The translations under genes were made by a program, and so were the position numbers. The notes beneath the pieces were generated by a model. The model saw nothing but the letters and a program-made list of their open reading frames with translations. It had not been told where the DNA came from and made no database searches. From positions 376 to 64,375 of the forward strand of contig JAPLWI010000014.1 in assembly GCA_026396675.1 (NCBI GenBank): DNA of 64,000 bases, written 5' to 3'. Positions 1 through 64,000 of the stretch are shown here, piece by piece. The DNA is from Candidatus Kaiserbacteria bacterium. Lineage in GTDB: Bacteria > Patescibacteriota > Minisyncoccia > Phycocordibacterales > Phycocordibacteraceae. Each line of letters opens with the position of its first letter. Within the stretch, counting starts at the first letter, position 1.

Positions 1-250
1 CTTCTCGTATTCTCTCGCCGGAAGCAGAATGTTTCCATATTTTTTCTGTATGTTCATATCTTGATCCGTCATACACACGAATGCGCAAGAAGTTCCACCC
101 TTTCTCATCGAACTTTTGGATATTGAAAAAATAATCCTCCAAATGCGATGTTCCTTTCTTGATAAATTTTGCTTCCTGTAAATAATTTGCACTTGCTGCA
201 AACTCTTTAGCTGTTATTTCGAGTTTATATTCTGTCTCAATTTTAGTCAT
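1..250 (-). CDS. CYTH-domain (triphosphate tunnel metalloenzyme-like) protein, partial; C-terminus lies beyond the window start
   Basis: ATG at 250..248 (minus). Open frame to position 2 with no stop. N-terminus MTKIETEYKLEI carries the ExExK motif typical of CYTH/CyaB-ThTPase. Absent from the ORF track because it is truncated by the window edge. Confidence 0.4.
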   Translation of the reverse strand, partial: MTKIETEYKLEITAKEFAASANYLQEAKFIKKGTSHLEDYFFNIQKFDEKGWNFLRIRVYDGSRYEHTEKIWKHSASGERIRE

Positions 251-267
251 AGAGATTATATTTCCTG

Positions 268-339
268 CGGGTCCAGCTGGACTCGAACCAGCAACTTCGC
301 TTTTGGAGAGCGACATTTTACCATTGAAACTATAGACCC
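268..339 (-). tRNA. trnW: tRNA-Trp (anticodon CCA)
   Basis: Cloverleaf read by eye: acceptor GGGTCTA/TGGACCC, D-loop with GG, anticodon stem TCGCT/AGCGA with loop CTCCAAA, T-loop TTCGAGT. No encoded CCA. Confidence 0.75.
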
Positions 340-348
340 ATCTTTGAA

Positions 349-1062
349 CTAGGTTACCATATTTTCGAGAAAGGCGCGGGCAATAGCCGATATCTTTCTT
401 GAAAGAACCACGTCATGGTATCTGACATGAATGCAGCCATTGTAATTAGGTTTAGTTGACTTACCTGTGTGCGGTTTCCAGAAAGTGTTTTGGAATTGCT
501 GTTCTTGGATTCCAGTAACTTCAGACCAAAAAGTTCTTTGCCTACTTTCATCATGATATTCGTGCAAATGCATTTTAACTCGAAAGCGTTTCTCATCGAG
601 TTGCGGTATTGCTTGGCGCAATAACGCCATAAATCCGCATATGGTGAGCGGTTCGGCATTTGTGAAGGTAAACTCACTATCATTCTTTGATTTTGATCCT
701 TCACACCAATACATCAAAGAACACATAATAAGCGCCATTTCATTATCAATCGTGGTTTTTGACATCGACAATTCTGACTCCTGCTTTACATTTGCAAGTT
801 TTGTGCGGGTTAATTTTCTCTTTGCCTCATTGGCCATTTCGCGAGCCCTCACTTTTCGTGCCTGAATTAATGCACGAGCCCTTTCAGGAAGGACAATGTC
901 TTGTGTCCATAAGGATACAGATGATTTCGATACCTTTAGTTTTTTAGCGATTGCTGGAAGAGTTTTCCCCGATTTCCGCATCAGTATCGCTTGGGAATGT
1001 TCAAATGATTTGGTCTGCATACAACGGTTATAATAACATTGAAACAAGTTCGTATTCTCCAA
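349..1062 (-). CDS. HTH-domain hypothetical protein (possible DNA-binding or mobile-element-related); true start may be the internal Met (MQTKSF, about 1020)
   Basis: N-terminal helix-turn-helix-like segment SGKTLPAIAKKLKVSKSSVSLW. No other recognisable catalytic motif. Divergent from the pilin-SLT gene. Confidence 0.45.
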   Translation of the reverse strand: MENTNLFQCYYNRCMQTKSFEHSQAILMRKSGKTLPAIAKKLKVSKSSVSLWTQDIVLPERARALIQARKVRAREMANEAKRKLTRTKLANVKQESELSMSKTTIDNEMALIMCSLMYWCEGSKSKNDSEFTFTNAEPLTICGFMALLRQAIPQLDEKRFRVKMHLHEYHDESRQRTFWSEVTGIQEQQFQNTFWKPHTGKSTKPNYNGCIHVRYHDVVLSRKISAIARAFLENMVT

Positions 1063-1112
1063 ATAGTGGGGAAAACAGTCCTGAACGCAGTGAAGGGCGG
1101 TATGATGAAATC

Positions 1113-1967
1113 ATGATTCCGTTCTTCGGTCCCATTATTCCTGCCGCTTATAATGTGTGCCCGGCCAGTTGGGGATTGCTTATCACAGTTATAAACAACA
1201 TCATCAGTTTGCTCATTACGCTCGGACTCGTTCTCGTCGCGCCAATTATGATTGCGTATTCCGGCTATCTTTATGTAGTGAGTCCAGTTGATCCAGCGGG
1301 GAAGAGTAAGGCGAGAGGAATTCTTCTCCACACTATCATCGGTATCATTGTGATGTTTGCTGGCTGGCTCATCGTGGATGCAGTGATGGCGGTAATCTAT
1401 AATCCAAGCGCTGTCGGCGGAACTTGGTCATCACTTATTACTTCGGGCGGTATTGACCCCTGTCTCAAACAAGCGGCTTCGCTCATAAATCTTAACCAAA
1501 CAAATTTGAGTGTGTCAGGCATAAGTGCGAATGGCAGTGCAGTATACATAAGCGGGAAGTCAGGCGCCCTATGTGGAAATACGGCTTGCAGTCCAGCATC
1601 TCTCCAAGCAGCTGGTCTTGCCCCAGCGCAGGCCAATGCAATGTCATGCATCGCAATGACCGAGAGCACCGGAAACACAAATACTCCTAGTAGCTCAACT
1701 GGTGCATGCGGGACTTTTCAAATAACGCGTGGAAATTGGAACACAGCGAGTTTTCACCAATCTCCTTGTAGTACAGCCACTCCTTGCAACGATCCAACCT
1801 GCAACTTACAAACCGCACAGATTATGTTCTCCAAATCCGGATATCAGCCGTGGACAGGAATATGTAAAAATGTAAATGGATGCGGAGTTGTTGCCTACGG
1901 GCAACCGTGGAATGCAGGAGCGCGAGCATGTGTAAATCAATATGATCCAGGGAATTTAAAGGATTGA
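1113..1967 (+). CDS. Pilin-like (VirB2/TrbC-type hydrophobic hairpin) protein fused to a C-terminal lytic transglycosylase (SLT-like) domain
   Basis: ORF-track frame 951..1967. ATG at 1113 chosen to avoid overlap with the divergent gene. Two long hydrophobic helices (LLITVINNIISLLITLGLVLVAPIMIAY and HTIIGIIVMFAGWLIVDAVMAVIY). C-terminal SLT motifs: MTES (catalytic E-S), GTFQI (GLMQ-like) and AYGQPWNAGA (AYNAG-like). Confidence 0.5.
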   Translation: MIPFFGPIIPAAYNVCPASWGLLITVINNIISLLITLGLVLVAPIMIAYSGYLYVVSPVDPAGKSKARGILLHTIIGIIVMFAGWLIVDAVMAVIYNPSAVGGTWSSLITSGGIDPCLKQAASLINLNQTNLSVSGISANGSAVYISGKSGALCGNTACSPASLQAAGLAPAQANAMSCIAMTESTGNTNTPSSSTGACGTFQITRGNWNTASFHQSPCSTATPCNDPTCNLQTAQIMFSKSGYQPWTGICKNVNGCGVVAYGQPWNAGARACVNQYDPGNLKD

Positions 1968-1977
1968 TAATATTTTT

Positions 1978-2553
1978 ATGAAAAAACTTCTTATCATCTT
2001 GCTCGCTCTAGCACTTCTGGGATTTATTGCTTTTTGGGTATTTGTTGGTTTTGGTTCTAAGCAAACCATAACCGGTTCTAATGGTGGGAACGTCACTCTT
2101 CCTTTAAGCGGCAATGTACCAACATCTACTTCAGGCAGTTCGATGCAAGATAAAACATCTTTCACAGTAGCTGGCTCTGGAGGAGTCACTATACCAACAC
2201 GCGATTTCCTTCGTGACTCAACCGCAGGAGAATATCCGAACCGTGGCTATTATTACCTTGGTTATCATACATCTGGGGATGGCGTTGTTGACCCAACAGC
2301 AACAAACGATCCTCCATATCTTATCGAATACATAAAAAGTGAACAGTATTTCATTATCGAATTATTGAAGGAACCTATAGGCACAACACGTTTAATCGCA
2401 GAGCAGTATCTTATGGCGCATCTAGGAATCTCACAGGATCAAATGTGCCAGCTTAACTATTCGGTGAGCGTTCCGAATCGTGTCAATTCGCAATATGCCA
2501 GTAAAAATCTCGGATTCAGCTTCTGTCTTGGTGCGACGAAGTTACCAAATTAA
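1978..2553 (+). CDS. Secreted or membrane-anchored hypothetical protein
   Basis: N-terminal signal/TM segment MKKLLIILLALALLGFIAFWVFVGF, then a Ser/Thr/Gly-rich region. Lies 10 nt downstream of the pilin-SLT gene. Confidence 0.45.
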   Translation: MKKLLIILLALALLGFIAFWVFVGFGSKQTITGSNGGNVTLPLSGNVPTSTSGSSMQDKTSFTVAGSGGVTIPTRDFLRDSTAGEYPNRGYYYLGYHTSGDGVVDPTATNDPPYLIEYIKSEQYFIIELLKEPIGTTRLIAEQYLMAHLGISQDQMCQLNYSVSVPNRVNSQYASKNLGFSFCLGATKLPN

Positions 2554-3424
2554 GTTTGCGGAGCCACGCTTTTTGGCGGCGCGCATACTGCCAGAGCTTT
2601 GCCGAAAGCGTGTGTAGTAAAAGTGTCAAACACTCGGTGTTTGACACTTTGTTCTTGTTGAGGAATTCGCCAATGATTTTGTATTCAAGACCGAGTTCGT
2701 TAATTCGTTCGTCGCCATATTTTTCGCGTATGGTGCGGACTTCTTCAATAAGCCCGCGATCAAAGGCACTCGCAAGCCGTGCATCAATTCGTGCTCGTAG
2801 CTCTTCTTTTGGCGGATCAATAACAATCCACTTCGAGCAGTAGCGAGATTCCGAGCCAAACGAGGGACGAACAGGGACTTTTCCTTTTGTATCAATAATT
2901 TCTAACGCGCGGATGAGTCGGCGACGATTTTGTGGGTCGAGTTCAGAGGCGCGGCGCGCGTCCGCAGAACGGACGCGCGTGGACAATTCTTCTGTTGAAA
3001 GTTTTTCAAGTTCAGCACGAAATGCTGGATTCACGTCAATTTCGGGAATGGGACGCAGAAGTGCGTCAAAATAAAAATGCGTTCCACCGACAAGAATCGG
3101 TAGTTTCCCACGTTTCGAAATATCTTCAATTAAACGTGCCGCATCTGTAACGAAATCACCAGCAGAATAGATCTCATTCACATCGTGGATATCAATAAGA
3201 TGATGTGGCACCCCGCACATTTCTTCGGTTGTTATCTTTTCCGTACCAATATCGAGACCACGATACACTTGCCGCGAGTCCACAGAAATTATTTCTCCAA
3301 TGAAGGGTTTCGGAAATCCTTCACCTGATGAAGGATTTCCGAAACCCTTCAAAGCGATCTCAACCGCCAGCGCAGATTTACCCGAGGCAGTCGGCCCCAC
3401 GATGCAAAGAATATGTGTCGCCAT
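2516..3424 (-). CDS. miaA: tRNA dimethylallyltransferase MiaA
   Basis: P-loop CIVGPTASGKS plus SVDSRQVYRGLDIGT motifs. Start reset to MATHIL (3424) because the longer ORF (to 3469) would run into tRNA-Leu. Carries an in-frame palindromic insertion (GFGNPSSGEGFPKP). Confidence 0.85.
   Translation of the reverse strand: MATHILCIVGPTASGKSALAVEIALKGFGNPSSGEGFPKPFIGEIISVDSRQVYRGLDIGTEKITTEEMCGVPHHLIDIHDVNEIYSAGDFVTDAARLIEDISKRGKLPILVGGTHFYFDALLRPIPEIDVNPAFRAELEKLSTEELSTRVRSADARRASELDPQNRRRLIRALEIIDTKGKVPVRPSFGSESRYCSKWIVIDPPKEELRARIDARLASAFDRGLIEEVRTIREKYGDERINELGLEYKIIGEFLNKNKVSNTECLTLLLHTLSAKLWQYARRQKAWLRKLNLVTSSHQDRS
3305..3347. repeat. Palindromic in-frame insertion element, copy A (diverged), inside miaA
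   Basis: GGGTTTCGGAAATCCTTCACCTGATGAAGGATTTCCGAAACCC. About 84% identical to copy B. Encodes GFGNPSSGEGFPKP in the miaA frame. Confidence 0.7.
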
Positions 3425-3428
3425 ACTG

Positions 3429-3510
3429 TGCTGAAGGTGGGAGTCGAACCCACAACCCTTGCGGGACACGATTTTGAGTCGTGCGCGTATACCAATTCCG
3501 CCACTTCAGC
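3429..3510 (-). tRNA. trnL: tRNA-Leu (anticodon CAA), type II with long variable arm
   Basis: Acceptor GCTGAAG/CTTCAGC, anticodon stem CACGA/TCGTG with loop CTCAAAA, long variable arm, T-loop TTCGACT. No encoded CCA. Confidence 0.75.
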
Positions 3511-3567
3511 GCTACAATGCACAATACCATTTCACTACATTATTTTCATCATGGTAAAATTACTTCT

Positions 3568-4548
3568 ATGAATGATGATGCGGGCTATGTACCGACCAAG
3601 TACGATTCGATTTTTTGGATTGATGTCGAGCGCATACAGCCAAATCCATATCAACCGCGGCGCGAGTTCAGTGAAGAAGGTCTTACATCGCTCGCTGAGA
3701 GCATTCGCCAATATGGAGTGCTACAGCCGCTCGTCGTAAGCCGCACTGATGTAGAAAAGCCAGAAGGCGGTCTCGAGAGTTTGTATGAACTCATCGCTGG
3801 TGAACGACGTCTGCGCGCTTCTCGTCTCGCCGGTCTCAAACAAGTGCCAGTCGTGATTCGACATGGCGATAACAACCTCACGAAGCTAGAACTCGCCATC
3901 ATCGAAAATCTTCAGCGGGAAGACCTCAATGCTATTGACCGCGCGAAAGCGCTCAGAAAACTCATCGAGGACTTCGGTATTTCACACGCCGAATGCGCCG
4001 CGAAAATCGGTAAGAGTCGCGAATATGTGTCTAACTCACTTCGTCTTCTTTCTTTACCGGAACACATGCAGAATGCTGTTGTTGGGAAGGAAATAAGCGA
4101 AGGTCATGCGCGTGCGCTTCTCGCTCTCCACGATCGTCCAGAAGAACTCGAAACACTTTTTAAAGAAATCGTCTTAAAGAAATTGCCAGTTCGCGCAGTT
4201 GAACGCATCGCGCGCTCTATCGCGCAGGAGCGCGTGCGCAAATATCATCGTAAAACGCCTGAGATGGTAGAACTTGAAAAAACGCTTACAGAGACGCTTG
4301 GTACGCGAGTCATCATCGAAACCAATAATGCTGAAGAGGGTGGTCGCCTGCTTATTGATTTTTTCTCTCCAGACGATCTATCGGCACTCGCTGCGTCACT
4401 CGCGGCGCACCCGATTTCTGAATCGGGTGCGCCGTCCTCCGAAGCTTCAGCGAAGGAGGACCAATTACTACCTGACCCCGTTCCGCCAGCAGCACCAGAA
4501 GAGTCCGATGACGATGAATTATATTCAGTAAGTGGTTTTACGATTTAA
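3568..4548 (+). CDS. parB: Chromosome partitioning protein ParB/Spo0J
   Basis: ParB box IAGERRLRASRLAG. HTH region. Start set at MNDDAGY to clear tRNA-Leu. Confidence 0.85.
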   Translation: MNDDAGYVPTKYDSIFWIDVERIQPNPYQPRREFSEEGLTSLAESIRQYGVLQPLVVSRTDVEKPEGGLESLYELIAGERRLRASRLAGLKQVPVVIRHGDNNLTKLELAIIENLQREDLNAIDRAKALRKLIEDFGISHAECAAKIGKSREYVSNSLRLLSLPEHMQNAVVGKEISEGHARALLALHDRPEELETLFKEIVLKKLPVRAVERIARSIAQERVRKYHRKTPEMVELEKTLTETLGTRVIIETNNAEEGGRLLIDFFSPDDLSALAASLAAHPISESGAPSSEASAKEDQLLPDPVPPAAPEESDDDELYSVSGFTI

Positions 4549-6133
4549 TTTTCAGAGGTTTCTTTTTCTTTTTTTGTAATCTCGCTGGTTCGCTCATACC
4601 AAGCGCGGCGCGGATATGCCTCCGCGCGAGTGAGGTACGTGCAATTTCAAGCCACTTCGACGAAGGATGTGCGGCATCGCGTCGTATAATTTCAACAACC
4701 TCGCCATTATTTAATTGTGTATCAAACGAAACAAGTTTTCCGTTTACCTTCGCGCCTTGAATGTGATTCCCAAGATCGCTATGTATCGCATAAGCGAAAT
4801 CAATTGGCGTTGATGCTGCGGGTAAATCAACAACATCACCTATTGGGGTAAAGACGAACACGCGATGCGAGAAAAAATCCTCCCTCAAACCCTCTACGAA
4901 TTCTTCAGATCCAGCAACTTCCGCATGCGCTTCAGCGAGCTCGGCGAGCCACAACGGAACTTTTACAGGATCTTTTGTTCCATTTTCTTTTCCGGAAACC
5001 TTCATGAGTGATGGGATGAGCGAGCGAACCCAAGAAAAAGAAAGCGACGAGAACCGATTTTTTTGAACGTCTTTTCCAAGTTTTTCAATTCCTTTACCGA
5101 GTTGTTTATAGGACATGTGTGACGCGATGCCGAATTGTGCACGGCGATGCATTTCTTCAGTGCGAATCTGAATTTCAACAATGCCCGCTTCAGGTGTCAC
5201 AACCGTCGTGTGCAGCGATTGATAGCCGTTCGGTTTAGGGAAGGCGATATAATCCTTAAACTCGCCTGGCAATGGTCGATACATCGCATGCACGACGCCA
5301 AGTGTGGTGTAACAATCCTCAATTTCCGGCACAATAATACGGAGCGCGGCAATGTCGTGAATGAGCGTTATGTCATCATGTTTCCTTTTAAGTTTTTGAT
5401 GCAAGCTCCACAGACCTTTCATGCGAATGTCAGTGCGGAATGTCACGAGATCTTTCTTCGCTAATTCTCGTTTCAATTCTTTTTGTACTTTTGCGAGACC
5501 GTCTTCGGTCTCTTTCGTCTTCAATTTAAGCATTTCGGCGGTATGTCGTGCAGCATCAGGATCTACGAATGGAAATGAAGAGTCCTCTAGATTGCGTTTC
5601 ATCCTTCCCATACCGAGTCGGTCGGCAATGGGAGCATAAATTTCTAGTGTTTCGAGCGCGATACGACGACGTTTCGGTTCAGACACATATTCAAGCGTCT
5701 GCACATTGTGTTTTCTATCTGCAAGCTTCACGATGAGCACGCGAATATCACTAGCCGTCGCAACAAGTAGCCGACGAAGCGATTCGGCATGGCGTTCGGC
5801 GCCTCTATATTTATGTTTACCGAGTTTCGTTACGCCATCAACAATGAAGAGCACTTCCTTCCCGAATTCCTTTTCAATTTCTTCGCGCGTGGTACAACCG
5901 TCTTCAACTGCATCATGGAGAAGTCCTGCAACAATCGTCGTTGCATCCATTCCGTATTCAGCGAGGATTTTTGCCGTTGCCGCCGGATGAATAAAATATG
6001 GTTCACCCGAATAACGCATTTTATTCTCATGCGCTTTCTTGGAGAACTCGTATGCCTTCTCGATAAGCGCAATGTCCTCGGATGAAGGGTTCTTCATCTC
6101 GCCGATAATCTCCTTAACGGTCGTCAGCGCCAT
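4538..6133 (-). CDS. rel: Bifunctional (p)ppGpp synthetase/hydrolase, RelA/SpoT family (short form)
   Basis: HD domain (LLHDAVEDG), RelA/SpoT synthetase region and TGS domain. 531 aa, so the ACT domain is probably absent. Confidence 0.85.
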   Translation of the reverse strand: MALTTVKEIIGEMKNPSSEDIALIEKAYEFSKKAHENKMRYSGEPYFIHPAATAKILAEYGMDATTIVAGLLHDAVEDGCTTREEIEKEFGKEVLFIVDGVTKLGKHKYRGAERHAESLRRLLVATASDIRVLIVKLADRKHNVQTLEYVSEPKRRRIALETLEIYAPIADRLGMGRMKRNLEDSSFPFVDPDAARHTAEMLKLKTKETEDGLAKVQKELKRELAKKDLVTFRTDIRMKGLWSLHQKLKRKHDDITLIHDIAALRIIVPEIEDCYTTLGVVHAMYRPLPGEFKDYIAFPKPNGYQSLHTTVVTPEAGIVEIQIRTEEMHRRAQFGIASHMSYKQLGKGIEKLGKDVQKNRFSSLSFSWVRSLIPSLMKVSGKENGTKDPVKVPLWLAELAEAHAEVAGSEEFVEGLREDFFSHRVFVFTPIGDVVDLPAASTPIDFAYAIHSDLGNHIQGAKVNGKLVSFDTQLNNGEVVEIIRRDAAHPSSKWLEIARTSLARRHIRAALGMSEPARLQKKKKKPLKIKS

Positions 6134-6178
6134 AGGAGCACACTATACACCCTAGTAGAAATAATTTCTAATTTTCAT

Positions 6179-8572
6179 CTATTTCAAATACTCTGCTGCT
6201 TCGGCGGGAGTGAGAAAATCGGCGGAGACGGAAGTGGGAAGATAAATACGGCGCAGGCCTTTTTTCAAAAATAGCCCTTGTTTAGATTTATAGAGCGAGA
6301 GCATTTTGCCGGTACGCGGATGTTTACCAATTTCTTTTACGAGCTCAACGCCTTTCGTTTGTTTTTTTGGCTCGGCGAGAAGAGCGAGCGCTTCATCAAG
6401 CGTGATGGTGTATGGATCTTTCCCGCTTGCAACTTTTATGGAACGAAACTCGCCATCACTGCCGACATACGGACCGAAACGACCGGTTGATGCGAATACC
6501 GGCTTGCTAGTTGAAGGATGCATTCCTAATTCGCGTGGTAGCGAAAGATATTTAAGAGCGTCGGCAAGTGTTACTTGTGCGATATCGATACCTTTTGGAA
6601 TGCTCGCGCGCTTCGCCGCCATTCGCGGTCTGCCGCGTTTGGCGGCGCCCCGCGGAGCCTTGGCGGAGTGGGGTTCTTTTTTTGGCACCTTCTCACCTTC
6701 GCTCGTCGGCATCTCAACATACGGTCCGAATCTTCCTGTCTTTACATAAATCGGTACGCCGGTTTCAGGGTGATTTCCGATTGGTTCGTCACCTTTTAAT
6801 TCAGTACCTTCTTCGGTTCGTGCACCGAGACATTTTGGATAATGTTTGCAACTCATGAAAACGCCGCCGCGACCAAGTTTGAATTCCATTGGGCCTTCGC
6901 AAATTGGGCATGGGAATTCAGGAGAAGTATCACCGAGGGAAGTCGCTTTTGGCAATTTATCTTTCGCATGCACCGCTTTCTCAAACGGACCGTAGAATGC
7001 CGAAAGTGTTTCCGTATACCCGCGCTCACCGCGCGCGATTTCATCTAGTTCATTTTCCATTTCCGCAGTAAAAGTATCACTTACATATTCGGGGAAGTGT
7101 TCCTCAAGCCACCCAGAAACGACCATACCGGTCGCTGTCGGTTTCAATGCACGAACAATCTTTTCGACATAACCACGATCCTGAATCGTTTTCATAATCG
7201 AGGCATATGTAGAAGGACGCCCGATGCCGCGCTTTTCAAGTTCTTTAATAAGACCGGCTTCGGTGTAACGATTTGGCGGTTCAGTTTGTTTTTCTTCTGC
7301 ACCGAGCGATAGAAGCGTTAGCGGATCACCGACAGAAAGTTTCGGCAATTCTATATCTTCACTGCGTGCTTTCGTATCGAGAGCAAGCCATCCGGGGAAG
7401 AGGAGTCGTGAACCAGTTGCAGAAAAAAGAGGAATATCGCGGTCGGCTTTTGCAGTAATGCTTGTACGCATAATTCGCGCGGAAGCCATTTGCGAAGCGA
7501 GCGCACGTGTGCGAATTAATTCATACAATCGTTCTTCGTCCGGTGTTGAACCGGCATGCGCGTGGCTAGAATCAGTTGGGCGAATCGCCTCATGTGCTTC
7601 TTGCGCATTTTTGCTCGTAGTTTTATATGCACGCACATGAAGATATTCTTTGCCAAATTCTTTTTCAACGATACCCGCCATTTTTGCGACGGCTTCTTTA
7701 GCGAGATTCACCGAGTCGGTACGCATATAAGTAATGTGTCCTGCCTCATAGAGTTTTTGCGCGGCGCGCATTGTTCGCGAAGGAGCGAAACCGAGTCGTG
7801 TTGAGGCGACTTGTTGCAATGTTGATGTGGTAAACGGTGGACGAGGATTACGATCCTCGGCTTTTTCTGTAACATCAGCCACATTCCATCTCGCGCTTCT
7901 TCCGATTTGCACAATCCGGTCTGCTTCTTCTTTTGTCTTCGGTTGCTCGCTACAAGTCGCCGCTATATCGCCGGATTTTGATTTGAAGAGCGCAGAAAGC
8001 ACGAAATAAATTTCTGGCACGAACGCCTTAATTTCTCGTTCGCGTTCAGCTAGGATGCGAAGTGCAGGTGATTGCACGCGCCCGGCCGACAACCCGTACC
8101 GCACTTTTTTCCAAATAAGACCGGAAAGATCGTAGCCGACAATGCGATCCAATACGCGCCGCGCTTCTTGCGCGCGGCGCAAATCCTCGTCAATCGCACG
8201 AGGGTGTGCAAGGGCATCTTCAATAGCATCCTTCGTGATTTCGTGAAAGACGACCCGTTTCGATTTTTTCAAATTCGCGACTTCCTTAATGTGCCAAGCG
8301 ATTGCCTCGCCTTCGCGGTCTGGGTCAGTTGCTAGATAAATTTCATCTGCTTTTGTCGCCGCGTGTTTTATTTTTTCAATCACTTCGTGCTTGCCGGCTG
8401 AAACGACATAGCGCGGAATAAAGCCGCCTTCAATATCGACGGCGTCTTTATTTGATTTCGGCAAATCGCGCACATGTCCGACCGAAGCAAGAACGGTATA
8501 GTCCTTGCCCAGGTAATGCCCTATAGTGCGCGCCTTGGTTGGCGACTCAACGATAAGTAATTTGTGGGTCAC
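6179..8572 (-). CDS. topA: DNA topoisomerase I
   Basis: Toprim N-terminus MTHKLLIVESPTKARTI. C-terminal zinc ribbons (CPICEGPMEF...C, SCKHYPKC). 797 aa. Confidence 0.95.
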   Translation of the reverse strand: MTHKLLIVESPTKARTIGHYLGKDYTVLASVGHVRDLPKSNKDAVDIEGGFIPRYVVSAGKHEVIEKIKHAATKADEIYLATDPDREGEAIAWHIKEVANLKKSKRVVFHEITKDAIEDALAHPRAIDEDLRRAQEARRVLDRIVGYDLSGLIWKKVRYGLSAGRVQSPALRILAEREREIKAFVPEIYFVLSALFKSKSGDIAATCSEQPKTKEEADRIVQIGRSARWNVADVTEKAEDRNPRPPFTTSTLQQVASTRLGFAPSRTMRAAQKLYEAGHITYMRTDSVNLAKEAVAKMAGIVEKEFGKEYLHVRAYKTTSKNAQEAHEAIRPTDSSHAHAGSTPDEERLYELIRTRALASQMASARIMRTSITAKADRDIPLFSATGSRLLFPGWLALDTKARSEDIELPKLSVGDPLTLLSLGAEEKQTEPPNRYTEAGLIKELEKRGIGRPSTYASIMKTIQDRGYVEKIVRALKPTATGMVVSGWLEEHFPEYVSDTFTAEMENELDEIARGERGYTETLSAFYGPFEKAVHAKDKLPKATSLGDTSPEFPCPICEGPMEFKLGRGGVFMSCKHYPKCLGARTEEGTELKGDEPIGNHPETGVPIYVKTGRFGPYVEMPTSEGEKVPKKEPHSAKAPRGAAKRGRPRMAAKRASIPKGIDIAQVTLADALKYLSLPRELGMHPSTSKPVFASTGRFGPYVGSDGEFRSIKVASGKDPYTITLDEALALLAEPKKQTKGVELVKEIGKHPRTGKMLSLYKSKQGLFLKKGLRRIYLPTSVSADFLTPAEAAEYLK

Positions 8573-8611
8573 GTTATTAACTCATAGCGCGTATACCTAT
8601 ATATGGTCAAG

Positions 8612-8746
8612 CCCGCACACCTAGTTTGCCATCATTGTTTTTGTGCTAGGAATGATTATTTCTATCTTAAAAACTATCATGGTAGGTCCTGTGGAAAACT
8701 ATTTTTTAAAACAACGTAAAGCACAATGGCAAACTAGGTGTGCGGG
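8612..8746. repeat. 21-bp perfect inverted repeat pair (CCCGCACACCTAGTTTGCCAT / ATGGCAAACTAGGTGTGCGGG) about 93 bp apart. The left arm lies just upstream of the topA start and the right arm ends next to the EEP stop.
   Basis: Arms at 8612..8632 and 8726..8746, with an AT-rich loop between. Each arm is flanked by GGTCAAG. The element abuts both gene ends (topA start at 8572, EEP stop at 8747). Confidence 0.6.
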
Positions 8747-9550
8747 TCAAGTGAGTTCAGCGAATATCGGGTGATGATCGGAACCGTAACGATCAGAAAT
8801 AACTTCTGTATTTTTAATTGAAAATGAGTTCGAAACGAGAATATGATCAAGTTGACTTCGCGAAAGCGGATGGGTGATTCTGCCGGAGAGTGCATTCGTC
8901 AACTCGTATTCTACAAAATGTTTTTCAATAACAGTACGCTCACGATGATGAAAAAAAACATCGCTGAAGCGGCCGCCGAGAAGCCAATTGATTGGCGTAA
9001 TATGCAGTTTTTCTAGAATATTAAAATCACCGCAGACGATAGTCGGTAATTGTGGGTCTTTTTGAAGCATTGCATATTTAAACTCTTCTTTACGAATGTT
9101 CGGGTGCATTAGTGGTAGGTGGAGATTAAAAACACGTACACAGCCATACCCTGGTATATTAGTGTCGACACAAAGTGCGTGACGGTTTCCTAATCCTTTC
9201 ACCCAGATTTGTAAATCTTGAAGGCCATACATTATTCGTGCAACGAAACGACTACGCAACGGTAATGTGGGTTCATAGTGTTTCAACGGTATGGCGTTTG
9301 ATCGAATTATTGGATATTTAGAAAGGGTTGCGTTAAAAATAGTCGTATGTTTACCGCGAGAAATTAAATTGCTTTCGGACGCATATGTTAAGTGATGTAG
9401 CGACGTCTTCAGCCGTTCTAGAAATTCTTTAGAAACTTCCTGCAGACAAAAAATATCAAAATCGCTCTGTTCGATAAATTCAAATGCGCGATCAAGATCG
9501 CGGTTACTATATAGCATATTCCAAGAGTAGATTTTCATATTCTGTGCCAT
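8747..9550 (-). CDS. Endonuclease/exonuclease/phosphatase (EEP) family protein
   Basis: YSWNM, DIFCLQEV, GDFNIL and SDHHPI motifs characteristic of the EEP fold. Confidence 0.7.
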   Translation of the reverse strand: MAQNMKIYSWNMLYSNRDLDRAFEFIEQSDFDIFCLQEVSKEFLERLKTSLHHLTYASESNLISRGKHTTIFNATLSKYPIIRSNAIPLKHYEPTLPLRSRFVARIMYGLQDLQIWVKGLGNRHALCVDTNIPGYGCVRVFNLHLPLMHPNIRKEEFKYAMLQKDPQLPTIVCGDFNILEKLHITPINWLLGGRFSDVFFHHRERTVIEKHFVEYELTNALSGRITHPLSRSQLDHILVSNSFSIKNTEVISDRYGSDHHPIFAELT

Positions 9551-10389
9551 GCGCCGAATTCTTCGCGGACGAGTCCACGCAGTTCGAGCGCGACGAGTGC
9601 TGTTAGTGCCTCACCGGCTCCAGCATCACTTTCTCGTAAGATCTCATCGCGTGTTTTTGGCTCTTCAAGCATATTCCAAATCACGAGTTCAGCATTTTCT
9701 AAGTCAGTCGGTGCCGCTGTCGTGCCTATTTCGCGCGGCGGAATGTGAAGCGCCTCAAGAATGTGAAGCGGTTCGCAGACGAGCGCGGCGCCAAGACGGA
9801 CGAAGAGGTGCGGACCGAAGGAGTGCGGATCGCCAATACGATGGGGAATACAGAGCAGGTCGCGATTATATTCACTCGCGAGGCGCGCAGTGATCAGCGT
9901 GCCGGATTTCTCACCTGCCTCAATAACCAGTACCGCATCTGCGAGCCCTACCATCAGGCGATTACGTTCGGGGAAGTAGTGTATATGTGAGGCCTGGTCA
10001 GGCGCATATTCAGAAATGAATCCGCCGCCTTTTTCTAAAATTTCTTTTGCGAATGCGCGATTGCTTCTCGGATACAAAACATCGTCACCGAGGCCGGAGC
10101 CCGGCACGACGAGTGTATGAAGCCCAGCATCAAGCGCCGCCTTATGTGCGCAAGTATCAACTCCGAGTGCGAGTCCGCTCACAATAGATATCGGATAACC
10201 AGCGAGACCAGAAATAAGTTTTTGACACGCCTCCTGTCCGTAGCGCGTCATCGCTCGGCTCCCGACAACCGTTAAAAATTTCGTTCCTGCTGGCGGCAAC
10301 GTACCGCGCGCCCACAGCTTCTTCGGCTGTTGCGGTATTTCCAATAATTGTTTCGGCCACTCCTTTTTCGGCAGTTCTCGAATTTCCAT
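9535..10389 (-). CDS. dprA: DNA processing protein DprA (Smf)
   Basis: Rossmann-like DprA core (LTVVGSRAMTRYG, GLALGVDTCAHKAAL, VLVIEAGEKSGTLITAR). Confidence 0.85.
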   Translation of the reverse strand: MEIRELPKKEWPKQLLEIPQQPKKLWARGTLPPAGTKFLTVVGSRAMTRYGQEACQKLISGLAGYPISIVSGLALGVDTCAHKAALDAGLHTLVVPGSGLGDDVLYPRSNRAFAKEILEKGGGFISEYAPDQASHIHYFPERNRLMVGLADAVLVIEAGEKSGTLITARLASEYNRDLLCIPHRIGDPHSFGPHLFVRLGAALVCEPLHILEALHIPPREIGTTAAPTDLENAELVIWNMLEEPKTRDEILRESDAGAGEALTALVALELRGLVREEFGAWHRI

Positions 10390-10419
10390 TTATGTATTAT
10401 AAAGCAAAAATTTTAGGTA

Positions 10420-10447
10420 TTGACTTTTGGTGAAGTTAGGTATAAAT
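10420..10447 (+). promoter_or_regulatory. Sigma70-like promoter (TTGACT, 15-16 nt spacer, TATAAAT) for the small ORF upstream of serS
   Basis: Consensus-like -35 and -10 hexamers. A GGAGG RBS 7 nt before the ATG at 10485. Confidence 0.35.
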
Positions 10448-10484
10448 TGCGTGCAGAAGTTATTTCAAGAACATGGAGGTTTGA

Positions 10485-10739
10485 ATGGTTATTAAAAAAG
10501 AAATTCCTATCAAGTGTAAAGGACGAAATCTTTTTCGTGCAGAAGTCCTTGCAGAAGCACAGAATATAGATGTAATTATTCTTGCCTCCAAAGGAGGGGA
10601 TAGTATCTCCATCAGCGTCAAATGTCCTCACAGTGTTGGAAACCCCAATCAGATGTGTGCTGCCTCGTTGCCTTTGAATAAAAAAATAGGTACGAGCATT
10701 CCGTGTGCATTTTGTCTCGATCTTTGCCCATCATATTAA
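10485..10739 (+). CDS. Small Cys-rich hypothetical protein (84 aa); an alternative reading is a leader/attenuator peptide of serS
   Basis: Promoter, strong RBS (GGAGG) and a downstream terminator. Several Cys residues (CKGR, CPHS, CAAS, CAFCLDLC). Confidence 0.35.
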   Translation: MVIKKEIPIKCKGRNLFRAEVLAEAQNIDVIILASKGGDSISISVKCPHSVGNPNQMCAASLPLNKKIGTSIPCAFCLDLCPSY

Positions 10740-10741
10740 AT

Positions 10742-10798
10742 CGCCCGCCGCAGAAGCTGCCAACCGGCACACTTCTCGGTGGGCGGTTTCTGTTTTTA
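10742..10798 (+). terminator. Rho-independent terminator-like hairpin directly upstream of serS
   Basis: CGCCCGCC...GGTGGGCGG stem followed by TTTCTGTTTTT. The 3' half GGGCGGTTTCTGTTTTTATACA recurs at 23141-23186 (minus) and, less exactly, at 39664-39686. Confidence 0.45.
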
Positions 10799-10836
10799 TA
10801 CACAAAATGACATGGCGGGTGATATACTAAACCGGT

Positions 10837-12105
10837 ATGCTCGACATTAAATTTATTCGGGAGAACGCTGACATCGTGAAAGCGGGCGCGGTAAAGAAAC
10901 ATATTGAAGTAGATATTGATAAACTGCTTGCAGTTGATGATGAACGCAAACGAATTCGTCAAGAACTTGACGCGAAACGCGCGGAGCAGATTCGCAGAAG
11001 TAATGAAATGCCGCGCATGAAAGATTTAGAACGCGAGAAATTGCTTGATGCTATGCAACAGCTAAAAGCTGGTATGGCTGAAGAAGAAGAGCGATTAAAG
11101 AAAGTGATGATTGAGTGGCAGCAGTTGATGCTCACCGTGCCGAACATCCCAGACATGTCTGTGCCAGACGGCGAGAGCGACGCCGATAATCTGGAAGTTA
11201 AGAAATATGGCACTGCAACAGAATTTTCATTCACGCCGAAAAACCATGTTGATCTGACGGAAGCGCTTGATATTGCTGATTTCCAGCGCGGTTCGAAAGT
11301 CGCCGGATTCCGCGGCTATTTCTTAAAGGGCGACGGAGTACTGCTCGCGAATGCCGTGTGGCAATTAGCGCTTAAACATTTTTCTGCAAAAGAAATGACT
11401 CTTATGAGCGTGCCGTCCCTCGTGCGCCGCGAATCATTTATGGGTACCGGCTACTTACCGCAGGGCGAAGAAGATCTGTATAAAACGCAAGACGGTGAAT
11501 TTCTCGCCGGCACCGCTGAAGTTGCGACGATGGGATATCACATGAACGAAACGCTTGACGCAGATACATTCCCAATAAAATTTCTTTCGTTCTCGCCGTG
11601 CTTTCGTCGCGAGGCCGGTGCTCACGGGAAGGATGTCTGCGGTCTCATTCGCGTGCACGAATTTTTCAAATGGGAGCAAGTCATTCTCTGTAAGGCGGAA
11701 CACGACGAGTCAGTTCGTCTGCACGAGTGGATAAATCGCAACACAGAAGAATTTGTTGAGCTTCTGAAGATTCCATATCACACGGTCGCGAATTGCGGTG
11801 GCGATCTCGGTCTAGGACAAGTTAAGAAATATGATATTGAGCTCTGGGTTCCGGGAGAAAATAAATATCGCGAAATAAGTTCGGCATCATATTTCCACGA
11901 TTTCCAAACGCGTCGGCTTAATATCCGCTACCGCGATAATGAAGGGAATATGCGTTTTCCCCATTCCCTTAATTCCACGGCCATTCCAACGCCGCGGATA
12001 CTAGTTTCTATAATTGAGAATTATCAACAAGCGGACGGTACGATTAAAGTGCCCGACGCTCTCGTGCCGTATGTCGGGAAGAATTTCATCGGCGGAGCGA
12101 AGTAG
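10837..12105 (+). CDS. serS: Seryl-tRNA synthetase
   Basis: N-terminal coiled-coil arm. Class-II core motifs (FRREAG, GLIRVHEF, SNCGGDLG). Confidence 0.95.
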   Translation: MLDIKFIRENADIVKAGAVKKHIEVDIDKLLAVDDERKRIRQELDAKRAEQIRRSNEMPRMKDLEREKLLDAMQQLKAGMAEEEERLKKVMIEWQQLMLTVPNIPDMSVPDGESDADNLEVKKYGTATEFSFTPKNHVDLTEALDIADFQRGSKVAGFRGYFLKGDGVLLANAVWQLALKHFSAKEMTLMSVPSLVRRESFMGTGYLPQGEEDLYKTQDGEFLAGTAEVATMGYHMNETLDADTFPIKFLSFSPCFRREAGAHGKDVCGLIRVHEFFKWEQVILCKAEHDESVRLHEWINRNTEEFVELLKIPYHTVANCGGDLGLGQVKKYDIELWVPGENKYREISSASYFHDFQTRRLNIRYRDNEGNMRFPHSLNSTAIPTPRILVSIIENYQQADGTIKVPDALVPYVGKNFIGGAK

Positions 12106-12907
12106 CTTGCCCGGTAAGGGCACAGGGCTCGCTGCGCGACGACGCCGAAGGCGTCGTCGCTGGGTTATCGCATTTGCCATACTACTCTTGTTCATGCTTG
12201 CTGCGGCTGTGTACGGTCTCCAACAAAATGCCGTGCGTATTTCTGAAGTAAAGATATTCGGTTCAGGGCAATCACTCTCGACTGCAGTTCTTGCAGAGAT
12301 GCAAGGAAAATATTTCGGCATCGTGCCGCGCAATTCCATATTCTTTTTCCCCGCCTCAAAAATTCGCGCCAATCTACTTAAAGAAAATATAGATCTGGTC
12401 GCTGTTTCAATCTTTCGAAATGGACTTACTGGGCTTTCGATTAAAGTGGACTATCGCGTTCCAATTGCGCGTTGGTGCGGTTCGACACCGGACATCACGA
12501 GGTTGAACCTCGTGTCAGATTGTTACCTTTTTGACACAAAAGGATTTATTTTTGGTACAACCAGTGCGATGTCTCCCATAAATTCTTTTTTCGTGTACGA
12601 ATCAGTACCGCAGGCGGATTCTCCAATCGGTTTAACACTTCCAAATGCGGAAAAACTTCCTGCCGCTTTTAATTTCGCACGGCAACTCCAATCGTTCGGC
12701 TCGCCGGTTTCTTCAATCGTTTTCCGTGCGGATGAAGTTGACGATTATATCGCAAGCGGTACGCGCGTCACCTATCTGCTCGGCGATGAACAAAATGCGT
12801 TTACCGCTCTTATTTCTGCGCGCGACGATCTAAATCTCTCTGACGGTTCGATTCAATACGTTGACCTGCGATTCAATGGGAAGGTGTATCTAAAAAAGAA
12901 AGAATGA
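12071..12907 (+). CDS. ftsQ: Cell division protein FtsQ/DivIB-like (POTRA domain)
   Basis: Arg-rich cytoplasmic tail, single TM segment, and a POTRA-like region ending YRVPIARW (compare E. coli FtsQ YVPIARW). The start is uncertain: ATG at 12071 overlaps serS by 35 nt, and an in-frame TTG sits at 12107. Confidence 0.6.
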   Translation: MSGRISSAERSSLPGKGTGLAARRRRRRRRWVIAFAILLLFMLAAAVYGLQQNAVRISEVKIFGSGQSLSTAVLAEMQGKYFGIVPRNSIFFFPASKIRANLLKENIDLVAVSIFRNGLTGLSIKVDYRVPIARWCGSTPDITRLNLVSDCYLFDTKGFIFGTTSAMSPINSFFVYESVPQADSPIGLTLPNAEKLPAAFNFARQLQSFGSPVSSIVFRADEVDDYIASGTRVTYLLGDEQNAFTALISARDDLNLSDGSIQYVDLRFNGKVYLKKKE

Positions 12908-13902
12908 CATCATTTTGGAATCAATTGCCGAAACCATTTTTTGCGATGGCGCCGATGAAAGATGTGACCGACGTAGCATTCCGCACCGTCGTTGCTCGGC
13001 GCGGGAAACCAGATGTGTTTTGGACAGAATTTGTGTCGGCAGATGGTCTTTCCCATGCTGTGCCTTCGCTTTTACGAGATTTACAATTCAATAAAGAAGA
13101 ACACCCTATCGTTGCGCAGATATTCTCTAGCAAGCCGGAGATGATTGCATACGCGACGAAACTAGTTGCGCAGTTGGGATTTGACGGAGTTGACCTCAAT
13201 ATGGGATGTCCAGACCGTGCAATTGAGAAGCAGGGCGCGGGTGCCGCGCTGATGAAAAATCCTAAACTCGCTGTTGAAATCATCAGAGCGGCAAAAGAGG
13301 CAAGCGATTTACCAGTGTCGGTTAAAACGCGTGTTGGCTACAGTAAAGAGTCACTAGACGAGTGGTTGCCAATTCTTCTTGAAGCAGAACCAGCCGCGAT
13401 TACGATTCACCTGCGTACACGAAAAGAATTGTCGCTCGTTCCAGCCGATTGGGAATTGATGAAAAAGGCAGTAGCAATCCGTAATCGCATCAATCCGAAC
13501 GTGTTACTCATCGGCAATGGCGATGTTGGAAGTTTAGAAGAAGGGAGGCGGCTTGCCGCAGAGACCGGATGCGATGGAATAATGATTGGTCGCGCAGTAT
13601 TCGGCAATCCGTGGGTATTCGAGCGCATTTCAGGACTTCGTAAATCCTCCTCTGAATTTGGATTTACGAAGTCCCAACATTCCGAACATGGGCTAGATGA
13701 AAAATTAGAAGCGCTTCTCGAACTCGCCCAAGAATTTGAAAAAATAACTCCGCCCAAAAACTTTTCAATTCTCAAAAAACACATCAAAGCATTCGTCACC
13801 GGTTTCTCCGGCGCCGCCGAACTGCGTGCGAAATTGATGATGGCGAATAACGCTACTGAACTGAAGGGATTGATAGAAATGGAAAAGGGCGCTCATCAAT
13901 AA
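12904..13902 (+). CDS. dus: tRNA-dihydrouridine synthase (Dus family)
   Basis: TIM-barrel Dus motifs (MAPMKDVTDVAFR, DLNMGCPDRAIEKQGAGAALM). Confidence 0.8.
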   Translation: MTSFWNQLPKPFFAMAPMKDVTDVAFRTVVARRGKPDVFWTEFVSADGLSHAVPSLLRDLQFNKEEHPIVAQIFSSKPEMIAYATKLVAQLGFDGVDLNMGCPDRAIEKQGAGAALMKNPKLAVEIIRAAKEASDLPVSVKTRVGYSKESLDEWLPILLEAEPAAITIHLRTRKELSLVPADWELMKKAVAIRNRINPNVLLIGNGDVGSLEEGRRLAAETGCDGIMIGRAVFGNPWVFERISGLRKSSSEFGFTKSQHSEHGLDEKLEALLELAQEFEKITPPKNFSILKKHIKAFVTGFSGAAELRAKLMMANNATELKGLIEMEKGAHQ

Positions 13903-13925
13903 GCGCCCCTTATTCGCATACTCGG

Positions 13926-14216
13926 CTACAAGACGATCTCTACTGTGTCGGCCTCAACGAGAGCAAAGAAAAGTTCTTCTTTTAATATTCTGTGGGCGAT
14001 TCTTACTTCTTCCTCATCACATCCTCGCAGGATGATGCCTGGTCTCTCACCGAGATGGTGCGGCTTAATGCCGCTCAAGAAAGGCAGGTCTGGAAAATAA
14101 AAGAATCTTGGCACGATTCCGACTCCAGTGAGATGCATCTCTACTTGTTTGCTCTCATCCTCAGGAAATTTTCCTCCAACAACAAGAACGATTATCATGT
14201 TTATCACCTCCTCCAA
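13926..14216 (-). CDS. Hypothetical small protein
   Basis: 96-aa ORF in the dus-dnaX gap. No confidently recognised domain. Confidence 0.3.
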   Translation of the reverse strand: MEEVINMIIVLVVGGKFPEDESKQVEMHLTGVGIVPRFFYFPDLPFLSGIKPHHLGERPGIILRGCDEEEVRIAHRILKEELFFALVEADTVEIVL

Positions 14217-14304
14217 AGATTCAAATCTGTCGGCATGATTACATATTGAATAGCATTTGTCAAATTAACTACCTTCTACAACCTGTACACTGTATACTTT
14301 CACC

Positions 14305-15399
14305 ATGGCGCATCAGTCACTCTACCGAATACACAGGCCAGCGACATTCGCGGAGGTGGTAGGGCAGGAGCAGGTAACAAAGCCGCTAGAAGAAGCGGTG
14401 AAGACAAACAAGATCGGACACGCATATCTCTTTGCCGGCACGCGAGGGTTAGGGAAGACCAGTGTCGCGCGCATTTTCGCGAGTGCAATCGGTTGTACCG
14501 AACGCGATTTATATGAAGTTGACGCCGCGAGCAATAACAGCGTTGAGGATATCCGTGTGCTCACGGAAGGTGTTTATACATTGCCATTTCAATCGCCCTA
14601 CAAAGTTTACATCCTTGATGAAGTGCACATGCTCTCTAAGTCAGCGTGGAATGCATTTCTTAAAACGCTTGAAGAGCCGCCCGCGCACGCAGTCTTCATC
14701 CTCGCGACAACTGAATTGGAAAAAGTTCCGGAAACAGTTCAATCGCGTTGTCAGGTTTTTGAATTCAAGAAGCCGACGCGAGCCGTGCTCGCTAAGATGA
14801 CCGCGGCGGTCGCGAAGAAAGAAGGGTACACGCTCGCGCCAGACGCAGCCGACCTCGTCGCGATGCTAGCTGAAGGTTCATATCGCGATGCGCTGTCTGT
14901 TTTGCAGAAAGTACTTTCTGTTTCTGAAGATTGCAGTCATAAACAAAATTATGAAACCCACAAAAAAGGTGGAGAAGGGTCAGGAGTTTATCCAAGAAAA
15001 AGCGAGTTGACGCGAGAAGACGTGGAGAACATGACAGGAGCTCCGCGCCGCGAACAAGTGTATTCACTCATTTCTGCACTAGCAGAAGGCGACAGAGGAG
15101 CTTCTTTAACAGCGATTGAAAAAACTGCACAATCAAGCGCCGACATGAAGCTCTTTTTGGAACTTGTGCTTGAAGCTCTGCGCGCGACGCTTCTTATTCG
15201 CTACGCGCCCGACCTCCGCGCCTCGCTCCTCGCAGAGCTGGGCGCGGACGAATTCGCCGCGCTTGAAAAATTTGCCGCAGGCAGAGGCATCACGCACACA
15301 ACAATGCTTGCATTCCTTACCGCCGCCGAACGCATCCGCTATGCGCCAATTCCTGCACTTCCGCTTGAACTTGCGGTCTTGGAACTCTTTCCTGAATAA
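14305..15399 (+). CDS. dnaX: DNA polymerase III subunit gamma/tau (short form)
   Basis: AAA+ clamp-loader motifs (HAYLFAGTRGLGKTSVARI, YKVYILDEVHML, SRCQVF). Confidence 0.9.
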   Translation: MAHQSLYRIHRPATFAEVVGQEQVTKPLEEAVKTNKIGHAYLFAGTRGLGKTSVARIFASAIGCTERDLYEVDAASNNSVEDIRVLTEGVYTLPFQSPYKVYILDEVHMLSKSAWNAFLKTLEEPPAHAVFILATTELEKVPETVQSRCQVFEFKKPTRAVLAKMTAAVAKKEGYTLAPDAADLVAMLAEGSYRDALSVLQKVLSVSEDCSHKQNYETHKKGGEGSGVYPRKSELTREDVENMTGAPRREQVYSLISALAEGDRGASLTAIEKTAQSSADMKLFLELVLEALRATLLIRYAPDLRASLLAELGADEFAALEKFAAGRGITHTTMLAFLTAAERIRYAPIPALPLELAVLELFPE

Positions 15400-15425
15400 A
15401 AACAACTGTGGTATTGTTCTCTCAT

Positions 15426-15498
15426 TGGGGAGTGGTGTAATTGGTAACACGCCTGCCTTTGGAGCAGGAGACTCTAGGATCGTCCCCTAGCTCCCCAG
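15426..15498 (+). tRNA. Candidate tRNA-Gln (anticodon TTG) with an atypical T-loop
   Basis: Acceptor TGGGGAG/CTCCCCA, D-loop AATTGGTA, anticodon stem CCTGC/GCAGG with loop CTTTGGA (U33 present). T-stem CTAGG/CCTAG but T-loop ATCGTCC (A54/U58 rather than the usual T54/A58). Confidence 0.45.
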
Positions 15499-15590
15499 CA
15501 ACTGAGCAAGAGCGAAGGCGCACTGAGCTCAGCAGAGCGAATGTGCTAACTTGAGATAGGTTCGGATTCCGAGTACCATATATCTCACAT

Positions 15591-16172
15591 ATGATTGGAA
15601 AATTATTCAAAGCCCATGGAGTGTTCTGGGAACCACAGAACACCATGTACGGGGAAACGTTCCTGGGCGATAATCCTTTCTGCTCAAACGAAACGTGCAG
15701 GTCGCTCTTGACTCAAGCCAACTTAGGATCTGACAAAACAGGACATTACATATACGGATGGCTTTGCACGAATTGTGGCAAAGAGTACCCGTGTCCTGGA
15801 AATGATTACCAAGAATTGGCAAGGAAGGTGAATCGAATATACGAAGGCTACAAAAGGTTGAATTATCAGGTTTATTCATTAGACCTCCCACCAACCAAAG
15901 TTAAGGAGGATGCGGAGGATGAGAACTATTGGGTTCAGGCAAGAATAAGTGAAAAGAACGGAAAGAGAATGGCAGTTGTGTATTTTGGTGAGAGAGTGAA
16001 GGGGAAGCAAACCCAAGAAGACTATGTTCAGGTATTTTTGGATTTCGAGGACGAACAGCTCCGTTTTGACAAAACAAACAAGAATCCAATGAAGTTATTA
16101 GGCAAACTAACTGCTGAGTTCCCAGAATCGAGCGTCACTTTGGAGTCTAAGAAGTCCAAGAAAAACGACTAG
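15591..16172 (+). CDS. Hypothetical protein with a zinc-ribbon-like CxxC...CxxC motif
   Basis: CSNETC and CTNCGKEYPC motifs. Lower-GC region downstream of the candidate tRNA. Confidence 0.45.
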   Translation: MIGKLFKAHGVFWEPQNTMYGETFLGDNPFCSNETCRSLLTQANLGSDKTGHYIYGWLCTNCGKEYPCPGNDYQELARKVNRIYEGYKRLNYQVYSLDLPPTKVKEDAEDENYWVQARISEKNGKRMAVVYFGERVKGKQTQEDYVQVFLDFEDEQLRFDKTNKNPMKLLGKLTAEFPESSVTLESKKSKKND

Positions 16173-16286
16173 TCCGAGGTGCGTCACCTTGAATCTGAGG
16201 AAATCGCTGGGAAACCTTTGTGGTGCCTCACGGTACAATGTTCGAAATCGAGGAGGCCAGCCACGTAATCGGGTTATACTAATCTG

Positions 16287-16526
16287 ATGAACAAATCATT
16301 TATAGAAATTCTTGGATGGTACGGGATGGCGGCTATCGTCCTCGCGTACGCACTCGTGAGTTTCTCTTTTCTCGCGACCAATTCGATATGGTACCAACTG
16401 TTGAATGGCACAGGAGCCGTTGGAATAGTCGTTGTTTCTTTAGATAAAAAGGCCTACCAGCCCGGCGTGCTGAATATTATCTGGGCGTTGATTGCCGTAA
16501 TTGCGATCTTCAACATTTTGCGTTAA
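16287..16526 (+). CDS. Small membrane protein (2 TM)
   Basis: 79 aa with two hydrophobic helices. Confidence 0.35.
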   Translation: MNKSFIEILGWYGMAAIVLAYALVSFSFLATNSIWYQLLNGTGAVGIVVVSLDKKAYQPGVLNIIWALIAVIAIFNILR

Positions 16527-16731
16527 GCCCGTAAGGTGTCACCTCGCGCAGGTTGTAGAGCATCATTGAAAACCAGATTAGAAAAGAGCCGAGGCCTACG
16601 ATAAAGAAAGTGGCGGCAATTTGAAAATAAATTTGTGCGGGTGGGCCGCCTATCCAGATGAACGTAAGGATTAAACTAGCACATCCGACAAGACAGACGA
16701 GGAATACGCGAAAAATTGCTTTTTCAATCAT
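16510..16731 (-). CDS. Small membrane protein (2 TM), convergent with the previous one
   Basis: ORF trimmed to the internal Met (MIEKAIF) to avoid overlapping the hydrolase gene. Two hydrophobic helices. Confidence 0.3.
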   Translation of the reverse strand: MIEKAIFRVFLVCLVGCASLILTFIWIGGPPAQIYFQIAATFFIVGLGSFLIWFSMMLYNLREVTPYGLNAKC

Positions 16732-16785
16732 ATAAGTAAGAACAGCATTTCCCCGAAGGAGGTTACTGGATACTTGCGTTAGGCA

Positions 16786-17373
16786 TTGTATAATCACCCA
16801 ATGAGGAAGCGAATTATTATTGTTCACGGATGGGACGAGTCGCTCAGTGATTGTGATTGGGAAGGGTGGGCTACAGAAGCGTTCCGTGCGAAAGGATACG
16901 AAGTGATTACTCCAGAAATGCCCGATACAGAGAATCCAGTTATTGAAAAATGGGTGAATCATTTAAAATCAGTTACAGGAGCGGTAGATAAAGACACTTA
17001 TTTCATCGGGCACAGCATCGGTTGCCAGACGATTATGCGTTTTCTTGAAACGGTTGATACGAAAGTCGGTGGGGCGATATTTGTCGCCGGATGGTTTAAT
17101 TTAAAAAATCTAGAAAGCAAAGAAGAGGAAGAAGTAGCAAAACCGTGGATTGAAACGCCGATTGATTTTGCAAAAGTAAAAAAGAATCTTGTTCATTCTG
17201 TCGCCGTTCTCGGAGACAACGATCCATTCGTCCCATACAAAGAGACGAAAAATGACTTTGAAACGCGACTTGGTTCTGAAGTTATTACCATTTCTGGCGC
17301 TGGGCACTTCACTTCTGACGATGGTTTTAAGTCATTCCCGCAATTAATTGAGATTTTTGAGGGTCATTTTTGA
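16786..17373 (+). CDS. Alpha/beta serine hydrolase (RBBP9/YdeN-like)
   Basis: IIVHGW and the GHSIG nucleophile-elbow motif. About 190 aa, typical of the small serine hydrolase family. Confidence 0.65.
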   Translation: MYNHPMRKRIIIVHGWDESLSDCDWEGWATEAFRAKGYEVITPEMPDTENPVIEKWVNHLKSVTGAVDKDTYFIGHSIGCQTIMRFLETVDTKVGGAIFVAGWFNLKNLESKEEEEVAKPWIETPIDFAKVKKNLVHSVAVLGDNDPFVPYKETKNDFETRLGSEVITISGAGHFTSDDGFKSFPQLIEIFEGHF

Positions 17374-18542
17374 GGGTGTATACTAAAGCCATTACTCACC
17401 AATTTAGCGTTGATATGAAAAAAGTATTAGGGTGCGCGTTTCTGGTGTCCGTTCTTGCAATACCGTTGGTTTCGTCTGCAGCAGATTTTCGTTTTGGAAA
17501 ACAGACCTCAATTGAAGCGAATGAGACGGTAGCCACAAACGCCTACCTCGGGGGAGGTAGTGTGGTAAGTGCCGGACCGGTCTCTGGCGATGTACTCGCC
17601 GGTGGCGGCAACGTGTTCGTAAATGGCGCCGTCGGAGGAGATGTTTTCGCCGGTGGCGGTAATGTTATCGTGCTTTCAAATGTCGTTGGTGATGTGCGCG
17701 TCGGCGGAGGCACTGTCATCACGCAAGGCAAAATCGGCGGAGATCTTATTGCTGGCGGCGGGCAGGTAACCGTCGGCGGTCCTGGTATTGGAGGCGATGC
17801 GGCAATCGGAGGAGGATCGGTTCGTATTGACGCCCCAATCGCAGGGAACGCTCGGATTGCCGGCAACGATGTGTACCTAAATGCGCCAATTAAAGGCGAT
17901 ATTTTTGTTCAAGCGAATACATTAACGCTTGGGAAGTCGGCAGTTATTTCTGGCAATTTAAGCTACAAGGCATCTAAGGAACTGGTGAAAGAAGATGGGG
18001 CGATTGTAAATGGACACATAAGTTTTGAACCGCGCGTAGAGCAGAAAGCCACCGCCGTTGGCATCGCCGCAATAATTTCTATTTGGGTTCTCATGAAATT
18101 CTTAGCGCTCTTTGTATGTGCGTTGATTGTTGGGCTCACATTCAAGCGCTACAGCAAGGCGGTCATCAAAAAAGCAGCTGAGCGTCCGTGGTTTGAGATT
18201 GGGAAAGGTCTCGTAGCGTTTATCGTGTTCCCAGTAGCCTCGATACTTTGCCTCGTAACGCTCGTGGGTATTCCGTTCGGTATTCTTGGGCTGTTCGGTT
18301 TTGCGGTCACGCTCATCTTCATGTGGATTATGATGCCAATTGTTGTAGGAAGCGTGATCTATCGTTACTTCACAAAAAGAGAATTGGAAGTATCTTGGAA
18401 AACGGTGCTTCTGGGTGCGTTCGTGTGCATCGTTCTTGGAATTATTCCATTCATCGGATGGTTTATGTTGTTGCTAATCTCTTTGCTTTCTCTTGGTGCC
18501 ATTGTCACGGTTGAGTGGGAGATATGGAAGGAGTGGAGATAG
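17370..18542 (+). CDS. Bactofilin-like repeat (polymer-forming cytoskeletal DUF583-type) protein with signal peptide and C-terminal multi-TM anchor
   Basis: At least 8 tandem units of the GG-x-V-x-V-x-G-x-VGGDV pattern (GGNVFVNGAVGGDVFAGGGNVIV...). N-terminal signal peptide (probable start MKKVLG at 17415). Four C-terminal TM helices. Confidence 0.6.
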   Translation: MRVYTKAITHQFSVDMKKVLGCAFLVSVLAIPLVSSAADFRFGKQTSIEANETVATNAYLGGGSVVSAGPVSGDVLAGGGNVFVNGAVGGDVFAGGGNVIVLSNVVGDVRVGGGTVITQGKIGGDLIAGGGQVTVGGPGIGGDAAIGGGSVRIDAPIAGNARIAGNDVYLNAPIKGDIFVQANTLTLGKSAVISGNLSYKASKELVKEDGAIVNGHISFEPRVEQKATAVGIAAIISIWVLMKFLALFVCALIVGLTFKRYSKAVIKKAAERPWFEIGKGLVAFIVFPVASILCLVTLVGIPFGILGLFGFAVTLIFMWIMMPIVVGSVIYRYFTKRELEVSWKTVLLGAFVCIVLGIIPFIGWFMLLLISLLSLGAIVTVEWEIWKEWR

Positions 18543-18630
18543 AAATACTCACCGCAAAAGCGAGCGAAAGAAATTTTTAGCGCGGTAGTGCGTATTGTAT
18601 AGTGAGAGCCATTATTGCTTAATAATCATT

Positions 18631-18933
18631 ATGGAAAACAATAAAGATTCGGATTGCAAGTGTTCGTTCCACGGAATATGCCACGGGATTCACAGTCATC
18701 ACTGGATGCATCTCGTTATCAAGATTTTCATCGCACTCTTCATCTTCTGGTGCGGTGTTCAGTTCGGAGAATTGCGGACGACTATACACGGCGGCTACGG
18801 TAATCATCGAATGATGGGTTCGTACGAGCAGTCCAGAAATATGATGTATTATGGCGGCGGTCCTGTGATGATGACTGGTCAGTCCACCGTTCCTCAAAAG
18901 TCAGCATCAACAGCGACCACAACGAAAAAATAA
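18631..18933 (+). CDS. Small His/Cys/Met-rich membrane protein (possible metal-binding)
   Basis: CKCSFHGICHGIHSHHWMH cluster, one TM helix, then a Met-rich tail (HRMMGSY, NMMYYGGGPVMM). Confidence 0.35.
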   Translation: MENNKDSDCKCSFHGICHGIHSHHWMHLVIKIFIALFIFWCGVQFGELRTTIHGGYGNHRMMGSYEQSRNMMYYGGGPVMMTGQSTVPQKSASTATTTKK

Positions 18934-18934
18934 T

Positions 18935-19951
18935 TTATTTCCCCCGCCCGAAATATTTCTTTAGAAGCACGACATGTTCGGCGTATGTGTTGGAGCAGTG
19001 AAATTGTCCGGCATTGTCATGAAAATAGAAGAGACATGTAGTGCTCTTCGGATTTAGTGCAGCCAACACTGCGGCGACAGACGGATTCGCAATCGGTGTA
19101 GGCGGCAGTCCGGAGTGAATATATGTATTATATGGCGACTTGCGTGAAATATCGGCTGGGGTCGCCTTTGGCCACCAACTGCCGGTCGTTCGACCGTTTG
19201 CTTTTGCATATTGGACGGTGGCATCTATCTGAAGATTCATGTTAGCGAATAGACGGTTCCAGATAATACCAGATATAAGACGCATATCATCAGGTCCGCT
19301 GGCCTCGCGTTCGAGAAGCGAGGCAATAGTAAGAGCATCATTGAGCGGCACTATTTGAGCGGTTGTCGTTCCATAACGCGAAAGAATATCTTCAGCAAAA
19401 CGTTGGTTTACCATGTCTTGTGCAACAGCTGGCGTTGTTCCTTTTTCAACAACATACACGCCCGGCGAGAACGAACCCTCGGGCAATGGTAGCACCGCAT
19501 ATTTATCAGCGACCATGAACTGTTTTTTTTGCGTGCTGTTCCATGCGAGCGCGTTTCCGAACGCACTCGCCGCTTGCTCCTTCCGCATCCCCGGCGTGAT
19601 GGTTATGATGCGATTACTTGCTCCTGCAACTCCGGCAATGCTCTGATACCATGACGCTTCGCTGACGGTTGTTGCAATCCATTCAAATACGCTTCGTAAT
19701 GCACCCCCTGTATTTTCTACAGCCGCTTGTAGCGGAGGACGAGCGGTTTCAAAAATAGCATTCACCTGGGCATTTTCAACTATGATTTTATTCTTCGGAT
19801 CAACGGTAACTGGGAACTGGCCCAGTGTCATCGTGGCGGCCTGTTCATGTTGGATAGTGAGAACAAGAATTGTGGGAAGCGAAAGCACCGCCACTCCAAA
19901 TAAAACAATAAACACCAACACGACGACAAGTCGTTTGCCTTTCCAACGCAT
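18935..19951 (-). CDS. mltG: Endolytic murein transglycosylase MltG (YceG family)
   Basis: N-terminal TM helix. YceG signature region GLPPTPIANPSVAAVLAALNP. Confidence 0.85.
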   Translation of the reverse strand: MRWKGKRLVVVLVFIVLFGVAVLSLPTILVLTIQHEQAATMTLGQFPVTVDPKNKIIVENAQVNAIFETARPPLQAAVENTGGALRSVFEWIATTVSEASWYQSIAGVAGASNRIITITPGMRKEQAASAFGNALAWNSTQKKQFMVADKYAVLPLPEGSFSPGVYVVEKGTTPAVAQDMVNQRFAEDILSRYGTTTAQIVPLNDALTIASLLEREASGPDDMRLISGIIWNRLFANMNLQIDATVQYAKANGRTTGSWWPKATPADISRKSPYNTYIHSGLPPTPIANPSVAAVLAALNPKSTTCLFYFHDNAGQFHCSNTYAEHVVLLKKYFGRGK

Positions 19952-20039
19952 AATTATAGTATAACAAAAATATCGCCGGCTGTCTTATGGTATCGTTACA
20001 GAGGATTTGTTCTTAAATAAAAGAAAAAAGGAGGGCAAT

Positions 20040-21110
20040 ATGAAATTGCCAGGATTGAAGTTTAAAAATGTCAACTTGGGCAATTGTATTGTCCAAGGCG
20101 GAATGGGCGTCGGTGTTTCTCTTGCTACGCTCGCAGGAGCGGTTGCGGGAGAGGGAGGCCTTGGAATCATTTCAAGTGCAGGCCTCGACGAGATCGTATC
20201 GAAGAGAGATGGGAAGAACGTTGGTACTTACGAAGCGGTTAGAATTGAAATCGAGAAGGCAAAAAGTTTGAGCGGTGGTCGTGGCGCAATCGGCATTAAT
20301 GCGATGGTCGCAATTGTCCGCGACTATGAAGATACTATCCGTGCCGCAATTGACGCCGGAGCTGACGCGATTATTTCTGGCGGGGGTCTTCCACTCGGAC
20401 TCTCTGGTATTAAAAATCCAGGACACACGGCGCTTATTCCTATTGTCTCTAGTGCACGAGCATTGGAACTTATCATTAAGCGCTGGGAACGAGACGGTTA
20501 TCGACCGGACGCAGTTGTGTTAGAGGGACCTCTCGCGGGAGGACACCTCGGATTCAAGTACGAGGAGATAAATAATCCGGCTTCCGAGCTGGAAAATCTT
20601 TTATCAGAGGTTTTAGAAGTCGCTCACAAATACGGTGGCATTCCTGTTGTTGCCGCAGGTGGTGTCTTCACTCACGAAGACATCGAAAAGTTTCTCTCAA
20701 TGGGTGCAAGAGGGGTGCAAATAGGCACCAGATTTCTTGCAACGAAAGAGAGTTCGGCAACGGACGCATACAAACAGGCAGTAATTTCTGCAACAGAGGA
20801 CGACATCTTAGTCGTCTCATTCCCCGACAGAAATCCTGCTTCGCCCTGCGGACTTCCGCTTCGAATTCTCACGAGTTCACCTGCGTGCACTGCGGAGCGC
20901 ATGCCATGTTGTAGCAGAGGATTTTTGCTTCGAAATGGTGTTTGTAAAGCAAAGGACGACAATAGGTATCTCTGTGTTTGTAGTGCGTTAATGAGTTCAG
21001 CAGGATATGCTCCAGAAGAACCACCACTCTACACGGTTGGCCAAAATGCATATCGTGTAGACAAAATTGTTCCAGTAGAGGAGCTTATGAAAGAGCTCCT
21101 CGGCGAATAA
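20040..21110 (+). CDS. NAD(P)H-dependent flavin oxidoreductase, nitronate monooxygenase/FabK-like
   Basis: AGGAGG RBS before the ATG at 20040. NMO motifs (IVQGGMGVGVS, GGHLGF). Cys-rich C-terminus. The 3' end overlaps the convergent NUDIX-REC gene by about 80 nt. Confidence 0.75.
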   Translation: MKLPGLKFKNVNLGNCIVQGGMGVGVSLATLAGAVAGEGGLGIISSAGLDEIVSKRDGKNVGTYEAVRIEIEKAKSLSGGRGAIGINAMVAIVRDYEDTIRAAIDAGADAIISGGGLPLGLSGIKNPGHTALIPIVSSARALELIIKRWERDGYRPDAVVLEGPLAGGHLGFKYEEINNPASELENLLSEVLEVAHKYGGIPVVAAGGVFTHEDIEKFLSMGARGVQIGTRFLATKESSATDAYKQAVISATEDDILVVSFPDRNPASPCGLPLRILTSSPACTAERMPCCSRGFLLRNGVCKAKDDNRYLCVCSALMSSAGYAPEEPPLYTVGQNAYRVDKIVPVEELMKELLGE

Positions 21111-22090
21111 CAAGACCGTTTCTTCTTCATTTCACGATGACGGAGCAACGGTCTTTTACTCCCCTGTATCGCCTGGATAATTTCTACAGCTGAAACAGGT
21201 TTACCAAAAAAGATTACCCCCTCCTTTTCTTCTTCAGGTACATTTTTTCCACTTAGTAATACAATTCGTGTACTCGCATTGAGATGCGGTTTCGCTTTCC
21301 TGATGAATTCGGCGCCATCAATTCCTGGCATTTCATAGTCGGTAACCAGCGCGTTAATTTCCACAACCGAATTCTTTAGCCATTCTAAGGCCTTTTCCGG
21401 ATTAGAAAATGCATATACCAGATACCCGAAAAACTTGAAGTTTTCGCTAAACGTTCCCAATATTTCGCGATGATCCTCAACGAAAAGAATTGTTTTTTGT
21501 TCGTGATCTGTCTTTTTTTTCTTCGGAATTGACTCAGAACTTACCATTTGAAGTATATTTGCGCTCTTTCCAAAACTCCATATCAAAGCGCTCATAACCT
21601 CTCTGCTGATTTGTCGAGATTGAGCCAAATTTACCACCACCTGGAAATGGTGAAGACATTCCGACATGAAAGATCTATCCGTTTTCTTCTCAAGAAAGTC
21701 AATGGCTTTTTGAGCAACCCGAGTCAGTTTCAATTTTTTAGCTTCATCGAAACTGAACCACTTCACTTCCAGAATCCCTTCTTTCAATAGCGGGGCAGGG
21801 GGGTTTTCTCCGTAGTGATATCCGACGAAGATATCAAAAAGATAGAGCTGACCACTCCTTTGCTCATCGCAACTGAAAATCAATTGTTGCTCGAAAACTC
21901 CTTCGAGCTTTGATTCCTCTCGTATTTCTCTGGCAATAGTTTTTTCTCTCCCTTTGTCAGATGATTCAATATGGCCGCCAAGTAATCCCCAGAATAGGCC
22001 CTTTTTGCCTAAGAGTATTTGCCCATAGACATTTAACAGAGCTGCCAACGCCACATGGTGCGTTTTCCCTTTACTCATTTTCCTCACCAC
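21029..22090 (-). CDS. NUDIX hydrolase domain fused to a response-regulator receiver (REC) domain
   Basis: Nudix box GGHIESSDKGREKTIAREIREESKLEG at the N-terminus. A REC domain in the C-terminal third (ILFVEDH, LVTDYEMPGIDG, VLLSGK). Confidence 0.7.
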   Translation of the reverse strand: MVRKMSKGKTHHVALAALLNVYGQILLGKKGLFWGLLGGHIESSDKGREKTIAREIREESKLEGVFEQQLIFSCDEQRSGQLYLFDIFVGYHYGENPPAPLLKEGILEVKWFSFDEAKKLKLTRVAQKAIDFLEKKTDRSFMSECLHHFQVVVNLAQSRQISREVMSALIWSFGKSANILQMVSSESIPKKKKTDHEQKTILFVEDHREILGTFSENFKFFGYLVYAFSNPEKALEWLKNSVVEINALVTDYEMPGIDGAEFIRKAKPHLNASTRIVLLSGKNVPEEEKEGVIFFGKPVSAVEIIQAIQGSKRPLLRHREMKKKRSCYSPRSSFISSSTGTILSTRYAFWPTV

Positions 22091-22182
22091 CTTTCTTTAT
22101 TTTTTGATGTCAAAAATCTACTAACTGACCACCACTATACACTATTGCGGATTAAAGTAAATGTATGGTATAATTTCCAGCA

Positions 22183-22392
22183 ATGCAGAAGAAAGAGACA
22201 ATCTATGGCGCAGAGAAACTTGCTAAATTTTTCGGAGTTACGAAGCAGACAGTGAGAGGATGGTGCAAGAAAGGCAAGTTGCCTGCGTTTAAAATAGGGA
22301 AGGAATGGAAAATCAGAGTAATGGATCTTCAAAAAATGATTGACCAGGAAGTCCGCATCAACAAAGACGAAAAATCCTCACGATTGTTTTAA
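22183..22392 (+). CDS. Excisionase/MerR-like HTH DNA-binding protein (Xis family)
   Basis: 69 aa. LAKFFGVTKQTVRGWCKKGKLPAFKIGKEWKI is typical of the excisionase-family HTH. Promoter TTGCGG-17 nt-TATAAT just upstream. Confidence 0.6.
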   Translation: MQKKETIYGAEKLAKFFGVTKQTVRGWCKKGKLPAFKIGKEWKIRVMDLQKMIDQEVRINKDEKSSRLF

Positions 22393-22399
22393 TCACTTG

Positions 22400-22813
22400 C
22401 TACACCGCACTACATTTCTGGCAGAGGCATCCATTCGGCCTGATGTGCATATCAAAATATTCAGTGTCGTAATCGTATGTTAATTCTTCTCCAACTTTGA
22501 TATTTCTTTTCGCAAAAACATAAATCCTTCGGTTACGTATGTCTATTTCGCAATTCGGCGCACAAGAATGGTTTATGTACCGCGCTTTATTTTCTTTAAT
22601 ATTTCCATCTATCATCGTGTTTTTACCTGTCCAAAAGAGATATTTTCCTTTATTTGCTTTTTGCTCTGATTCTGAGACCGGCCGTCCTGTGTATTCAATA
22701 ATGCATACGCCTCTCGGTATAGTTTCTTCAGAAAACATACCAAGTCCGGTACTCGAACGCCCGATGCGCAAAGCATATTTTTTTGGCTTAAAAACCTTTC
22801 GGATCTTTTCCAT
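22400..22813 (-). CDS. SET-domain protein (putative protein-lysine N-methyltransferase)
   Basis: Canonical SET motifs NHSCAPNC and ELTYDY, plus a Cys-rich post-SET region (CLCQKC). Confidence 0.8.
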   Translation of the reverse strand: MEKIRKVFKPKKYALRIGRSSTGLGMFSEETIPRGVCIIEYTGRPVSESEQKANKGKYLFWTGKNTMIDGNIKENKARYINHSCAPNCEIDIRNRRIYVFAKRNIKVGEELTYDYDTEYFDMHIRPNGCLCQKCSAV

Positions 22814-22829
22814 TTCGTTTCGCCGTGAT

Positions 22830-23081
22830 TTATGAAACCTTGCAACGAGAGGGAAGCCAATTCATCACCACTTTCCGATGCTGGTCAAGCGACCACGAAT
22901 CGTTGTGTTTAAAAAGTGTTACATGCGCTACTTTGAACTCTCGCAAGAGCGCTAAAGAGGCGCGCGGAAACTCCGAAGGGAGGCCTTCGTTATAGGACTT
23001 CAAGAATTCCGAAAGAGATAGCGATTTCTCGCTTCGTATTCGGTCAACATCAGGGAATCTCATTGCTTTCAATAATACCAC
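22830..23081 (-). CDS. Hypothetical protein
   Basis: 83-aa ORF immediately upstream of the SET gene on the same strand. Confidence 0.3.
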   Translation of the reverse strand: MVLLKAMRFPDVDRIRSEKSLSLSEFLKSYNEGLPSEFPRASLALLREFKVAHVTLFKHNDSWSLDQHRKVVMNWLPSRCKVS

Positions 23082-23169
23082 GAACTACTCATTAAATCAA
23101 TTTTACCTTTCTGCTGGATAGAAGATGCCTGCCCGTCCGCAGCTTCTGAGCGAAGGAGGGTTCGAACTG

Positions 23170-23224
23170 CTGTATAAAAACAGAAACCGCCCAATCAAAG
23201 CCAGACGGCTCCGATTAGGCGGCT
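23170..23224 (-). terminator. Rho-independent terminator for the gene at 23223..23564
   Basis: Minus-strand hairpin GCCGCCTAATC...GATTGGGCGG followed by TTTCTGTTTTTATACAG. Its 3' half is identical over 22 nt to the serS-upstream terminator. Confidence 0.5.
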
Positions 23225-23564
23225 AACTCTTTGTTCGTCGGGTGACTTCATATCCAAGTCGGCGGACGAGTTTGACTAAATGCTCTTCTGCTTTGGACCA
23301 AATTGGAAGCGAGAATTTTTTCTGTGGATTTCTCTCAACACGATACGCAGTGTTTCCTTCAACGATAACTATTCCGATGTCATTTTCGTGAATACCGCTA
23401 AGAACCACCTCAATTGCGTTTGTAAAATGTCCACTCGCAATGATATGGTCATCAGTGTGTGGGTACATTCTTATCGCATCGCCAATTTTCGCCCCAAGTT
23501 CTGCATCCTTTTCTATATCAGACAAACCATCGTGCCGCACCAACAAAACGCTTAAATGTCCCAT
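23223..23564 (-). CDS. Hypothetical protein
   Basis: 113 aa. No confident family assignment (weak resemblance to histidine-phosphatase/SixA-like N-terminus LLVRHDG). Confidence 0.35.
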   Translation of the reverse strand: MGHLSVLLVRHDGLSDIEKDAELGAKIGDAIRMYPHTDDHIIASGHFTNAIEVVLSGIHENDIGIVIVEGNTAYRVERNPQKKFSLPIWSKAEEHLVKLVRRLGYEVTRRTKS

Positions 23565-23652
23565 TGCTTACCTCCTCAGAGTAAATGAAATGATCTCCAA
23601 AAGATCAATCTGCTTCTTATATATTACAAAGTATAAATACTGTCAAGCTCGG

Positions 23653-23724
23653 CTCCGGAGACAGGATTCGAACCTGTGACCTTACGATTAACAGTCGTTT
23701 GCTCTACCGCTGAGCTACTCCGGA
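23653..23724 (-). tRNA. trnN: tRNA-Asn (anticodon GTT)
   Basis: Acceptor TCCGGAG/CTCCGGA, D-loop AGCGGTA, anticodon loop CTGTTAA, T-arm ACAGG-TTCGAAT-CCTGT. Confidence 0.8.
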
Positions 23725-23775
23725 ATATACGCATTCTAACTGAAAAATGATTTGCCGCAATGGTACAGTACAACG

Positions 23776-23994
23776 ATGTATCTGAAAGTATTCGTCACGC
23801 CGAGCGCCAAGCACGAAAAGATAGGGGAGAAAGACGAGGCCCTTACAATTTCAGTGAGAGAGCCGGCGACAGGGAATCGTGCAAATCTGCGTGTGCGCGA
23901 GATTATTGCAAAACGACTCGGGAAACGACTTGGAGAAGTGCGCATTCTGACAGGGCACCACTCGCGCTCTAAAATGATAAGTATTACTGACTGA
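23776..23994 (+). CDS. DUF167/YggU family protein
   Basis: MYLKVFVTPSAKHEKI...EPATGNRANLRVREIIAKRLG matches the conserved YggU pattern. Confidence 0.55.
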   Translation: MYLKVFVTPSAKHEKIGEKDEALTISVREPATGNRANLRVREIIAKRLGKRLGEVRILTGHHSRSKMISITD

Positions 23995-24814
23995 CTTTGT
24001 AATCCATCTCGTGTTTGCCTTCAGGGATTACGCGCTCAATAACAAACTCCCCATTCTTTAGTGATGCTTTTGTTATCTTGATTCGTTTATTATTCTCGAA
24101 GAAATAAGTACCGATGCCGTCAGCATACGCGCGATATTTCCTCCAGTTCTCTTCATCTGAGGCATCGAGCGACAATAGTCCGTCTTCTTTTTTAATTTTC
24201 TTTGTGTGGGAAGCAAGCGAATTATCTTGTGGCACGGGTTCAACGTCACCCGATAAATATTTGTTGAGAGTGTCGACGAGCAGTTGTGCACCCATCTCGA
24301 TAAGTCGCGGGCGCAGTTCGCGTGCTGTCTCGGCTTGTGCAATTGGTGTTTCTTTTTGTGCGACAATGTCTCCTGCATCAACCTCGCGCGCCATCTTTTG
24401 GACGGTGACACCAGTCGTCAGATCGCCGGCTAAAAGGGCTGATTCAAGTGGCGTTGCGCCGCGGTATTTTGGCAGGAGCGAATAATGAATATTCAATACG
24501 CCCTTCGGAAATAACTCGATAAGTTCTTCAGGAAATATTTTTCCGTAGGCAACGACGACAGCATAATCGCACTTTTTTGCTCGGATTGTTGTAATTATTT
24601 CGGTGTCAAATGTTTCGGGAGTGAAGACCGAAATGCCATGTGCGAGCGCTAGCGTTTTCACTTCGGACGGCATAACGGCGAGACCACGACCCTTTGGAGC
24701 ATCTGGGGAAGTAACAACAATCGCGGGGATGAAATCATGTGCAATGAGAACTGCAAGCGTCTCGCTCGCGACAAATGGAGTACCGAAAAAGGCGAATGAA
24801 GAAGAGCTATTCAT
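23984..24814 (-). CDS. fmt: Methionyl-tRNA formyltransferase
   Basis: NIHYSLLPKYRGATPLESALLAGD formyltransferase motif. N-terminal FFGTP. Confidence 0.9.
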   Translation of the reverse strand: MNSSSSFAFFGTPFVASETLAVLIAHDFIPAIVVTSPDAPKGRGLAVMPSEVKTLALAHGISVFTPETFDTEIITTIRAKKCDYAVVVAYGKIFPEELIELFPKGVLNIHYSLLPKYRGATPLESALLAGDLTTGVTVQKMAREVDAGDIVAQKETPIAQAETARELRPRLIEMGAQLLVDTLNKYLSGDVEPVPQDNSLASHTKKIKKEDGLLSLDASDEENWRKYRAYADGIGTYFFENNKRIKITKASLKNGEFVIERVIPEGKHEMDYKVSQ

Positions 24815-25374
24815 TGTTGTTGATGGAGATATACCGCGTGGTCTGTAAAAAGAATACCGTTCAGATGGTCCATTTCATGTTCAAAAATTTGCGCCATGAG
24901 ACCGCCGGCACCGCGAGTGAATCGTGTTCCATCAAGATGACGCGCGGAAATAGTAACGCGCTCGTGTCGGCTTGTCGTGCCATAAACGCCGTGAATCGAG
25001 AGACATCCCTCATCTTCTTCTGCGCGTTTACGAGATGTCTTTATAATTTCTGGATTGATATACAACTCGACTTTCGGTACCGGTGCTGGAAGTGCTTCAT
25101 CCTCCGCAACTTCAGGCAGCGGGACGGTTCGATCTTTTCTCACGATAAAAAGACGATACGAAACACCAACTTGCGGCGCGGCTAGTGCAACACCTTCGGG
25201 GTGTTTATCCAGTTCTTCGGCCATATCATCAATGAGGCGCGCGAGTTCATCCGAGCCGAAAAGTTCCTCTGGTACGGGCTTTGCCACCTCACGCAGCACC
25301 TTTGCGCCTGCCCGGCCAGGGCCATCTTGCACGATTTCTTTCATATTGCCTAGTATAGCTCGTCGGCAAAACAA
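24811..25374 (-). CDS. def: Peptide deformylase
   Basis: EGCLSI and FEHEMDHLNG metal-binding motifs. In the conserved fmt-def arrangement. Confidence 0.9.
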   Translation of the reverse strand: MFCRRAILGNMKEIVQDGPGRAGAKVLREVAKPVPEELFGSDELARLIDDMAEELDKHPEGVALAAPQVGVSYRLFIVRKDRTVPLPEVAEDEALPAPVPKVELYINPEIIKTSRKRAEEDEGCLSIHGVYGTTSRHERVTISARHLDGTRFTRGAGGLMAQIFEHEMDHLNGILFTDHAVYLHQQQ

Positions 25375-25387
25375 AATAAAGATAGTG

Positions 25388-25672
25388 CTAATGTTTCTTT
25401 GGGTCTAGTTCCCACCAGAATTTTTTGCCAAAATTTTGTGCCTGACTGCACACACTTTTTAAATAATATAAATCCTGCGTCGGTATTTTTTCTAGAACCG
25501 TGCCAAGATGCGCCATCGTCATAGGTGCGAGACCATCATTCTTACGAGAATAATTCAGATGCCGAAGAAAGAAACGCATCAACTCACCGCGTTCGGTTTG
25601 ACGTTTCCGTCCCTTCGGCGCTTCTGCCGCCTTTTTTTCGATATCGGGAAGGATTTCACCAATGGATTTCAT
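25388..25672 (-). CDS. Hypothetical protein
   Basis: ORF trimmed to the internal Met (MKSIGEI) to resolve overlap with the GIY-YIG gene. Basic, no recognised domain. Confidence 0.3.
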   Translation of the reverse strand: MKSIGEILPDIEKKAAEAPKGRKRQTERGELMRFFLRHLNYSRKNDGLAPMTMAHLGTVLEKIPTQDLYYLKSVCSQAQNFGKKFWWELDPKKH

Positions 25673-25956
25673 CCCGTTAGAGATAGGAAACGCTTCATTC
25701 TGTTTTTCAAATATCGTTTCCCCATTCCCGTTTTTAGATATTTCTCTCGTGCTGCGGCGTCGTTTATATTGAGGCATGCTTCGTAATATATTAACTCATA
25801 CGGACGATGCTGTTTTGTCCACCCGCTTTGACCTTTCTGATGCTGGCTGAAGCGTTTCCGTAAATCGTTCGTGACTCCCGTGTACCAATAATCGCTTGAA
25901 AGGCTTCTGATGACGTACACATAACACATTTTGGTATCTCTAACGGGATTCATCAA
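25669..25956 (-). CDS. GIY-YIG nuclease domain protein (small, YhbQ-like)
   Basis: YVYVIRS...DYWYTGVTNDLRKRFSQH matches the GIY-YIG catalytic core. Confidence 0.6.
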   Translation of the reverse strand: MMNPVRDTKMCYVYVIRSLSSDYWYTGVTNDLRKRFSQHQKGQSGWTKQHRPYELIYYEACLNINDAAAREKYLKTGMGKRYLKNRMKRFLSLTG

Positions 25957-27299
25957 TTCGTATGGGCCTCAATAGAGGCACCGAGATGTTGGAGACGGAG
26001 CACGATATCTTCATAGCCGCGATTGATACTATATACATTTCGTAAGACCGAACGACCTTTCGCGGCTAGCATCGCGACTAAAATAATAGTCGCTGGCCTG
26101 AGTGCAGGCGGACAAATAACCTCGGCCGCCTTAAGTATTGTAGGACCTTCAATCGAAATGCGGTGCGGGTCATGCAATATCGTTGTCGCACCAAGACGGT
26201 CGAGCTCGGTATAGTAAATAGCGCGCTTTTCATATACCCAGTCGTGAATAAGCGTCATTCCCTTCGCTTGCGTAGCAATAACTGCAAAGAATGGAAGATT
26301 ATCTATATTAAGTCCCGGGTACGGACGTGCATGAATTTTTTCTGGGAAGGCGACGAGTCCGCCAGCCGGCGGATGACTTATTGAAATGTCAACTAATTTT
26401 GTAATGCCGTTCTCCGATGGTCGGGCATTTGAAAGAGTAAATTTCAAACCCATTTTCCCGAGGAGCAACAGTTCAACTTCGAGAAACTCGATCGGCGCGT
26501 CCGCGACCGTGACGGCGGAGCCGGTCACAATCGCGGACGCGATGAAAAACATCGCATCGGTCGGATCTTGGGCTACGCTGTACGAGACATCTTTGTTGAT
26601 ATATTTAACGCCGTGAACAGATAGTGTTGTAGAACCGATGCCTTCAATCGAAACGCCAAGCGCTTGTAAAAATCCGCATACTTCTTGCACCTGATAATTC
26701 GCCGAAGCATATTTAATCACCGAAATACCTGGAATACATGCGGCAGCGAGAAGTGCGTTAATCGTTGCGGTATCGCTTGATTCATAAAGAACAATTTCTG
26801 CCGGATGAAGTGTCGCATGAGTGATACGATAATTTTCAGAATGCGTTTCTATCGCAACGCCGAATTTTTCAAGTGCCATCCCGTGTGGTCGTATACTTCG
26901 AAGACCGAGAGTGCATCCTCCTGACTGCGGAAGATCAAAGGAATTAAAATAATGAATAAGAGGACCGACGAACATAAGAATACTACGCGTCTTCATCGCT
27001 GAAGCGCGATCAATTGTATCGAGAGAAATTTTTTCCGGTGGAATTATAACGACATCGTGATTAACCCACTCAACCTCAACGTCAATTGAACGCAACACCT
27101 CAATCAGGCGATTCACCTCTTCAATTTTTGGAACATTCCGAAGTGTCGTTCGTCCGCGGTTAAGAAGGGAAGCTGCGAGAAGCGCGACAACACCATTCTT
27201 TGACCTACTGGTAACAACGGTCCCTGACAGCTTCTTCCCGCCATCGACGACGAAGTTTAATCCTTCTTGCATAAGAAATAGTGTATCATTACCCTGCAA
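25953..27299 (-). CDS. murA: UDP-N-acetylglucosamine 1-carboxyvinyltransferase
   Basis: EPSP-synthase-fold MurA motifs (KLSGTVVTSRSKNG, LRNVPKIEEV). Confidence 0.9.
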   Translation of the reverse strand: MQGNDTLFLMQEGLNFVVDGGKKLSGTVVTSRSKNGVVALLAASLLNRGRTTLRNVPKIEEVNRLIEVLRSIDVEVEWVNHDVVIIPPEKISLDTIDRASAMKTRSILMFVGPLIHYFNSFDLPQSGGCTLGLRSIRPHGMALEKFGVAIETHSENYRITHATLHPAEIVLYESSDTATINALLAAACIPGISVIKYASANYQVQEVCGFLQALGVSIEGIGSTTLSVHGVKYINKDVSYSVAQDPTDAMFFIASAIVTGSAVTVADAPIEFLEVELLLLGKMGLKFTLSNARPSENGITKLVDISISHPPAGGLVAFPEKIHARPYPGLNIDNLPFFAVIATQAKGMTLIHDWVYEKRAIYYTELDRLGATTILHDPHRISIEGPTILKAAEVICPPALRPATIILVAMLAAKGRSVLRNVYSINRGYEDIVLRLQHLGASIEAHTN

Positions 27300-27302
27300 A
27301 CT

Positions 27303-28328
27303 ATGTCTTTCTTTTCTCCAAAACTCGGCATTGACCTAGGGACAACAAATATCCTTGTGTTCGTGCCCGGCAAGGGTGTTGTAATAAATGAGCCGTCAGT
27401 TGTTGCGGTAAGCAAAACGCGCGGTGCCCATGGCGGCAATAAGATCCTAGCCATCGGTGCGGAGGCGAAGAAAATGATTGGCCGTACTCCAGACGATATC
27501 ATCGCATATCGTCCGATGAAAGACGGTGTTATCGCTGACTATCGTATTACCGAAGCGATGCTCCATTATTTTATGAAGAAAGCGCTCGGTCATAATCCTT
27601 TTAAGCCAACAGTACTTATTTCAGTTCCAGCCGGCGTTACTTCAACAGAGAAGCGCGCTGTCATCGAAGCGGCGCTGAAGGCCGGCGCGAAAAATGCGTT
27701 CGTTGTGAAAGAACCGATACTTGCCGCAATCGGTGCAGGCATTCCTATTCACGAACCAATGGGGCGTATGGTTGCTGATATCGGTGGCGGTACAATTGAT
27801 GTAGCGGTGATATCTCTCGGTGGTATCGTTGCTTCAACATCAGTAAAGTGCGCGGGTGATCGTCTTGATCGCGCGGTCATTGATCACATAAAAAAACAGC
27901 ATAATCTTGCTATCGGTGACAAGACCGCAGAGGAATTAAAAATAAGAATCGGCGCGGCCGTGCCGATGAATGAAGAACTTTCAATGCCAGTCAAAGGACG
28001 AGATCTTTTATCCGGTCTTCCACGTACTGTTGATCTCTCGACAAATGATATGGTACAGGCAATGACGCGCGAATTGCGCGAAATGACACAAGCGATTCGC
28101 AAAGTGTTACAAGATACGCCGCCAGAACTTGCTGCCGACATTATTGATAACGGCATCATTCTCACAGGCGGCTCCTCACAGCTGCGTCAGATGACAGAGC
28201 TAGTGCATCGCCGTACTGGCGTTATCGCGAAACTTGCGCAAGACCCATATTATTGCGTTGCGCGCGGCACCGGCATCGCACTGAAGCATTTGGATACCTA
28301 TCAGAAAAGAATTTTAGCGAAACAATGA
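27303..28328 (+). CDS. mreB: Rod shape-determining protein MreB (paralog 1)
   Basis: Actin-fold motifs (LGIDLGTTN, DIGGGT, GGSSQL). Confidence 0.9.
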   Translation: MSFFSPKLGIDLGTTNILVFVPGKGVVINEPSVVAVSKTRGAHGGNKILAIGAEAKKMIGRTPDDIIAYRPMKDGVIADYRITEAMLHYFMKKALGHNPFKPTVLISVPAGVTSTEKRAVIEAALKAGAKNAFVVKEPILAAIGAGIPIHEPMGRMVADIGGGTIDVAVISLGGIVASTSVKCAGDRLDRAVIDHIKKQHNLAIGDKTAEELKIRIGAAVPMNEELSMPVKGRDLLSGLPRTVDLSTNDMVQAMTRELREMTQAIRKVLQDTPPELAADIIDNGIILTGGSSQLRQMTELVHRRTGVIAKLAQDPYYCVARGTGIALKHLDTYQKRILAKQ

Positions 28329-29092
28329 TAACATCCCTCGACAAAACTCGGAACCTTCGGCATCATGCGTTTGTAATAGAGGCAGAAGCGGAGGAGGGGA
28401 TTGAAGTAGCGCAGAGGTGGGCGAGTGAAGAGCTCGGAATTAGTGCAAAAAATAATCCTGACATTGTCGTGTTGCGTTACGGGCTTTTCTCGGTTGCCGA
28501 CGCCCGACGTGTCCTAGAGACCGCCGCAAGCGCGCCATTCGCTGGCGAGAATAAAGTACTTATCATCGCTGCGAGCCGCGCATATCACGAGGCGCAGAAT
28601 GCACTCCTAAAACTTTTTGAAGAACCACCGCGGAACACATTTATTTTTTTCATATTACCATCGCTTGGTGGGCTACTGCCGACCTTACGTTCGCGCGTTC
28701 AAATTTTTGATGTTAAGGGTTTCGGAAACCCATCATCAGATGATGGGTTTCCGAAACCCATCATTTCAGAAGCAGCGATGGAGTTTATGAAGGCGAGCAA
28801 AGAAAAACGCAGTGCGATAATTAAGAAGCTCACAAGCGGGAGAGACGAAGAAGAAAAACGCGAACTGCGCGATGAGGCGATCGCGATTCTGAACGGCGTT
28901 GAAGCGATTGCATATAAAAAATACGGGTCTACGAGACCCGTAATTTCTGAACTTCTGTCGGACATTCAGATTCTGCGCGGGTATCTCTATGACCGTTCGG
29001 CGCCTGTGAAAATGATTCTCGAACATCTTTCACTCGTTATTCCCGCCTCGCCGAAGACGGCGAGTCGAGGCGGGCTAAAGGATTTGCTATAA
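28325..29092 (+). CDS. holB: DNA polymerase III delta-prime subunit
   Basis: Start overlaps the mreB stop (ATGA). KLFEEPP and TLRSRVQ clamp-loader motifs. Carries the in-frame palindromic insertion GFGNPSSDDGFPKP. Confidence 0.75.
   Translation: MITSLDKTRNLRHHAFVIEAEAEEGIEVAQRWASEELGISAKNNPDIVVLRYGLFSVADARRVLETAASAPFAGENKVLIIAASRAYHEAQNALLKLFEEPPRNTFIFFILPSLGGLLPTLRSRVQIFDVKGFGNPSSDDGFPKPIISEAAMEFMKASKEKRSAIIKKLTSGRDEEEKRELRDEAIAILNGVEAIAYKKYGSTRPVISELLSDIQILRGYLYDRSAPVKMILEHLSLVIPASPKTASRGGLKDLL
28717..28759. repeat. Palindromic in-frame insertion element, copy B, inside holB
   Basis: GGGTTTCGGAAACCCATCATC-A-GATGATGGGTTTCCGAAACCC. Perfect 21-bp arms around a 1-nt centre. Confidence 0.8.
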
Positions 29093-29099
29093 TTTACGC

Positions 29100-29651
29100 A
29101 TGGCATACGATTTTTCAAAATTAAAAGCGAATATTAAAGAGACCGAAGAATGGCTCGCACGTGAACTTTCAAGCGTTAGAACTGGCAGAGCAGCCCCTAC
29201 GCTTCTCGACGCAGTGAGAGCAGAGGCCTATGACACGTATACGCCGCTTCGAGAACTCGCGTCTGTGTCAGTTGAGGACGCACGCACATTGCGCATTATT
29301 CCGTGGGACATGTCGTTGATAAAAAAAATTGAGAAGGCGATTACCGAAGCGAATCTGGGAGTCGGTCTTTCAACTGACGATCAAGGATTGCGTGTTTCGT
29401 TTCCTGAATTGACTAGTGAACGGCGCACACAACTTTCAAAAATAGCGGGCGATAAGACAGAGCAGGCGAAAGTAACTTTACGCTCACATCGTACCGACGC
29501 ACTCAAAGCACTTGAAGTCGCGGAAAAGGAAGGCGGCATGGGGAAAGATGAAATTACGCGCCTGAAGGCCGAAGTTCAGAAATATATTGATGCAGGGAGC
29601 ACCACGCTCGTTGAGACACTTAAGAGAAAAGAGTCAGAAATAGCCCAGTGA
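29100..29651 (+). CDS. frr: Ribosome recycling factor
   Basis: RRF conserved regions (RTGRAAPTLLD, RIIPWDMS). Confidence 0.9.
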   Translation: MAYDFSKLKANIKETEEWLARELSSVRTGRAAPTLLDAVRAEAYDTYTPLRELASVSVEDARTLRIIPWDMSLIKKIEKAITEANLGVGLSTDDQGLRVSFPELTSERRTQLSKIAGDKTEQAKVTLRSHRTDALKALEVAEKEGGMGKDEITRLKAEVQKYIDAGSTTLVETLKRKESEIAQ

Positions 29652-30784
29652 TGAGCATTTTGATTTTTATCGTTAGCATTGTCGTGCTTATCGTGGTGCA
29701 CGAGTTTGGGCATTTTGTTGCGGCGAAACTTTCGAAGATGCGCGTAGATGAATTCGGTCTCGGTTATCCGCCGCGTGCTGCAGTTGTCGGGAAGATAGGC
29801 AGGACAATACTTTCGCTTAACTGGCTACCTCTTGGCGGCTTCGTGAAAATTTTTGGGGAGGACCCCTCGACTGAACTCGGAGCAGGTGGAGCCGAAAGCG
29901 ACATCCCGAGCAAAGCGAGGGACTCATTTTCTTCGAAAACTCGTTTGGCACAAGCGATTGTACTTATTGCAGGCATCGCAATGAATCTACTCTTCGCGTT
30001 TGTTCTCATTACTAGTGCGCTTATCGCGGGAACACCACGCGCACTTTCAGAAAATGAAATCGTTGGAGCTCGTAACACAGAACTCGCGATAGCGAGCGTT
30101 CTCCCTGGCACGCCAGCTGCGCGTGCCGGACTTATACCTGGCGACATTATTCTTTCTGCAGAAGACGGGCACTATGCATTTTCAGGAGCGAACCCTGTTG
30201 AATTCACAAAATTCGTTACCAATGGAAAAGGAAACGCGACAATTGCGCTCTCGGTGCGACACGAGAGAGGGAAGGAGGAGACGTTATTTGTGCGGCCAGT
30301 AACTGGCGTTGTCACTTCGGATCCATCACGCCCAGCTTTAGGTGTTGAAGTTGCCACAATTGGCGTTATGCCGCTCTCGTTATTTCAAGCGATACCGGAA
30401 GGAGCATCGCTTACTTGGAGTGCAATTAAACTAACTGCAACTGGTCTTTTGCATTTTTTCTCCAGCATTTTTACCTTATCAGCTGATTTTTCGCAGGTTG
30501 CGGGTCCAGTCGGTATTGTGGGCATCGTTGGCGCTGAAGCGGCGCATGGCTTCGGCAATTTGTTTTCGATTATGGCGATCATTTCCATCAATCTTGCACT
30601 CATTAATCTTATTCCTATTCCAGCGCTTGATGGAGGCCGACTTCTCTTCGTCATTATTGAAAGCATTATTCGCCGTCCGATTAAAGCGAGTATTGCACGT
30701 TCAGTCAATTCCATCGGTTTCATTTTCCTTATTCTTCTGATGTTGGTCGTCACCGCGCACGACATCTTCCGCATCGTCGGCTAG
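29648..30784 (+). CDS. rseP: RIP metalloprotease RseP (site-2 protease, M50 family)
   Basis: HEFGHF zinc motif, central PDZ domain, LDGG motif, multiple TM helices. Confidence 0.85.
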   Translation: MMSILIFIVSIVVLIVVHEFGHFVAAKLSKMRVDEFGLGYPPRAAVVGKIGRTILSLNWLPLGGFVKIFGEDPSTELGAGGAESDIPSKARDSFSSKTRLAQAIVLIAGIAMNLLFAFVLITSALIAGTPRALSENEIVGARNTELAIASVLPGTPAARAGLIPGDIILSAEDGHYAFSGANPVEFTKFVTNGKGNATIALSVRHERGKEETLFVRPVTGVVTSDPSRPALGVEVATIGVMPLSLFQAIPEGASLTWSAIKLTATGLLHFFSSIFTLSADFSQVAGPVGIVGIVGAEAAHGFGNLFSIMAIISINLALINLIPIPALDGGRLLFVIIESIIRRPIKASIARSVNSIGFIFLILLMLVVTAHDIFRIVG

Positions 30785-30800
30785 CCATTTTGCCTAGGGT

Positions 30801-32096
30801 GTGCTGGTGGCGTATACTTTCCTTATGAGGCAATCACAGCTTTTCACCAAAACCCGGCGGGAGGCGCCAGCGGACGAAGTTGCTAAAAATGCACAACTAC
30901 TTGTGCGAGCCGGTTACATTCATAAAGAAATGGCAGGTGTGTATTCATATTTACCACTTGGCCTACGTACGTTGAACAATATTGTCAAAATCATTCGCGA
31001 AGAAATGAACGCCATCGGCGGGCAGGAACTCGTGATGACGGCACTCCAAGATAAAGAACTTTGGAGTCGCACCGATCGTTGGGACGATGAAAAAGTTGAT
31101 AATTGGTTCAAGACATCGTTTAAGAGTGGTGGCGAAACAGGACTCGGCATCACGCACGAAGAACCATTGACGCGTATTATGACCGAACACATTTCCTCCT
31201 ATCGTGATCTACCGGTCTATGCGTATCAATTCCAAACCAAGTTCCGTAATGAACTTCGCGCGAAGTCCGGTATTATGCGCGGGAAAGAATTTTTGATGAA
31301 GGATCTCTATTCTTTTTCTAAAGATGAAGCGGAACATAAAGCATTTTACGAAAAGGCGCGCGAAGCATATGTGAAAATATTTAATCGCGTTGGCTTAGGC
31401 GATCAAACATATGTCACTTTCGCATCAGGAGGCATTTTCAGTGAATTTTCCGAAGAATTTCAAACGGTGTCGGACGCTGGAGAAGATACTATTTATGTAG
31501 ATGAAAGCAAGAAAATTGCCATAAACAAAGAAATTTGCACTGATGAGGTAATTGCGAAATTAGGGTTGAAGAGAGAAAAGCTAATTGAAAAAAAAGCCAT
31601 TGAGGTCGGCAACATCTTCAATCTCGGCACGCGATTCTCCGAACCGCTCGGTCTTTCGTACACTGACGAAACCGGTGTTCATAAGCCGGTCGTGATGGGC
31701 AGTTATGGCCTTGGCCCGACGCGACTTATGGGTACTATCGTAGAACTTATGGCAGATAATAAAGGCCTTGTATGGCCTGAATCAGTCGCGCCATTTTCTG
31801 TGCATCTCGTGTCCCTTGGGAAAGAGGGCGACCCGTCTCGCCGAGGCGGAGCCGAGGCGGATGAGATTTCTAAGACAGCGGACACGCTTTATGACGACCT
31901 TGTAAAAGCAGGAGTTGAAGTTCTGTATGATGATCGCGACAATTCCGTCGGACAGAAATTTGCGGAGAGCGATTTGCTTGGTATTCCGAAACGCATCGTA
32001 GTCGGTAAAAAATCGGTCGAGACGGGCATTTTTGAAGTTGTTGATCGCGCGACTGGAAATGTAGTGGAAACACCGCGCGCAGAGCTTTTTGCATAG
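30801..32096 (+). CDS. proS: Prolyl-tRNA synthetase (compact form lacking the editing insertion)
   Basis: Class-II ProRS motifs (YSYLPLG, FRNELRAKSGIMRGKEF) and a C-terminal anticodon-binding domain. Probable start at MRQSQLF (about 30825). Confidence 0.9.
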   Translation: MLVAYTFLMRQSQLFTKTRREAPADEVAKNAQLLVRAGYIHKEMAGVYSYLPLGLRTLNNIVKIIREEMNAIGGQELVMTALQDKELWSRTDRWDDEKVDNWFKTSFKSGGETGLGITHEEPLTRIMTEHISSYRDLPVYAYQFQTKFRNELRAKSGIMRGKEFLMKDLYSFSKDEAEHKAFYEKAREAYVKIFNRVGLGDQTYVTFASGGIFSEFSEEFQTVSDAGEDTIYVDESKKIAINKEICTDEVIAKLGLKREKLIEKKAIEVGNIFNLGTRFSEPLGLSYTDETGVHKPVVMGSYGLGPTRLMGTIVELMADNKGLVWPESVAPFSVHLVSLGKEGDPSRRGGAEADEISKTADTLYDDLVKAGVEVLYDDRDNSVGQKFAESDLLGIPKRIVVGKKSVETGIFEVVDRATGNVVETPRAELFA

Positions 32097-32101
32097 AGCG
32101 T

Positions 32102-33154
32102 ATGGCGAAGTTTTCCAGAAATTTGTTTTTCAGTCCCGATATTGCGATTGATCTCGGAACTACAAACACTCTAGTGTATGTGCGCGGTCGCGGTGTTGTA
32201 CTTACTGAACCATCAGTAGTTGCGATTAATGACAAAACCCATCAGGTCGTTGCGGTGGGGAAGGAAGCTAAAACAATGCTCGGCAAAACTCCCTCGCACA
32301 TCCGCACGGTGCGGCCGCTTTCGCATGGCGTTATCTCCGATTTCGAAGTAACTGAGGAACTTCTCACTTATTTAATCAACAAAGCTGGGAACGGTCATTT
32401 GCGATTTTTCGGATCGCGCGTGGTTATCGGCGTGCCGACCGGCGTTACAAATGTTCAAAGCCGCGCGGTGCGTGACGCGGTAAAAAATGCCGGTGCCCGC
32501 GAGGCAATCATCCTTGAGGAACCGGTAGCAGGCGCTATAGGCGCAAAACTGCCGGTTGCTGAAGCGGTCGGCACGATGGTGCTAGACATAGGCGGCGGTA
32601 CATGTGACATATCTGTTATTGCGCTCAATGGCGTTGTTGCCTCACGGAGTTCGCATGTCGCGGGAGATCGTTTCAACGAGAATATTATTGATTTCGTACG
32701 CGGCGAATTCAAACTCGGAATTGGCGAGCGAACAGCCGAAGATGTAAAGATAGCTATAGGCGCAGTAATGCCACTTTCCGAAACGCTCTCGCGAAGCGTT
32801 CGTGGTCGCGACTATGCGACAGGACTCCCACGAGAAGTGACACTGACAGATGCACACATCCGCGAAGCACTCATTCCTTCACTGGACGCTCTTATGGACA
32901 CGATGAAAGAAGTTATTGAGGCAACGCCGTCAGAACTTCTTTCGGATGTTCTAGAACACGGCGTCACAGTGTTCGGGGGAGGTGCTCTTCTGCGCGGCTT
33001 ACCGCAAGTGTTAGCGAAGATGCTGGGTGTGCCAGTCAGAGTCGCTCAGGATCCTCTCACGGCAGTCGTACGTGGTGCCGGAATTGTGACAGAACATCCA
33101 GCGCCATATTCTGACTTTTTTATCGATGAAGAAGACATTCTTAGCGAAGCATAG
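32102..33154 (+). CDS. mreB: Rod shape-determining protein MreB (paralog 2), heading the mreBCD-PBP2 cluster
   Basis: Actin-fold motifs (IAIDLGTTN, DIGGGT, GGGALL). Confidence 0.9.
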   Translation: MAKFSRNLFFSPDIAIDLGTTNTLVYVRGRGVVLTEPSVVAINDKTHQVVAVGKEAKTMLGKTPSHIRTVRPLSHGVISDFEVTEELLTYLINKAGNGHLRFFGSRVVIGVPTGVTNVQSRAVRDAVKNAGAREAIILEEPVAGAIGAKLPVAEAVGTMVLDIGGGTCDISVIALNGVVASRSSHVAGDRFNENIIDFVRGEFKLGIGERTAEDVKIAIGAVMPLSETLSRSVRGRDYATGLPREVTLTDAHIREALIPSLDALMDTMKEVIEATPSELLSDVLEHGVTVFGGGALLRGLPQVLAKMLGVPVRVAQDPLTAVVRGAGIVTEHPAPYSDFFIDEEDILSEA

Positions 33155-33962
33155 ATCATTTTTCTCCCGCGAGAATTTTTCGTGGGGAGCGTACGCACTT
33201 TCATTCGCTCTTTTCGTTTTATTTCTGCGTCTTATTACCCCGAATTTTTTCCTACAATTGTTCGCACCAATATTCCATGCTTCAGATACGCTAGCGACAG
33301 AGAGTCATTCTCTCATGTCTGGTTTTAAAAATACCGAAATGCTTGCCGCAAGAAATGAACAACTCATGCAAGAGAATAATGTTCTCGCAATCGAAAATAA
33401 AACGCTAAATAAAAAAATAGCAGACATTTCAGCGCTAACCAATTCTTCAGCAACAGGAAAAAATACTTTTGAAATTCTTTCAGGCGTTGTCTCTCGTCCG
33501 CCGGAAAGTCCTTACGACACGCTTGTAATCGCTGCCGGTAAAAATGATGGTGTAACACTCGGTATGGAGGCATTTGGAGTGGGCAATGTTCCGCTTGGCG
33601 TGGTCTCGTCGGTTCTCGCCAACTTTTCTCGAGTGACGCTTTTTTCGGCTCCTGGCACTGCGACTGATGGCTGGATTGAGCACTCGAATACAATTATACC
33701 GATTACTATCCTTGGCGCCGGCGCCGGTGTCATTAGTGCCACAATTACGCGTTCAGCGGGTATTGCGGTAGGAGATACGATATTTGTTCCTGGTCCGGGG
33801 ATGCTTCCGATTGGGAAAGTTGCGCGCGTTGACAGCAATTCTTTTTCTCCTTCAGTCACTTTACGTATCACACCCGCGATAAATCTTTTTTCAACGGTGT
33901 GGATAGGATTGCGCGATACCGGCAAAACACTGTTCGTATCTGCGACTTCAACACTGCCATGA
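33126..33962 (+). CDS. mreC: Rod shape-determining protein MreC
   Basis: N-terminal TM helix, coiled coil, beta-rich C-terminal domain (GDTIFVPGPGMLPIGKV). Sits between mreB and mreD. Confidence 0.7.
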   Translation: MKKTFLAKHRSFFSRENFSWGAYALSFALFVLFLRLITPNFFLQLFAPIFHASDTLATESHSLMSGFKNTEMLAARNEQLMQENNVLAIENKTLNKKIADISALTNSSATGKNTFEILSGVVSRPPESPYDTLVIAAGKNDGVTLGMEAFGVGNVPLGVVSSVLANFSRVTLFSAPGTATDGWIEHSNTIIPITILGAGAGVISATITRSAGIAVGDTIFVPGPGMLPIGKVARVDSNSFSPSVTLRITPAINLFSTVWIGLRDTGKTLFVSATSTLP

Positions 33963-34213
33963 TGCGTGGAATATTAACCATTCTTGTTTTTATTTCCGTT
34001 ATATTTTTCCCATGGCCGCTTACTGCAGTGTTTGTGCTCGTCGCTTCATTTTTTATTCCGTTTCTGCCGTTTGCTATAGGAATTTTTGCCGATACGCTTT
34101 ATTACACGTCAAAAACGGAATGGCTGCCGCTTCTAACGTTGTACGGAATGCTTACAACCTGTCTCGCACTCTTCGTGTGCAGTCGGCTTCGGGCTAGTAG
34201 TATGAGCAGATGA
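33959..34213 (+). CDS. mreD: Rod shape-determining protein MreD-like small membrane protein
   Basis: ATG overlaps the mreC stop (ATGA). Three hydrophobic helices. Position between mreC and PBP2. Confidence 0.5.
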   Translation: MMRGILTILVFISVIFFPWPLTAVFVLVASFFIPFLPFAIGIFADTLYYTSKTEWLPLLTLYGMLTTCLALFVCSRLRASSMSR

Positions 34214-35877
34214 AGTGGCGTAAGAAAAGGAGGCGAGATCCAGAGATAGCTCCAGATGAAATATTTCTTGATGCATCAAATGTTCCTGCATTTGACCGAG
34301 CAAGGTTTGAGGGACGGCTTGAAAAACCACTTTCTCAAAAAACATTTATTTCACTTGCAATTACACTCGGCGCACTTTTCCTCATACTTATCATCCGTAT
34401 CTGGGATCTTCAGGTCATAAACGGCGCTATTTTTGCCGCTGAAAGCGCGCATAATAGTTTAGAAGTTGCAACATTATTCGCCCCACGTGGAATTATTACT
34501 GATTTCCGCGGCATTATGCTCGCCGAAAATATCTCGAAAACGGATGGCAGTGTCGGACGCAAATACTCGCTTCCTTCTTTAGGTCAGATTATCGGTTATG
34601 TTTCATACCCAAAAAAAGATTCAAAAGGAATCTATTATGACACAAGCGAAACTGGTATCGCTGGTCTTGAAGCCGAATACAATTCACTCCTCGCTGGGAA
34701 GAATGGTCAATTGCTTACTGAAAAAGATGTGCTAGGAAATATTCGTTCCGAAGGCATCATCGTTCCCGCAAAAGAAGGAGGAACTCTGCGGCTCTCAATT
34801 GACGCAAATCTCGAACAGCTTTTTGCGCGCGCAATTGCGGATACCGCAAGTAGTAATAATTTCATTGCCGGCGCCGGTGTAATTCTGGATGTGCATACGG
34901 GCGCGGTACGCGCCATCGTTTCTTATCCGTCGTATGACCCGAATGTCATGGCGAACGGCGGCCCGTCGGACCGCATCGCCTCATATAACACGAATGCAGG
35001 GCATCCATTTCTTGATCATGCAGTGCAAGGTGTCTATACTCCTGGTTCCATTGTGAAGCCATTCGTCGCTTCTGGAGCGCTCACCGACGGCCTTATTACT
35101 CCGAACACTACCATTGAAGATCCAGGATTTCTATCATTGCCAGACCCGTATCATCCGGGGAAGAAATTTATTTATAAAGGATGGAAAGCGCTTGGCGCTG
35201 TTGATGTGCGGAAAGCAATCGCATGGTCTTCTGATATTTTCTTCTATACCGTCGGCGGCGGTTTCGGTTCTCAGAAAGGTCTTGGAATCGATCGTCTCGG
35301 TTATTGGTACCAACAATTCGGTCTCGGGAGCCAAACCGGTATCGATTTGCCTGGAGAAGCGAGCGGACTCATCCCGACCCCTGCATGGAAAAAGACGACA
35401 TTCAACGAGCCATGGTATCTTGGCGACACTTATTTTACCGCGATAGGACAGTATTCAGTGCAAGTAACGCCGATACAAATGGCGCGCGCGACTGCTGCCG
35501 TTGCAAACGGCGGCACGCTTCTAGTGCCGACATTGCTTGCTGACGCAACTCCGGTATCTACCATTGTGCCAGTTTCTCCTACAGCACTCGCAGTCGTGCG
35601 CGAAGGCATGCGCAAAGGTGTGACTGAAGCACTCGCCAGTGCGATTAATTTTCCTTATGTGGCGGTAGCGGCGAAAACAGGTACCGCACAAACTGGCGTA
35701 CACAACCAATATGACAATTCGTGGGTTGAAGGATTTTTCCCGTACGATAATCCACAGTATGCGTTCGCCGTCGTTCTTGAACGCGGGCCACAGGGCACGG
35801 GCGAGCAGGCGGTGAATGTGATGCAACAACTTTTTGAATCGTTGCACGCCGAGAATTCTCCGTATGTTGGGCAATGA
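34210..35877 (+). CDS. mrdA: Penicillin-binding protein 2 (elongasome transpeptidase)
   Basis: N-terminal TM helix. SxxK (GSIVKP) and KTGTA motifs. Confidence 0.85.
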   Translation: MKWRKKRRRDPEIAPDEIFLDASNVPAFDRARFEGRLEKPLSQKTFISLAITLGALFLILIIRIWDLQVINGAIFAAESAHNSLEVATLFAPRGIITDFRGIMLAENISKTDGSVGRKYSLPSLGQIIGYVSYPKKDSKGIYYDTSETGIAGLEAEYNSLLAGKNGQLLTEKDVLGNIRSEGIIVPAKEGGTLRLSIDANLEQLFARAIADTASSNNFIAGAGVILDVHTGAVRAIVSYPSYDPNVMANGGPSDRIASYNTNAGHPFLDHAVQGVYTPGSIVKPFVASGALTDGLITPNTTIEDPGFLSLPDPYHPGKKFIYKGWKALGAVDVRKAIAWSSDIFFYTVGGGFGSQKGLGIDRLGYWYQQFGLGSQTGIDLPGEASGLIPTPAWKKTTFNEPWYLGDTYFTAIGQYSVQVTPIQMARATAAVANGGTLLVPTLLADATPVSTIVPVSPTALAVVREGMRKGVTEALASAINFPYVAVAAKTGTAQTGVHNQYDNSWVEGFFPYDNPQYAFAVVLERGPQGTGEQAVNVMQQLFESLHAENSPYVGQ

Positions 35878-35946
35878 ATAACACCCGACGGTGTGACGAA
35901 GCGTCACTTGCGCAATGACAGCAGTCAAGTACAATGCACGCACACT

Positions 35947-36420
35947 ATGAATGAAATACAAGAAAGCGTCGTCTCACAGGAAAAATTTGATGAGATAATA
36001 AAAGAATTGGAGCACTTGAAGACAGTGCGTCGCACTGAGATTGCCAAGAATCTCGAATATGCGCGGTCACTCGGTGACCTCTCTGAAAACGCCGAATACC
36101 AAGAAGCACGCGACCTACAAGCCGCTACCGAAGAACGCATCAAGAAACTTGAAGAGTTAGTTAAAAATACGAAGATTCTTACCGATGGGAAAAAGAAAGA
36201 CGAAGTCAGTTTCGGTTCAAAGGTTTCAATTAAGAAAGAGGGGGGTGCTGAAATCCACGAATACACAATCGTCGGCAGTGAAGAAGCCGATATGCGCGTA
36301 AAGAAACTTTCGCATGTATCGCCACTCGGCGCCGCCATGATGGGGAAGAAAAAGGGCGATACTTTTACATTTGATACTCCGATTGGTAAACAGACCTACA
36401 CAATAGAAAAAGTGGCGTAA
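35947..36420 (+). CDS. greA: Transcription elongation factor GreA
   Basis: N-terminal coiled coil (ARSLGDLSENAEYQEARD) and a C-terminal FKBP-like domain. Confidence 0.85.
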   Translation: MNEIQESVVSQEKFDEIIKELEHLKTVRRTEIAKNLEYARSLGDLSENAEYQEARDLQAATEERIKKLEELVKNTKILTDGKKKDEVSFGSKVSIKKEGGAEIHEYTIVGSEEADMRVKKLSHVSPLGAAMMGKKKGDTFTFDTPIGKQTYTIEKVA

Positions 36421-36427
36421 ATAAAAA

Positions 36428-36451
36428 GGCGGAACCGAAGTCCCGCCTTTT
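36428..36451 (+). terminator. Rho-independent terminator after greA
   Basis: GGCGGAAC-CGAA-GTCCCGCC hairpin followed by TTTT. Near-identical to the hairpin at 37370-37393. Confidence 0.55.
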
Positions 36452-36719
36452 ATCTGCCGCCTCTAAGGGCTATTTCTCTTAACCAGTAGTGTTGTGACAT
36501 ACAACACAGAAGACCCGCGACTGCACAACTCAGTTTCTGCCGACAAGATAGTATGATCCGAAGGAAGTCTTTTTGTTGCCTCGTCTACTTTCTCTTGTTG
36601 TTTTTCGATGTCGCCAATGCCACCAACCAAAACAACATATCTCTTTTTCATTTTCCGCCTCTCTTTTATCCGTATTTAACTACGTACTATCTGCCGATAA
36701 TTTACCTGACGCCGTGCAT

Positions 36720-36758
36720 TTGTCAACCGATTGACGATGTGTATACGCGCGTATATAC
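36720..36758 (+). promoter_or_regulatory. mazEF promoter with an overlapping palindromic operator
   Basis: -35 TTGTCA, 16 nt, -10 TATACG. A 14-bp perfect palindrome TATACGCGCGTATA overlaps the -10 (candidate autoregulatory site). Confidence 0.4.
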
Positions 36759-36766
36759 TTTTACCT

Positions 36767-37018
36767 ATGAATACAACAACAATCCAGAAGTGGGGAAACA
36801 GTTATGCCGTGCGCCTTCCAAAAGCGACGATGCGCAAATTCAATCTGCAAGCCGGTCATTCTGTAGAGATTCGTGAAGCGCCGCAGAACCGTGCATTTTC
36901 TATTATTCCTGTTCATAACCGCGCAATATCTCTTACAGAAATGATCGCTCGCATTACGAAGAGAAATTCGCATCATTCCGCTGATTGGGGCGTCGCAATA
37001 GGGAAGGAAGTATGGTAG
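36767..37018 (+). CDS. mazE: Antitoxin MazE (SpoVT/AbrB-type)
   Basis: IQKWGNSYAVRLPK swapped-hairpin motif. Overlaps the mazF start. Confidence 0.7.
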   Translation: MNTTTIQKWGNSYAVRLPKATMRKFNLQAGHSVEIREAPQNRAFSIIPVHNRAISLTEMIARITKRNSHHSADWGVAIGKEVW

Positions 37019-37356
37019 CCAAGCGCGTATATGTTCCCAATCGGGGAGATGTTGTGTGGCTCGACTTTAATTCAGTTCGCGGACACGAACAGAGCGGCAG
37101 ACGCCCAGCACTAATCATCTCTTCAGAAAAATACAATGCGAAATCAGGACTCGCGCTCGTTTGTCCGATTACTTCTCACATAAAGGGATATCCATTTGAA
37201 GTCGGTTTTAAAATAAAATCTGTACAAGGCGTCATACTCGTCGACCAGATTCGCGGTATTGATTGGAAAGAACGCAATGCAGAGAAAATAGGCGGTGTTT
37301 CAGAATCGGTAATCGCAGAGGCGCAGGACTATGTGAAGAAATTGGTATTAGAATAA
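37012..37356 (+). CDS. mazF: Toxin MazF/PemK (mRNA interferase)
   Basis: RGDVVWLDF...GHEQSGRRPALIIS...LALVCPITS is the canonical PemK/MazF fold signature. Confidence 0.8.
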   Translation: MVAKRVYVPNRGDVVWLDFNSVRGHEQSGRRPALIISSEKYNAKSGLALVCPITSHIKGYPFEVGFKIKSVQGVILVDQIRGIDWKERNAEKIGGVSESVIAEAQDYVKKLVLE

Positions 37357-37369
37357 GTGCAAATAAAAA

Positions 37370-37393
37370 GGCAGAACCGAAGTTCCGCCTTTT
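37370..37393. terminator. Bidirectional terminator after mazF, a near-duplicate of the greA terminator
   Basis: GGCAGAAC-CGAA-GTTCCGCC followed by TTTT. Preceded by AAAAA on the other strand. Confidence 0.55.
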
Positions 37394-37402
37394 GAACATA
37401 CC

Positions 37403-37906
37403 TTAATCTTCATCCAGCATCTTGGCCTCGTTCCAGATATTTTTCGCAAAGACGACGGCCTTTGCGATGCCGAACGACATTGCACACGCCACGAGAACAA
37501 AGAACACATACTCAATGAGAACCACATAATTCTCACCGTATGCGAACATTCCCGTGAACGCTCCTACGAATACGCATGCAATTCCACCGGCGAACGACCC
37601 TGTTAATGTGTATGCAGGCATACCTACTAAACCACCTGCGAATGCGCCAGCAAATGCTCCTGCAAACATACCTGCTAATCCACCGGCAGACATGACTACT
37701 AAAATGTCCATACTCACTTTCGAAACCAAAGTGCCTATAGTCACGCCTGCGAACATCGCGAGGTAAAATACCATAACCTTTTTGGTTCCCGCTCCCGACA
37801 ATGAGTTCATTATGCTTACTATCAGAATCAGCAAAGTCGGTACCCAGAGTCCAAAAATCGCGAGCCAGTAACTATCTTGAAAGAACAATGTAAACAATGT
37901 TTTCAT
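37403..37906 (-). CDS. Membrane protein with glycine-zipper repeats
   Basis: Four hydrophobic helices. GAFAGAFAGG and GxxxG repeats. Confidence 0.45.
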   Translation of the reverse strand: MKTLFTLFFQDSYWLAIFGLWVPTLLILIVSIMNSLSGAGTKKVMVFYLAMFAGVTIGTLVSKVSMDILVVMSAGGLAGMFAGAFAGAFAGGLVGMPAYTLTGSFAGGIACVFVGAFTGMFAYGENYVVLIEYVFFVLVACAMSFGIAKAVVFAKNIWNEAKMLDED

Positions 37907-38009
37907 ATCCCCGCTCCTTTTTCGTTATTTTACTTCTAACTTTCTGTCGCCAATGTACAGGACAGAATATATTTGTCAAGCTAAATAATTTGCATGATAC
38001 AATAATCCT

Positions 38010-39575
38010 ATGCTTTGGGCCGATCGCATAGCGAGCGAGATACGAAACACATGCAAACCGCGCAACGGTAAAACGTTTCTTGTTCGCGACGAAAAGACGC
38101 TCTCCGGTAGAGTGCATGTGGGGTCAATGCGTAGTGTTGCCGTTCACGGCCTTGTCTCGGAAGTTCTCGTCGAATATGGAATTGCGAATAAGTTCCAATT
38201 TGAACTTAACGACTTTGATGATTTCGATTCGATACCGAGCTATCTTGACATCGAAAAATATACAGAACATTTAGGAAAACCGCTCTACGCAGTACCAAGC
38301 CCAGAAGCGGGTTTTGCAAATTACGCAGAATATTTTGGCGCTGAATTTATTGAAGTGCACAAGAAAGCCGGCTTCACACCGAACTACTATCGCGCGACTG
38401 AACTCTATCGGTCAGGAAAGATGGATTCGTTCATTAAGATTGCGCTGGAACGGGCGAGCGACATTCGCCGTATTTTGAAAGATGTCTCAGGATCAGAAAA
38501 AGACGAGAAATGGCTCCCGATTTCTGTTGTATGCGAGAATTGTTCAAAACTTAAAACAACACGAGCATATGACTTCGACGGGGAAACGATCGGCTATACC
38601 TGTGATCAAACTCCGTATGGATCTATCGCGTGCGGTCACACAGGCCGCGTTGCGCCATGGGGAGGAGCAGGGAAACTATTTTGGAAAGTTGATTGGGCGG
38701 CTAAGTGGGTCGCGCAGGGCGTCGACATCGAAGGTGGTGGTAAAGATCATTCGACCAAAGGCGGTTCGCGCGATGTTGCGAATCACATCTGTCGTGAAAT
38801 TTTCAATACCGAACCGCCATTTGACATCCCGTATGAATTCTTTTTGGTCGGCGGGAAGAAAATGTCTTCATCAAAAGGCCATGGAAGTTCGGCGAAGGAT
38901 ATGTGTGATCTCTTTCCGCCACAGATTTTTCGCCTTGCACTTATCGGGAAGGATATTCGCGAACAGATTGATATAGATCCATCTGGCGAATCTGTGCCGC
39001 GCCTTTTTGATTGGTATGACGAACTTGGAACTGGCGTGCGCGAAGGGAAGGCAGACGATTACTCGCGTCTATTTGCACTCTGTGAACTTCCAGAAAATCG
39101 CGCTGCGTTCATAGCTCCATGGCAGATGCGATTTCGCGAGGTGGCGTTCATTGTGCAGATGCCGCATCTATCACTTATTGATGAGGCGACACGGGCGAAG
39201 GGAACTGAATTGACTGAAGACGAGGAAGCGGCACTCCAGGAGCGCGCGAAGTATGCGAAATTCTGGCTCACAACATACGCGCCGGAAGAATTTAAATACG
39301 AATTGCAAAAAGAAATGCCGGAGGTTGAACTTTCAGGCGTACAAAAGAAAGCGCTCGCTTCGCTCGCTGATTTTGTGCAAGGAGAGGAACGCTCTGGCGA
39401 AGAAATTCATGCGCGCCTTCACGAAATGAAAACCGAAATTCCTATACAGCCGAAAGAATTATTCCAAGCGCTGTACCGAATCTTCCTCAATCGCGATTCA
39501 GGTCCGAAAGCTGGTTGGTTCCTCGCCGGCCTCCCACGCGATTTTGTCCTCGGGCGTTTAAAAACGATAAATTAA
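38010..39575 (+). CDS. lysK: Lysyl-tRNA synthetase, class I (LysK type)
   Basis: HIGH-like HVGSMR and KMSSSKG (class-I KMSKS) motifs. Zn-binding Cys cluster. Length and architecture fit archaeal-type LysRS-I. Confidence 0.75.
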   Translation: MLWADRIASEIRNTCKPRNGKTFLVRDEKTLSGRVHVGSMRSVAVHGLVSEVLVEYGIANKFQFELNDFDDFDSIPSYLDIEKYTEHLGKPLYAVPSPEAGFANYAEYFGAEFIEVHKKAGFTPNYYRATELYRSGKMDSFIKIALERASDIRRILKDVSGSEKDEKWLPISVVCENCSKLKTTRAYDFDGETIGYTCDQTPYGSIACGHTGRVAPWGGAGKLFWKVDWAAKWVAQGVDIEGGGKDHSTKGGSRDVANHICREIFNTEPPFDIPYEFFLVGGKKMSSSKGHGSSAKDMCDLFPPQIFRLALIGKDIREQIDIDPSGESVPRLFDWYDELGTGVREGKADDYSRLFALCELPENRAAFIAPWQMRFREVAFIVQMPHLSLIDEATRAKGTELTEDEEAALQERAKYAKFWLTTYAPEEFKYELQKEMPEVELSGVQKKALASLADFVQGEERSGEEIHARLHEMKTEIPIQPKELFQALYRIFLNRDSGPKAGWFLAGLPRDFVLGRLKTIN

Positions 39576-39644
39576 GGGCGTTTTGAGATATGCACAGTAT
39601 CATTGCAAACCTACTTGACGCGTGTATAATGAAAGAGTTCGTTC

Positions 39645-39682
39645 GGAAACCGCCACGCTTGAGGGCGGTTTCCCTCGTTTTA
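39645..39682. terminator. Bidirectional terminator between lysK and the NYN gene
   Basis: GGAAACCGCC-loop-GGCGGTTTCC, a perfect 10-bp stem, followed by CTCGTTTTATACAG. Confidence 0.55.
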
Positions 39683-40351
39683 TACAGTATTTTGTAGCTT
39701 TTCTATGCTTTTGCGCCAATCGTTTATATCTATAAAAGAAGCACGATTCTTCCCAGAAGCAATCTCATCTGTAATCAAGTCTTGCAATCGTGTTGAAAAC
39801 TTTTTCTCCCCGTTCTTGTCGCGTCTAGTGTTAGATACAATGCAGACATGTACACTATGTTCCATAGCGTGTCTTATCAGTGCTTCAAAGTCGCCATCGC
39901 CAGAAAAAATAAGAAACTCGGTCGCACCGTCTATACACTGCATTGCGTCTACTGTCAGGTCAACATCGCAATTTGATTTTATTGCACCAGGAGAAGTTAC
40001 TATAAGCTTCCCATCGATTCCGCATGCAGAGCAAGTATAAGAATGTTCGCGCACCTTATCTTTTTGAGGAAAAGAAGTTCTGATACGTGCTTCGTATCCT
40101 TGTTTTGTATGTTTTGCTGTTAGTCCGACAACGTCCCATTCTCGAACCCCAGTATATATAAATACTTTTTCGCACATCCAAGATCGTCCCTCGGCTCTCT
40201 TTGCGCGAAGATGTTGAGAAAGTTTTTCCCAATCAATAGCAAAACCAAGAAGATCTTTGGTAGTCCTATCAAGATTGTTTCTGTCAACAAAAGCGAAAAT
40301 TTTACTTGGTTTTGGTTCAATCTCATTTTCCATTTCCATTAAATTTAGCAT
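39680..40351 (-). CDS. NYN-domain (LabA-like PIN-fold RNase) protein with zinc ribbon
   Basis: IFAFVDRNNL, DVDLTVDAMQ, FLIFSGDGDF and VCIVSN acidic-residue pattern of NYN/DUF88. CSACG ribbon. Confidence 0.6.
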   Translation of the reverse strand: MLNLMEMENEIEPKPSKIFAFVDRNNLDRTTKDLLGFAIDWEKLSQHLRAKRAEGRSWMCEKVFIYTGVREWDVVGLTAKHTKQGYEARIRTSFPQKDKVREHSYTCSACGIDGKLIVTSPGAIKSNCDVDLTVDAMQCIDGATEFLIFSGDGDFEALIRHAMEHSVHVCIVSNTRRDKNGEKKFSTRLQDLITDEIASGKNRASFIDINDWRKSIEKLQNTV

Positions 40352-40394
40352 AATTACACCACATTTTCAAGTTTGTTTTCCACACCTATTGTCA

Positions 40395-40475
40395 CCACGG
40401 TCCATGTGGATAACTTCCCACGGGAAGATGGGGTAGTGGTATATAATGGTCAACAGTGGGAAGAAGTAGAAAGCA
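40395..40475 (+). promoter_or_regulatory. Putative dcw promoter and MraZ operator region
   Basis: TATATAAT -10-like box at about 40437. Repeated GTGG(G/T) motifs (GTGGATA, GTGGTAT, GTGGGAAG, GTGGTGG) resemble MraZ-binding repeats. Confidence 0.35.
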
Positions 40476-40517
40476 GGAGTGGTGGCTTGCTTTCTTCTTT
40501 CGCTCACTCCTATTCAC

Positions 40518-40946
40518 ATGTTCCTTGGAGAATACCTACATACTTTTGATTCGAAGAATAGGATTTCACTTCCGTCAAAATTTCGGAAGGGTCTAGGCCG
40601 TGTCGTCGTGGTGACGCGCGGCCTTGATCATTGTTTATATATCTATGCGCGCAAAGAATGGGAAAAAGAGGCGGAATCGTATGTCGTCGGGGCGAGCGGT
40701 AACGCAGCACAACGCGGCCTCGCACGCCTTTTCCTCGCCGGCTCATCAGAGGTCGAGGTAGACCGGACCGGTCGCGTGCTTATCCCCGAAAATCTGAAAT
40801 CATTTGCATCGATTAAAGAGAAGGCAGTTATCACCGGTGTTGCTGATCGAGTCGAAATCTGGGAAGAAAATGCGTGGAAGAAATATACGGCTGAAATCGA
40901 AAAGGAAGCAGAAACATTCGCTGAGAAGGTCGGCGACGCTCGTTAA
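40518..40946 (+). CDS. mraZ: Transcriptional regulator MraZ
   Basis: Duplicated MraZ motif (DSKNRISLP...; DRTGRVLIP). First gene of the dcw cluster. Confidence 0.85.
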   Translation: MFLGEYLHTFDSKNRISLPSKFRKGLGRVVVVTRGLDHCLYIYARKEWEKEAESYVVGASGNAAQRGLARLFLAGSSEVEVDRTGRVLIPENLKSFASIKEKAVITGVADRVEIWEENAWKKYTAEIEKEAETFAEKVGDAR

Positions 40947-40948
40947 TT

Positions 40949-41845
40949 ATGGAAGCCCGTCACGACAGCATCTTAATGAATGAAGTGCTTGAGGCACTCA
41001 ATATACATCCGAGCGATACCGTTGTAGATGCCACGATCGGCGGTGCGGGGCATTTTGCAGCACTGCTCGCCGCACTCGGAGAGGGCGGCATTATTATCGG
41101 TATTGATGCAGATCCTGCTGCAGTTGAACGCGGACGCGAAGTGTATGCTCTTGATCGTCGACCTGATCGCCCAATCGCGTATCTTGTAAACGATAATTTT
41201 CGCAATCTCACGCGTATTCTTGAACGGCTCGGCATCGGACAAGTTGATAAAATTCTTTTTGATTTCGGTTGGAGCGGGTATCAGATTGCATCACCGCGAG
41301 GTTTTTCCTTTCAAAATGATGAACCGCTTCTTATGAATTATTCAGAGACAGGAGAAACTGCGTCCGATATTGTTAACACTTCTTCGGAAGAGGATTTAGT
41401 TGCTCTCATCTTCACATTCGGGGAAGAGCGTTTCGCGCGTGGCATCGCGCGCGCGATTATCGCTGCTCGTTCCAAAGAGAGAATCCTCACTACAGGAGCG
41501 CTCGTTGCCGCGATTAAAGCAGGAACGCCGCGCTGGTATCAGAATAGAAAAATTCATCCAGCGACCAAGACCTTCCAAGCGCTTCGCATAGCTGTTAATG
41601 ATGAAATAGGCGCTCTGCGCGAAGGGCTCGCCGCTGCGCTGCAATCGCTCGCACCTGGAGGCCGTATCGCGATTATTTCTTTCCACAGTATTGAAGATCG
41701 CGTTGTAAAAAATCTCTTACGCGATGCGATGCAATCGGGGTTTGGATCGCTCGTTCCGAAAAAGCCAATAGTGCCGATGCGCGCAGAGATTATTAAAAAT
41801 CGCCGAGCGCGGAGTGCAAAGCTCCGCATTTTTTATGCCCAGTAG
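40949..41845 (+). CDS. rsmH: 16S rRNA (cytosine1402-N4)-methyltransferase RsmH
   Basis: SAM motif DATIGGAGH and FQALRIAVNDE signature. Confidence 0.9.
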   Translation: MEARHDSILMNEVLEALNIHPSDTVVDATIGGAGHFAALLAALGEGGIIIGIDADPAAVERGREVYALDRRPDRPIAYLVNDNFRNLTRILERLGIGQVDKILFDFGWSGYQIASPRGFSFQNDEPLLMNYSETGETASDIVNTSSEEDLVALIFTFGEERFARGIARAIIAARSKERILTTGALVAAIKAGTPRWYQNRKIHPATKTFQALRIAVNDEIGALREGLAAALQSLAPGGRIAIISFHSIEDRVVKNLLRDAMQSGFGSLVPKKPIVPMRAEIIKNRRARSAKLRIFYAQ

Positions 41846-41852
41846 CACAACT

Positions 41853-42212
41853 ATGGACAAGAACTTTCATCACACATCGTACGCAACAACACCTAGAAAA
41901 CGGGTTGTGCTACTGGGTATGCATAATTTCTTTTCTCTTTTCTCTTTCTCACTGCCGAAAATTTGTTTCGGCACGATTACTGGTCTCGTTGTCATCTACA
42001 TCGGCCTTATTGCTGTAGTGATGAGTTACGCAACGCTCACAATTGAATTTTCTCAATCAGTTAGAAATGATGAAGCGAAAGTCGCAACGCTTGAATCGCG
42101 CTATCTCAAAATAGTGGAGCACACCACAGCAATTGATTACGCTGCGGCCGGATATGCGCTTCCTATCGCGAAAATATTCGTGCCAGCAAAAAGCGTAACG
42201 GCACTCCGTTAA
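41853..42212 (+). CDS. ftsL: FtsL-like cell division protein (single TM plus coiled coil)
   Basis: Position between rsmH and ftsI. One TM helix followed by a short coiled coil. The start is uncertain. Confidence 0.4.
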   Translation: MDKNFHHTSYATTPRKRVVLLGMHNFFSLFSFSLPKICFGTITGLVVIYIGLIAVVMSYATLTIEFSQSVRNDEAKVATLESRYLKIVEHTTAIDYAAAGYALPIAKIFVPAKSVTALR

Positions 42213-42217
42213 TTTGC

Positions 42218-43942
42218 ATGCGCGCACAGTTTCGTAATCGGATTCGCCTCGTTCTCGCTTGTGTTGTTTTCGTCGCTCTGCTAATTGTTGTTCGTCTTTA
42301 TTTTGTTCAAATCGTGCATGAACAGGATTATTCGCAAAAAGCAGATCGACAATTCGCTTCAGGCGGAAGCGGCCTCTTTGACCGCGGTTCCATTTATTTT
42401 ACTCGTAAGGACGGCGCACTTATTTCAGCGGCAACACTCCAAACTGGTTTCCTTGTCGCGCTGAATCCACAAACGCTTACAAACCCTGAGGCCGCTTACT
42501 TGGCGATAAGTTCCGTTGCTTCTTCATCGATTGACCATAATACATTTCTTGCCGCTGCTGCAAAGAAAAGTCAAATTTATATTGAAGTCGCGCATCGTCT
42601 TTCTGGAACCGATGGGCAAACACTTTCTGCGATGAATATCCCTGGTGTGCAGGTACTGCGCGAGCGATGGCGGTATTATCCTGGAGCAACGCTTGCTTCA
42701 CAATCAATCGGCATTGTGTCATACGGTTCGGGGGACACTCTCGCTGGCCGAACCGGTCTTGAGGCGATGTACGACACAACACTCACGCGTTCGGGTGATG
42801 CTTTATACAAGAATTTTTTCGCAGAGATTTTTTCAAATGTAGGGAATCTTCTTGTTTCTGTTAATGACGCGCGTGAGGGCGATGTGGTAACTACCATAGA
42901 GCCGGAAGTGCAAACGCGACTTGAAAACGATCTTGCGAAAGTGAACCAACGGTATTCAAGTAAAGAATCAGGAGGCATTATTATGGATCCAGCTACAGGA
43001 GCGATTCTCGCACTCGCGAGCTATCCGGCTTACGATGGTAATAATTTACAGAGTGTCGACCCGACAGTGTTAGGAAATCCGCTCGTAGAACATGTGCATG
43101 AATTCGGTTCCATCATGAAGCCGATTACGATGACTTCTGCTCTTGACGCTGGTGTCATCACACCAGAAACGACATATACAGATACCGGCTGCATTACCGT
43201 GAACAAAGCAACCATTTGTAATTGGGATATGAAAGCCCGCGGCGTTATTCCAATGCGTCAGATCATCATGCAATCGCTCAATGTTGGGGCATCATGGGTG
43301 GCGACACAATTGGGACAGGAAAAGTTCCATGATTACTTCACAAAACTCTTCGGGCAAAGGACGGGCATTGATATACCAAATGAGGGAGTCGCTCTCCTCG
43401 ATAATATTAATAAGTCGCAACAGATTAATTATGATACTGCGGCTTTCGGACAGGGCATCGCGGTAACTCCAATTCAGATGATTCGCGCACTTGGCGCAAT
43501 CGCTAATGGCGGGGTGATGGTACAACCACATCTTGTGAGTGCAATTCATCTCGATTCTGGTATTACCAGATCTCTTGATTGGAATCAGAACATTCAAGTA
43601 TTTTCCGTAACGGCTGCTCGCGAGACGACGGATATGATGACGGCGCTTGTTGATGAAAAACTCGAAAATGGTAAAGCGAAGATTCCTACCACATCGGTAG
43701 CGGCAAAAACAGGTACCGCACAACTCGTAGATGGGCATGGCGGTTACGACAAAAATCGTTTTTTCCACTCATTTACCGGTTTTTTCCCTTCTTACAACCC
43801 GCGGTTTATCATTCTCCTCTACACGAATGATCCGCAGGGTGTTCAATATGCATCAGAGACGCTCGATGCAACCTTCCTTGACCTCGTGCACTTTCTCATT
43901 GACTATTACGCAGTACCGCCTGATAGAGGCATTACACAATGA
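42218..43942 (+). CDS. ftsI: Peptidoglycan D,D-transpeptidase FtsI (PBP3)
   Basis: N-terminal TM helix. SxxK (GSIMKP) and KTGTA motifs. Confidence 0.85.
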   Translation: MRAQFRNRIRLVLACVVFVALLIVVRLYFVQIVHEQDYSQKADRQFASGGSGLFDRGSIYFTRKDGALISAATLQTGFLVALNPQTLTNPEAAYLAISSVASSSIDHNTFLAAAAKKSQIYIEVAHRLSGTDGQTLSAMNIPGVQVLRERWRYYPGATLASQSIGIVSYGSGDTLAGRTGLEAMYDTTLTRSGDALYKNFFAEIFSNVGNLLVSVNDAREGDVVTTIEPEVQTRLENDLAKVNQRYSSKESGGIIMDPATGAILALASYPAYDGNNLQSVDPTVLGNPLVEHVHEFGSIMKPITMTSALDAGVITPETTYTDTGCITVNKATICNWDMKARGVIPMRQIIMQSLNVGASWVATQLGQEKFHDYFTKLFGQRTGIDIPNEGVALLDNINKSQQINYDTAAFGQGIAVTPIQMIRALGAIANGGVMVQPHLVSAIHLDSGITRSLDWNQNIQVFSVTAARETTDMMTALVDEKLENGKAKIPTTSVAAKTGTAQLVDGHGGYDKNRFFHSFTGFFPSYNPRFIILLYTNDPQGVQYASETLDATFLDLVHFLIDYYAVPPDRGITQ

Positions 43943-45231
43943 AAAACATCTTCAAATCGCTGGTCGCCTTTAAACTCTCTCTTATTGCACGGGTCGTGAT
44001 ACGCCGGTATAGGCCACAGATTGTACTGGTAACCGGTTCGGTTGGTAAAACATCTACTAAAGATGCCGTGGCGGCTGTGCTCAGGACGCGTTTTTTCGTT
44101 CGTAAAAGTGAAAAAAGTTTCAATAGCGAATTTGGTGTCCCTTTCACAATTCTTGGGGTAGAGAATCCGTGGTGTAATCCGTTCGCATGGTTTGGAGTCG
44201 CCAAAAGTACGCTCGCACTTTTATTCCTGCCGAACCATTATCCAAATATGTTGGTACTCGAAGTTGGCGCTGATCGACCGGGAGACCTTTCTCGCATACT
44301 GCGTTTTGCGGCACCGAATGCTGTTGTAGTAACGCGGCTACCTGAAATACCAGTACATGTCGAAGCATATGCTTCGCCAGAGGCAGTGCGGGAAGAAGAA
44401 TTTTCTCCAGCGTACGCGCTTTCTGCTGGCGCTCCACTTATTATTTCCGCTGATGACTTATACGCGCTTGATAATGCGATGCGCACTCCGGCACGTGTTA
44501 TTTCTTATGGAAAAGCCGGTAGCGCAACGATACGCATACATGATATTGGATTTTATGAGGAAAAAGGAAACATTGCCGGTATGAGTGCTAAAGTGACGAC
44601 GGCAGATGGAACAGGAAAAATCATCGTAAAACACTCAATCGGCGTCACCCAACTTCTCCCCGTCGCGGCCGCTCTCGCGGTCGCGCAGGCGTTTGACATA
44701 TCGCTTTCTGAAGCGCTTTCTGCGCTTAATGACTATGAACCGCCCCCCGGTCGTGGCCGACTTCTTAACGGAATACACGGTTCAACTATCATTGACGATT
44801 CATATAATTCTTCGCCTGCGGCAGTTGAAGAAGCACTTGCCACGCTAAAAACATTTCCACGAATAGGACACCATGCTTGCGCCAGTAGGCGCATTGCAGT
44901 TCTGGGCGATATGCTAGAACTCGGTCGTTATTCGGTAGCAGAACACGAGCGCATTGCGAAACTTGCTGGCGAATCGGCCGATGTCATTGTTACAGTAGGT
45001 ATCCGCGCCCGCGCATTCGCTACAACTTCTTCTTGCGCTGAGATTTTGTCATTTAACAACTCATACGAGGCCGCGTCTGTGCTCGCCGCGTTCATTCGCG
45101 AGGGTGATATCGTTCTTGTTAAGGGCTCGCAATCAATTCGCACAGAGCGCATCGTAGAGGCGCTCCTCGCCGATTCTGCCGATGCATCAAAACTTGTCCG
45201 TCAAGAAAAAAAGTGGAAAGAAAAAATATAA
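43939..45231 (+). CDS. murF: UDP-N-acetylmuramoyl-tripeptide--D-alanyl-D-alanine ligase
   Basis: Mur ligase P-loop TGSVGKTSTKD and the MurF-type DDSYNSSPAA motif. Confidence 0.8.
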   Translation: MKNIFKSLVAFKLSLIARVVIRRYRPQIVLVTGSVGKTSTKDAVAAVLRTRFFVRKSEKSFNSEFGVPFTILGVENPWCNPFAWFGVAKSTLALLFLPNHYPNMLVLEVGADRPGDLSRILRFAAPNAVVVTRLPEIPVHVEAYASPEAVREEEFSPAYALSAGAPLIISADDLYALDNAMRTPARVISYGKAGSATIRIHDIGFYEEKGNIAGMSAKVTTADGTGKIIVKHSIGVTQLLPVAAALAVAQAFDISLSEALSALNDYEPPPGRGRLLNGIHGSTIIDDSYNSSPAAVEEALATLKTFPRIGHHACASRRIAVLGDMLELGRYSVAEHERIAKLAGESADVIVTVGIRARAFATTSSCAEILSFNNSYEAASVLAAFIREGDIVLVKGSQSIRTERIVEALLADSADASKLVRQEKKWKEKI

Positions 45232-45283
45232 AAACAACGAATCTGATAAAAAGTATAGTTATTGTCCATCACCATCTATTTTG

Positions 45284-45355
45284 TGACCCTACAGAGAATC
45301 GGACTCTGATTCCATCCTTGAGAAGGATGTGTCCTAACCGTTAGACGATAGGGCC
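45284..45355 (-). tRNA. trnE: tRNA-Glu (anticodon CTC)
   Basis: Acceptor GGCCCTA/TAGGGTC, Glu-type D-arm GTCTAACGGTTAGGAC, anticodon stem CATCC/GGATG with loop TTCTCAA, T-stem CAGAG/CTCTG (T-loop TCCGATT). Confidence 0.55.
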
Positions 45356-45367
45356 TCGCTGAACAAT

Positions 45368-45637
45368 TTATAACAGAGAATTTGGGTCTTCGCCATCCGG
45401 AGTAACGATATCTCGATTCGCCTGGTGATCCATTTCTGCACATTCTTTGTCAATTTCTTTTTCTCGTAGTATTTTTTTCTTTTCTTCCTCTCCTTTTTCT
45501 TTTTCATTGTGTTCTAGAGCCAATCGCCGTTGTTCGGCCGCCTTTTGCGCTCCTTTCTGACCCATTTTGCTTAGGGTCTTATAATCGTGCCCAAGTATTT
45601 TTTCCTGAACTTTTTTCGGTATTCTATAAAATTCCAT
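45368..45637 (-). CDS. Hypothetical charged small protein
   Basis: 89 aa, Lys/Glu-rich, no recognised domain. Confidence 0.3.
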   Translation of the reverse strand: MEFYRIPKKVQEKILGHDYKTLSKMGQKGAQKAAEQRRLALEHNEKEKGEEEKKKILREKEIDKECAEMDHQANRDIVTPDGEDPNSLL

Positions 45638-45646
45638 AGATAATTA

Positions 45647-46102
45647 TTATTGAAGTAAATTATCCACCACCGCTTTTACATCGCCACCATCGGCCCTACC
45701 TTTTAACTCTTTCATCAGCGCGCCAGTAAATTTACCAGCATCGGCTTTTGATGAGATGTTTAATTCCACCATTTTTGCTTTTGCAATCTTCTCAATTTCT
45801 TCACGGCTCATCATTGCGGGGAGATAGGTCTCGATTATAGCGAGCTCGGCTTTTTCCGGTTCTGCGAGGTCGTTGCGCGATGCCTTTTCAAATTGCTCAA
45901 TAGAGTCCTTGCGCTGACTCGCGGCACGCTTTAAGACCGTGACGGCCTCTTCATCCGTGAGAAGCTCGTCGGGTTTGCGTTTCTTGGCGACGACTTCATT
46001 AGTCATCGCGGTAACGAGCGACCGTAGTGTCCGCAACCGGACTTCGTCATGCGCCCGCAGGGCGTCAGGAATTGATTGTTTTAATGTTTCGTGGATAGTC
46101 AT
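45647..46102 (-). CDS. GatB/YqeY domain protein
   Basis: YqeY-family conserved regions (LKQSIPDALRAHDEVRLRTLRSL...AELAIIETYLP). Confidence 0.8.
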   Translation of the reverse strand: MTIHETLKQSIPDALRAHDEVRLRTLRSLVTAMTNEVVAKKRKPDELLTDEEAVTVLKRAASQRKDSIEQFEKASRNDLAEPEKAELAIIETYLPAMMSREEIEKIAKAKMVELNISSKADAGKFTGALMKELKGRADGGDVKAVVDNLLQ

Positions 46103-46163
46103 ATTTAGATTCTATCATACGTAATGATTGTTCCTTTTCATAGATTCCTGTACAGTTTTGAGA

Positions 46164-46475
46164 ATGAATGAACCCTCAGAGCAACTGAAGAAATTCATAA
46201 AGGACTCCCAATGGATTTTTGCGAAAACATATGCAACGACGTGGCCGCACGAGTATCTTGTGCAGGAACAAGTGGACAATGATTTATTTTTGGATCTAGC
46301 ACAGCACATTGATATGTTCGGCTACGAATCTCATTTTTATAAAACTAAACAGATGTACTATGACTATAATGGACACAGCTATTGGCATATGGGCAACATA
46401 ATCAATCGCTGTCTTGAAGCAGATACATATCACAGAAGAGAGAAAGATGACCGGTTGCCTAACATTAAAAAATAA
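46164..46475 (+). CDS. Hypothetical protein (low-GC islet)
   Basis: ORF within an AT-rich segment. Trp/Tyr/His-rich. No recognised domain. Confidence 0.3.
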   Translation: MNEPSEQLKKFIKDSQWIFAKTYATTWPHEYLVQEQVDNDLFLDLAQHIDMFGYESHFYKTKQMYYDYNGHSYWHMGNIINRCLEADTYHRREKDDRLPNIKK

Positions 46476-46479
46476 TTTT

Positions 46480-46809
46480 ATGACAAACAAATATGGGCTT
46501 CCCGAGGAAGAATTGAAGAAGATTAGAGCTAGAGATACGAAGTGTGTTTATTGTCACAAGGCAATGATTAATCCTAGCTCCGGTTGCTCGAAGTGCAATT
46601 GGGCTACCATAGAACATCTAAACCATCTATCGCCGTGGGATAATCCAGACACAGTTGCTTATTGTTGCGGGAGTTGCAATTCAAGCAGAGGAAAAAAGAA
46701 ATTGCCAGATTGGTTTAAGACACCGTATTGTGTGCAGAAAAACATAAACGAAAAGACGGTAGCAAAACCAGTTAAGAAATACATCAGGAAAATTGAAGGG
46801 CCATTGTGA
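46480..46809 (+). CDS. HNH endonuclease-like protein
   Basis: CVYCHK...CSKC...IEHLNHL...CCGSCNSSRG. A Cys4 zinc plus His-Asn-His arrangement typical of HNH nucleases. Confidence 0.5.
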   Translation: MTNKYGLPEEELKKIRARDTKCVYCHKAMINPSSGCSKCNWATIEHLNHLSPWDNPDTVAYCCGSCNSSRGKKKLPDWFKTPYCVQKNINEKTVAKPVKKYIRKIEGPL

Positions 46810-47045
46810 TTATAACCAGTGCATGATATCATTGCTCTAGAATCTGCACCTTGGCTAATCCAATTCTTTTACGAGAAACAAGATGCCTAAGTCCGCATCT
46901 CTCAGTGCTAGAGATGATAAATGGATGGTGACACGAAATCCGTAAAACACATTTGGAGTAGCAACCACCACTTTTAAAAAGTGGGGCTTGTTGCGTTGCA
47001 AAAGCTGCGGGTTCAAAGAGTTATTAATTAACCCGTTACTCTCTT

Positions 47046-48107
47046 ATGTCAGTACTCACTATAGGTATTCTAGTTATCGTTCTTCTCATTATTCAGGGCA
47101 TCGGTCTCTATTTCATCCTTCTTCGTCGGCGAGAAGCGCCGCAGGAAAGCGGGGGAATGATTCTTCTCCAACAGCAATTGCAAAATCTTGAAAAGACGCT
47201 TGATGCTCGCGTTTCTGAATCGTCGCGCGCGATGCAGGAGAATTCTCATCGGCAGTTTTCAGAATCGTCGCGACTCATTAAGGAAATCACCACAGAACTC
47301 ACGTCAGTAAAAGAGATTGGTAGGCAGACGCAGACATACGCCGAACAACTTCAATCGCTTCAGGACCTGCTGAAGAATCCAAAACAGCGCGGCATTCTCG
47401 GCGAGTATTATTTGGAGACGGTATTGCGAAATGTGATGTCACCGGACGATTATCGAATCCAATACGCTTTCAAAAATGGCGAAATAGTAGACGCAGTCAT
47501 AGTCATTAATAAAAAGCTGGTTCCCGTTGATTCAAAATTCTCGCTTGATAATTACAACCGTTTCGTGAGTACGCAAGTGGGAACGCCGGAACGTGCAGCC
47601 GCGGAGAAGGCCTTCGTAAACGATCTGAAACTACGCATTACCGAGACCGCGAAATATATCCGACCAGAAGAAGACACAATGGATTTCGCATTTATGTTCA
47701 TCCCGTCTGAAGGTATCTATTATGATCTCCTGACCAACCAAATTGGAGGCAGTGCCGAAGAAGAGAATCTGATCCAGCGCGCGGCGAGCAAGTATAAAGT
47801 CATTATTGTTTCGCCGACATCGTTCCTCGCATATCTCCAAACAGTGATGCAGGGATTAAAAGCCCTTCAGATAGAAAAGAAAGCAGTTGATATACAGAAG
47901 CGGGTTGGAGAGCTCGGGAAGCATATCGGCGCGTATGAAGAATTTTATAAAAAGCTCGGTACTTCGCTCGGCACTTCAATAAGCCATTACAACGCGGGTT
48001 ATAAAGAACTCGGAAAGATAGATAAAGATGTGTACCGTATCGCGGAAAGTAAAATCGGTATCGAGCCGGAACTTCTAGATAAGCCAATGGAGGGTATTGA
48101 CAATTAG
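47046..48107 (+). CDS. rmuC: DNA recombination protein RmuC
   Basis: N-terminal TM helix, long coiled coil, and the RmuC C-terminal nuclease-like domain (FMFIPSEGIYYDL). Confidence 0.85.
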   Translation: MSVLTIGILVIVLLIIQGIGLYFILLRRREAPQESGGMILLQQQLQNLEKTLDARVSESSRAMQENSHRQFSESSRLIKEITTELTSVKEIGRQTQTYAEQLQSLQDLLKNPKQRGILGEYYLETVLRNVMSPDDYRIQYAFKNGEIVDAVIVINKKLVPVDSKFSLDNYNRFVSTQVGTPERAAAEKAFVNDLKLRITETAKYIRPEEDTMDFAFMFIPSEGIYYDLLTNQIGGSAEEENLIQRAASKYKVIIVSPTSFLAYLQTVMQGLKALQIEKKAVDIQKRVGELGKHIGAYEEFYKKLGTSLGTSISHYNAGYKELGKIDKDVYRIAESKIGIEPELLDKPMEGIDN

Positions 48108-48161
48108 ACGCATATATGATATCCTCCTTTTAGATAGGAGTACAAAAATTTTGGAGGTGCA

Positions 48162-48359
48162 GTGATGAAAAAGATGAATATTGTTAGTTTGTTTGCAGTA
48201 TTGGCTGTAACGGTGTCGTTGCTCCTGGGATGCAATAAATCCGGCTCTTTGCCTCAAAATCGGATTGACTTGCAAGAGTCGAATCAAAAGAGCGAGACAT
48301 TGATCCGAGAGCTTGATGTCTCAACACAGGAGCTGCAGAAAGCAGAAGCCGCGCATTAA
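48162..48359 (+). CDS. Small lipoprotein
   Basis: GGAGGT RBS. Signal peptide with lipobox LLLGC. 65 aa. Confidence 0.45.
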   Translation: MMKKMNIVSLFAVLAVTVSLLLGCNKSGSLPQNRIDLQESNQKSETLIRELDVSTQELQKAEAAH

Positions 48360-48407
48360 AATTGCGCGGCTTGTCTTTTATATAGAACAATGCTAGATTA
48401 AGACCAC

Positions 48408-48725
48408 ATGGAAGTGGCCGTAATCAAGACCGGTGGGAAGCAGTATGTCGTCTCTAAGGGCGACACAATTGCGATTGAGAAACTCCCGGGGGATTTGAAA
48501 AAAGGTGACACGATTGTTTTTGACGAGGTGCTCCTCGTTGACAACGGCTCGGACACGACCATCGGCGCGCCGACAATTAAGGGCGCGGAGGTCAAGGGCA
48601 CCGTTGTTCTCGCCGGAAAAGCAAAGAAAATTGAGGTGGTGAAGTATAAGCCGAAAAGCCGCTACTACAAGCGCAATGGCCACCGCCAACCGGTCCTCAA
48701 AGTAAAAATCGACAGTATTAGCTAA
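48408..48725 (+). CDS. rplU: 50S ribosomal protein L21
   Basis: MEVAVIKTGGKQYVV...KYKPKSRYYKRNGHRQ matches bL21. Confidence 0.95.
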   Translation: MEVAVIKTGGKQYVVSKGDTIAIEKLPGDLKKGDTIVFDEVLLVDNGSDTTIGAPTIKGAEVKGTVVLAGKAKKIEVVKYKPKSRYYKRNGHRQPVLKVKIDSIS

Positions 48726-48736
48726 CTTATATCTAC

Positions 48737-50047
48737 ATGCAAATAGGGCGTTGGAATCACCAGTCTACTGGTTCGTCCGGTAGTCATTCAAAATATTCAA
48801 AAAACCCGCGGAGCGGAAGTTTTCATAATACTCGTCCAACAGGGAATCGATTTCCCGCGAGTCGTTCATACGGACGTCCACCTTCGCAAAATAAATTCCC
48901 ACCTCGGCGAGGTAAAAGTTTCGGTTCTTTCGGCAACACCGAAGCCGAAATTTCGAAGTTTATGAACAGAGCAGTCGTTACGACCGAAGAACCGGTCTTC
49001 GTTCCTGAACACACATTTTCCGATTTTGACATCAATGAACATTTGAAGAAAAATATTCTTGCACGGAAATACGAATCACCAACGCCTATTCAGGACAAAA
49101 TTATTCCGCACGTCTTACTCGGTCAGGATGTTGTAGGACTCGCAGAGACGGGAACCGGCAAGACCGCTGCGTTTCTTATTCCGCTAATTGATAAGGTGAT
49201 GAAGCAAAAGGGCGAACGCATTTTAATCATGGCACCGACTCGAGAACTCGCGGTGCAGACCGAAAAAGAGCTCGCCGGTTTTGCACGTGGCCTCGGCTTC
49301 CGCGGAATGGTCGCGGTAGGAGGTACTAATATCGGTCCGCAAATATCAGCGCTTCGACACACCCCAGCGTTTGTTATCGGAACTCCCGGACGGCTGAAGG
49401 ACTTGATGGAACGAAAGGCACTCGATCTTTCTGGCTTCGGCACGGTTGTTCTGGATGAAGCGGATCGCATGCTAGACATGGGATTCATTGATGACATGCG
49501 TTTTATTTTAGGGAAGATGCAGAAAGAGCGACACATGCTGTTTTTCTCTGCAACGATATCCAAAGATATTGAACGACTTATCGGTGACTTCCTCTCGAGT
49601 CCTGTTGTTATTTCAGTAAAAACGCGAGACACAGCTCGAAACATTGATCAAGATGTCATCCGCATTCCGCGTGGGAAGGATAAATTTGAGGTGCTTGCAG
49701 AACTTTTTAAAGATCGTAATTTCGACAAAGTGCTCATCTTCGGTCGCACAAAGTATGGTGTTGAAAAACTCGCGAAAGATTTATCGCGACGCCATATTCA
49801 CGCCGAATCAATCCACGGGAACAAAACGTTTAACGCTCGTATACGGGCACTAGAGGCCTTTAAAACAGGAAAGGTGACAGCGCTCGTCGCAACCGATGTT
49901 GCCGCGCGCGGACTTGATATCCCAGCGGTCTCGCATGTAATCAACTACGACCTCCCGTCAACCTACGAGGATTACATCCATCGTGTTGGTCGCACCGGTC
50001 GCGCAGACCTAAAGGGTAAAGCCCTCACTTTCGTCCAAGGCCGCTAA
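48737..50047 (+). CDS. DEAD-box ATP-dependent RNA helicase with an N-terminal low-complexity extension
   Basis: Q motif, TGTGKTAAF (motif I), DEAD, SAT and HRVGRTGRA. About 80 aa of Ser/Arg/Gly/Pro-rich N-terminus. Confidence 0.9.
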   Translation: MQIGRWNHQSTGSSGSHSKYSKNPRSGSFHNTRPTGNRFPASRSYGRPPSQNKFPPRRGKSFGSFGNTEAEISKFMNRAVVTTEEPVFVPEHTFSDFDINEHLKKNILARKYESPTPIQDKIIPHVLLGQDVVGLAETGTGKTAAFLIPLIDKVMKQKGERILIMAPTRELAVQTEKELAGFARGLGFRGMVAVGGTNIGPQISALRHTPAFVIGTPGRLKDLMERKALDLSGFGTVVLDEADRMLDMGFIDDMRFILGKMQKERHMLFFSATISKDIERLIGDFLSSPVVISVKTRDTARNIDQDVIRIPRGKDKFEVLAELFKDRNFDKVLIFGRTKYGVEKLAKDLSRRHIHAESIHGNKTFNARIRALEAFKTGKVTALVATDVAARGLDIPAVSHVINYDLPSTYEDYIHRVGRTGRADLKGKALTFVQGR

Positions 50048-50646
50048 AATTCTTTGCGATTCGTGAGGGCGGCGCGGAGGGTTTCGGCGTCGGAATATTC
50101 AAGTTCGCTGCCGGTCGCGAGGCCGCGGCCGAGTTCCGAAATTTTTACATTATCACGCCATGGCGCGAGCAATTTTCGCACATGGTCACTCGTATGTTCG
50201 CCTTCACTCGTTGCCGACAGTGCGAGAACAATTTCTTTCAATCCGTTCTTTAGGCGTTTTTCAATTATTTTCAATAACTCTTTTTCTCGAATAGCGCCTT
50301 TACCAGAGAGCGTTAATACACCGCCGAGGACAAAATATCGTCCACGATACGAACTGGCGCGTTCCACCGCGGCGAGATCCTGATCTCTTTCAACTAGCAT
50401 CAATTGTGAATCATCGCGCGTTTTATCGGAGCAGTAATTGCAGAATGCTGTTGTTCCACCATTATGAAAACGCAAACATTCGGGACATTGCCGAACGTTT
50501 TTGCCTAGTGACGCAATAAGTTCTGCGAGTTTTGCTCGCTCAGCTGCAGAAACAGCGAGAAGGTAAAAAACAAATCGCTTACCTTGCCGGGGACCAATCC
50601 CTGGGAAGCGGGCTAGTGCAGTTGCGAGTTCGTCAATGTGGTCCAT
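50044..50646 (-). CDS. recR: Recombination protein RecR
   Basis: HhH motif (LARFPGIGPRQGKR), C4 zinc finger (CPECLRFHNGGTTAFCNYC), Toprim domain. Confidence 0.9.
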   Translation of the reverse strand: MDHIDELATALARFPGIGPRQGKRFVFYLLAVSAAERAKLAELIASLGKNVRQCPECLRFHNGGTTAFCNYCSDKTRDDSQLMLVERDQDLAAVERASSYRGRYFVLGGVLTLSGKGAIREKELLKIIEKRLKNGLKEIVLALSATSEGEHTSDHVRKLLAPWRDNVKISELGRGLATGSELEYSDAETLRAALTNRKEF

Positions 50647-52019
50647 TAAAGTTCCGCGGCAAGTTCGCCATATCCAGCAGTATCAATCGGCTGAAAAGTC
50701 GCTCGCTTTTCGTCGAAGTAGAGTTCGGTTTTTCCAGTCGGACCATTGCGGTGCTTCTCAATAAGAATTTCTGCGATGTTCGGGCGATCGCTTTCAGGAT
50801 TGCGTTTATCTTCACGGTGAATGAACATCACCACGTCCGCATCTTGTTCAATCGAACCAGAGTCGCGCAAGTCGGAGAGACGCGGTTTCCCGCCGCGCTG
50901 TTCAACCGCACGCGAAAGTTGCGAGAGTGCGATAACCGGTACTTTAAGTTCACGCGCAAGCGACTTCAATGAGCGGGAAATTTCAGTTACTTGTTGAACG
51001 AGCGAATCAGATGTTTTTGTTGAGGTTGGAGCCATTAATTGGAGATAATCAACGATAATAAGCCCGATTCCATGTTCACGTTTTAGCCGCCGCGCGACGG
51101 CGCGCATCGCAAGAATATTGTTGCCCGGCTTGTCATCAATGAAAATGGGGGCTTTTGAAAGTGACTCAAGCGCGTCGCGAATACGATTGAAATCCTCTTT
51201 TTCTTTTACTTGGCCTGTTCGTAGTTTCCACGAATTGACGAACGACTCCGCAGCGAGCATACGATCGATAAGTTGTTCCGAGCTCATTTCAAGCGAAAAA
51301 ATACCAACAGGAACATTGTGACGTACCGCCGCATTCCGCGCGATATCGAGCGCGAGCGATGTTTTGCCCATCGAAGGTCGTGCGGCGATGATAACGAGGT
51401 CAGATGGATGAAAGCCCGAGAGAAGGATGTCGAGATCGTGGAAGCCAGATGGTACACCGCGAATGCCACCTTCTTTTTTAGAAAGGGCCTCAATACGATC
51501 CCATGCCTCGTGAATCTTATCGCCAATTGCGATGAATTTATGTGCAGATGATGTGTCACCAATAGCATAGATATTTTTCTCGGCCTCATCGAGCACTTCC
51601 ATCGTGTCGCGTGCCTCATCATATGCGGCCTCAGTTATGTTGTATGCGGCATCAATGAGAGATCGCATAACGGACTTACGCGAGACAAGTTCCGCATAAT
51701 GAGAAAAATTACCCGGAGCTGGCGCCGAACCAGCGAGTTCAGCTAAATAACTTCGTCCACCTGCATGTTCAAGCGTTCCTTGGTCTTGCATTCTCTGTGA
51801 GAGAGAAAGAAGATCAATCGGCTCACCGCGCTGTGCGAGCTCGCTCATCACACCAAAAATTTGCCGATGTTTCTCCGCATAAAATGAATGCGGGTTAATT
51901 AAATCTGAGACATCGTGAATTGCATCAGGCCTAAGAAGCAAGGCGCCAAGAAGAGCGCGCTCGGACTCGAGTGATTGTGGTGGAACGCGATCGGTAGCCA
52001 TTATCGCCAATTGTATCAA
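50646..52019 (-). CDS. dnaB: Replicative DNA helicase DnaB
   Basis: Walker A ARPSMGKTSLAL, DnaB N-terminal domain, arginine finger region. Confidence 0.9.
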   Translation of the reverse strand: MIQLAIMATDRVPPQSLESERALLGALLLRPDAIHDVSDLINPHSFYAEKHRQIFGVMSELAQRGEPIDLLSLSQRMQDQGTLEHAGGRSYLAELAGSAPAPGNFSHYAELVSRKSVMRSLIDAAYNITEAAYDEARDTMEVLDEAEKNIYAIGDTSSAHKFIAIGDKIHEAWDRIEALSKKEGGIRGVPSGFHDLDILLSGFHPSDLVIIAARPSMGKTSLALDIARNAAVRHNVPVGIFSLEMSSEQLIDRMLAAESFVNSWKLRTGQVKEKEDFNRIRDALESLSKAPIFIDDKPGNNILAMRAVARRLKREHGIGLIIVDYLQLMAPTSTKTSDSLVQQVTEISRSLKSLARELKVPVIALSQLSRAVEQRGGKPRLSDLRDSGSIEQDADVVMFIHREDKRNPESDRPNIAEILIEKHRNGPTGKTELYFDEKRATFQPIDTAGYGELAAEL

Positions 52020-53506
52020 AGAGTCGTCCGAGTCAACACTGGCCCATTCAGACCGTCATCCACATGATATCCACTGCGCTCAATGTCGCCACGTAGGCGG
52101 TCTGCCTCTTTAAAATCCTTGGAAATACGCGCCGCTTCGCGGTGCGCGAGCATTTCTTTAATTTCCATTGGTATATCGGCTTCTTCCACTGTACCCACTT
52201 GTGGTGGGGAAAGAAGCGAGAGCCCAAGATGGGCATCGGCATCTTCAATGAGAAGCATTTTTTCTTCCGGCGTGTATTCTTCGCTTTTAAGAGAATCCCA
52301 AAGAATGCCGAGCGCCTGCGGAGTCCCCAGATCATCTCGTATCGCGGCGAGAAAACGATTATGCGCTTCAGATGATTCGCATTTTAATTTTGATTCTTTC
52401 GCAATTTCATTTGAAATTTTCCAGAGCCGATCGAGTGCGTTTCCGGCACTTGCGAGTGCGTCAAAAGAAAAGGAGAGGGGAGTGCGATATTGCGCCTGTA
52501 GGAAAAAATATCGTAACGAGAGAGGATGAAATCCTTTCGCAACAATATCCGAGAGATACACTGTATTGCCAAGCGACTTTGATGTCTTCTCTCCGTTCAT
52601 AGTGAGAAATGCACTGTGCATCCAGTAATGAACGAATGTTCTGCCACTCGCCGCCTCTGATTGTGCGATTTCGTTGTTGTGATGCACAGCGATGTGATCT
52701 TCGCCACCGGTGTGAATATCAATTTCTTGTCCGAGCATGGAGCGCGCCATAGCAGAACACTCAATATGCCAGCCGGGATTGCCGCGGCCCCATGGGCTAT
52801 TCCATTGTTGTAGATCGTTCGGTTTCGCATTTCTCCAGAGTACAAAATCAGCGGAATGTCGTTTCCCTTTGACGACTTCAACGCGTGCGCCTGCTTCCAT
52901 ACGTACTCCGGAAAGTCCTCCGAGTTTCCCGTAGCCAGGGAATTTTTGTGTATCAAAATAAAGACCATCGGCGAGACGGTATGCAAAACCCTTTTCTTCA
53001 AGCGTTTTGGCGAGCGCGATCTGCTCTTGTATGTAATCAGTTGCACGCGGGAAGCGAATATCATCCGTATCTACATTTAATTCACGCAAGTCATCAATAA
53101 AAAGTTTCGTATAGCGTTCCGCAATTGCTAGAGGCGTTGTATTTTCGCGCGAAGCGCCTAGCGCCATTTTATCGACGCCTTCATCACCATCGCCAACTAG
53201 ATGGCTTACATCGGTAATGTTAATGACGCGTTGGACGTGATAGCCAGCTTCGTGAAGGACGCGGACGAGAATGTCCGAAAAAACATATGCGCGCAAATTG
53301 CCTATATGCGCTCGATCATAAACGGTCGGTCCGCAGGAATAAAGAAGTACAATTCTAGGTTTCTGTGATACGAAAAGTTCTTTGTTGCCCGAAAGCGTGT
53401 TTGAGAGAAACACTTGCGGTAAACGATGATGCTCGGTGCCGTTCCGTTTTTTAAATAAATTTGAAAACCAATTCATATGATTAGAAAATCCAGCGTTTCC
53501 TTGCAA
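52016..53506 (-). CDS. cysS: Cysteinyl-tRNA synthetase
   Basis: CGPTVYDRAHIGNLR (HIGH) and KTSKS (KMSKS) motifs. Start position within the ORF is uncertain. Confidence 0.9.
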   Translation of the reverse strand: MQGNAGFSNHMNWFSNLFKKRNGTEHHRLPQVFLSNTLSGNKELFVSQKPRIVLLYSCGPTVYDRAHIGNLRAYVFSDILVRVLHEAGYHVQRVINITDVSHLVGDGDEGVDKMALGASRENTTPLAIAERYTKLFIDDLRELNVDTDDIRFPRATDYIQEQIALAKTLEEKGFAYRLADGLYFDTQKFPGYGKLGGLSGVRMEAGARVEVVKGKRHSADFVLWRNAKPNDLQQWNSPWGRGNPGWHIECSAMARSMLGQEIDIHTGGEDHIAVHHNNEIAQSEAASGRTFVHYWMHSAFLTMNGEKTSKSLGNTVYLSDIVAKGFHPLSLRYFFLQAQYRTPLSFSFDALASAGNALDRLWKISNEIAKESKLKCESSEAHNRFLAAIRDDLGTPQALGILWDSLKSEEYTPEEKMLLIEDADAHLGLSLLSPPQVGTVEEADIPMEIKEMLAHREAARISKDFKEADRLRGDIERSGYHVDDGLNGPVLTRTTL

Positions 53507-54401
53507 GAAAGAATGTTATCAGCATACCAATCGCGAACATGCTACCAGTGATAATCCAAAAAGCGTTCGGGTTCTGCTCAAGCGGCGTACCGAGCACTCT
53601 CATGCCGAACACAAATGTAATGAGCTCAAGAGGGAGAAAGATGAATGTAATAACAGTAAGTGTTTTCATAATTTCATTTTGACGTGCCTCAAGGAGTGCG
53701 GTGTTGGTTTCGCGCATCTCGGTCGCGACTGCGCGATGTGTCTTCACTAACCGCATAACCTGTGCACGTTCCGCAAGAATGCGTTCCGACCTTTCACCAA
53801 AAGAAACATCAAAGAAATCACGGAGCGTATGTGCCTTCAAGAAGCGGCTCAGCGGTTCTTCTTGGTTTGCGAGCTCGGCTTCCAGATGCAAGAACGCACG
53901 ACTGATATTTGAAATAGCACGCACAGTCTTGCGTTCACGACCATCGAACATATCTCGCTCTATGTGCTCCAAATAATCAGTAATATGATTTGTATGATCG
54001 CGTACTGAAGAGTAAAGATGAGCAAAGAGAACCTCAAGCAGAACATCGGTAGTGATTGACTCATGTCCGGTGACAAGATTCCGCGTTTCAAAAAGTTTTT
54101 TCAGGTGATGCAATGGAGCGATAACTTCATACCGCACCGTCACTATGAAATGCTGTCCGACGATGAAATCAATCTCTTGATTCTCTGTATCACCGTCCTC
54201 AGCACCTTGCGTTGGAAAGTGCAGTTCAAGAAGCGCATGACTATCACCGTCTATAACAAGTGGTATTGGGGTAGGGGAGAGCATCTCTTTTTCGATTCTC
54301 TCGCTAATCGAGAACTCCTTTACGATTTCTCGTACTTCCTCCTCGGTCGGCCGTTCGAGGTCAACCCACACGCCATCTTGATACTCATAGCGAAATATCA
54401 T
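53481..54401 (-). CDS. corA: CorA-family divalent cation transporter (GMR variant of the GMN motif)
   Basis: Cytoplasmic alpha/beta domain plus two C-terminal TM helices with FGMRV at the position of the YGMNF loop. Confidence 0.75.
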   Translation of the reverse strand: MIFRYEYQDGVWVDLERPTEEEVREIVKEFSISERIEKEMLSPTPIPLVIDGDSHALLELHFPTQGAEDGDTENQEIDFIVGQHFIVTVRYEVIAPLHHLKKLFETRNLVTGHESITTDVLLEVLFAHLYSSVRDHTNHITDYLEHIERDMFDGRERKTVRAISNISRAFLHLEAELANQEEPLSRFLKAHTLRDFFDVSFGERSERILAERAQVMRLVKTHRAVATEMRETNTALLEARQNEIMKTLTVITFIFLPLELITFVFGMRVLGTPLEQNPNAFWIITGSMFAIGMLITFFLARKRWIF

Positions 54402-55719
54402 GAATCTAGAATACCATACTCGACAGTACGATGATGCATCGCATGATATACTCTGCGAGATGGAGATTTTTGGAAATAATAACCGCAGGCGCAGGATTGT
54501 GACACGAGGCGTTTCGTTCGCGCTGGTCGCCGCAATTGCGTTCAGCGCCGGTATTTTTGTCGGTAACAGCGGTTCAGTTGCCGCTGTCGTTTCTCACATC
54601 CCACTCATTGGAGACGGCCTTGATGCTACTCCGGACCAAAGCGCGGACCTCACTGATTTTTGGAAGGCATGGAACGCGCTTGATGCTAACTATGTTGCTA
54701 CTCACGCCTCGTCGACACTTCCATCAACCAAAGACCGTATATTCGGTGCCATTTCCGGTCTCGCTACCTCATATGGCGATCCGTATACCGTGTTCTTTCC
54801 ACCGAAAGAAGCGAAGGCCTTTGCCGACAGCATTTCAGGGAGTTTTGCTGGCGTTGGTATGGAAATTGACATAAAGAATGGGGTTCTGACCGTTATCGCG
54901 CCCCTGAAAGGAACTCCTGCAGAGAAAGCCGGAATTAAAGTGGGCGATCAAATTATTACCATCGACGGGAAGTCAACCGACGGCCTCGCAGTTGATGAAG
55001 CAGTGAGCAAGATTCGCGGATCAGTAGGCACGACTGTCAACCTCACCATTATTCGCAGTGGCAAAGCGCTTGATGTCAAGATTGTCCGCGATACGATTCA
55101 AGTGCCTGAAACCGATGATGGGTTTGATGCAACGAGTGGTGTGTATCACATTGCTCTTTATGAATTCACTTCAAATTCCGCAAATCTTTTTGATGATGCA
55201 TTTTCGCGATTTAAAGTGTCTGGTTCGAAAAAACTCATCATCGATCTGCGCGGCGACCCTGGCGGTTACCTTGATTCGGCAGTTGATATCGCGAGCCATT
55301 TTCTCCAGAAGGGCGCGACGGTAGTGACCGAGGATTCTGATGGGAAAGCGGATAGCATCGTGCATACGAGTATTGGCTACAACGATCTGCCAGCAGGAAC
55401 GAAAGTCGTGGTTCTTATCGACGGTGGTTCTGCTTCGGCATCAGAGATTTTCGCGGGCGCTTTACAAGATACACACACGGCAACCCTCATCGGCACAAAG
55501 TCATTTGGTAAGGGCTCTGTGCAATCACTAACGGATCTTGACGGAGGGTCACTTAAAATTACCATTGCGCGCTGGATAACACCTGCTGGACACTGGATTA
55601 TGGGCAATGGCATCACTCCAGATATCACGGTGCCGTATGCAGCCGAAGGTGCAACCACCACTCCTAAAGTAGATCCACAAATGGCGCGCGCCGTGCAGTT
55701 CCTTACAAAAGGGAAGTAG
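54400..55719 (+). CDS. ctpA: Carboxyl-terminal processing protease (S41 family) with PDZ domain
   Basis: PDZ (GIKVGDQIITIDG), DLRGDPGG and the catalytic region VVLIDGGSASASEIFAG. Confidence 0.85.
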   Translation: MNLEYHTRQYDDASHDILCEMEIFGNNNRRRRIVTRGVSFALVAAIAFSAGIFVGNSGSVAAVVSHIPLIGDGLDATPDQSADLTDFWKAWNALDANYVATHASSTLPSTKDRIFGAISGLATSYGDPYTVFFPPKEAKAFADSISGSFAGVGMEIDIKNGVLTVIAPLKGTPAEKAGIKVGDQIITIDGKSTDGLAVDEAVSKIRGSVGTTVNLTIIRSGKALDVKIVRDTIQVPETDDGFDATSGVYHIALYEFTSNSANLFDDAFSRFKVSGSKKLIIDLRGDPGGYLDSAVDIASHFLQKGATVVTEDSDGKADSIVHTSIGYNDLPAGTKVVVLIDGGSASASEIFAGALQDTHTATLIGTKSFGKGSVQSLTDLDGGSLKITIARWITPAGHWIMGNGITPDITVPYAAEGATTTPKVDPQMARAVQFLTKGK

Positions 55720-55810
55720 ACATACTGTAAATCGTGTGATAAGATGATTTCAGAATAGTTTGACACGAAAGTGTCTTTTAAAATCCTAAAGAAAAGGAAG
55801 GAGTGGTACG

Positions 55811-56383
55811 ATGAAGAAAAGAATCCGTTATGGAAACGAGGTGCTGAAGTCGATTAAAGCTGGACTTCCAGGACTCTACAAACAGCACGTTAAGGGAAGG
55901 ACGGTTCAGTTCATTGAAGAACACAGGCCAACTAGATCCGATGATTGCTTAAATGGAAGAAAGGTCGGCCGTGTCAGAAAGGATCTCAAGTTGTTGTGGG
56001 CATTAGGCGAATTGTTCCGTAGACAGTATTCAGATTTTGTTGCTTCTTCTCATCGCGAAGTGAAGAAAGAGGAGATTCAAGACCCACAAAAAGTGTACGT
56101 AGAAATGCAGTACATGGCGATCTTTTCTTTGCACATTTTGTGTAACGCGCTGTTTTGGTCGGAAATCTTTGCTCGCTTTTGTGCGCTTCCCAAGAGCAGC
56201 TTCATTTCCACACAAACCGACTGGTCTATCCTCAATGTTGCGGACGAAGATATGCCAAAAGATTGGACGGAAGAACAAAAACCAGAACGTACAGCGGGTA
56301 AGTTGCTTACTCTCATTGTATTACAGATAGATATAATCAATTTCGCTGCATACGCGAATAGAGTAGTAGAAGAAAAAAGATGA
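55811..56383 (+). CDS. Hypothetical protein (inserted between imperfect direct repeats of the ctp 3' end)
   Basis: Strong RBS AAGGAAGGAG. 190 aa, no recognised domain. Followed by a terminator. Confidence 0.4.
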   Translation: MKKRIRYGNEVLKSIKAGLPGLYKQHVKGRTVQFIEEHRPTRSDDCLNGRKVGRVRKDLKLLWALGELFRRQYSDFVASSHREVKKEEIQDPQKVYVEMQYMAIFSLHILCNALFWSEIFARFCALPKSSFISTQTDWSILNVADEDMPKDWTEEQKPERTAGKLLTLIVLQIDIINFAAYANRVVEEKR

Positions 56384-56395
56384 GAAGTACCAGAA

Positions 56396-56424
56396 GGCAC
56401 CATGACACGGTGCCTTTGTTTTTT
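56396..56424 (+). terminator. Rho-independent terminator
   Basis: GGCACC-ATGACAC-GGTGCC hairpin followed by TTTGTTTTTT. Confidence 0.55.
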
Positions 56425-56550
56425 GCCTTGCGGGAGCGCGTGCCGTGCAGTTTCTCACGACAGGGAAGTAGAACTTGACGAGAAAGTTATTATCTGTTAA
56501 TAATAATACTGGACATTGTACATAAAATCTTTAGGAAAAGGAGGCATACT

Positions 56551-57018
56551 ATGGGTTTAAAGTTGGTTGTTGTTGTACGGCACGGAGAGGATCAAAAAAA
56601 TTCACTGACTCAGCGCGGTGAAGAACAGGTCTCAAAACTCGCAGAAGCGATAAAGACGAGGATTAACGGTTTCAGTAAAATAGCGATCCTTACCTCGCCT
56701 GTGAGACGCGCTACACAGACATCCAAAATTATTGGGCAAAAGATTGGCGTCAATCCTACCGAATGCAAAGAGTTGTGGTGGGATAAAAGCGAAGATGGCA
56801 AAATGCAAATGGAGGCGATCTGTGAAGCTGCAGGGAACTCCGATGTCGTCGTGGCAATCACGCATTTCGAGGCACATATAGGCATCGTAAGCGCCTTTCA
56901 CGAGAAGTTTTTCGGGGAAGAATTGTGGTGCCGGCGAGTCAGAGAGGGCCAAGGGATAGCTCTTTCGTTGTCAAGACCCGGCGCAGTTGATTACTTGCCG
57001 CGACCGCGCGAATTGTAG
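56551..57018 (+). CDS. Histidine phosphatase family protein (SixA/phosphoglycerate mutase-like)
   Basis: VVVRHGE (RHG catalytic motif) and LTQRGEEQ. About 155 aa, SixA-like size. Confidence 0.55.
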   Translation: MGLKLVVVVRHGEDQKNSLTQRGEEQVSKLAEAIKTRINGFSKIAILTSPVRRATQTSKIIGQKIGVNPTECKELWWDKSEDGKMQMEAICEAAGNSDVVVAITHFEAHIGIVSAFHEKFFGEELWCRRVREGQGIALSLSRPGAVDYLPRPREL

Positions 57019-57024
57019 ACAAAG

Positions 57025-57050
57025 GGCCGTCATTTTTTGACGGCCTTTTT
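57025..57050 (+). terminator. Rho-independent terminator
   Basis: GGCCGTCA-TTTTT-TGACGGCC, a perfect 8-bp stem, then TTTTTAATTTTT. Confidence 0.6.
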
Positions 57051-57100
57051 AATTTTTAGCCAGATTTGCGGAAATGTTCTAAACAAGATAAGATGGTTTT

Positions 57101-57544
57101 ATGAAAGTTATTTTACTGAAAGACGTGAAGGGAATCGGGCATGCACACGAGGCGATTGATACATCTGATGGTTACGCATTAAATTTTCTCATACCGAAAA
57201 AACTCGCGATTTCTGCAACTCCTGCTGCTCAACAGGAAGCCGAACTGCGCCGCAAACAGGCAATAAATCGCGCTGAACTTGACGCGAAACTTCTCGCACA
57301 AAATATCGCCGCGCTTGCCGAAGCGCGCATTGTGATTAGAGCGAAGGCAAATGAGAAAAGTCATCTATATGATGGAGTAGGGGAGCCCGAAATTAGCAAG
57401 GCCGTAAAAGAACAAGCGCGCATCGATGTACCAGAAGACGCAATAAAACTAGAAAAACCGATTAAAGAACTCGGCACTTTTGATATCCCAGTCGCTGCAG
57501 CTGGAGCATTTGGAAAATTCTCCATCACCATCGAGGCGGAGTGA
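57101..57544 (+). CDS. rplI: 50S ribosomal protein L9
   Basis: [13 protein letters not shown]...[10 protein letters not shown] matches the bL9 N-domain. Confidence 0.9.
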
Positions 57545-57641
57545 GGTGTTTCCTTACGGAGTAAGGTGACACCTCGCTCCGCGAGGAATCACCTCACGAC
57601 ATAAATAAGGAGACACCTCGTTCCACGAGGAGTCACCTTAT
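57541..57641. repeat. Tandem hairpin-containing repeats in the rplI-rpmA convergent intergenic region
   Basis: Two roughly 33-nt units, GGTGACACCTCGCTCCGCGAGGAATCACCTCAC and GGAGACACCTCGTTCCACGAGGAGTCACCTTAT, each with a CCTCG..CGAGG hairpin, plus an outer GAGGTGT/ACACCTC stem. Confidence 0.55.
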
Positions 57642-57644
57642 TTT

Positions 57645-57917
57645 CTAAACAACATCAACAACTTTTTTGGCGATAACGTGACCAGTAAAATTTGTCTTGC
57701 GTCGTGTGCGAAAAGCAACTTTGCCAGCGGCAATTGAGAACAATGTGTGATCGCGGCCGACACGTACATTCCTTCCTGCTTCAATCTTTGTGCCGCGCTG
57801 GCGGACGATAATCATACCTGGGCGAACTGTTGCGCCGTCAGCGAGCTTAACCCCGAGATATTTCGGGTTTGAATCGTTTAGGTTTTTCACCGATCCTCCA
57901 GCTTTTGTATGTGCCAT
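57645..57917 (-). CDS. rpmA: 50S ribosomal protein L27
   Basis: MAHTKAGGS...RQRGTK...G.NVG matches bL27. Confidence 0.95.
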
Positions 57918-57936
57918 AGTGGTATAGTTTTACCTG

Positions 57937-58317
57937 ATGACTATAGCAGAAGCTCGTGAGAAATGCAAAGGTTTTATGACGCGTATTCCGCGCGATGTTC
58001 TCATTATCGCGGTGCTTATCCTCGCCTCATTGGCGAGCTTTGGACTGGGATATTTAGCCGCCCCAATGCCGGAAGTTGCCTGTGCATTGAGTCAGCCAGT
58101 TGGGGCAGGGAATACGGAAGCTCTCAACGGAGAAGCAACATCGGCCCATTCGACAAGCTCAGGGCAAGCAGTAGGGAAGTATGTGGCATCAAAAAATGGC
58201 ACGAAATACTATCTAACATCATGCGCGGGAGCGAATAAGATTTCAGATGCGAATAAAGTGTGGTTTGCATCTGCAATTGAAGCAAAAGCGGCTGGCTATA
58301 CGCCAGCCGCTGTCTGA
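57937..58317 (+). CDS. Hypothetical membrane-anchored protein
   Basis: One TM helix. C-terminal KYH-like segment (NGTKYYLTSC...VWFASAIEAKAAGYTPA). Confidence 0.35.
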   Translation: MTIAEAREKCKGFMTRIPRDVLIIAVLILASLASFGLGYLAAPMPEVACALSQPVGAGNTEALNGEATSAHSTSSGQAVGKYVASKNGTKYYLTSCAGANKISDANKVWFASAIEAKAAGYTPAAV

Positions 58318-58900
58318 GTTTATCGAGGGCTTTGATATTATCAGCCGATATGGTCTCGCAGTTTCTTTTTTTGGTAGCGCCCGCACATCGTTTGAAAGTG
58401 ATGTTTATAAACATGCGGAAGAACTCGCCGCTCGTTTGGCGAAAAAAGGTTTTTCAGTAATTACCGGAGGCAGTTCTGGTGTTATGCAGGCCGCGAACAA
58501 AGGCGCGTTTGAATCAGGTGGTGTTTCGGTTGGATTAAATATTAATTTACCAGATACACAGGCCTTTAATCCGTACCTCACCGAACAGTTCGGATTCGAC
58601 CACTTCTTTGTGCGGAAGGTAATGCTCACATACGCTTCCGAGGTTTATGTTTATTTTCCTGGAGGATTTGGAACACTCAATGAATTTTTTGAAATTGTAA
58701 CACTTGTGCAAACCAAGAAGATTCGGAAAGTACCCCTCATCCTCTTCGGTAGGGAATACTGGGGACCCCTGCTCTCTTTCATTGAAAAAGTTCTATATGA
58801 AAAACATACGGCAATAAATAAAGAAGATATGAATTTGTATAAGTTAGTTGATTCGGTTGATGAAGCATACGAGTACATTATCGCGAACGTCTCTTGTTAA
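58247..58900 (+). CDS. LOG family protein (TIGR00730 Rossmann-fold nucleotide-binding / cytokinin riboside 5'-monophosphate phosphoribohydrolase-like)
   Basis: SVITGGSSGVMQAANKGA and PGGFGTLNE motifs. The ORF start overlaps the upstream gene by about 70 nt, and no internal ATG is available after 58317. Confidence 0.75.
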   Translation: MRIKCGLHLQLKQKRLAIRQPLSEFIEGFDIISRYGLAVSFFGSARTSFESDVYKHAEELAARLAKKGFSVITGGSSGVMQAANKGAFESGGVSVGLNINLPDTQAFNPYLTEQFGFDHFFVRKVMLTYASEVYVYFPGGFGTLNEFFEIVTLVQTKKIRKVPLILFGREYWGPLLSFIEKVLYEKHTAINKEDMNLYKLVDSVDEAYEYIIANVSC

Positions 58901-58916
58901 TAGGGAGTAGCTAGTT

Positions 58917-59036
58917 TAGGCGAGATCTGCCTAACGATAAACGTCGCACAATATATCTTTTACGACACCATGGTGTCGTAAAAGATAGGCAACATTTTGC
59001 AACAGCAGAAAGCACTGTCGCAAGAATGTTGCCTCC
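58917..59036. repeat. Cluster of three strong hairpins between LOG (+) and M23 peptidase (-)
   Basis: TTAGGC-GAGATC-TGCCTAA. A perfect 15-bp stem TCTTTTACGACACCA/TGGTGTCGTAAAAGA. AGGCAACATT...AATGTTGCCT, a 10-bp stem with a 28-nt loop. Confidence 0.55.
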
Positions 59037-59041
59037 CTGCC

Positions 59042-60370
59042 CTATAGATACGATAACGGATTCAAATATGCAGTTAACGTTGCCACCGGCATCGTTGCAT
59101 TTGCACATCCAGTGGATGCCCCACGGAATTGTTTAAGAGTCATAATTTCGGTACCTTCAGATGCATAAACGCCATAATGCAGATGCGGCCCAGTCGCATA
59201 GCCAGTCATACCCGAGAGGCCGATTATTTGTCCAACACTCACCTGCTGCCCTTTCCCAACATCGATGTTAGAGAGGTGAGCGTAAAGTGTGCTAATGCCG
59301 TTATTGTGTTTGATCATTACCCATTTGCCATAAGAATAACAACCTTTCACCAGATCTGTATTGCCAGTTGCCAAGATAGTACCACCACGCGATGCATATA
59401 TCGGCGTACCGATTGGCGCGGCGACATCAATTCCAGGATGTCCTCCGCTGTTGTACACTTGCGGATTTGCGGTTGCGAACGGAGTTGTACCGAAGTATTG
59501 AGAAATGCAAAAAAGATTTCCAAACGTACTTTTTCTTTGTGAACAATTAAACATGAACGCTGCGCTGAATGGCCAGGTAAGAACGCCTGATCCAACTTTA
59601 GGTAAAAGACCTGGATGTACGATTAAGTTCAATTGGCCCTGAAGGTCGGAAAGTTCTTGTTCAAATGATTTCTCCGCCGCCTTCTTCTGCGCGATTAACT
59701 TCTGATAACTTGATTCTTGATTTTTCGTATCTGAAAGAAGTTTCTGTTGCGCCGTCTTACTAGCATCCACAGATCGTTTCTGTAGAGTCAAATCATTTTT
59801 AAGCGATATAAGTTGCGTCTTTGCAGCAGTTACGGCATCACGGTCGATAGTTAATACTGTACGAACAGTTCGAAGATTGTCAATATTGTTTGAGAGTGCT
59901 CGATTAAACTGTATCGCCTTGTCAGTTTCTTGCCACGCCTCGCCAAGTGAGTCCGAAGAAATAAGTTCCGTGATGAGCGGTGTCTGTTCATTTTCGGCAA
60001 TACTCCGGAGTGCTTTTGAAATCGCGTCTTGGTTCTCAATAATAGATGTTTCTTTATTGCCAATAGAAAGGGTAAGTTGTTGTATTTGTAAATTTGCCGA
60101 AGCAATCTTATTTTGAGTTACTTGAATCTGTGTTGCTAATTGTTTTTGAGAAAGGGTAAGCGAACTGATTGTTGACTGGAGTGTATTTTTTTTCGTTCCA
60201 AGCGCATTAAGTTGATCTTGAAACGCAGCGATGTCCGCCTTAAGTGAGTCAAGTTGTCGATTATTTGCTTCAATTTTCGATTGAATATCTGATGCCGCAT
60301 CGGCATACGCAAATCTCGGTACGCCGAGAACGATACATACAAAGAATATAAAAAGCCCAATATGCTTCAT
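59042..60370 (-). CDS. M23 family peptidase with an N-terminal coiled-coil (EnvC-like) region
   Basis: Signal peptide, long coiled coil, and the LytM-type active site HPGIDVAAPIGTPIYA...GPHLHYGV. Confidence 0.85.
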   Translation of the reverse strand: MKHIGLFIFFVCIVLGVPRFAYADAASDIQSKIEANNRQLDSLKADIAAFQDQLNALGTKKNTLQSTISSLTLSQKQLATQIQVTQNKIASANLQIQQLTLSIGNKETSIIENQDAISKALRSIAENEQTPLITELISSDSLGEAWQETDKAIQFNRALSNNIDNLRTVRTVLTIDRDAVTAAKTQLISLKNDLTLQKRSVDASKTAQQKLLSDTKNQESSYQKLIAQKKAAEKSFEQELSDLQGQLNLIVHPGLLPKVGSGVLTWPFSAAFMFNCSQRKSTFGNLFCISQYFGTTPFATANPQVYNSGGHPGIDVAAPIGTPIYASRGGTILATGNTDLVKGCYSYGKWVMIKHNNGISTLYAHLSNIDVGKGQQVSVGQIIGLSGMTGYATGPHLHYGVYASEGTEIMTLKQFRGASTGCANATMPVATLTAYLNPLSYL

Positions 60371-61728
60371 TAAGATAGTATAGCAATTGCCTTTCGTATT
60401 CGCGAAATCGTTTCTTCTTTACCGAGAATTGAAATGAGCGTGAATGGATCAGGCGAACGGTCTTGTCCGGAAAGAGCGTAACGAAGAGGCCAAAGCATGG
60501 CTCCCCTACCACCCTTTCCTTTTTCCTCTTCGGCGTCGGCGAGCGGCATAAGCGCGTTCTTGACTATCTCAGCTGATAAATCGTTAGGAAGGGCTTCTAT
60601 GGCCCCAGAAAGGCCTTCTAAGGCCGTTTTAGTCATATTTGGGCAATCATTCAGCTCCTTGGCGATGAGCTTATTCGGGTCAAGTGCGGGTTCATTAAAC
60701 AGACATGAAAGTTCGTTTGAAAGCATATCTTGTGCTTCTTGAAATGTCTTCGCGCGTTCCTTCAGAAGCGGCACGGCTTTCTTCAGAATTTCTGAATTGA
60801 GGGACTTCGTAAATCCATCATCTGATGATGGATTTACGAAGTCCAAACATGCAAGGAATTTTTCATCAGAAAGTTGCCGCATCCAATGCTGATTGACTGA
60901 AAGAAGTTTCGTTTCATCAAAGATGGCGCTTCCCTTCTGCACGCGCGAAAGATCAAATGCTTCAATAAGTTCTTTTTGCGAAAGATATTCACGATCATCA
61001 CCGGGATTCCAGCCGAGGAAAGAAAGATAATTGAGCATCGCTTCAGGCAAAAATCCTAGATCGCGGTATTCAGTCAATGCCTTTGCACCAGTGCGTTTTG
61101 AGAGCTTTGTGCGATCACTGCCGAGAATGAGCGGTAAATGCGCATACATTGGCGTAGTAAAACCGAGTGCACGCTGAATAAGAATTTGGCGTGGAGTATT
61201 TGAAATATGATCCTCTCCGCGAATAACATGTGTTACATTTTCATCCGCATCATCAACGACAACCGCGAAGTGAAACACCGCCTCATCAAAAGATCGCGCG
61301 ATGACAAAATCGCCGAGGTCGCTTACATCCATCGTTATATTGCCGCGAATAATATCCGTAAAAGAAACTGCACCACCAGGATTTCTGAAACGGATGACCT
61401 CTTCCCTATCGCCTGGATTTTTTGGCGTCTCTTTAGAAATATACGCACTATCATCTGCAACAAGTTTTTCAAGAAGCTCGCGATAACGTATTTTGTGTTC
61501 GCTCTGGCGATACTGTTGATCAGCGGCAAGATTAAGCCACGCAAGCGCCTCTTTAATATTTGATTCATATTCAGGTTTTGATCTTGCAGAATCAGTATCC
61601 TCTATGCGCAAAATAAATGAGCCACCGGAATGTCTCGCGAAAAGATATGCGAATACAGCTGTTCTGTAATTTCCGGCATGCAAGAGGCCAGTTGGTGAAG
61701 GTGCGAAACGGGTAACAAAATTGCTCAT
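60370..61728 (-). CDS. gltX: Glutamyl-tRNA synthetase
   Basis: FAPSPTGLLHAGNYRTA (HIGH) and KLSKR (KMSKS). Carries the in-frame palindromic insertion (DFVNPSSDDGFTKS). Confidence 0.9.
   Translation of the reverse strand: MSNFVTRFAPSPTGLLHAGNYRTAVFAYLFARHSGGSFILRIEDTDSARSKPEYESNIKEALAWLNLAADQQYRQSEHKIRYRELLEKLVADDSAYISKETPKNPGDREEVIRFRNPGGAVSFTDIIRGNITMDVSDLGDFVIARSFDEAVFHFAVVVDDADENVTHVIRGEDHISNTPRQILIQRALGFTTPMYAHLPLILGSDRTKLSKRTGAKALTEYRDLGFLPEAMLNYLSFLGWNPGDDREYLSQKELIEAFDLSRVQKGSAIFDETKLLSVNQHWMRQLSDEKFLACLDFVNPSSDDGFTKSLNSEILKKAVPLLKERAKTFQEAQDMLSNELSCLFNEPALDPNKLIAKELNDCPNMTKTALEGLSGAIEALPNDLSAEIVKNALMPLADAEEEKGKGGRGAMLWPLRYALSGQDRSPDPFTLISILGKEETISRIRKAIAILS
60802..60844. repeat. Palindromic in-frame insertion element, copy C, inside gltX
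   Basis: GGACTTCGTAAATCCATCATC-T-GATGATGGATTTACGAAGTCC. Identical to copy D. Confidence 0.8.
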
Positions 61729-62864
61729 GATTCGTGCGAAAGCGCAATTTCCAATACTCCGCGCGCGAGTACGCGCGCGGCATCTGGATCTGTAAATCCC
61801 TCAGCAGAAGCGCCCATACTCTTCATGAGTTTTGGATCATTAATAATGCGATGAATCTCGGAAATAAGGAGATGCGGTGTGAGATTTTCTTCTTCAATAA
61901 CGGCCGTAGCTCCCGTCTTTGCATAAGCATATGCATTACTGCGCTGGTCATGACTCACTGATTCTGGAATCGGGATGAGAATAGATGGCTTCTTCCAAAG
62001 GCCAATCTCTGCAATGCTGTTTGCTCCAGCTCGCGAAACGACGATATCCGCAACACCAGCCGCTCTCTGCAAAGCCATTTCTGAAAGATAATTAACAGGA
62101 TGATACCGACTCATATGTTGGTTCTTCGCGAGCACAACTTGCGCGACCGCTTCTACGTTCTTGAAATTAGCTTGTCCTGTTTGGTGAATGACATTTGCGA
62201 AAGAAACAAGATCCGGCAACGACGAAAGTATTGATTCATTTATGCGCGTCGAGCCCTGTGAGCCGCCGAGAATGAGAACGGCCGGTATGTCTTTTTCTAG
62301 TTCTAGATATTGTCGTGCGCCTTCGCTTTCAATTCGCATAAGCGCTTTACGAATCGGTATTCCAGTTCGCGCGATTTTATTTCTTATTTTTTTGGGAAAA
62401 TATTCAGCCGCACTTTCAAATGAAATAGCAATTTTTGTAGCAAATTTTGCAGCGAGTAAATTCGCACGACCCGGTTTAGCATCTGACTCATGGACAATAA
62501 TCGGAATACGAAGGAATCGTGCAGCAAGTACAACTGGCACGCTCCCATAACCGCCCTTAGAAACTACAACATCCGGATACAAGCGAAAGAGGACTATGAG
62601 CGCATACACTGTTCCGAAAAAAGTGACGAACGAATCGGTGACATTCCAAAATGAAAAATAACGGCGTATCTTCCCTGCCGGTATGCGTATAAACGATATT
62701 CTATTTTCAAACAGCGCTTTTTCGTCAAAAGGATTAGGCGCTAGATAATAGAGTTTTGGTGCTATGAGTCGCTCCTCGCGAACTAGGTCTTCAAGTGCCT
62801 CAGCAATCGCAATAATCGGGTAGAAATGTCCTCCGCTCCCTGCGCTCGTAAATGCGATAGTCAT
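61725..62864 (-). CDS. murG: Undecaprenyldiphospho-muramoylpentapeptide beta-N-acetylglucosaminyltransferase MurG
   Basis: IAFTSAGSGGHFYP and GGSQGS motifs. The start is set at MTIAF (62864). The longer ORF start (62912) is an ATGATG created by the centre of palindrome copy D. Confidence 0.9.
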   Translation of the reverse strand: MTIAFTSAGSGGHFYPIIAIAEALEDLVREERLIAPKLYYLAPNPFDEKALFENRISFIRIPAGKIRRYFSFWNVTDSFVTFFGTVYALIVLFRLYPDVVVSKGGYGSVPVVLAARFLRIPIIVHESDAKPGRANLLAAKFATKIAISFESAAEYFPKKIRNKIARTGIPIRKALMRIESEGARQYLELEKDIPAVLILGGSQGSTRINESILSSLPDLVSFANVIHQTGQANFKNVEAVAQVVLAKNQHMSRYHPVNYLSEMALQRAAGVADIVVSRAGANSIAEIGLWKKPSILIPIPESVSHDQRSNAYAYAKTGATAVIEEENLTPHLLISEIHRIINDPKLMKSMGASAEGFTDPDAARVLARGVLEIALSHES

Positions 62865-62892
62865 GATGTGAGTATTATACAGCAAGATGTTG

Positions 62893-62935
62893 GGACTTCG
62901 TAAATCCATCATCTGATGATGGATTTACGAAGTCC
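62893..62935. repeat. Palindromic element, copy D, intergenic between ftsW and murG
   Basis: Identical 43-nt palindrome to copy C. Lies between the ftsW stop (62944) and the murG start. Confidence 0.8.
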
Positions 62936-62943
62936 ATCACATT

Positions 62944-64000
62944 TCAGGTCTTGCGGTATGCCGCGACGTTGAGGATACAACCGCACATAAGGAGAACAGC
63001 CATGAGAGCGGTTCCTCCATGAGAAATAAAAGGCAATGGAAGTCCAGTTAGCGGAATAATACCGAGCATCGCGCAGATATTGCAAAATGCCTGCAAGATG
63101 ATGATGAAGGAGAATCCGAGAGCTACGAGTCCGCCAAAAAGGTCGCGCGAATTCCCCGCTATCACTATTCCGCGCGATGAAAGCGCGACAAAGAGCGCGA
63201 GAAGCATTGCCGCACCAACAAATCCTGTCTCTTCTGCAAAGACCGCAAATACAGAATCACCATCTGGCTCAGGTAAATAATTGAATTTTTCCACACTTTG
63301 GCCGAGCCCTCTGCCAAGAAGCCCACCAGAACCAATAGCAATTAATGATTGTTGTATTTGATATCCGCTACTTAAAGAATTCGCCGAAGGATTGAGAAAT
63401 GTCTTAACTCGCTCTAGCGCGTATGGTCGTACGAAAATAATCGTACTGAGCGCAATAATTGCGATAAGTGCGAGAATACAGAAATCGCGCCATGGAGCTC
63501 CAGCGACAAAATACATTACTGCTCCGGTCACGATTATAAGGATTGCCGTTGAGGTATTCGGTTGCGCCAAAAGAAGTACGCTGGGAATTAAGAGGATAGC
63601 TATGAATGGCAGTAGCCCTTTTTTCGGGCTCGCAAGTTGTCGTGCGTGTGGCGCGAGCCACCAAGCGAGTACCAGCACAAAGCCGATTTTAAGAAATTCT
63701 GACGGCTGTACGGTGGTGAAATGAAGATTAATCCAACGCGTTGCGCCTCCAGCATGGAATCCAATACCTGGGACAAAAACGAGTGCAGTAAAAATAAGTG
63801 TTGCGATGAACACGAACGGTGCAGATTTTTTCAACCATGCGAGCGGAACAGCGCGTGCAGTCAAGAGCGCCACAAGCCCAAGCCCAAGCCCGAGTCCCGC
63901 CTGAAGTAAGATATCTTTCGATACAGAACTACTTTCGCGAGCGAGGAGACCGAGCGCCGCAGAAGAAAATATTGCAAGACCGACGAATACGATTCCAAGC
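62944..64000 (-). CDS. ftsW: Peptidoglycan glycosyltransferase FtsW/RodA (SEDS family), 5' end beyond the window
   Basis: Multi-TM SEDS protein. The reading frame stays open upstream of the GTG at 63873 through to the window edge (no stop in 63874..64000). Confidence 0.85.
   Translation of the reverse strand, partial: LGIVFVGLAIFSSAALGLLARESSSVSKDILLQAGLGLGLGLVALLTARAVPLAWLKKSAPFVFIATLIFTALVFVPGIGFHAGGATRWINLHFTTVQPSEFLKIGFVLVLAWWLAPHARQLASPKKGLLPFIAILLIPSVLLLAQPNTSTAILIIVTGAVMYFVAGAPWRDFCILALIAIIALSTIIFVRPYALERVKTFLNPSANSLSSGYQIQQSLIAIGSGGLLGRGLGQSVEKFNYLPEPDGDSVFAVFAEETGFVGAAMLLALFVALSSRGIVIAGNSRDLFGGLVALGFSFIIILQAFCNICAMLGIIPLTGLPLPFISHGGTALMAVLLMCGCILNVAAYRKT

Follow-up and report, generated by a model that had tools for sequence, protein, structure and literature searches.

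The locus and the fusion gene

The window analysed here is a 64,000-nucleotide (64-kb) stretch of DNA whose forward strand contains an open frame at 951..1967, in which an in-frame ATG at 1113 yields a protein of 284 residues (CDS 1113..1967, +; stop codon at 1965-1967). The product joins a pilin-like module (aa 1-118; 1113..1466, +) through a variable, Ser/Thr/Gly-rich linker (aa 119-158; 1467..1586, +; pLDDT <50 at residues 125-129) to a disulfide-rich lysozyme-like domain (aa 159-284; 1587..1964, +), and ten cysteines of the whole protein are largely invariant in its family. A reading made from the sequence alone (the sequence-only reading) had proposed a pilin hairpin followed by a lysozyme-like, SLT-type domain, and this architecture was confirmed by matches to PF18895 and PF18896, an AlphaFold2 model, Foldseek and a profile search of the PDB. 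The protein is 100% identical to the hypothetical protein NTU85_02490 of a Candidatus Kaiserbacteria MAG, so the suspicion that the DNA came from a CPR organism was correct. A second gene (1978..2553, +; 191 aa), recognized from the ORF list, its conservation and a structure model, starts 10 nt past the stop codon of the fusion, making co-transcription of the two probable. The pair is bordered by a convergent miaA gene (tRNA isopentenyltransferase; 2516..3469, -) downstream and, as context, by a divergent HTH-containing ORF upstream (349..1062, -; other assemblies give it as 210 aa, 349-981).

ATG 1113 is the best start of the fusion gene: it falls exactly where the mature protein (IPFFGP...) begins in all homologues. 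We rejected the 320-aa call from ATG 1005 given by NCBI and Logan because its 36 extra residues, which are charged, are not conserved, and because its reading frame crosses a conserved block of upstream DNA (1066..1106, +). This block was defined by DNA alignment with four homologous loci, in which both of its parts are kept: GTGGGGAAA at 1066-1074, and then GCGGTATGAT, which includes TATGAT at 1101-1106. TATGAT is a probable -10 element and, lying 6 nt before ATG 1113, would imply a leaderless or near-leaderless mRNA; a generic sigma-70 promoter scan did not flag the site, so it is conservation that argues for a promoter here.

Compared with the four homologous loci, only the window is missing the 78 nt of signal-peptide code that elsewhere separate TATGAT from the codons of the mature N-terminus. 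Every other complete homologue of the fusion has this signal peptide, and the window copy alone is without it. An assembly artefact was rejected as the cause, since the identical gene with its signal peptide missing recurs in three independent assemblies. Given this loss, the route by which the window copy inserts, and conceivably its function, would differ from the rest of the family. Neither the missing signal peptide nor the paralogues in which the same hairpin is joined to different wall hydrolases had been noticed in the sequence-only reading.

The N-terminal module resembles patescibacterial T4SS pilins

The module consists, in order, of an uncharged N-terminal tail with an invariant cysteine (C16), a helix (20-56), a basic loop (K64, K66 and R68), a second helix (61-96) and a post-helix segment (WSSL...C117), with both helices present in the AlphaFold2 model of the fusion (overall pLDDT 87.8). 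By the positive-inside rule, and given its invariant cysteines, the module is predicted to lie N-out/C-out. PF18895 (T4SS_pilin) matches the window protein at aa 25-91 (E=8.1e-5; model positions 7-71 of 71) with a score of 23.1 bits, below the gathering cut-off of 26.6 bits. Across the family, with counts taken at E<=1e-3 or 1e-2, the same model is matched by 75 of 111 homologues (best E 1.9e-11) and by 62 of 70 isolated modules (best E 2e-12), and in most members the match spans the whole 71-position model. Profile searches, which had been suggested as a check on the initial proposal, therefore gave family-level matches, but the window protein itself falls below the cut-offs of both PF18895 and PF18896.

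Matches to TrbC/VirB2 (PF04956) were fewer, comprising five of the 70 isolated modules (best 6.2e-7) and a paralogue at another locus (L078; 8.1e-5), and the window protein gave none at E<=1. By these profile comparisons the relationship to TrbC/VirB2 is distant, and for the window protein itself it is not established. A profile of the module searched against PDB sequences found no solved VirB2/TraA or other conjugative pilin, and a pilin-module HMM run over the 64-kb window found no second pilin-like ORF. Small stand-alone PF18895 pilins do occur in the same genomes (e.g., L002:1-555). Within the fusion, conservation is highest in the hairpin, with a mean pairwise identity of 60%, versus 49% for the catalytic domain and 34% for the linker, the least conserved region. 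Conservation of the hairpin above that of the catalytic domain argues for specific membrane contacts rather than passive anchoring.

The C-terminal domain is predicted to be a single-glutamate lysozyme-like enzyme

PF18896 (SLT_3) matches the window protein at aa 165-248 (E=6.6e-5; model positions 5-88 of 89) with 23.7 bits, below its gathering cut-off of 27 bits, and is matched by 72 of 111 homologues (best 1.5e-9). The window protein also matches PF01464 (SLT) at E=2.2e-3, as do 18 of the 111 homologues, and Destabilase at E=1.6e-3. The AlphaFold2 model shows a helical hairpin plus a globular lysozyme-like domain, the latter modelled with confidence (pLDDT about 88-98), and not one unrelated fold. 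A Foldseek search of the PDB with this model gave no match at E<=0.001; the best 22 matches, weak as they are (E 0.4-3, probability up to 0.94), are all to lytic transglycosylases or lysozymes and include MltE, Slt70, phiKZ gp144, lysozyme and Rpf. A family profile searched against the PDB found c-type lysozymes (best 3cb7, E=4e-6; also silkworm and human lysozymes), and the alignment pairs the CIAxxES and G(I/T)FQI blocks, plus some cysteines, with those of the c-type enzymes.

The alignment places the invariant Glu184 (codon 1662-1664, +) opposite Glu35 of lysozyme and an invariant alanine, Ala198, opposite Asp52. The catalytic pair of GH22 enzymes is represented by its Glu only, the second catalytic carboxylate being absent, and the retaining double-carboxylate mechanism consequently cannot apply. 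The fold is predicted to be lysozyme-like, with the catalytic Glu ending the first core helix. Two of the motifs from which an SLT domain had originally been recognized, T-E184-S and G200-T-F-Q203 (1710-1721, +), are invariant or nearly so in the family, as are cysteines C159, C179, C219, C230 and C273, which are invariant. The other, AYG..NAG, lies in a lineage-specific insert that few homologues share and is not a family motif, and the third (A-Y-N-x-G-type) of the three motifs of family-1 lytic transglycosylases is not conserved.

Judged by these sequence matches, the catalytic domain stands equally close to SLT and to animal c-type lysozymes. It would share with Agrobacterium VirB1, Slt70 and MltE (SLT, GH23) the lysozyme-like fold, the Glu-Ser and G-x-x-Q motifs and a single catalytic carboxylate, but it differs from the SLT family in the unconserved AYNxG-type motif, in being small and disulfide-rich, and in a sequence profile nearer to c-type lysozymes than to any solved SLT. 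Animal c-type (GH22) and i-type lysozymes, which provide the best sequence matches of solved structure, are likewise small, disulfide-stabilised extracellular domains; they differ from the fusion domain in its invariant Ala for Asp52, its bacterial origin and its membrane tether. PF18896 may bridge animal-type lysozymes and lytic transglycosylases, on the bacterial side.

The fusion belongs to a large family with paralogues that carry other hydrolases

A first search returned 390 homologues of the fusion, and a profile search of 1.84 billion representatives returned 384 matches at E<=1e-30, with most of the best 150 being full length. On this evidence the fusion is genuine, belongs to a large Parcubacteria/Paceibacteria family that is widespread in these bacteria, and is not rare, contrary to the initial expectation that it would be unusual. 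A search of the literature on PF18896/SLT_3 and on fusions of pilins with hydrolases in CPR bacteria turned up no description. Paralogues join the same hairpin to SLT (E 1.9e-15) or to VanY (E 1.8e-14), and weak matches make a CHAP fusion possible as well. The C-terminal domains of three further paralogue clusters (0, 1 and 7) matched no Pfam family, and reading their HxxGxxxD motif as that of a LAS peptidase is a guess.

The partner gene accompanies lysozyme-type fusions

The partner is conserved (85 homologues), and its model comprises a helix (2-24), a disordered Ser/Thr/Gly stretch (29-58) and a conserved alpha/beta domain modelled with confidence (61-191), with invariant residues E132, P133, R138, C157 and C183. 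It was first described as a secreted Ser/Thr-rich protein; it is indeed a real, conserved and exported product, but it is not simply secreted, as it has a membrane anchor and a folded domain. From the model, we predict a membrane-anchored protein with its ectodomain on the surface of the cell that makes it. Of 63 non-redundant lysozyme-type fusions, 62 have the partner gene directly downstream, versus one of 38 fusions with other C-termini. No family in Pfam or NCBIfam was matched, a search of PDB and BFVD with the predicted fold gave no match, and there was no likeness to lysozyme-inhibitor or immunity folds. Since no fold match is recognizable, any role assigned to the partner is a guess.

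The locus is a conserved housekeeping neighbourhood

The fusion and its partner occupy a conserved locus in the family, with the order ClpB-L33-fusion-partner-miaA-parB-relA-topA, and their position among core genes (ClpB, L33, miaA, parB, relA, topA, dprA and serS) is strictly kept among homologues that are 41-77% identical. In every homologous locus miaA (PF01715, IPPT) occupies the same place, and it is the conserved synteny anchor. In the window, the HTH ORF and a tRNA-Trp gene (267-339) stand where the ancestral ClpB-L33 neighbours were. A LAGLIDADG-like identity for the HTH ORF was considered and is unsupported, the ORF having no similarity to the LAGLIDADG_3 protein at an equivalent locus (L007). 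Gene order thus indicates a vertically inherited housekeeping neighbourhood and not a T4SS cluster.

Six homologous loci had no T4SS Pfam family in the 10 kb on either side, and inspection by eye, without a profile scan, recognized no VirB4, VirB6 or VirD4 in window ORFs of at least 150 aa, all that was seen there being housekeeping genes. The sequence-only reading had suggested looking for these homologues elsewhere in the genome. Its proposal that the protein plays the part of VirB1 is sustained as regards the lysozyme-like domain but not as regards T4SS context; genes of VirB1 type are encoded within a T4SS gene cluster, which is not the genomic context of the fusion, and the adjoining virB4 or T4SS genes expected of PF18895 members were not found at these fusion loci. 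Because the neighbourhood is a vertically inherited, housekeeping one, a VirB1 role is something we infer. By eye, the window also contains wall-synthesis genes (MurA, MreB/C, PBP2, FtsI, MurF, MurG and FtsW) as well as MltG-like and M23-type hydrolases that lack the pilin module.

VirB2-like pilins are widespread in Patescibacteria, most of whose genomes have no recognisable VirB1, and patescibacterial pilins are found near virB4 in 1135 of 1948 assemblies (PMC12102498). In Southlakia epibionticum, the T4SS cluster and its pilins are essential (PMC10633639). That cluster encodes SEML1_0006 (lysozyme-like plus cysteine-peptidase domains) and SEML1_0007 (M15B), and apart from these two, in the same cluster, six PF18895 pilins (SEML1_0014-0019; PMC10633639 supplement). 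The presence of hydrolases separate from the pilins in S. epibionticum and fused to them here may be read as a "Rosetta-stone" link between the two.

A proposed role in opening the wall for a type IV secretion or pilus apparatus

With moderate confidence, we propose that the fusion is a membrane-tethered extracytoplasmic glycosidase, controlled by its partner, that does a VirB1-like job together with a T4SS or pilus apparatus. The enzyme would be a lysozyme-like glycosidase with a single catalytic glutamate, either a lytic transglycosylase or a muramidase, and its anchor a patescibacterial VirB2-like T4SS_pilin hairpin. According to this model, the hairpin would place both of its ends outside the membrane and keep its basic loop cytoplasmic, the flexible linker would allow the disulfide-stabilised catalytic domain to reach the wall, and Glu184 would cut the glycan strands there. 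The single-pass partner would most likely bind the lysozyme-like domain on the cell's own surface and control it, by inhibiting or positioning it, and the enzyme would open the peptidoglycan locally for the apparatus, such that a VirB1-like job would be done by a VirB2-like protein. An extracytoplasmic location fits the ten cysteines, the uncharged N-terminal tail, the K/K/R loop and the signal peptides of other members. Work with a T4SS or pilus apparatus seems the likeliest, since what tethers the enzyme is a strongly conserved pilin module and not a generic helix. We also counted toward this reading that the same module bears other wall hydrolases in paralogues, the make-up of the S. epibionticum cluster, the tie of the partner to lysozyme-type fusions, and the spread of VirB2-like pilins among genomes that mostly lack a recognisable VirB1. 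Counting against it are the missing T4SS genes around the loci covered, the sub-threshold Pfam scores of the window protein, the weak Foldseek matches, the failure to reach a solved conjugative pilin, the unrecognised fold of the partner and the lost signal peptide. The architecture, its conservation, the operon partner and the series of paralogues are shown, whereas topology, catalysis, the partner's role and the T4SS link are inferred.

A possible but less probable explanation is that the protein and its paralogues are housekeeping autolysins, the usual growth and division hydrolases of these reduced genomes, and involve no secretion system, with the hairpin serving as a lineage-specific, pilin-derived device for export and anchoring and the partner as a regulator. 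The strictly conserved position among core genes and the lack of T4SS genes nearby favour such an enzyme, the paralogues span classic autolysin classes (glycosidase and D-Ala-D-Ala peptidase), and the wall-synthesis genes in the window, from MurA to FtsW, are what it would serve. However, conservation of the hairpin exceeds what a passive anchor needs, and the hairpin family adjoins virB4 in 1135 assemblies (PMC12102498) and is essential in the S. epibionticum T4SS cluster (PMC10633639). The window, moreover, already has MltG-like and M23-type hydrolases without the module.

We consider it unlikely that the fusion is instead an effector of cell contact, incorporated as a minor pilin or exported by a T4SS, with the lysozyme digesting the wall of a host or prey cell and the partner acting as immunity protein. 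The gene order, effector and then immunity, and the near-absolute linkage that is specific to lysozyme-type fusions would suit such a pair, as would the predicted placement of the partner ectodomain on the producer's surface and the stand-alone PF18895 pilins (e.g., L002:1-555) in the same genomes. In F-type and T-type pili, the termini of VirB2-type pilins face outwards, and a C-terminal domain would thus be displayed. T4SSs that kill bacteria are reportedly known, complete with wall-hydrolase effectors and immunity proteins, which we also counted in favour, along with the proposal that lytic transglycosylases compromise host envelopes in Patescibacteria, made in work discussed below. An appendage of 190 aa would, however, be sterically demanding on a pilin, no partner is recognisable for the remaining pilin-hydrolase paralogues, T4SS context is absent and the partner is unlike known lysozyme-inhibitor or immunity folds. 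To our knowledge, no pilin with such an appendage and no host for Kaiserbacteria has been described, and both points count against an effector. X-T4SS effectors with their immunity lipoproteins and Tse3-Tsi3 of the T6SS are wall-hydrolase effector/immunity pairs; the fusion and its partner are like them in that a muramidase-type gene is followed, with near-obligate linkage, by a gene for a small envelope protein, but differ in being without secretion-system context, a recognisable effector-recognition domain or a known immunity fold. More doubtful still is the broadest form of this idea, that Parcubacteria own a set of "enzyme-armed pilins" (lysozyme-like, SLT, VanY-type and CHAP-like) that sit in or cap a T4SS pilus and digest the host wall where the cells touch, with the partner as immunity protein for the lysozyme-type member.

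Because it has lost the signal peptide that all other members keep, the window gene could also be a decaying or non-functional copy in this genome, which we regard as improbable. The deletion is clean (~78 nt), all other complete homologues keep the signal peptide, and synteny upstream is rearranged; against decay, the frame is intact, every family-invariant residue is retained, a start codon, preceded by the conserved upstream block, stands precisely where the mature protein begins, and the identical gene is present in three independent assemblies. The remaining N-terminal tail is short and uncharged, so YidC-type insertion independent of a signal peptide would be plausible, by analogy with Pf3-coat-type proteins. 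Least probable of all is that the hairpin is unrelated to pilins and matches PF18895 as a compositional artefact of two hydrophobic helices; the window protein's sub-threshold score, weak matches to other hydrophobic-helix families (7TM_GPCR_Srsx and Yip1) and the failure of the sequence search to match a solved pilin would allow it, but PF18895 E-values reach 2e-12 with the whole 71-position model covered in most members, TrbC/VirB2 matches independently at down to 6.2e-7, and the family has the VirB2-type layout of signal peptide, hairpin and basic loop.

Relationship to known systems and significance

Returning to a tethered wall-opening enzyme, its nearest relatives on the pilin side are PF18895 pilins such as SEML1_0014-0019 of S. 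epibionticum, with which the fusion has in common the helix pair, the basic loop and the phylum and, at family level, the match to PF18895. Those pilins are about 100-140 aa long, have no enzymatic domain and lie inside a T4SS cluster, whereas the fusion adds 165 aa of linker and lysozyme-like domain and lies at a housekeeping locus; a signal peptide is present in PF18895 pilins and in homologues of the fusion but not in the window copy. PrgK of pCF10 and TraG of pIP501, VirB1-type wall hydrolases from Gram-positive conjugation systems, resemble the fusion and its paralogues in combining a membrane anchor with lysozyme/SLT- or peptidase-type domains that open a monoderm wall. PrgK and TraG are anchored by a simple transmembrane segment, each unites several hydrolase domains on one chain, and their genes are in a transfer operon. 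The fusion family differs from them in having one hydrolase domain per protein, a pilin-family hairpin as anchor and a location outside any T4SS operon. The patescibacterial T4SS is homologous to the MPF-FATA class of Gram-positive conjugation systems (PMC12102498).

The T4SS and VirB2-like pilins are essential in the sole gene-tested Patescibacterium, and their function has been called completely unknown (PMC11665869, PMC10633639); the suggestion that lytic transglycosylases compromise host envelopes, mentioned above, is from the first of these (PMC11665869). A pilin module covalently joined to wall hydrolases, of which the lysozyme-like, SLT and VanY classes are confirmed so far, provides a direct genomic link between pilin and hydrolase functions. 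If enzyme-armed pilins exist, the T4SS/pilin system of Patescibacteria would have a definite task in episymbiosis. The family offers experimental handles in an ectodomain that can be assayed, a catalytic Glu that can be mutated, a cognate partner and a natural variant without a signal peptide. Pfam already has a family for each half of the fusion, and some members already bear the name "pilin", an annotation that in these genomes conceals enzymes.

A pilin-type hairpin is joined to a lysozyme-like domain

The gene at 1113-1967 (+) encodes a 284-residue protein in which an N-terminal hairpin module (residues 1-118) is connected by a linker to a C-terminal lysozyme-like domain (residues 159-284; 1587-1964, +). 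An AlphaFold2 model built with 111 sequences as input (mean pLDDT 87.8) contains two long helices, 20-56 and 61-96, and the short interhelix loop bears K64, K66 and R68. The Pfam model T4SS_pilin (PF18895) matches residues 25-91, nearly the entire model (E=8.1e-5), with a score of 23.1 bits, slightly below the 26.6-bit cut-off; it also matches 75 of 111 full-length homologues (best E=1.9e-11) and 62 of 70 isolated modules (best E=2.1e-12), and TrbC/VirB2 (PF04956) matches five of the 70 (best E=6.2e-7). A profile of the module found no solved conjugative pilin among PDB sequences, and its relationship to classical VirB2 is therefore a remote one. Within the protein, conservation peaks in the hairpin (mean pairwise identity 60%, versus 49% in the catalytic domain and 34% in the linker). 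Invariant cysteines flank it: C16 precedes helix 1, and C117 follows helix 2. These cysteines and the basic loop would agree with the N-out/C-out topology of VirB2-type pilins.

Weak Pfam matches of the C-terminal half fall at residues ~165-248 and include SLT_3 (PF18896; E=6.6e-5, 23.7 bits, cut-off 27), Destabilase (E=1.6e-3) and SLT (PF01464; E=2.2e-3); the NCBIfam match to this half is negligible. Among the 111 homologues, SLT_3 is found in 72 (best E=1.5e-9) and SLT in 18. Foldseek searches of the PDB with the model gave as top matches solely lytic transglycosylases and lysozymes (MltE, Slt70, P. aeruginosa Slt, phiKZ gp144, hen lysozyme and RpfB), with weak E-values of 0.4-3 and probabilities of at most 0.94. 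The best PDB sequence matches of the family profile were animal c-type (GH22) lysozymes, which ranked ahead of bacterial SLTs; Musca lysozyme (3cb7, E=4e-6) was followed by the silkworm and human enzymes, and the CIAxxES and G(I/T)FQI blocks, as well as some cysteine positions, align. Glu184 (codon 1662-1664) is invariant and pairs with lysozyme Glu35, whereas the position of Asp52 is occupied by an invariant alanine (Ala198), pointing to a single-carboxylate lysozyme-like glycosidase, for which both a lytic transglycosylase and a goose-type-like muramidase are candidates. PF18896 may be a bacterial relative that bridges GH22 and GH23. C159, C179, C219, C230 and C273 are invariant and C225 almost so, suggesting that the domain is extracytoplasmic and disulfide-stabilised.

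Profile matches, AlphaFold2 and Foldseek together indicate that the pairing of a pilin-type hairpin with a lysozyme-like or SLT-type domain, as described in the sequence-only reading, is real and that its domain assignments were essentially right. The AYG..NAG motif cited there lies within an insert, GICKNVNGCGVVAYGQPW, carried by a handful of homologues, and is not a family feature. Nor is the fusion as unusual as had been proposed: our first database search returned 390 homologues, and both halves correspond to annotated domains (PF18895 and PF18896). Searching 1.84 billion cluster representatives with a profile yielded 384 matches at E<=1e-30, 3,092 at 1e-10 and 26,470 at 1e-3, the last count taking in pilin-only and lysozyme-only proteins; full-length fusions make up the majority of the best 150. 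The records name Kaiserbacteria, Adlerbacteria, Paceibacterota and the Parcubacteria group. The fusion is best classed as a VirB2-like pilin joined to a VirB1-like or lysozyme-like hydrolase, both kinds already known, within an uncharacterised, widespread Parcubacteria family.

The pilin module is reused with other wall hydrolases

Paralogues have the whole N-terminal module in common (signal peptide, FFGP, both helices and both cysteines), followed by C-termini that form at least eight clusters. These include SLT (PF01464; L032:9914-11251, E=1.9e-15, and L058:9779-11035, E=5e-9; L numbers denote the loci compared here), VanY/M15B (PF02557; L076:11480-12424, E=1.8e-14, and L048:9911-10903, E=1.4e-4) and a weak CHAP match (L001:9051-9992, E=0.022); three C-terminal clusters had no Pfam match.

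Among Patescibacteria, gene essentiality has to our knowledge been assessed genome-wide in Southlakia epibionticum alone. One essential T4SS cluster in this organism encodes hydrolases and pilins as separate proteins (PMC10633639), namely SEML1_0006, which combines a pair of lysozyme-like domains with a cysteine proteinase domain, the M15B-like SEML1_0007, and six PF18895 pilins, SEML1_0014-0019 (PMC10633639 supplement). Here, in contrast, lysozyme-like and M15B domains are fused to the pilin module, and there is in addition a weak CHAP-like cysteine-peptidase match; that domains separate in the Southlakia cluster are fused here argues for a functional link ("Rosetta-stone" argument). A survey of 3,035 genomes reported VirB2-like pilins in 1,948 VirB4-containing assemblies and few VirB1 homologues, and concluded that VirB1 is perhaps dispensable for pilus biogenesis (PMC12102498). 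We found no mention of pilin-hydrolase fusions in that survey, a T4SS review or the other literature searched.

The lysozyme-type fusion is linked to a partner gene

The partner ORF (1978-2553, +) begins 10 nt after the fusion ORF and encodes 191 residues; 85 homologues were found, and the product falls in no Pfam or NCBIfam family. Its model (pLDDT 85) comprises an N-terminal helix (residues 2-24), a disordered Ser/Thr/Gly stretch (29-58; 2062-2151) and a very confident alpha/beta domain (61-191), whose fold had no match in the PDB or BFVD and in which E132, P133, R138, C157 and C183 are invariant. At its length and hydrophobicity the helix does not suit a cleavable signal, and we read it as an anchor. 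Thus, of the secreted Ser/Thr-rich protein proposed earlier, the Ser/Thr/Gly stretch holds, and simple secretion gives way to a membrane anchor and a folded domain. One position of the otherwise variable linker, P42 in an (L/F)P-x-S/A-G-like setting, is >90% conserved, and the C-terminal NLGFSFCPGATxLP (2497-2550) is near-invariant despite having no regular secondary structure.

Using HMMs from our own alignments on 88 loci, we found the partner directly downstream of 62 of 63 non-redundant lysozyme-type fusions with downstream room, compared with one of 38 fusions with other C-termini (Fisher p = 2.6e-25, uncorrected for phylogeny). In more distant genomes the operon includes a third gene, which encodes a further fusion of the pilin module (20 cases); Kaiserbacteria have paralogues of this kind elsewhere in the genome. 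One complete Kaiserbacteria chromosome carries the fusion and partner-like cassette twice in tandem (L031:9851-13050).

The window copy has lost its signal peptide

In every aligned homologue (first 32, then 110) a classical signal peptide at the N-terminus, MRSRxxLF...LPxxAHA, precedes the mature part, (G/A)IPFFGPIIP. The fusion ORF spans 951-1967 (+), and translation from its in-frame ATG at 1113 gives M-IPFFGP, exactly at the mature end. In a DNA alignment of 1066-1115 with four homologous loci (among them L004:1380-1760, L002:9840-10230 and L001:9850-10240), the upstream block GTGGGGAAA ... GCGGTATGAT is kept, and the ~78 nt encoding the signal peptide are cleanly absent, with 6 nt between TATGAT and ATG 1113. 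The product matches the hypothetical protein NTU85_02490 from a Candidatus Kaiserbacteria MAG at 100% identity, bearing out the suspected CPR origin; that gene was called from ATG 1005 (320 residues), a start that adds 36 charged, non-conserved residues and crosses the conserved upstream block. We therefore take ATG 1113, also chosen in the sequence-only reading, as the probable start.

Three independent assemblies built from different sequencing runs (L088-L090) all carry this exact gene together with its upstream ORF, which rules out an assembly error and indicates that the deletion is real. No other complete copy lacks the hydrophobic leader (67 lysozyme-type fusions in 88 loci), the loss being confined to the window lineage; the copies that an automated check scored as leaderless proved to be truncated at contig ends or to carry a visible leader that the regular expression had missed. 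Pf3-coat-type proteins need no signal peptide to cross the membrane. The 20-residue N-tail of the window protein has zero charge and by analogy could do likewise, so that the loss may be a natural change from signal-peptide-dependent to signal-peptide-independent membrane insertion.

Genomic context and possible functions

Six loci whose neighbours were annotated with Pfam share the arrangement IF2-RbfA ... ClpB-L33-[fusion]-[partner]-(third gene)-miaA-Prx-parB-relA-topA-dprA-serS. Within +-10 kb, none of them carries a gene for a T4SS ATPase or channel, and the T4SS role raised in the sequence-only reading is unproven. Conserved order without nearby T4SS genes suggests a vertically inherited chromosomal locus. 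The remainder of the window, read by eye, is ordinary CPR housekeeping DNA (including miaA, parB, relA/spoT, topA, dprA, serS, mreB, PBP2, ftsI, murF, dnaB, cysS, murG and ftsW).

The reading that we favour, to which as a whole we give an even chance, is a tethered, partner-controlled wall-cutting enzyme serving a T4SS or pilus. The hairpin would enter the membrane N-out/C-out, the linker would give the lysozyme-like domain reach to peptidoglycan, and glycan strands would be cut via Glu184; the partner, in the same membrane, would bind the enzyme and restrain or position this domain, the two proteins together providing a wall-opening activity for the patescibacterial T4SS/pilus. Of this picture, the architecture, conservation, partner linkage and paralogue series are direct observations, and the topology, enzymatic activity, role of the partner and T4SS connection are inferred. 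The genomic context favours instead a housekeeping autolysin on a pilin-derived anchor, a possibility that we take seriously but consider doubtful. Service to a T4SS or pilus is suggested by the anchor itself, a strongly conserved pilin module reused for several hydrolases. The gene layout resembles that of effector and immunity genes, which favours a pilus armed with the enzyme, or an effector acting on contact, whose immunity protein would be the partner; we judge this reading unlikely. A decaying copy in the window genome is improbable, as the invariant residues are intact and the same gene recurs across assemblies. That the pilin assignment is spurious is more improbable still, the profile matches making the T4SS_pilin assignment firm at family level. 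The family is not categorically new, but it provides a concrete way, open to experiment, into the unexplained patescibacterial T4SS/pilin system.

In the window, the ClpB-L33 side is replaced by tRNA-Trp (267-339, -) and an HTH ORF (349-1062, -; HTH_23, E=1.9e-4; 210-237 residues depending on the start chosen), which may be a mobile or selfish gene and has no similarity to the LAGLIDADG_3 protein at the equivalent locus in L007. A second local rearrangement in the otherwise conserved synteny places tRNA-Leu(CAA) (3428-3510, -) between miaA and parB, where relatives have the peroxiredoxin Prx (AhpC-TSA). In L001, a primase-polymerase-like gene and a serine recombinase (4465-8956), which may form an integrated element, lie just upstream of the pilin-CHAP-like paralogue and the fusion, suggesting that the locus is an insertion hot spot. 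Stand-alone PF18895 pilin genes of ~90-125 residues occur ~9.5 kb upstream of the fusion in two relatives (L002:1-555 and L012:394-657), and beyond them there is possibly a T4SS cluster.

Follow-up and report, generated by a model that had tools for sequence, protein, structure and literature searches.

Known palindromic and hairpin-forming repeats

RPEs are dispersed palindromes inserted without loss of frame into unrelated housekeeping genes of a host with a reduced genome, and they are read through as a conserved peptide. The portion of PMC10969869 that summarises Ogata et al. (2000) gives them as ~150 bp long, divided into ten families and found in Rickettsia only, and describes them as thought to occupy tolerant parts of their host proteins, with no transposase of their own known. 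The elements that we describe here, from a 64-kb window of a Candidatus Kaiserbacteria contig (the whole stretch of DNA analysed, 64,000 nt) and from other CPR genomes, are alike in being dispersed within and between genes, in frame and open, and palindromic with a stable hairpin. They differ in their nested double hairpin, in the near-perfect complementarity of their arms and in that the same loops are recurrently occupied across many lineages. An earlier note on this DNA had likened the palindromes to RPEs; in behaviour the likeness stands, but membership of the RPE families, as that summary delimits them, is ruled out by size (42-56 nt, or ~25 nt for single units, versus ~150 bp) and by the different host phylum.

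REPs lie outside genes, typically number tens to hundreds of copies and are accompanied by a single-copy RAYT gene (PMC3116915, PMC3733652), and one end of the unit bears a conserved GTAG or CGTC tag (PMC3733652). As in REPs and REPINs, the CPR elements are built from a short hairpin unit that stands singly or as an inverted doublet forming one long hairpin, and they combine long persistence with compensating changes. Unlike the extragenic REPs, the CPR copies are mostly intragenic and in frame. Neither tag is present in the consensus of 44 CPR copies. No transposase, RAYT or IS200-like gene was seen by Pfam among the ten window ORFs left unnamed from their translations (the other ~59 were judged by eye), and an approximate, weak query gave no significant match to such a gene in 930 kb of loci.

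Small non-autonomous repeats able to fuse in frame with host genes, as the CPR elements do, include Coxiella QMITE1 (PMC5896051), intragenic ERIC and PARCEL (PMC2996958). These are longer elements in which terminal repeats can be recognised and target duplications are often present, or else coding repeats in tandem, whereas neither a target duplication nor a parent insertion sequence was found for the CPR elements in the partial genomes searched. A search of the same kind of material for lone arms returned only hairpin singlets, and no arms bracketing a gene. The GC clusters of fungal mitochondria are very short mobile palindromic units, intergenic and occasionally in frame in compact genomes (PMC4478555). 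They are organellar, and of other sequence and host, and any relation to the CPR elements is by analogy only. The same holds for the double-hairpin elements of Allomyces mitochondria, which are likewise very short mobile units. We also considered parS, a 16-bp palindrome (TGTTNCACGTGAAACA), and rejected it: the core GTTTCGKAAAC resembles the outer parS bases at a different spacing, and canonical parS sites were found no more often than by chance in the window and nowhere in the 930 kb of loci.

Palindromic copies in the window and their host genes

The basic unit of the family is a hairpin of ~23-25 nt, ATGNN-GGRYTTCGKAAAYCC-NNCAT, with a stem of ~10-11 bp and the loop CGK. Its common form is a double hairpin, in which a unit, a centre of 1-5 nt and an inverted unit make up a perfect palindrome of 42-56 nt; single units occur too, in genes and in spacers (loci L098, L051, L102, L105 and L131, and 28921-28943 of the window). 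Just one reading frame of the 43-nt form is without stop codons, and the insert peptide follows the consensus G/D-F-V/G-N-P-S-S-x-D/E-G-F-T/P-K-P/S. Because the palindrome is symmetrical, the same peptide is read from either strand, as the earlier note had proposed.

The window holds five palindromic doublets, in miaA, a dus-like gene, a holB-like gene, gltX and the ftsW-murG spacer, and one related single hairpin in holB. Four copies of a ~43-nt palindrome had been reported. All four are present at the positions given for them, and a degenerate 33-nt pattern matches exactly these four in the window and nothing in 100 shuffles. The doublet in the dus-like gene and the single hairpin had been missed, and the repeated unit exceeds 43 nt, since copies C and D match other copies beyond the core, into the flanks. 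The window contains 10 perfect hairpins whose stems reach 10 bp or more, against ~0.25 in codon-block shuffles, and none of the palindromic copies is expected by chance. The doublet arms are 21-23 nt long with 100% complementarity, and folding energies run from -15 to -28 kcal/mol (z from -7 to -12). Every genic copy is in frame and free of stop codons, as had been claimed for miaA, holB and gltX (peptides GFGNPSSGEGFPKP, GFGNPSSDDGFPKP and DFVNPSSDDGFTKS, respectively).

Copy A (3301-3351, core 3305-3347) is a 51-nt perfect palindrome of plan 23 + 5 + 23 in frame in miaA (2516-3424, minus strand), the product of which is 100% identical to P0001, MiaA of a Candidatus Kaiserbacteria MAG. It reads GGGTTTCGGAAATCCTTCACCTGATGAAGGATTTCCGAAACCC, which differs from the sequence first quoted for it, whereas that quoted for copy B was right; the 51 nt encode KGFGNPSSGEGFPKPF, and folded as a DNA hairpin they reach -27.6 kcal/mol (z = -11.8). 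In an AlphaFold model of the window MiaA, the insert is a coil with a pLDDT of ~54 between a helix (16-26) and a strand (43-48), and the remainder of the fold is confident. The model, which covers this one host, suggests that the insertion site may be a tolerant one. The gene holds two further hairpins, at 2620-2650 and 2955-2979.

Copy E (13633-13674) is a 42-nt element encoding GLRKSSSEFGFTKS in a gene resembling those for tRNA-dihydrouridine synthases (12904-13902, plus strand; GNPWVF motif read in translation). Its perfect 15-nt arms are those of copies C and D, and its 12-nt centre is non-palindromic. Copy B (28717-28759), a 43-nt perfect palindrome around which imperfect pairing spans 28705-28771, is in frame in a holB-like gene for the delta' subunit of DNA polymerase III (28325-29092, plus strand; RSRVQ motif read in translation), directly after the LRSRVQ (SRC) motif of the product. 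The start codon of this gene is uncertain. Further along the same gene, the single half-unit hairpin at 28921-28943, ACGGGTCT-ACG-AGACCCGT, encodes YGSTRPV and matches the family core GGGTTTACGAAACCC apart from a compensating TCT/AGA change; it sits in a variable HolB loop that has a different hairpin in locus L055 and none in L134.

Copy C (60796-60851) is a 56-nt unit with a perfect 43-nt core (60802-60844), in frame in gltX (60370-61728, minus strand; product 100% identical to P0121, a glutamate-tRNA ligase), where it encodes (A)CLDFVNPSSDDGFTKSLN. Copy D (62889-62942) occupies the ftsW-murG spacer, 8 nt beyond the stop codon of the gene that precedes it (62944-63873, minus strand) and ~28 nt ahead of the probable murG start; no consensus promoter or terminator was found there. 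Its core (62893-62935) is identical to that of copy C at 43 of 43 positions, as had been reported. The flanks of the two differ, so that D is not a plain copy of C, and the identity from which recent mobility had been argued is weak evidence when taken alone.

Distribution, symmetry and same-site occupancy

A search of 185,579 species genomes with the arm pattern returned ~22 true copies, all from CPR MAGs or from MAGs labelled only 'bacterium'; metagenome contigs contributed ~40 additional copies and viral contigs none. Outside the window, the family occupies ~60 places in Paceibacteria-type CPR assemblies and at least 20 different housekeeping host genes, with 1-3 copies in each of the other species genomes under the strict pattern. 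This bears out the proposal of a dispersed palindromic family residing in frame in essential genes and answers the question, raised with it, of whether further copies exist. The bulk of the copies lie inside long open reading frames, and all genic copies outside the window are likewise open in the host frame. Hosts identified by Pfam are TsaD, UvrA, UvrB (two sites), UvrC, Tgt, transketolase, a SAM methyltransferase, PolA, an epimerase, PheT, an HhH-GPD glycosylase, ATP synthase gamma, LeuS and Mur ligases, beside which stand MiaA, HolB, GltX and Dus. No such in-frame palindromic repeats are reported for CPR in the literature searched, and the family is a small variant of this kind of repeat, so far undescribed in CPR. 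A new class of mobile element, as the earlier note had it, is too strong a term for what is a new, very small variant with a double-hairpin plan that the note had not seen.

At least two further sequence families follow the double-hairpin plan, both as 23 + loop + 23. One, ACTTGGGAGT-CGA-ACTCCCAAGT, is present in L156 GltX and in loop 2 of L155 MiaA; the other, the KVSNTECLTL palindrome, is that at 2620-2650 in the window miaA and is found in other MiaA orthologues.

Among 44 distinct copies, ~99.7% of the pairings at the 18 core pairs are Watson-Crick and a single one is G-T, and two-sided changes are present at six core pairs, including positions left free by the search pattern. The half-unit hairpin is looser (83% paired). 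GltX copies retrieved independently of the pattern have quite different arms and are perfectly palindromic, and at least 12 different arm versions of the GltX loop were counted in a protein-only mirror-codon test. Loops occur in both orientations, as TCAAA and TTTGA in MiaA, and the centre of L029 is the reverse complement of the centre of L082. Taken together, the strict Watson-Crick arms, the two-sided changes and the near absence of G-T pairs point to copying at the DNA level rather than to RNA structure.

The identical codon position is occupied in many lineages. Segments at the same position as in the window were found in 17 of 120 MiaA and at least 30 of 120 GltX matches (lists biased towards carriers), and also in HolB, Dus, TsaD and UvrB; the Dus site of copy E is shared with L006 and L110, and the HolB site of copy B with L055, L134, L140 and L143. 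The earlier note had allowed that an ancestral loop might account for the inserts. Relatives do carry the segment at the same position, but most orthologues are without it, and in MiaA and GltX the carriers are scattered among non-carriers. Orthologues that are 85-89% identical can differ in presence or absence of the element, and MiaA carriers are as similar to one another (0.753) as they are to non-carriers (0.758). Compared with empty MiaA orthologues, the 51 nt of copy A replace 9 nt (Ala-Arg-Asn), a net gain of 42 nt. MiaA carriers always show a change of Glu to Ile five codons upstream, which was found in 1 of 95 non-carriers; a GAGATT direct repeat flanks some MiaA copies and not all, and neither a target-site duplication nor a clean empty site was seen. 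Similarity is higher among copies that share a site in different genomes (0.82) than among copies from different sites of a single genome (0.75), a pattern more in keeping with long vertical inheritance or exchange of alleles than with insertion anew each time; the effect of genome on copy similarity was not significant (p = 0.16).

More telling for mobility are whole units shared between distant places. The reverse complement of copy C agrees over 56 of 57 nt, non-symmetrical flanks included, with L007 and L028, which sit in transketolase in other genomes, with opposite coding orientation and with a GltX only 75% identical to that of the window. Copy D is identical at 53 of 54 nt to L062, a genic copy in another metagenome, and is absent from the syntenic L150 and L151, where the spacer measures 42-43 nt versus 81 nt in the window, the alignment around D being imprecise. 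Judged from these sequences, the near-identity of 53-56 nt units in unrelated genes and genomes, together with the absence of D from syntenic relatives, suggests that the elements may have moved, and is better evidence for it than the shared core of C and D.

Proposed origin and upkeep of the palindromes

We consider it fairly probable that the elements are a selfish mobile repeat akin to RPEs and REPINs, very small, non-autonomous and hairpin-forming, which has spread within and between Paceibacteria-type CPR genomes, is held in permissive protein loops and retains the symmetry of its arms in situ. Spacer DNA is almost absent from these genomes, and most surviving copies therefore lie inside genes, where the survivors would be only those insertions that fell in tolerant loops of essential proteins. 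Given one stop-free frame and a tolerant loop, a copy would be read through and probably translated as the conserved peptide, and, whether selfish or neutral, could then be inherited over a long time. Its arms would remain exactly complementary through copying of one arm from the other at the DNA level, likely by template switching or hairpin-templated repair with inversion of the loop, and its sequence would be free to drift while the symmetry stays.

A wider interpretation is conceivable, if rather unlikely: Paceibacteria-type CPR may be subject to a DNA-level regime of their own, in which palindromes in coding DNA are created, perfected, extended and flipped, as a lineage-wide feature of genome evolution or function and not just the work of parasites. 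Frequent template switching could underlie it, or a structure-specific enzyme recognising shape rather than sequence. If so, families of 51-nt double hairpins would be a general source of new protein loops and could possibly spread as allele cassettes between lineages.

We regard as unlikely that the palindromes are old, vertically inherited structures selected for a role as a DNA cruciform or double hairpin or as an mRNA hairpin, whether by offering a structure-specific binding site, by marking a point of pausing or processing between protein domains, or as a signal for recombination or uptake. Such selection would agree with the retention of palindromy at orthologous sites though the synonymous sites of the hosts are saturated (a result biased by its loci having been found through the DNA pattern), with the two-sided arm changes and with a half-unit hairpin retained in new sequences (GGACG..CGTCC, GACCTC..GAGGTC). 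It would also suit the MiaA segment ARVRxADARRA, which forms a perfect hairpin of 10-16 bp in the DNA of 7 of 9 orthologues and shows a compensating change in L155, and the position of several sites at domain linkers, such as those following the SRC motif in HolB and GNPWVF in Dus (translations read by eye). However, most orthologues are without the insert and presumably functional, the almost G-T-free pairing is unlike that of selected RNA helices, and the element is found on either strand and in spacers, with a sequence free to vary. Rfam gave no match, neither a terminator nor a promoter consensus was seen at copy D, canonical parS was absent from the 930 kb of loci and not above chance in the window, and no binding protein is known.

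It is improbable that the palindromes are non-mobile and arose by inverted duplication or template switching of local coding sequence under a mutation bias that strongly perfects palindromes. The MiaA hairpin at ARVRxADARRA replaces a non-palindromic R[IV]RE[VQ]DPRRA with length unchanged, as local origin would have it, and the hairpin found in a given loop varies with lineage (MiaA loop 1 in L153 and L154, HolB loop 2 in L055). DLG is common to the arm of L152 and the loop of its non-carrier relative P0224, and flipped loops are seen. As sole origin, local perfecting fails on the 53-56 nt identity between unrelated genes of distant genomes and on the existence of three sequence families, each in more than one gene; as the upkeep of resident copies it is part of the explanation that we prefer, a mobile repeat kept symmetrical in place.

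Doubtful, too, is the exchange of short palindrome-bearing gene segments at the same site by DNA uptake and homologous recombination, with the palindrome perhaps favouring uptake or escape from mismatch repair. Patchy presence would follow, as in the scattered carriers of MiaA and GltX, although carriers are over-represented in the match lists. Close GltX pairs are distinguished only by a cassette of ~25-30 aa, MiaA carriers have in common a site-specific 15-nt left flank along with the Glu to Ile change, and many hosts serve genome maintenance (UvrA, UvrB, UvrC, PolA, HolB and a glycosylase). Recombination tracts should nevertheless be longer, whereas similarity is not raised more than 15 nt from the element; copies in new genes are left unexplained, and the elements are far sparser than known uptake sequences.

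Chimeric fold-back reads are an extremely improbable source, also among the doubts first raised: multiple-displacement amplification can yield perfect palindromes and assemblers can be confused by them, but the elements recur at the same codon positions, in frame and with consistent sequence variation, in independent NCBI, ENA, JGI and Logan assemblies.

Palindromic doublets in the window

The earlier note placed four palindromes in the window, and all four are present, at 3305-3347 (copy A, in miaA), 28717-28759 (copy B, in a holB-like gene), 60802-60844 (copy C, in gltX) and 62893-62935 (copy D, in the ftsW-murG spacer). An inverted-repeat scan gave arms of 23 nt around a 5-nt centre for copy A, whose perfect palindrome spans 3301-3351, and arms of 21 nt around a 1-nt centre for copies B, C and D, with 100% complementarity in each case. 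The same scan recovered a fifth member that had been overlooked, copy E (13633-13674, in a dus-like gene), with 15-nt arms the same as those of C and D and a non-palindromic centre of 12 nt. The palindromic feature is real, and with this copy and those of relatives its extent is greater than was claimed. The sequence quoted for the first subfamily matches B and not A, which reads GGGTTTCGGAAATCCTTCACCTGATGAAGGATTTCCGAAACCC. A degenerate 33-nt pattern covering copies A-D matched four times in the window and never in 100 dinucleotide-preserving shuffles. Perfect hairpins with a stem of 10 bp or longer number 10 in the window versus approximately 0.25 in codon-block shuffles. Folded as single-stranded DNA, the five copies reach -15 to -28 kcal/mol (z-scores -7 to -12).

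The copies in miaA (minus strand, insert peptide KGFGNPSSGEGFPKPF), the holB-like gene (plus, GFGNPSSDDGFPKP) and gltX (minus, DFVNPSSDDGFTKS) lie in frame and contain no stops, as had been proposed, and so does that in the dus-like gene (plus, GLRKSSSEFGFTKS); GFVNPSSDEGFTKP is a predicted insert peptide. Copy D is flanked by the stop of the gene at 62944-63873 on one side and by the probable murG start, near 62864, on the other; a terminator or promoter role for it was rejected, since a consensus match was absent.

With its flanks, the consensus element is (C)ATG-NN-GGRYTTCGKAAAYCC-NN-CAT-N-ATG-NN-GGRTTTMCGAARYCC-NN-CAT(G). The two halves are near-palindromes in their own right, each with a CGK loop on a stem of about 10-11 bp; the element is thus built as a double hairpin and can alternatively fold into a single long one. 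Isolated halves were found in genes and spacers of related loci (L098 at 13148 and 13212, L051, L102, L105 and L131), and a variable HolB loop of the window holds one, ACGGGTCT-ACG-AGACCCGT, at 28921-28943. As read from the sequences, the 43-nt form has TAA or TGA in two of its three frames, so that almost every copy is read as GF[VG]NPS..GF[TP]K[PS]; where the centre is 12 nt long, the reading is GFRK[SP]..GFTK[PS].

A tRNA gene at 3429-3510 (minus strand), directly upstream of miaA, overlaps the longest ORF call, which places the true miaA start at the ATG near 3424. On the other strand, parB starts at 3481. The distance of 130 nt between copy A and parB, together with a core similar to the outer parS bases, lay behind the idea that the elements are parS sites. 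Differences in spacing and variable arm sequences leave this identity unsupported, and a canonical parS for comparison is lacking: TGTTNCACGTGAAACA, allowing up to two mismatches, is absent from the window and from 930 kb of related loci, several of them with parB. A different sequence may serve as the centromere in these bacteria.

Carrier and non-carrier orthologues of MiaA and GltX

The earlier note had set against insertion the case that orthologues already hold the segment. Of the best 120 MiaA relatives, a list that favours carriers, 17 do hold the element, all at a single position and in the form AVEIAL[KRM]G-FxNPSSxxGFxKP-[FI]MGEIISVD, but about 95 read AVEEALxR-[NG]GEIISVD, and seven have other short inserts at the same place. 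At the DNA level, 51 nt stand where non-carriers have 9 nt. Outside the loop, mean identity is 0.753 between carriers and 0.758 between carriers and non-carriers, so carriers do not cluster, and their nearest relatives are mostly non-carriers; since the lists favour carriers, this scatter, in GltX as in MiaA, is suggestive rather than proof. Five codons upstream of the element, Ile or Leu replaces Glu in every carrier, and carrier-specific DNA similarity is confined to 15 nt on the left side of the palindrome (0.84 vs 0.49), with none farther out.

In the AlphaFold model of the window MiaA (mean pLDDT 83.5), the insert, at approximately residues 27-42, is a coil with a pLDDT of about 54 between a helix (16-26) and a strand (43-48), and in this model the site would fit a tolerant loop. 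Among the precomputed matches listed, PF01745 (IPT) is on record for most non-carriers and for no carrier; the insert thus breaks the Pfam match and disturbs domain annotation.

GltX relatives were approached through a protein-only mirror-codon test, which asks whether codon pairs can be reverse complements. Scores of 6-7 of 7 were reached by 0.05% of all 14-residue windows, nearly all of them in the MiaA and GltX loops, and a mirror-codon segment occupies the same loop in 30 of 120 GltX relatives, again from a list favouring carriers. At least 12 different arm versions occur there, including DFVNP/GFTKS, DIGSP/GLPMS, DVVRP/GRTTS, DIGCP/GHPMS, DLGGP/RPPRS and GVELP/GSSTP. The DNA of three GltX carriers, fetched independently of the pattern, proved to be perfect palindromes with very different arms, in which the half-unit hairpin is kept. 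One GltX (P0157, from the genome of loci L007 and L032) has a truncated insert, MDFVNPSLSIDSE, with the left arm alone, the sequence of which suggests a deletion derivative of the palindrome; a full copy, identical to that of the window gltX, sits in the transketolase of this genome.

Distribution and probable movement

In the window, MiaA and GltX match proteins of a Candidatus Kaiserbacteria metagenome-assembled genome (MAG) at 100% identity. The family was searched for with the arm pattern TTCGKAAAYCC-N10-15-GGRTTTMCGAA. With one genome per species, 37 loci matched, about 22 of which clearly belong to the same family, and all of these lie in MAGs of the Candidate Phyla Radiation (CPR; Paceibacterota, Kaiserbacteria, Ryanbacteria and bins labelled Saccharibacteria) or in MAGs labelled only 'bacterium'. 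Metagenome contigs gave 109 matching loci, of which about 40 are family members and most others an unrelated non-coding repeat. This apparently non-coding repeat, TCCTTTCGGAAACCCACCCCTAAAATTTGGGTTTCCGAAACTC with its variants (L043, L044, L047, L048, L050 and approximately 40 other JAAUYA01/JACCDR01 contigs), matched through a chance likeness of the arms. Nearly all family members lie within long open frames, and by Pfam their hosts comprise TsaD, UvrA, UvrB (two sites), UvrC, Tgt, transketolase, SAM methyltransferase, PolA, epimerase, PheT, HhH-GPD glycosylase, ATP synthase gamma, LeuS and Mur ligases.

Several copies point to movement. Copy C, when reverse-complemented, matches copies within the transketolase gene at L007/L028 at 56 of 57 nt, in the orientation opposite to that in gltX and including the non-symmetrical flanks CATGTTT and CTCAAT, while the GltX of that genome is only 75% identical to that of the window. 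Copy D shares 53 of 54 nt with a genic copy at L062, and its flanks differ from those of C. The ftsW-murG spacer is 81 nt long in the window compared with 42-43 nt, element-free, in the syntenic loci L150 and L151, whose spacers are too diverged to place the exact boundaries of copy D.

The family is one of three reported here, each present in more than one gene. A second, ACTTGGGAGT-CGA-ACTCCCAAGT, occurs in gltX of L156 (8182-8232) and in miaA loop 2 of L155 (10742-10791), that is, in two genes of two genomes; it has a 23 + loop + 23 double-hairpin plan and encodes VELPSSxLGSST. In another variable loop of the window miaA, a perfect palindrome of 31 nt with 14-bp arms (2620-2650, minus strand) encodes KVSNTECLTL, a peptide also present in the MiaA relatives P0002, P0003, P0019, P0031 and P0034 and absent from most others; its DNA recurs in L040 (2819-2841). 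A further double hairpin lies in the MiaA gene of L153 (7927-7967). MiaA loop 1 holds GGCCCCAACGGGGCC in L153 and an imperfect inverted repeat in L154, and HolB loop 2 holds GGGAGAGTTTAACTCTCCC in L055. Judged by these sequences, the loops occupied by the family in the window appear to be hot spots for hairpin-type inserts.

An Rfam scan of the window returned five tRNAs only, with no match to the elements. Pfam assigned only HTH, SLT, EEP nuclease, NYN, RmuC and SET domains, and no transposase, to ten window ORFs that could not be named from translation, and a tblastn search of 930 kb of loci with an approximate IS200 TnpA probe gave nothing significant.

Proposed origin and maintenance, and related palindromes

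The most economical reading is that of a very small, non-autonomous double-hairpin repeat family, one of a wider set, which has spread within and between Paceibacteria-type genomes. Copies would survive mostly where a stop-free, in-frame copy lands in a tolerant loop, and after settling their arm symmetry would be upheld by a copying process at the DNA level.

In 44 distinct copies, Watson-Crick pairing holds for about 99.7% of the 18 core pairs, with one G-T, and six of these pairs show two-sided change (GC/AU, UA/CG, UA/GC, UA/AU); the symmetry extends to positions unconstrained by the search pattern. The half-unit hairpin is less strict (83% paired, with G-T and A-C frequent). Both loop orientations, TCAAA and TTTGA, occur at one MiaA site, and L029 and L082 have centres that are reverse complements of each other. 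Two-fold, and partly four-fold, symmetry kept through sequence change points to DNA copying between arms, which can be tested with metagenomic population data. In E. coli, ssDNA exonucleases (ExoI, ExoVII and RecJ) and SbcCD curb template switching and the survival of palindromes.

Such copying bears on a purely local origin through template switching. The MiaA segment ARVRxADARRA (window 2955-2979; L008, L038, L039, L040, L153 and L155) is encoded by a perfect DNA hairpin of 10-16 bp in seven of nine orthologues, with a compensating change in L155, and the two orthologues lacking it read R[IV]RE[VQ]DPRRA at equal length; palindromes can thus form in coding DNA without insertion. Set beside the near-identical copies in gltX and transketolase, a purely local origin is given lower weight, and local template switching as a maintenance process is probably part of the truth.

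Spread of allele cassettes via uptake and recombination is likewise given lower weight. In GltX pairs at 85-89% identity, the sole difference is a cassette, about 25-30 residues long, that surrounds the loop. Arm identity is higher at the same site in different genomes (0.82) than at different sites in the same genome (0.75), so transmission of resident copies, by inheritance or exchange, goes site by site; the copies in new genes stand on the other side. These identity values do not support within-genome homogenisation by concerted evolution (genome effect, permutation p = 0.16).

A selected structure also carries lower weight: strict Watson-Crick pairing without wobble intermediates fits arm-from-arm copying and not the usual selection on an RNA helix. 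Synonymous-site conservation (codon identity of 85-100% inside the element vs 40-55% outside) was discounted as evidence, because its loci had been found via the DNA pattern used for the search. Phage origin was rejected, as viral contigs scanned with the arm pattern gave zero matches.

For 25 years, palindromic repeats lying in frame have been known as a textbook oddity of Rickettsia. That many essential CPR genes hold a counterpart of much smaller size and different build indicates that the phenomenon recurs in reduced genomes, and the comparative set, with many sites, several families and carriers beside non-carriers, allows the study of selfish DNA turning into protein sequence. The inserts are also a possible source of error in alignments and trees built from CPR marker genes. 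The Rickettsia palindromic elements are nearest in behaviour (PMC10969869), although size and host differ, and REP/REPIN singlets and doublets are nearest in build (PMC3116915); of the defining REP features (PMC3733652), the tag and the extragenic position are not shared by these elements, and no RAYT gene was seen among the ten ORFs and the 930 kb of loci searched. Rather than the new mobile-element class of the earlier note, we regard them as a variant of in-frame palindromic repeats, with RPE-like behaviour and REP/REPIN-like build. The feature is undescribed for CPR in the literature searched, the coverage of which was incomplete.

The window holds other palindromes. A perfect 34-nt palindrome, TATCTTTTACGACACCA/TGGTGTCGTAAAAGATA, lies at 58954-58987 in the spacer after a LOG-family gene; lacking a T-run behind it, it is not a canonical terminator. 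Spacer palindromes in the related loci L150 (14657-14694) and L156 (11399-11439) agree with it in the outer arms, TATCTTTT..AAAAGATA, and differ in the inner ones, with a LOG-family gene near both. Perfect hairpins with stems of 10-14 bp also lie within ORFs at 4403-4434 (parB), 12136-12160 and 58287-58311. An RmuC-family gene lies at 47046-48107 (plus strand; Pfam E = 1e-50). The RmuC of E. coli is said to keep inversions between short inverted repeats in check, which may be relevant to a palindrome-rich genome.

Follow-up and report, generated by a model that had tools for sequence, protein, structure and literature searches.

The topA upstream region and its inverted repeat

The DNA analysed here, referred to as the window, is a 64-kb stretch from Candidatus Kaiserbacteria. 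Within it, a gene of the EEP (endonuclease/exonuclease/phosphatase) family and topA follow each other on the minus strand, and the genes immediately around the sequence between them comprise a relA/spoT-family gene, topA, the EEP gene, dprA and serS. The EEP protein is 100% identical to an NCBI protein from a 'Candidatus Kaiserbacteria' metagenome-assembled genome (MAG), while an exact-protein look-up for topA returned no record. The locus contains the following features:

6179..8572, minus strand: topA, encoding DNA topoisomerase I (797 aa, GTG start; Pfam Toprim, Topoisom_bac, Zn_ribbon_Top1 and Toprim_C_rpt)
8578..8611, minus strand: conserved block CTTGACCATATATAGGTATACGCGCTATGAGTTA, directly upstream of topA and read as its putative promoter
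8607..8611, no strand assigned: target-site duplication, copy 1 (TCAAG on the plus strand, CTTGA on the gene strand), part of the topA –35 hexamer TTGACC
8612..8746, minus strand (oriented relative to topA and the EEP gene): 135-bp inserted element, non-coding, 39% G+C, bounded by a perfect inverted repeat
8612..8632, no strand assigned: terminal inverted repeat on the topA side, CCCGCACACCTAGTTTGCCAT
8726..8746, no strand assigned: terminal inverted repeat on the EEP side, ATGGCAAACTAGGTGTGCGGG, the reverse complement of CCCGCACACCTAGTTTGCCAT
8747..8751, no strand assigned: target-site duplication, copy 2 (TCAAG), including the EEP stop codon TGA (minus strand, 8749-8747)
8747..9550, minus strand: EEP family gene (Pfam PF03372)
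9535-10389: dprA, upstream of the EEP gene

The two arms of the inverted repeat are 21 nt long, 100% complementary and separated by 93 nt, as an earlier note on this DNA had described. Its account of the gene context was equally accurate: the right arm abuts the TGA stop codon of the EEP gene and the left arm lies 40 nt from the GTG start codon of topA. The same note had reported a direct repeat, GGTCAAG, on the outside of each arm. This heptamer does occur twice (8605-8611 and 8745-8751), but its right copy overlaps the final two bases of the arm. Because the element itself ends in GG, the apparent 7-bp repeat is in fact a 5-bp repeat, TCAAG.

A search of the window for the arm sequence with up to five mismatches recovered only the known pair. 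With up to three mismatches, the pair was found in the window compared with no match in 100 shuffled sequences. In-silico folding of the arm region was much more favourable than that of shuffled sequences: it reached –59.3 kcal/mol as RNA (z = –7.4 relative to shuffles) and z = –7.5 as DNA. The element is poorer in G+C than the window (39% versus ~47%), and its coding capacity is limited to chance open reading frames of 38-43 aa, of which the 43-aa frame retrieved nothing in a search of 1.84 billion representative proteins. No Rfam family reached threshold in a permissive search of the element; matches to miRNA-hairpin models were far below their cut-offs and generic to any long hairpin, and were discarded. 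Neither a σ70-like promoter nor an intrinsic terminator was called inside the element. A separate palindrome family of 43 nt, unrelated in sequence to the 135-bp element, is present in the window in at least five copies.

The block between the left arm and topA (8578..8611) is kept in most of the 54 related topA loci listed, and its conservation starts exactly at CTTGAC. From its sequence we infer that it is the topA promoter, with a –35 hexamer TTGACC, an 18-nt spacer and a –10 hexamer TATGAG. The start codon follows 8 nt beyond TATGAG, so that the topA mRNA is probably leaderless. A consensus promoter scan called no promoter at this block.

Filled and empty alleles of the insertion site

One metagenome contig, L095, from the Logan assembly of sample ERR15302170, matches the window without a single mismatch over 1317 + 28 nt (1345/1345) and lacks exactly positions 8612-8751. 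These 140 bp correspond to the element plus one copy of the flanking repeat. A filled allele identical to the window is present in at least ten other Logan assemblies. Runs in which the organism occurs are ERR15302166, -170, -182, -187, -198, -205, -206, -213, -223 and SRR20698650. Filled and empty alleles thus occur on an identical background, demonstrating that the insertion is polymorphic in nature. Judging from this identity, L095 is an empty-site allele from the same population as the window, although it could also have arisen by a precise, hairpin-promoted deletion between the 7-bp repeats rather than represent a site that was never filled. Comparison with the empty allele sets the limits of the inserted unit at the outer edges of the two arms, so that the terminal repeats form its very ends. 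The filled junctions read GAACTCACTTGA/CCCGCAC and GTGCGGG/CTTGACCATAT, compared with GAACTCACTTGACCATATATAGG at the empty junction. Logan contigs ending at positions 8580-8584 were considered as a sign of allele mixtures, and this idea was dropped, since contigs of both alleles break off near the same position. The breaks are best explained by a promoter common to co-occurring relatives, given that the locus L062 has at least 35 nt of identical promoter sequence.

In about 85 related Kaiserbacteria loci the element is absent, and a single CTTGACC opens the highly conserved promoter block. The closest relatives of the EEP gene (L007, L099 and the P0002 contig) show EEP-topA gaps of 45, 45 and 34 bp, respectively, as given by gene coordinates; in the sequences of the first two, CTTGACC occurs only once, identifying them as empty sites. 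No copy was detected at the 80 closest topA loci of species-representative genomes by blastn, by an arm search allowing up to five mismatches or by a covariance model. The earlier note had named conservation of a single-copy structure across relatives as an argument against a mobile element; the structure is not conserved among them.

These comparisons show that the ancestral sequence was ...GAACTCA-CTTGACC-ATATATAGG..., in which the EEP stop codon TGA lies inside the –35 hexamer TTGACC. They also show that the insertion duplicated CTTGA, so that one copy retains the EEP stop and the other retains an intact –35 hexamer. Both EEP and topA are undamaged because the duplication rebuilds the stop codon as well as the hexamer, which overlapped in the ancestor, making this an unusually permissive position for an insertion. 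The presence of the element in some genomes and its absence from one that is otherwise identical argue for a MITE-like mobile insertion and not for a conserved regulatory hairpin. CPR/Patescibacteria genomes are small and gene-dense, and the locus is a clear-cut case, in such an organism, of a small mobile insertion that segregates within a natural population.

A second family member and the search for further copies

The exact 21-mer arm had no match in species-representative genomes and a single matching locus in the JGI metagenome collection. This locus, L010, carries a homologous but diverged 135-bp copy (positions 1064-1198, identical in three assemblies) that abuts the same CTTGACC and has the same nucleotide position and orientation relative to topA as the copy in the window. 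Its flanking repeat is only 4 bp long (CTTG), compared with 5 bp in the window. The first 57 and the last 35 nt of the two copies are about 91-93% identical (counted from alignments), and the middle ~43 nt cannot be aligned. Both share the total length of 135 bp and an arm spacing of 114 bp, measured from centre to centre. The L010 arms contain two mismatches, one of which is compatible with a G-U pair on the sense strand, while the other (C-U) breaks a pair; no compensatory pair changes were found between the two stems. The topA genes of the two filled lineages are 69% identical in DNA sequence and 44% identical at third codon positions, compared with ~97% identity of the promoter block.

The topA N-termini of the filled lineages are 80% identical to each other and 85-89% identical to those of empty relatives. 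In 60 bootstrap trees, the smallest clade containing both filled lineages always comprised at least five taxa; on these trees, the window and L010 lineages are not sisters. The gene upstream of the element also differs: in L010 it encodes a PF09997 membrane protein and not an EEP protein. The C-terminus of this protein (...L-ARTPSLPLC*) reads into the arm, while at least four of its homologues end in ...LDHI*, encoded by the intact promoter sequence CTT GAC CAT ATA TAG. Since these gene ends are encoded by an intact promoter, the corresponding loci are empty sites.

The L010 copy, a diverged member of the same family, reached this position in another lineage by an independent event. A history of one ancestral insertion with many precise losses was judged less likely than two insertions, since it would demand about four losses in a seven-taxon clade and a swap of the upstream gene right at the edge of the element, and since in relatives the PF09997 genes terminate within the intact promoter. 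That a diverged copy landed at this very nucleotide in another lineage is indicative of target specificity for the promoter, a 34-nt sequence conserved across the family.

Additional copies were sought in several other ways. Viral contigs contained no match to the exact 21-mer arm and none to a degenerate pattern of the opposite arm. An 18-mer search yielded two homologous phage contigs (L097 and L098) matching 20 of 21 positions; they were rejected, as they lack an inverted partner and are about what is expected by chance. When the element was compared with the window by blastn-short and with all loci by blastn, only the known copies were recovered, and an arm search with up to five mismatches in 1.26 Mb of related loci returned only the known arms. 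Nothing new was found with a covariance model of the window and L010 copies, and a blastn search for distant matches in plasmids and phages gave only short, chance-level hits. A transposase-coding element with matching ends was not found in the sequences searched. Because the window contains no second arm pair, a transposase encoded in it, if any, is not bounded by the ends of the element.

Logan contigs are assembled with k = 31, and every 31-mer is unique per accession (PMC12424806). Contigs span the EEP gene and the whole element and extend into the promoter. Since they run through the element and 31-mers are unique, a second identical copy with other flanks is argued against in about ten Logan samples. 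By this assembly-graph logic, the data suggest one copy per genome.

Nature of the element and alternative explanations

Based on these observations, we consider it probable that the 135-bp unit is a non-autonomous, MITE-like mobile element inserted at the upstream edge of the topA –35 hexamer in Candidatus Kaiserbacteria (CPR, Patescibacteria). In our reading, it is a MITE-like, apparently site-specific, low-copy mobile element, and "MITE-like" is the furthest label that the data allow. Like MITEs, the element is shorter than about 600 bp and has no coding capacity for a transposase. The earlier note had suggested a miniature inverted-repeat element; this stands with respect to the terminal repeats, the target duplication, the empty relatives and the L095 haplotype without the element, but no further copies and no autonomous partner were found in the collections searched. 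A full-text literature search found no paper on MITE-type elements in CPR/Patescibacteria.

Mobilization would depend on a transposase or recombinase encoded elsewhere, outside the window, acting on the conserved ends. The recognized ends would consist of the 21-bp repeats together with about 35 and 15 nt of subterminal sequence, and the element would have a strong target preference for CTTGA(CC) at the topA promoter. For the host, it would most likely be a tolerated passenger. Any effect on the host would come from the very stable hairpin, which lies between the topA promoter and transcripts reading through from the upstream gene. Should the element alter topA expression or shield the gene from such read-through, the locus would be a natural experiment in how an uncultured lineage controls supercoiling. 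Should it do neither, it would still be useful as a strain marker and a caution that perfect hairpins beside essential genes are not necessarily regulatory.

Among known systems, the element most resembles bacterial MITEs, which derive from DDE insertion sequences and are non-autonomous; in size, the Correia/NEMIS elements of Neisseria come closest. Shared features are a length of ~135 bp without coding capacity, perfect terminal repeats of ~21 bp, a short target duplication, a long hairpin if transcribed, an intergenic promoter-proximal site and insertion polymorphism between strains. In contrast to MITE families, which usually number tens to hundreds of copies, we detected one copy per genome; moreover, there is no known parent insertion sequence and the two known members share a single target. 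The duplicated target is TA in Correia elements and CTTGA in the element described here. IS1380-type and other DDE insertion sequences generate 4-5-bp duplications and have ends starting with CC (ISfinder family table). The element shares the duplication of 4-5 bp and has ends beginning with CC(C), but neither a transposase gene nor a full-length element with these ends was found in the data searched; the similarity is a lead only. REP/BIME, ERIC and Rickettsia palindromic elements are likewise small, hairpin-forming intergenic repeats with possible action at the RNA level, but they are high-copy and lack a clear target duplication; the 43-nt palindromes of the window are a family of this type. 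IS200/IS605-derived elements carry subterminal hairpins at each end, without terminal inverted repeats or target duplication; a palindrome-associated element of this origin does not fit the perfect terminal repeats and the flanking duplication.

IS110/IS492 elements are not known to have long terminal inverted repeats and encode a DEDD recombinase and a bridge RNA, neither of which can be held by a 135-bp element. The likeness to this family lies in one specific short target, a scarless empty allele and a low copy number (PMC11208160). No recombinase was found that could be linked to the element.

In a rather unlikely alternative, the element is site-specific and did not move by classical DDE transposition. 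Either a dedicated site-specific recombinase would act on the short core CTTGA or CTTGACC, in an IS110-like manner with scarless excision, or the element would have spread between related genomes by natural transformation. In the latter case, the near-identical promoter and 5′ end of topA would serve as homologous anchor and CTTGA as microhomology on the other side (homology-facilitated illegitimate recombination). Under either variant, a crossover core or microhomology, and not a staggered-cut duplication, would account for the flanking repeat. A site-specific process would agree with the identical nucleotide and orientation to topA of both known members, with the apparently single-copy element and the lack of copies at other sites in the collections searched, with the ~97% identity between filled loci of the promoter block right of the element, and with the transformation gene dprA next door. 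The L095 empty allele is scarless, and IS110-family elements show scarless excision and specific-target insertion around a short core (PMC11208160). However, perfect 21-bp repeats exactly at the ends are a hallmark of transposase-recognized ends, and the left junctions differ (CTTGA versus CTTG), which is unexpected for a fixed crossover core. The homologous anchor would be just ~40 nt long, because topA DNA is 69% identical between the filled lineages. A length of 135 bp is also too short for a bridge RNA and its ends, the bridge RNA of IS621 measuring ~177 nt.

It is quite unlikely, in our view, that the unit is a mobile cassette regulating topA, the supercoiling-control gene, in CPR bacteria, as a single-copy, site-specific miniature element homing to the upstream edge of the topA –35 hexamer. 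Such a cassette would be spread horizontally from lineage to lineage by a dedicated recombinase or natural transformation, and its ends would be kept intact for a hairpin that insulates the probably leaderless promoter from read-through.

We give little credence to a host-selected cis-regulatory module whose ends are conserved for the host and not for mobility. It could act as a 3′ RNA hairpin of the upstream transcript (an insulator, processing site or stabilizer), or as a DNA structure or protein-binding pair tuning the topA promoter. The very stable fold is in line with such a role, as are ends about 91-93% conserved between lineages with saturated synonymous sites and a length, 114-bp arm spacing and orientation that are the same in both copies despite a diverged middle. 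One of the two L010 arm mismatches is G-U-compatible on the sense strand, yet the C-U mismatch breaks its pair and the stem shows no compensatory change. The ancestral arrangement had no terminator separating the upstream gene from the topA promoter, which also fits this reading, but the searches of the element for Rfam families at threshold, promoters and terminators were negative. Moreover, the element is absent from ~85 relatives with the same promoter and dispensable in the otherwise identical L095 haplotype. The same two observations leave the other proposal of the earlier note, a cruciform regulating a supercoiling-sensitive topA promoter, unsupported; with a 93-nt spacer, cruciform extrusion is in any case kinetically unlikely.

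Finally, we disfavour, with next to no credence, an inverton in which the 93-bp segment flips between the 21-bp repeats and switches topA or EEP expression: repeats of ~20 bp that enclose a short AT-rich stretch shortly before a gene do match the general inverton layout, but no invertase or recombinase is present among the immediate flanking genes, no promoter was called inside the segment, all of the at least ten filled assemblies as well as L010 show one orientation, and the natural variation consists in presence or absence of the whole unit and not in its inversion.

The element and the putative topA promoter block

An earlier note had described perfect 21-nt inverted repeats between an endonuclease/exonuclease/phosphatase (EEP) gene and topA. 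Both the repeats and the gene setting are borne out, and together they delimit a 135-bp element (8612-8746):

8612-8632: left arm, perfect 21-nt inverted repeat
8726-8746: right arm, perfect 21-nt inverted repeat; 93 nt between the arms
9550..8747, minus strand: EEP gene; its TGA stop (8749-8747) directly adjoins the right arm
8572..6179, minus strand: topA; its GTG start lies 40 nt beyond the left arm
8605-8611 and 8745-8751: GGTCAAG direct repeat; the right copy shares two bases with the arm

The GGTCAAG motif, thought to flank each arm, does occur twice, but its right copy extends into the arm, which leaves the 5-bp TCAAG as the true flanking repeat. On the gene strand, CTTGA thus stands on both sides of the 135-bp unit. 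No further arm match was found in the 64-kb window at ≤3 mismatches (0 in 100 shuffles) or ≤5 mismatches. A protein from a MAG labelled 'Candidatus Kaiserbacteria' by NCBI matches the EEP protein at 100% identity, and the host is a CPR bacterium.

Folding in silico, which the note had proposed as a check, gave structures far more stable than those of shuffled sequences, whether folded as RNA (–59.3 kcal/mol, z = –7.4) or as DNA (z = –7.5). The idea of a cruciform acting at a supercoiling-sensitive topA promoter is nevertheless not supported, as the structure is not conserved and a 93-nt spacer makes a role for extrusion unlikely. An Rfam RNA family was rejected because only generic long-hairpin miRNA models score on the element, far below threshold; a window-wide Rfam scan at gathering threshold returned five tRNAs only. 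An inverton was dismissed as well, given a single orientation in all assemblies carrying the element and in the second copy, L010, with natural variation in presence or absence; no recombinase gene occurs among the immediate neighbors.

Directly before the topA start lies the block CTTGACCATATATAGGTAtgCGCGyTATGAGTtA (8578-8611, minus strand; 34 nt). The same block directly precedes topA in L007, L008, L010 and L099, loci of related genomes and metagenomes, and in most of the 54 topA loci L011-L064. Conservation across Kaiserbacteria begins exactly at CTTGAC and runs right up to the start codon. We infer that this block is the topA promoter, with a putative –35 region (TTGACC), an 18-nt spacer and a –10 region (TATGAG). 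The start codon follows TATGAG by 8-10 nt, which suggests a leaderless topA mRNA. Promoter mapping by consensus scan called neither a σ70-like promoter nor an intrinsic terminator inside the element, and it made no call at the block because the –10 there lacks the final T; the block is read as a promoter from its conservation. The entire spacer is conserved in addition to the putative –35 and –10, suggesting an operator or a supercoiling-sensing spacer. In many lineages the stop codon of the upstream gene lies inside the block: EEP genes end at the TGA in the –35, and genes for PF09997 membrane proteins ending LDHI* at the TAG.

The Logan contigs L001-L006 and L091-L096, with or without the element, all end within this block (8580-8584). 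Most likely, co-occurring Kaiserbacteria species have at least 31 nt of identical promoter sequence in common; the window and the topA locus L062 share at least 35 nt. Conserved promoters can break up k = 31 metagenome assemblies.

Filled and empty sites

About a dozen sequencing runs yielded short Logan contigs that encode the exact EEP protein, and at least ten of these contigs show no difference from the window through the element. One contig, L095 (run ERR15302170), matches the window without mismatch over 10068..8752 and then continues directly with 8611..8584 (junction ...GAACTCACTTGACCATATATAGG...). Exactly 140 bp are missing, that is, the 135-bp element and one copy of the 5-bp repeat. 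L095 is a textbook empty site in an otherwise identical haplotype. Since Logan contigs are built on a k = 31 de Bruijn graph (PMC12424806), which cannot jump across a 7-bp repeat, the junction must exist in the reads, where it could in principle be a library amplification artefact. The contig is, however, unbranched through the junction, indicating that the empty form dominates in this sample. In the ancestral arrangement, as represented by L095, the EEP stop TGA lies inside the –35 hexamer (cTTGAcc), and the duplication that came with insertion regenerated a stop codon at one end of the element and a complete –35 at the other end.

By itself, this polymorphism carries no information on the direction of change. 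The element may have inserted recently, so that the old allele persists beside the new one, or it may recently have been lost by precise deletion across the short repeats, an event that hairpins are known to promote. For comparison with orthologous topA upstream regions, we took the closest EEP relatives (L007, L008/L009, L099 and the P0002 contig) together with 80 topA loci, the closest ones in species-representative genomes (56-84% protein identity to the topA of the window). Neither blastn, nor an arm search at ≤5 mismatches, nor a covariance model derived from both known copies detected element-like sequence in the DNA of these relatives. L007 and L099 carry a single CTTGACC within about 10 nt after the EEP stop, and the EEP-topA gap is 45 bp in both and 34 bp in the P0002 contig (gene coordinates). 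These outgroups show the empty site to be the ancestral state.

Different insertions were observed nearby. In L008/L009 (5781-6160), the EEP-topA gap of 380 bp contains an ORF of 64 aa, rich in lysine and glutamate, and after it a terminator-like hairpin (6055-6106); this insertion shares its intergenic position with the element of the window. Another small insertion separates the promoter block from the topA start in L017 (about 7880-8000), L019, L029 and L014, with shorter variants in L011, L012 and L045. Here the first ∼10 topA codons (GTGACTAAACGATTACTGATCGTCGAATCGCC) precede a hairpin (CCCCATGAGAT...ATCTCACGGGG), after which the 5′ codons recur as a diverged copy that supplies a new ATG. 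The result is a short upstream ORF of about 29 codons (manual translation), with its TGA overlapping the new start (ATGA). Rearrangement seems to recur in the topA 5′ region.

A second copy and the probable mobility of the element

The only metagenome match to the arm was the locus L010, found with the same sequence in three assemblies. Its element is also 135 bp long, with an identical left arm and two mismatches in the right arm, and adjoins the same CTTGACC in the same orientation relative to topA. The upstream gene encodes a PF09997 membrane protein instead of EEP, and its reading frame enters the arm (...L-ARTPSLPLC*). At least four homologues in relatives end in ...LDHI*, as encoded by an undisrupted promoter (CTT GAC CAT ATA TAG), so that the empty site is ancestral in this context as well. 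The topA N-termini of the window and L010 are 80% identical, and each is 85-89% identical to those of empty relatives. In a neighbor-joining tree, the smallest clade containing both filled lineages comprises seven taxa, the other five all empty, and never fewer than five in 60 bootstrap replicates. By these sequence comparisons, the window and L010 do not represent sister lineages. A further difference lies in the left junctions (CTTGA|CCCGC in the window, CTTG|CCCGC in L010). Two separate insertions at the same position are the simplest account, implying a strong target preference.

In gene orientation, starting from the EEP side, the two copies are about 91-93% identical over their first 57 nt and their last 35 nt (counted from alignments), whereas the middle ∼43 nt are unalignable, with both copies still exactly 135 bp. 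Over the first 801 nt, the two topA genes are 69% identical, and 44% at third codon positions. The element ends are thus constrained, unlike the center, as expected if the ends are recognition sites for a mobilizing enzyme. Conservation as a host-selected structure would also fit, but the two arm differences in L010 are uncompensated (one G-U-compatible on the sense strand, one C-U mismatch), all other relatives lack the element, and it is dispensable within its own population.

The proposal of a mobile element is thus supported by the empty relatives, the empty L095 allele and the second copy in L010. Searching for the arm beyond the window yielded this same-site copy but none at another site: species-representative genomes contained no exact match, viral contigs no match to either arm pattern, and plasmid and phage searches gave matches at chance level only; the ORF inside the element had no protein match. 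In two homologous IMG/VR contigs (L097 11388-11408; L098 4854-4874), a phage gene is closely followed by a 20/21 match (CACGCACACCTAGTTTGCCAT) that has no inverted partner within the available sequence; it is probably due to chance, being about the number expected for an 18-mer scan. In Logan, every 31-mer is unique per accession by construction (PMC12424806); together with contigs spanning the EEP gene, the whole element and the promoter, this speaks against another identical copy in a different sequence context in those samples. On present data, the element is MITE-like in anatomy and behavior, low-copy or single-copy, and restricted to one site.

Given perfect terminal repeats and a duplication of 4-5 bp, we favor mobilization in trans by a DDE transposase. 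IS1380-type elements likewise produce 4-5-bp duplications and have ends starting with CC, a resemblance we regard as a lead only. Live alternatives are a site-specific recombinase (compare the behavior of the IS110 family, PMC11208160) and spread by transformation with the conserved promoter as anchor. Whatever the mover, the element is a small terminal-inverted-repeat insertion of a known kind in an under-studied phylum. What lifts it somewhat above routine is a clean natural presence/absence polymorphism combined with insertion at the same promoter nucleotide in two lineages.

Other repeats in the window

Further repeats were located as follows:

41828-41927: imperfect inverted-repeat pair, 24 nt, 83% complementarity, 52-nt spacer
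25671-25949: imperfect inverted-repeat pair, 20 nt, 90% complementarity, 239-nt spacer
3299-3347, 13633-13674, 28717-28765, 60802-60844 and 62893-62935: ∼43-nt palindrome family, at least five copies in the window

Around the pair at 25671-25949, ORFs of at least 130 aa leave an unusually long gap of about 580 bp, in which no tRNA or Rfam match was found. The ∼43-nt palindromes (consensus half-site GGACTTCGTAAATCCATCATC) are unrelated in sequence to the topA element, and two copies are identical perfect palindromes. One copy adjoins the end of ftsW at the murG start. Another (60802-60844) lies in frame in a glutamyl-tRNA synthetase ORF, where its peptide (...DFVNPSSDDGFTKSL...) falls between the catalytic domain and the anticodon-binding domain, an arrangement that recalls the Rickettsia palindromic elements.
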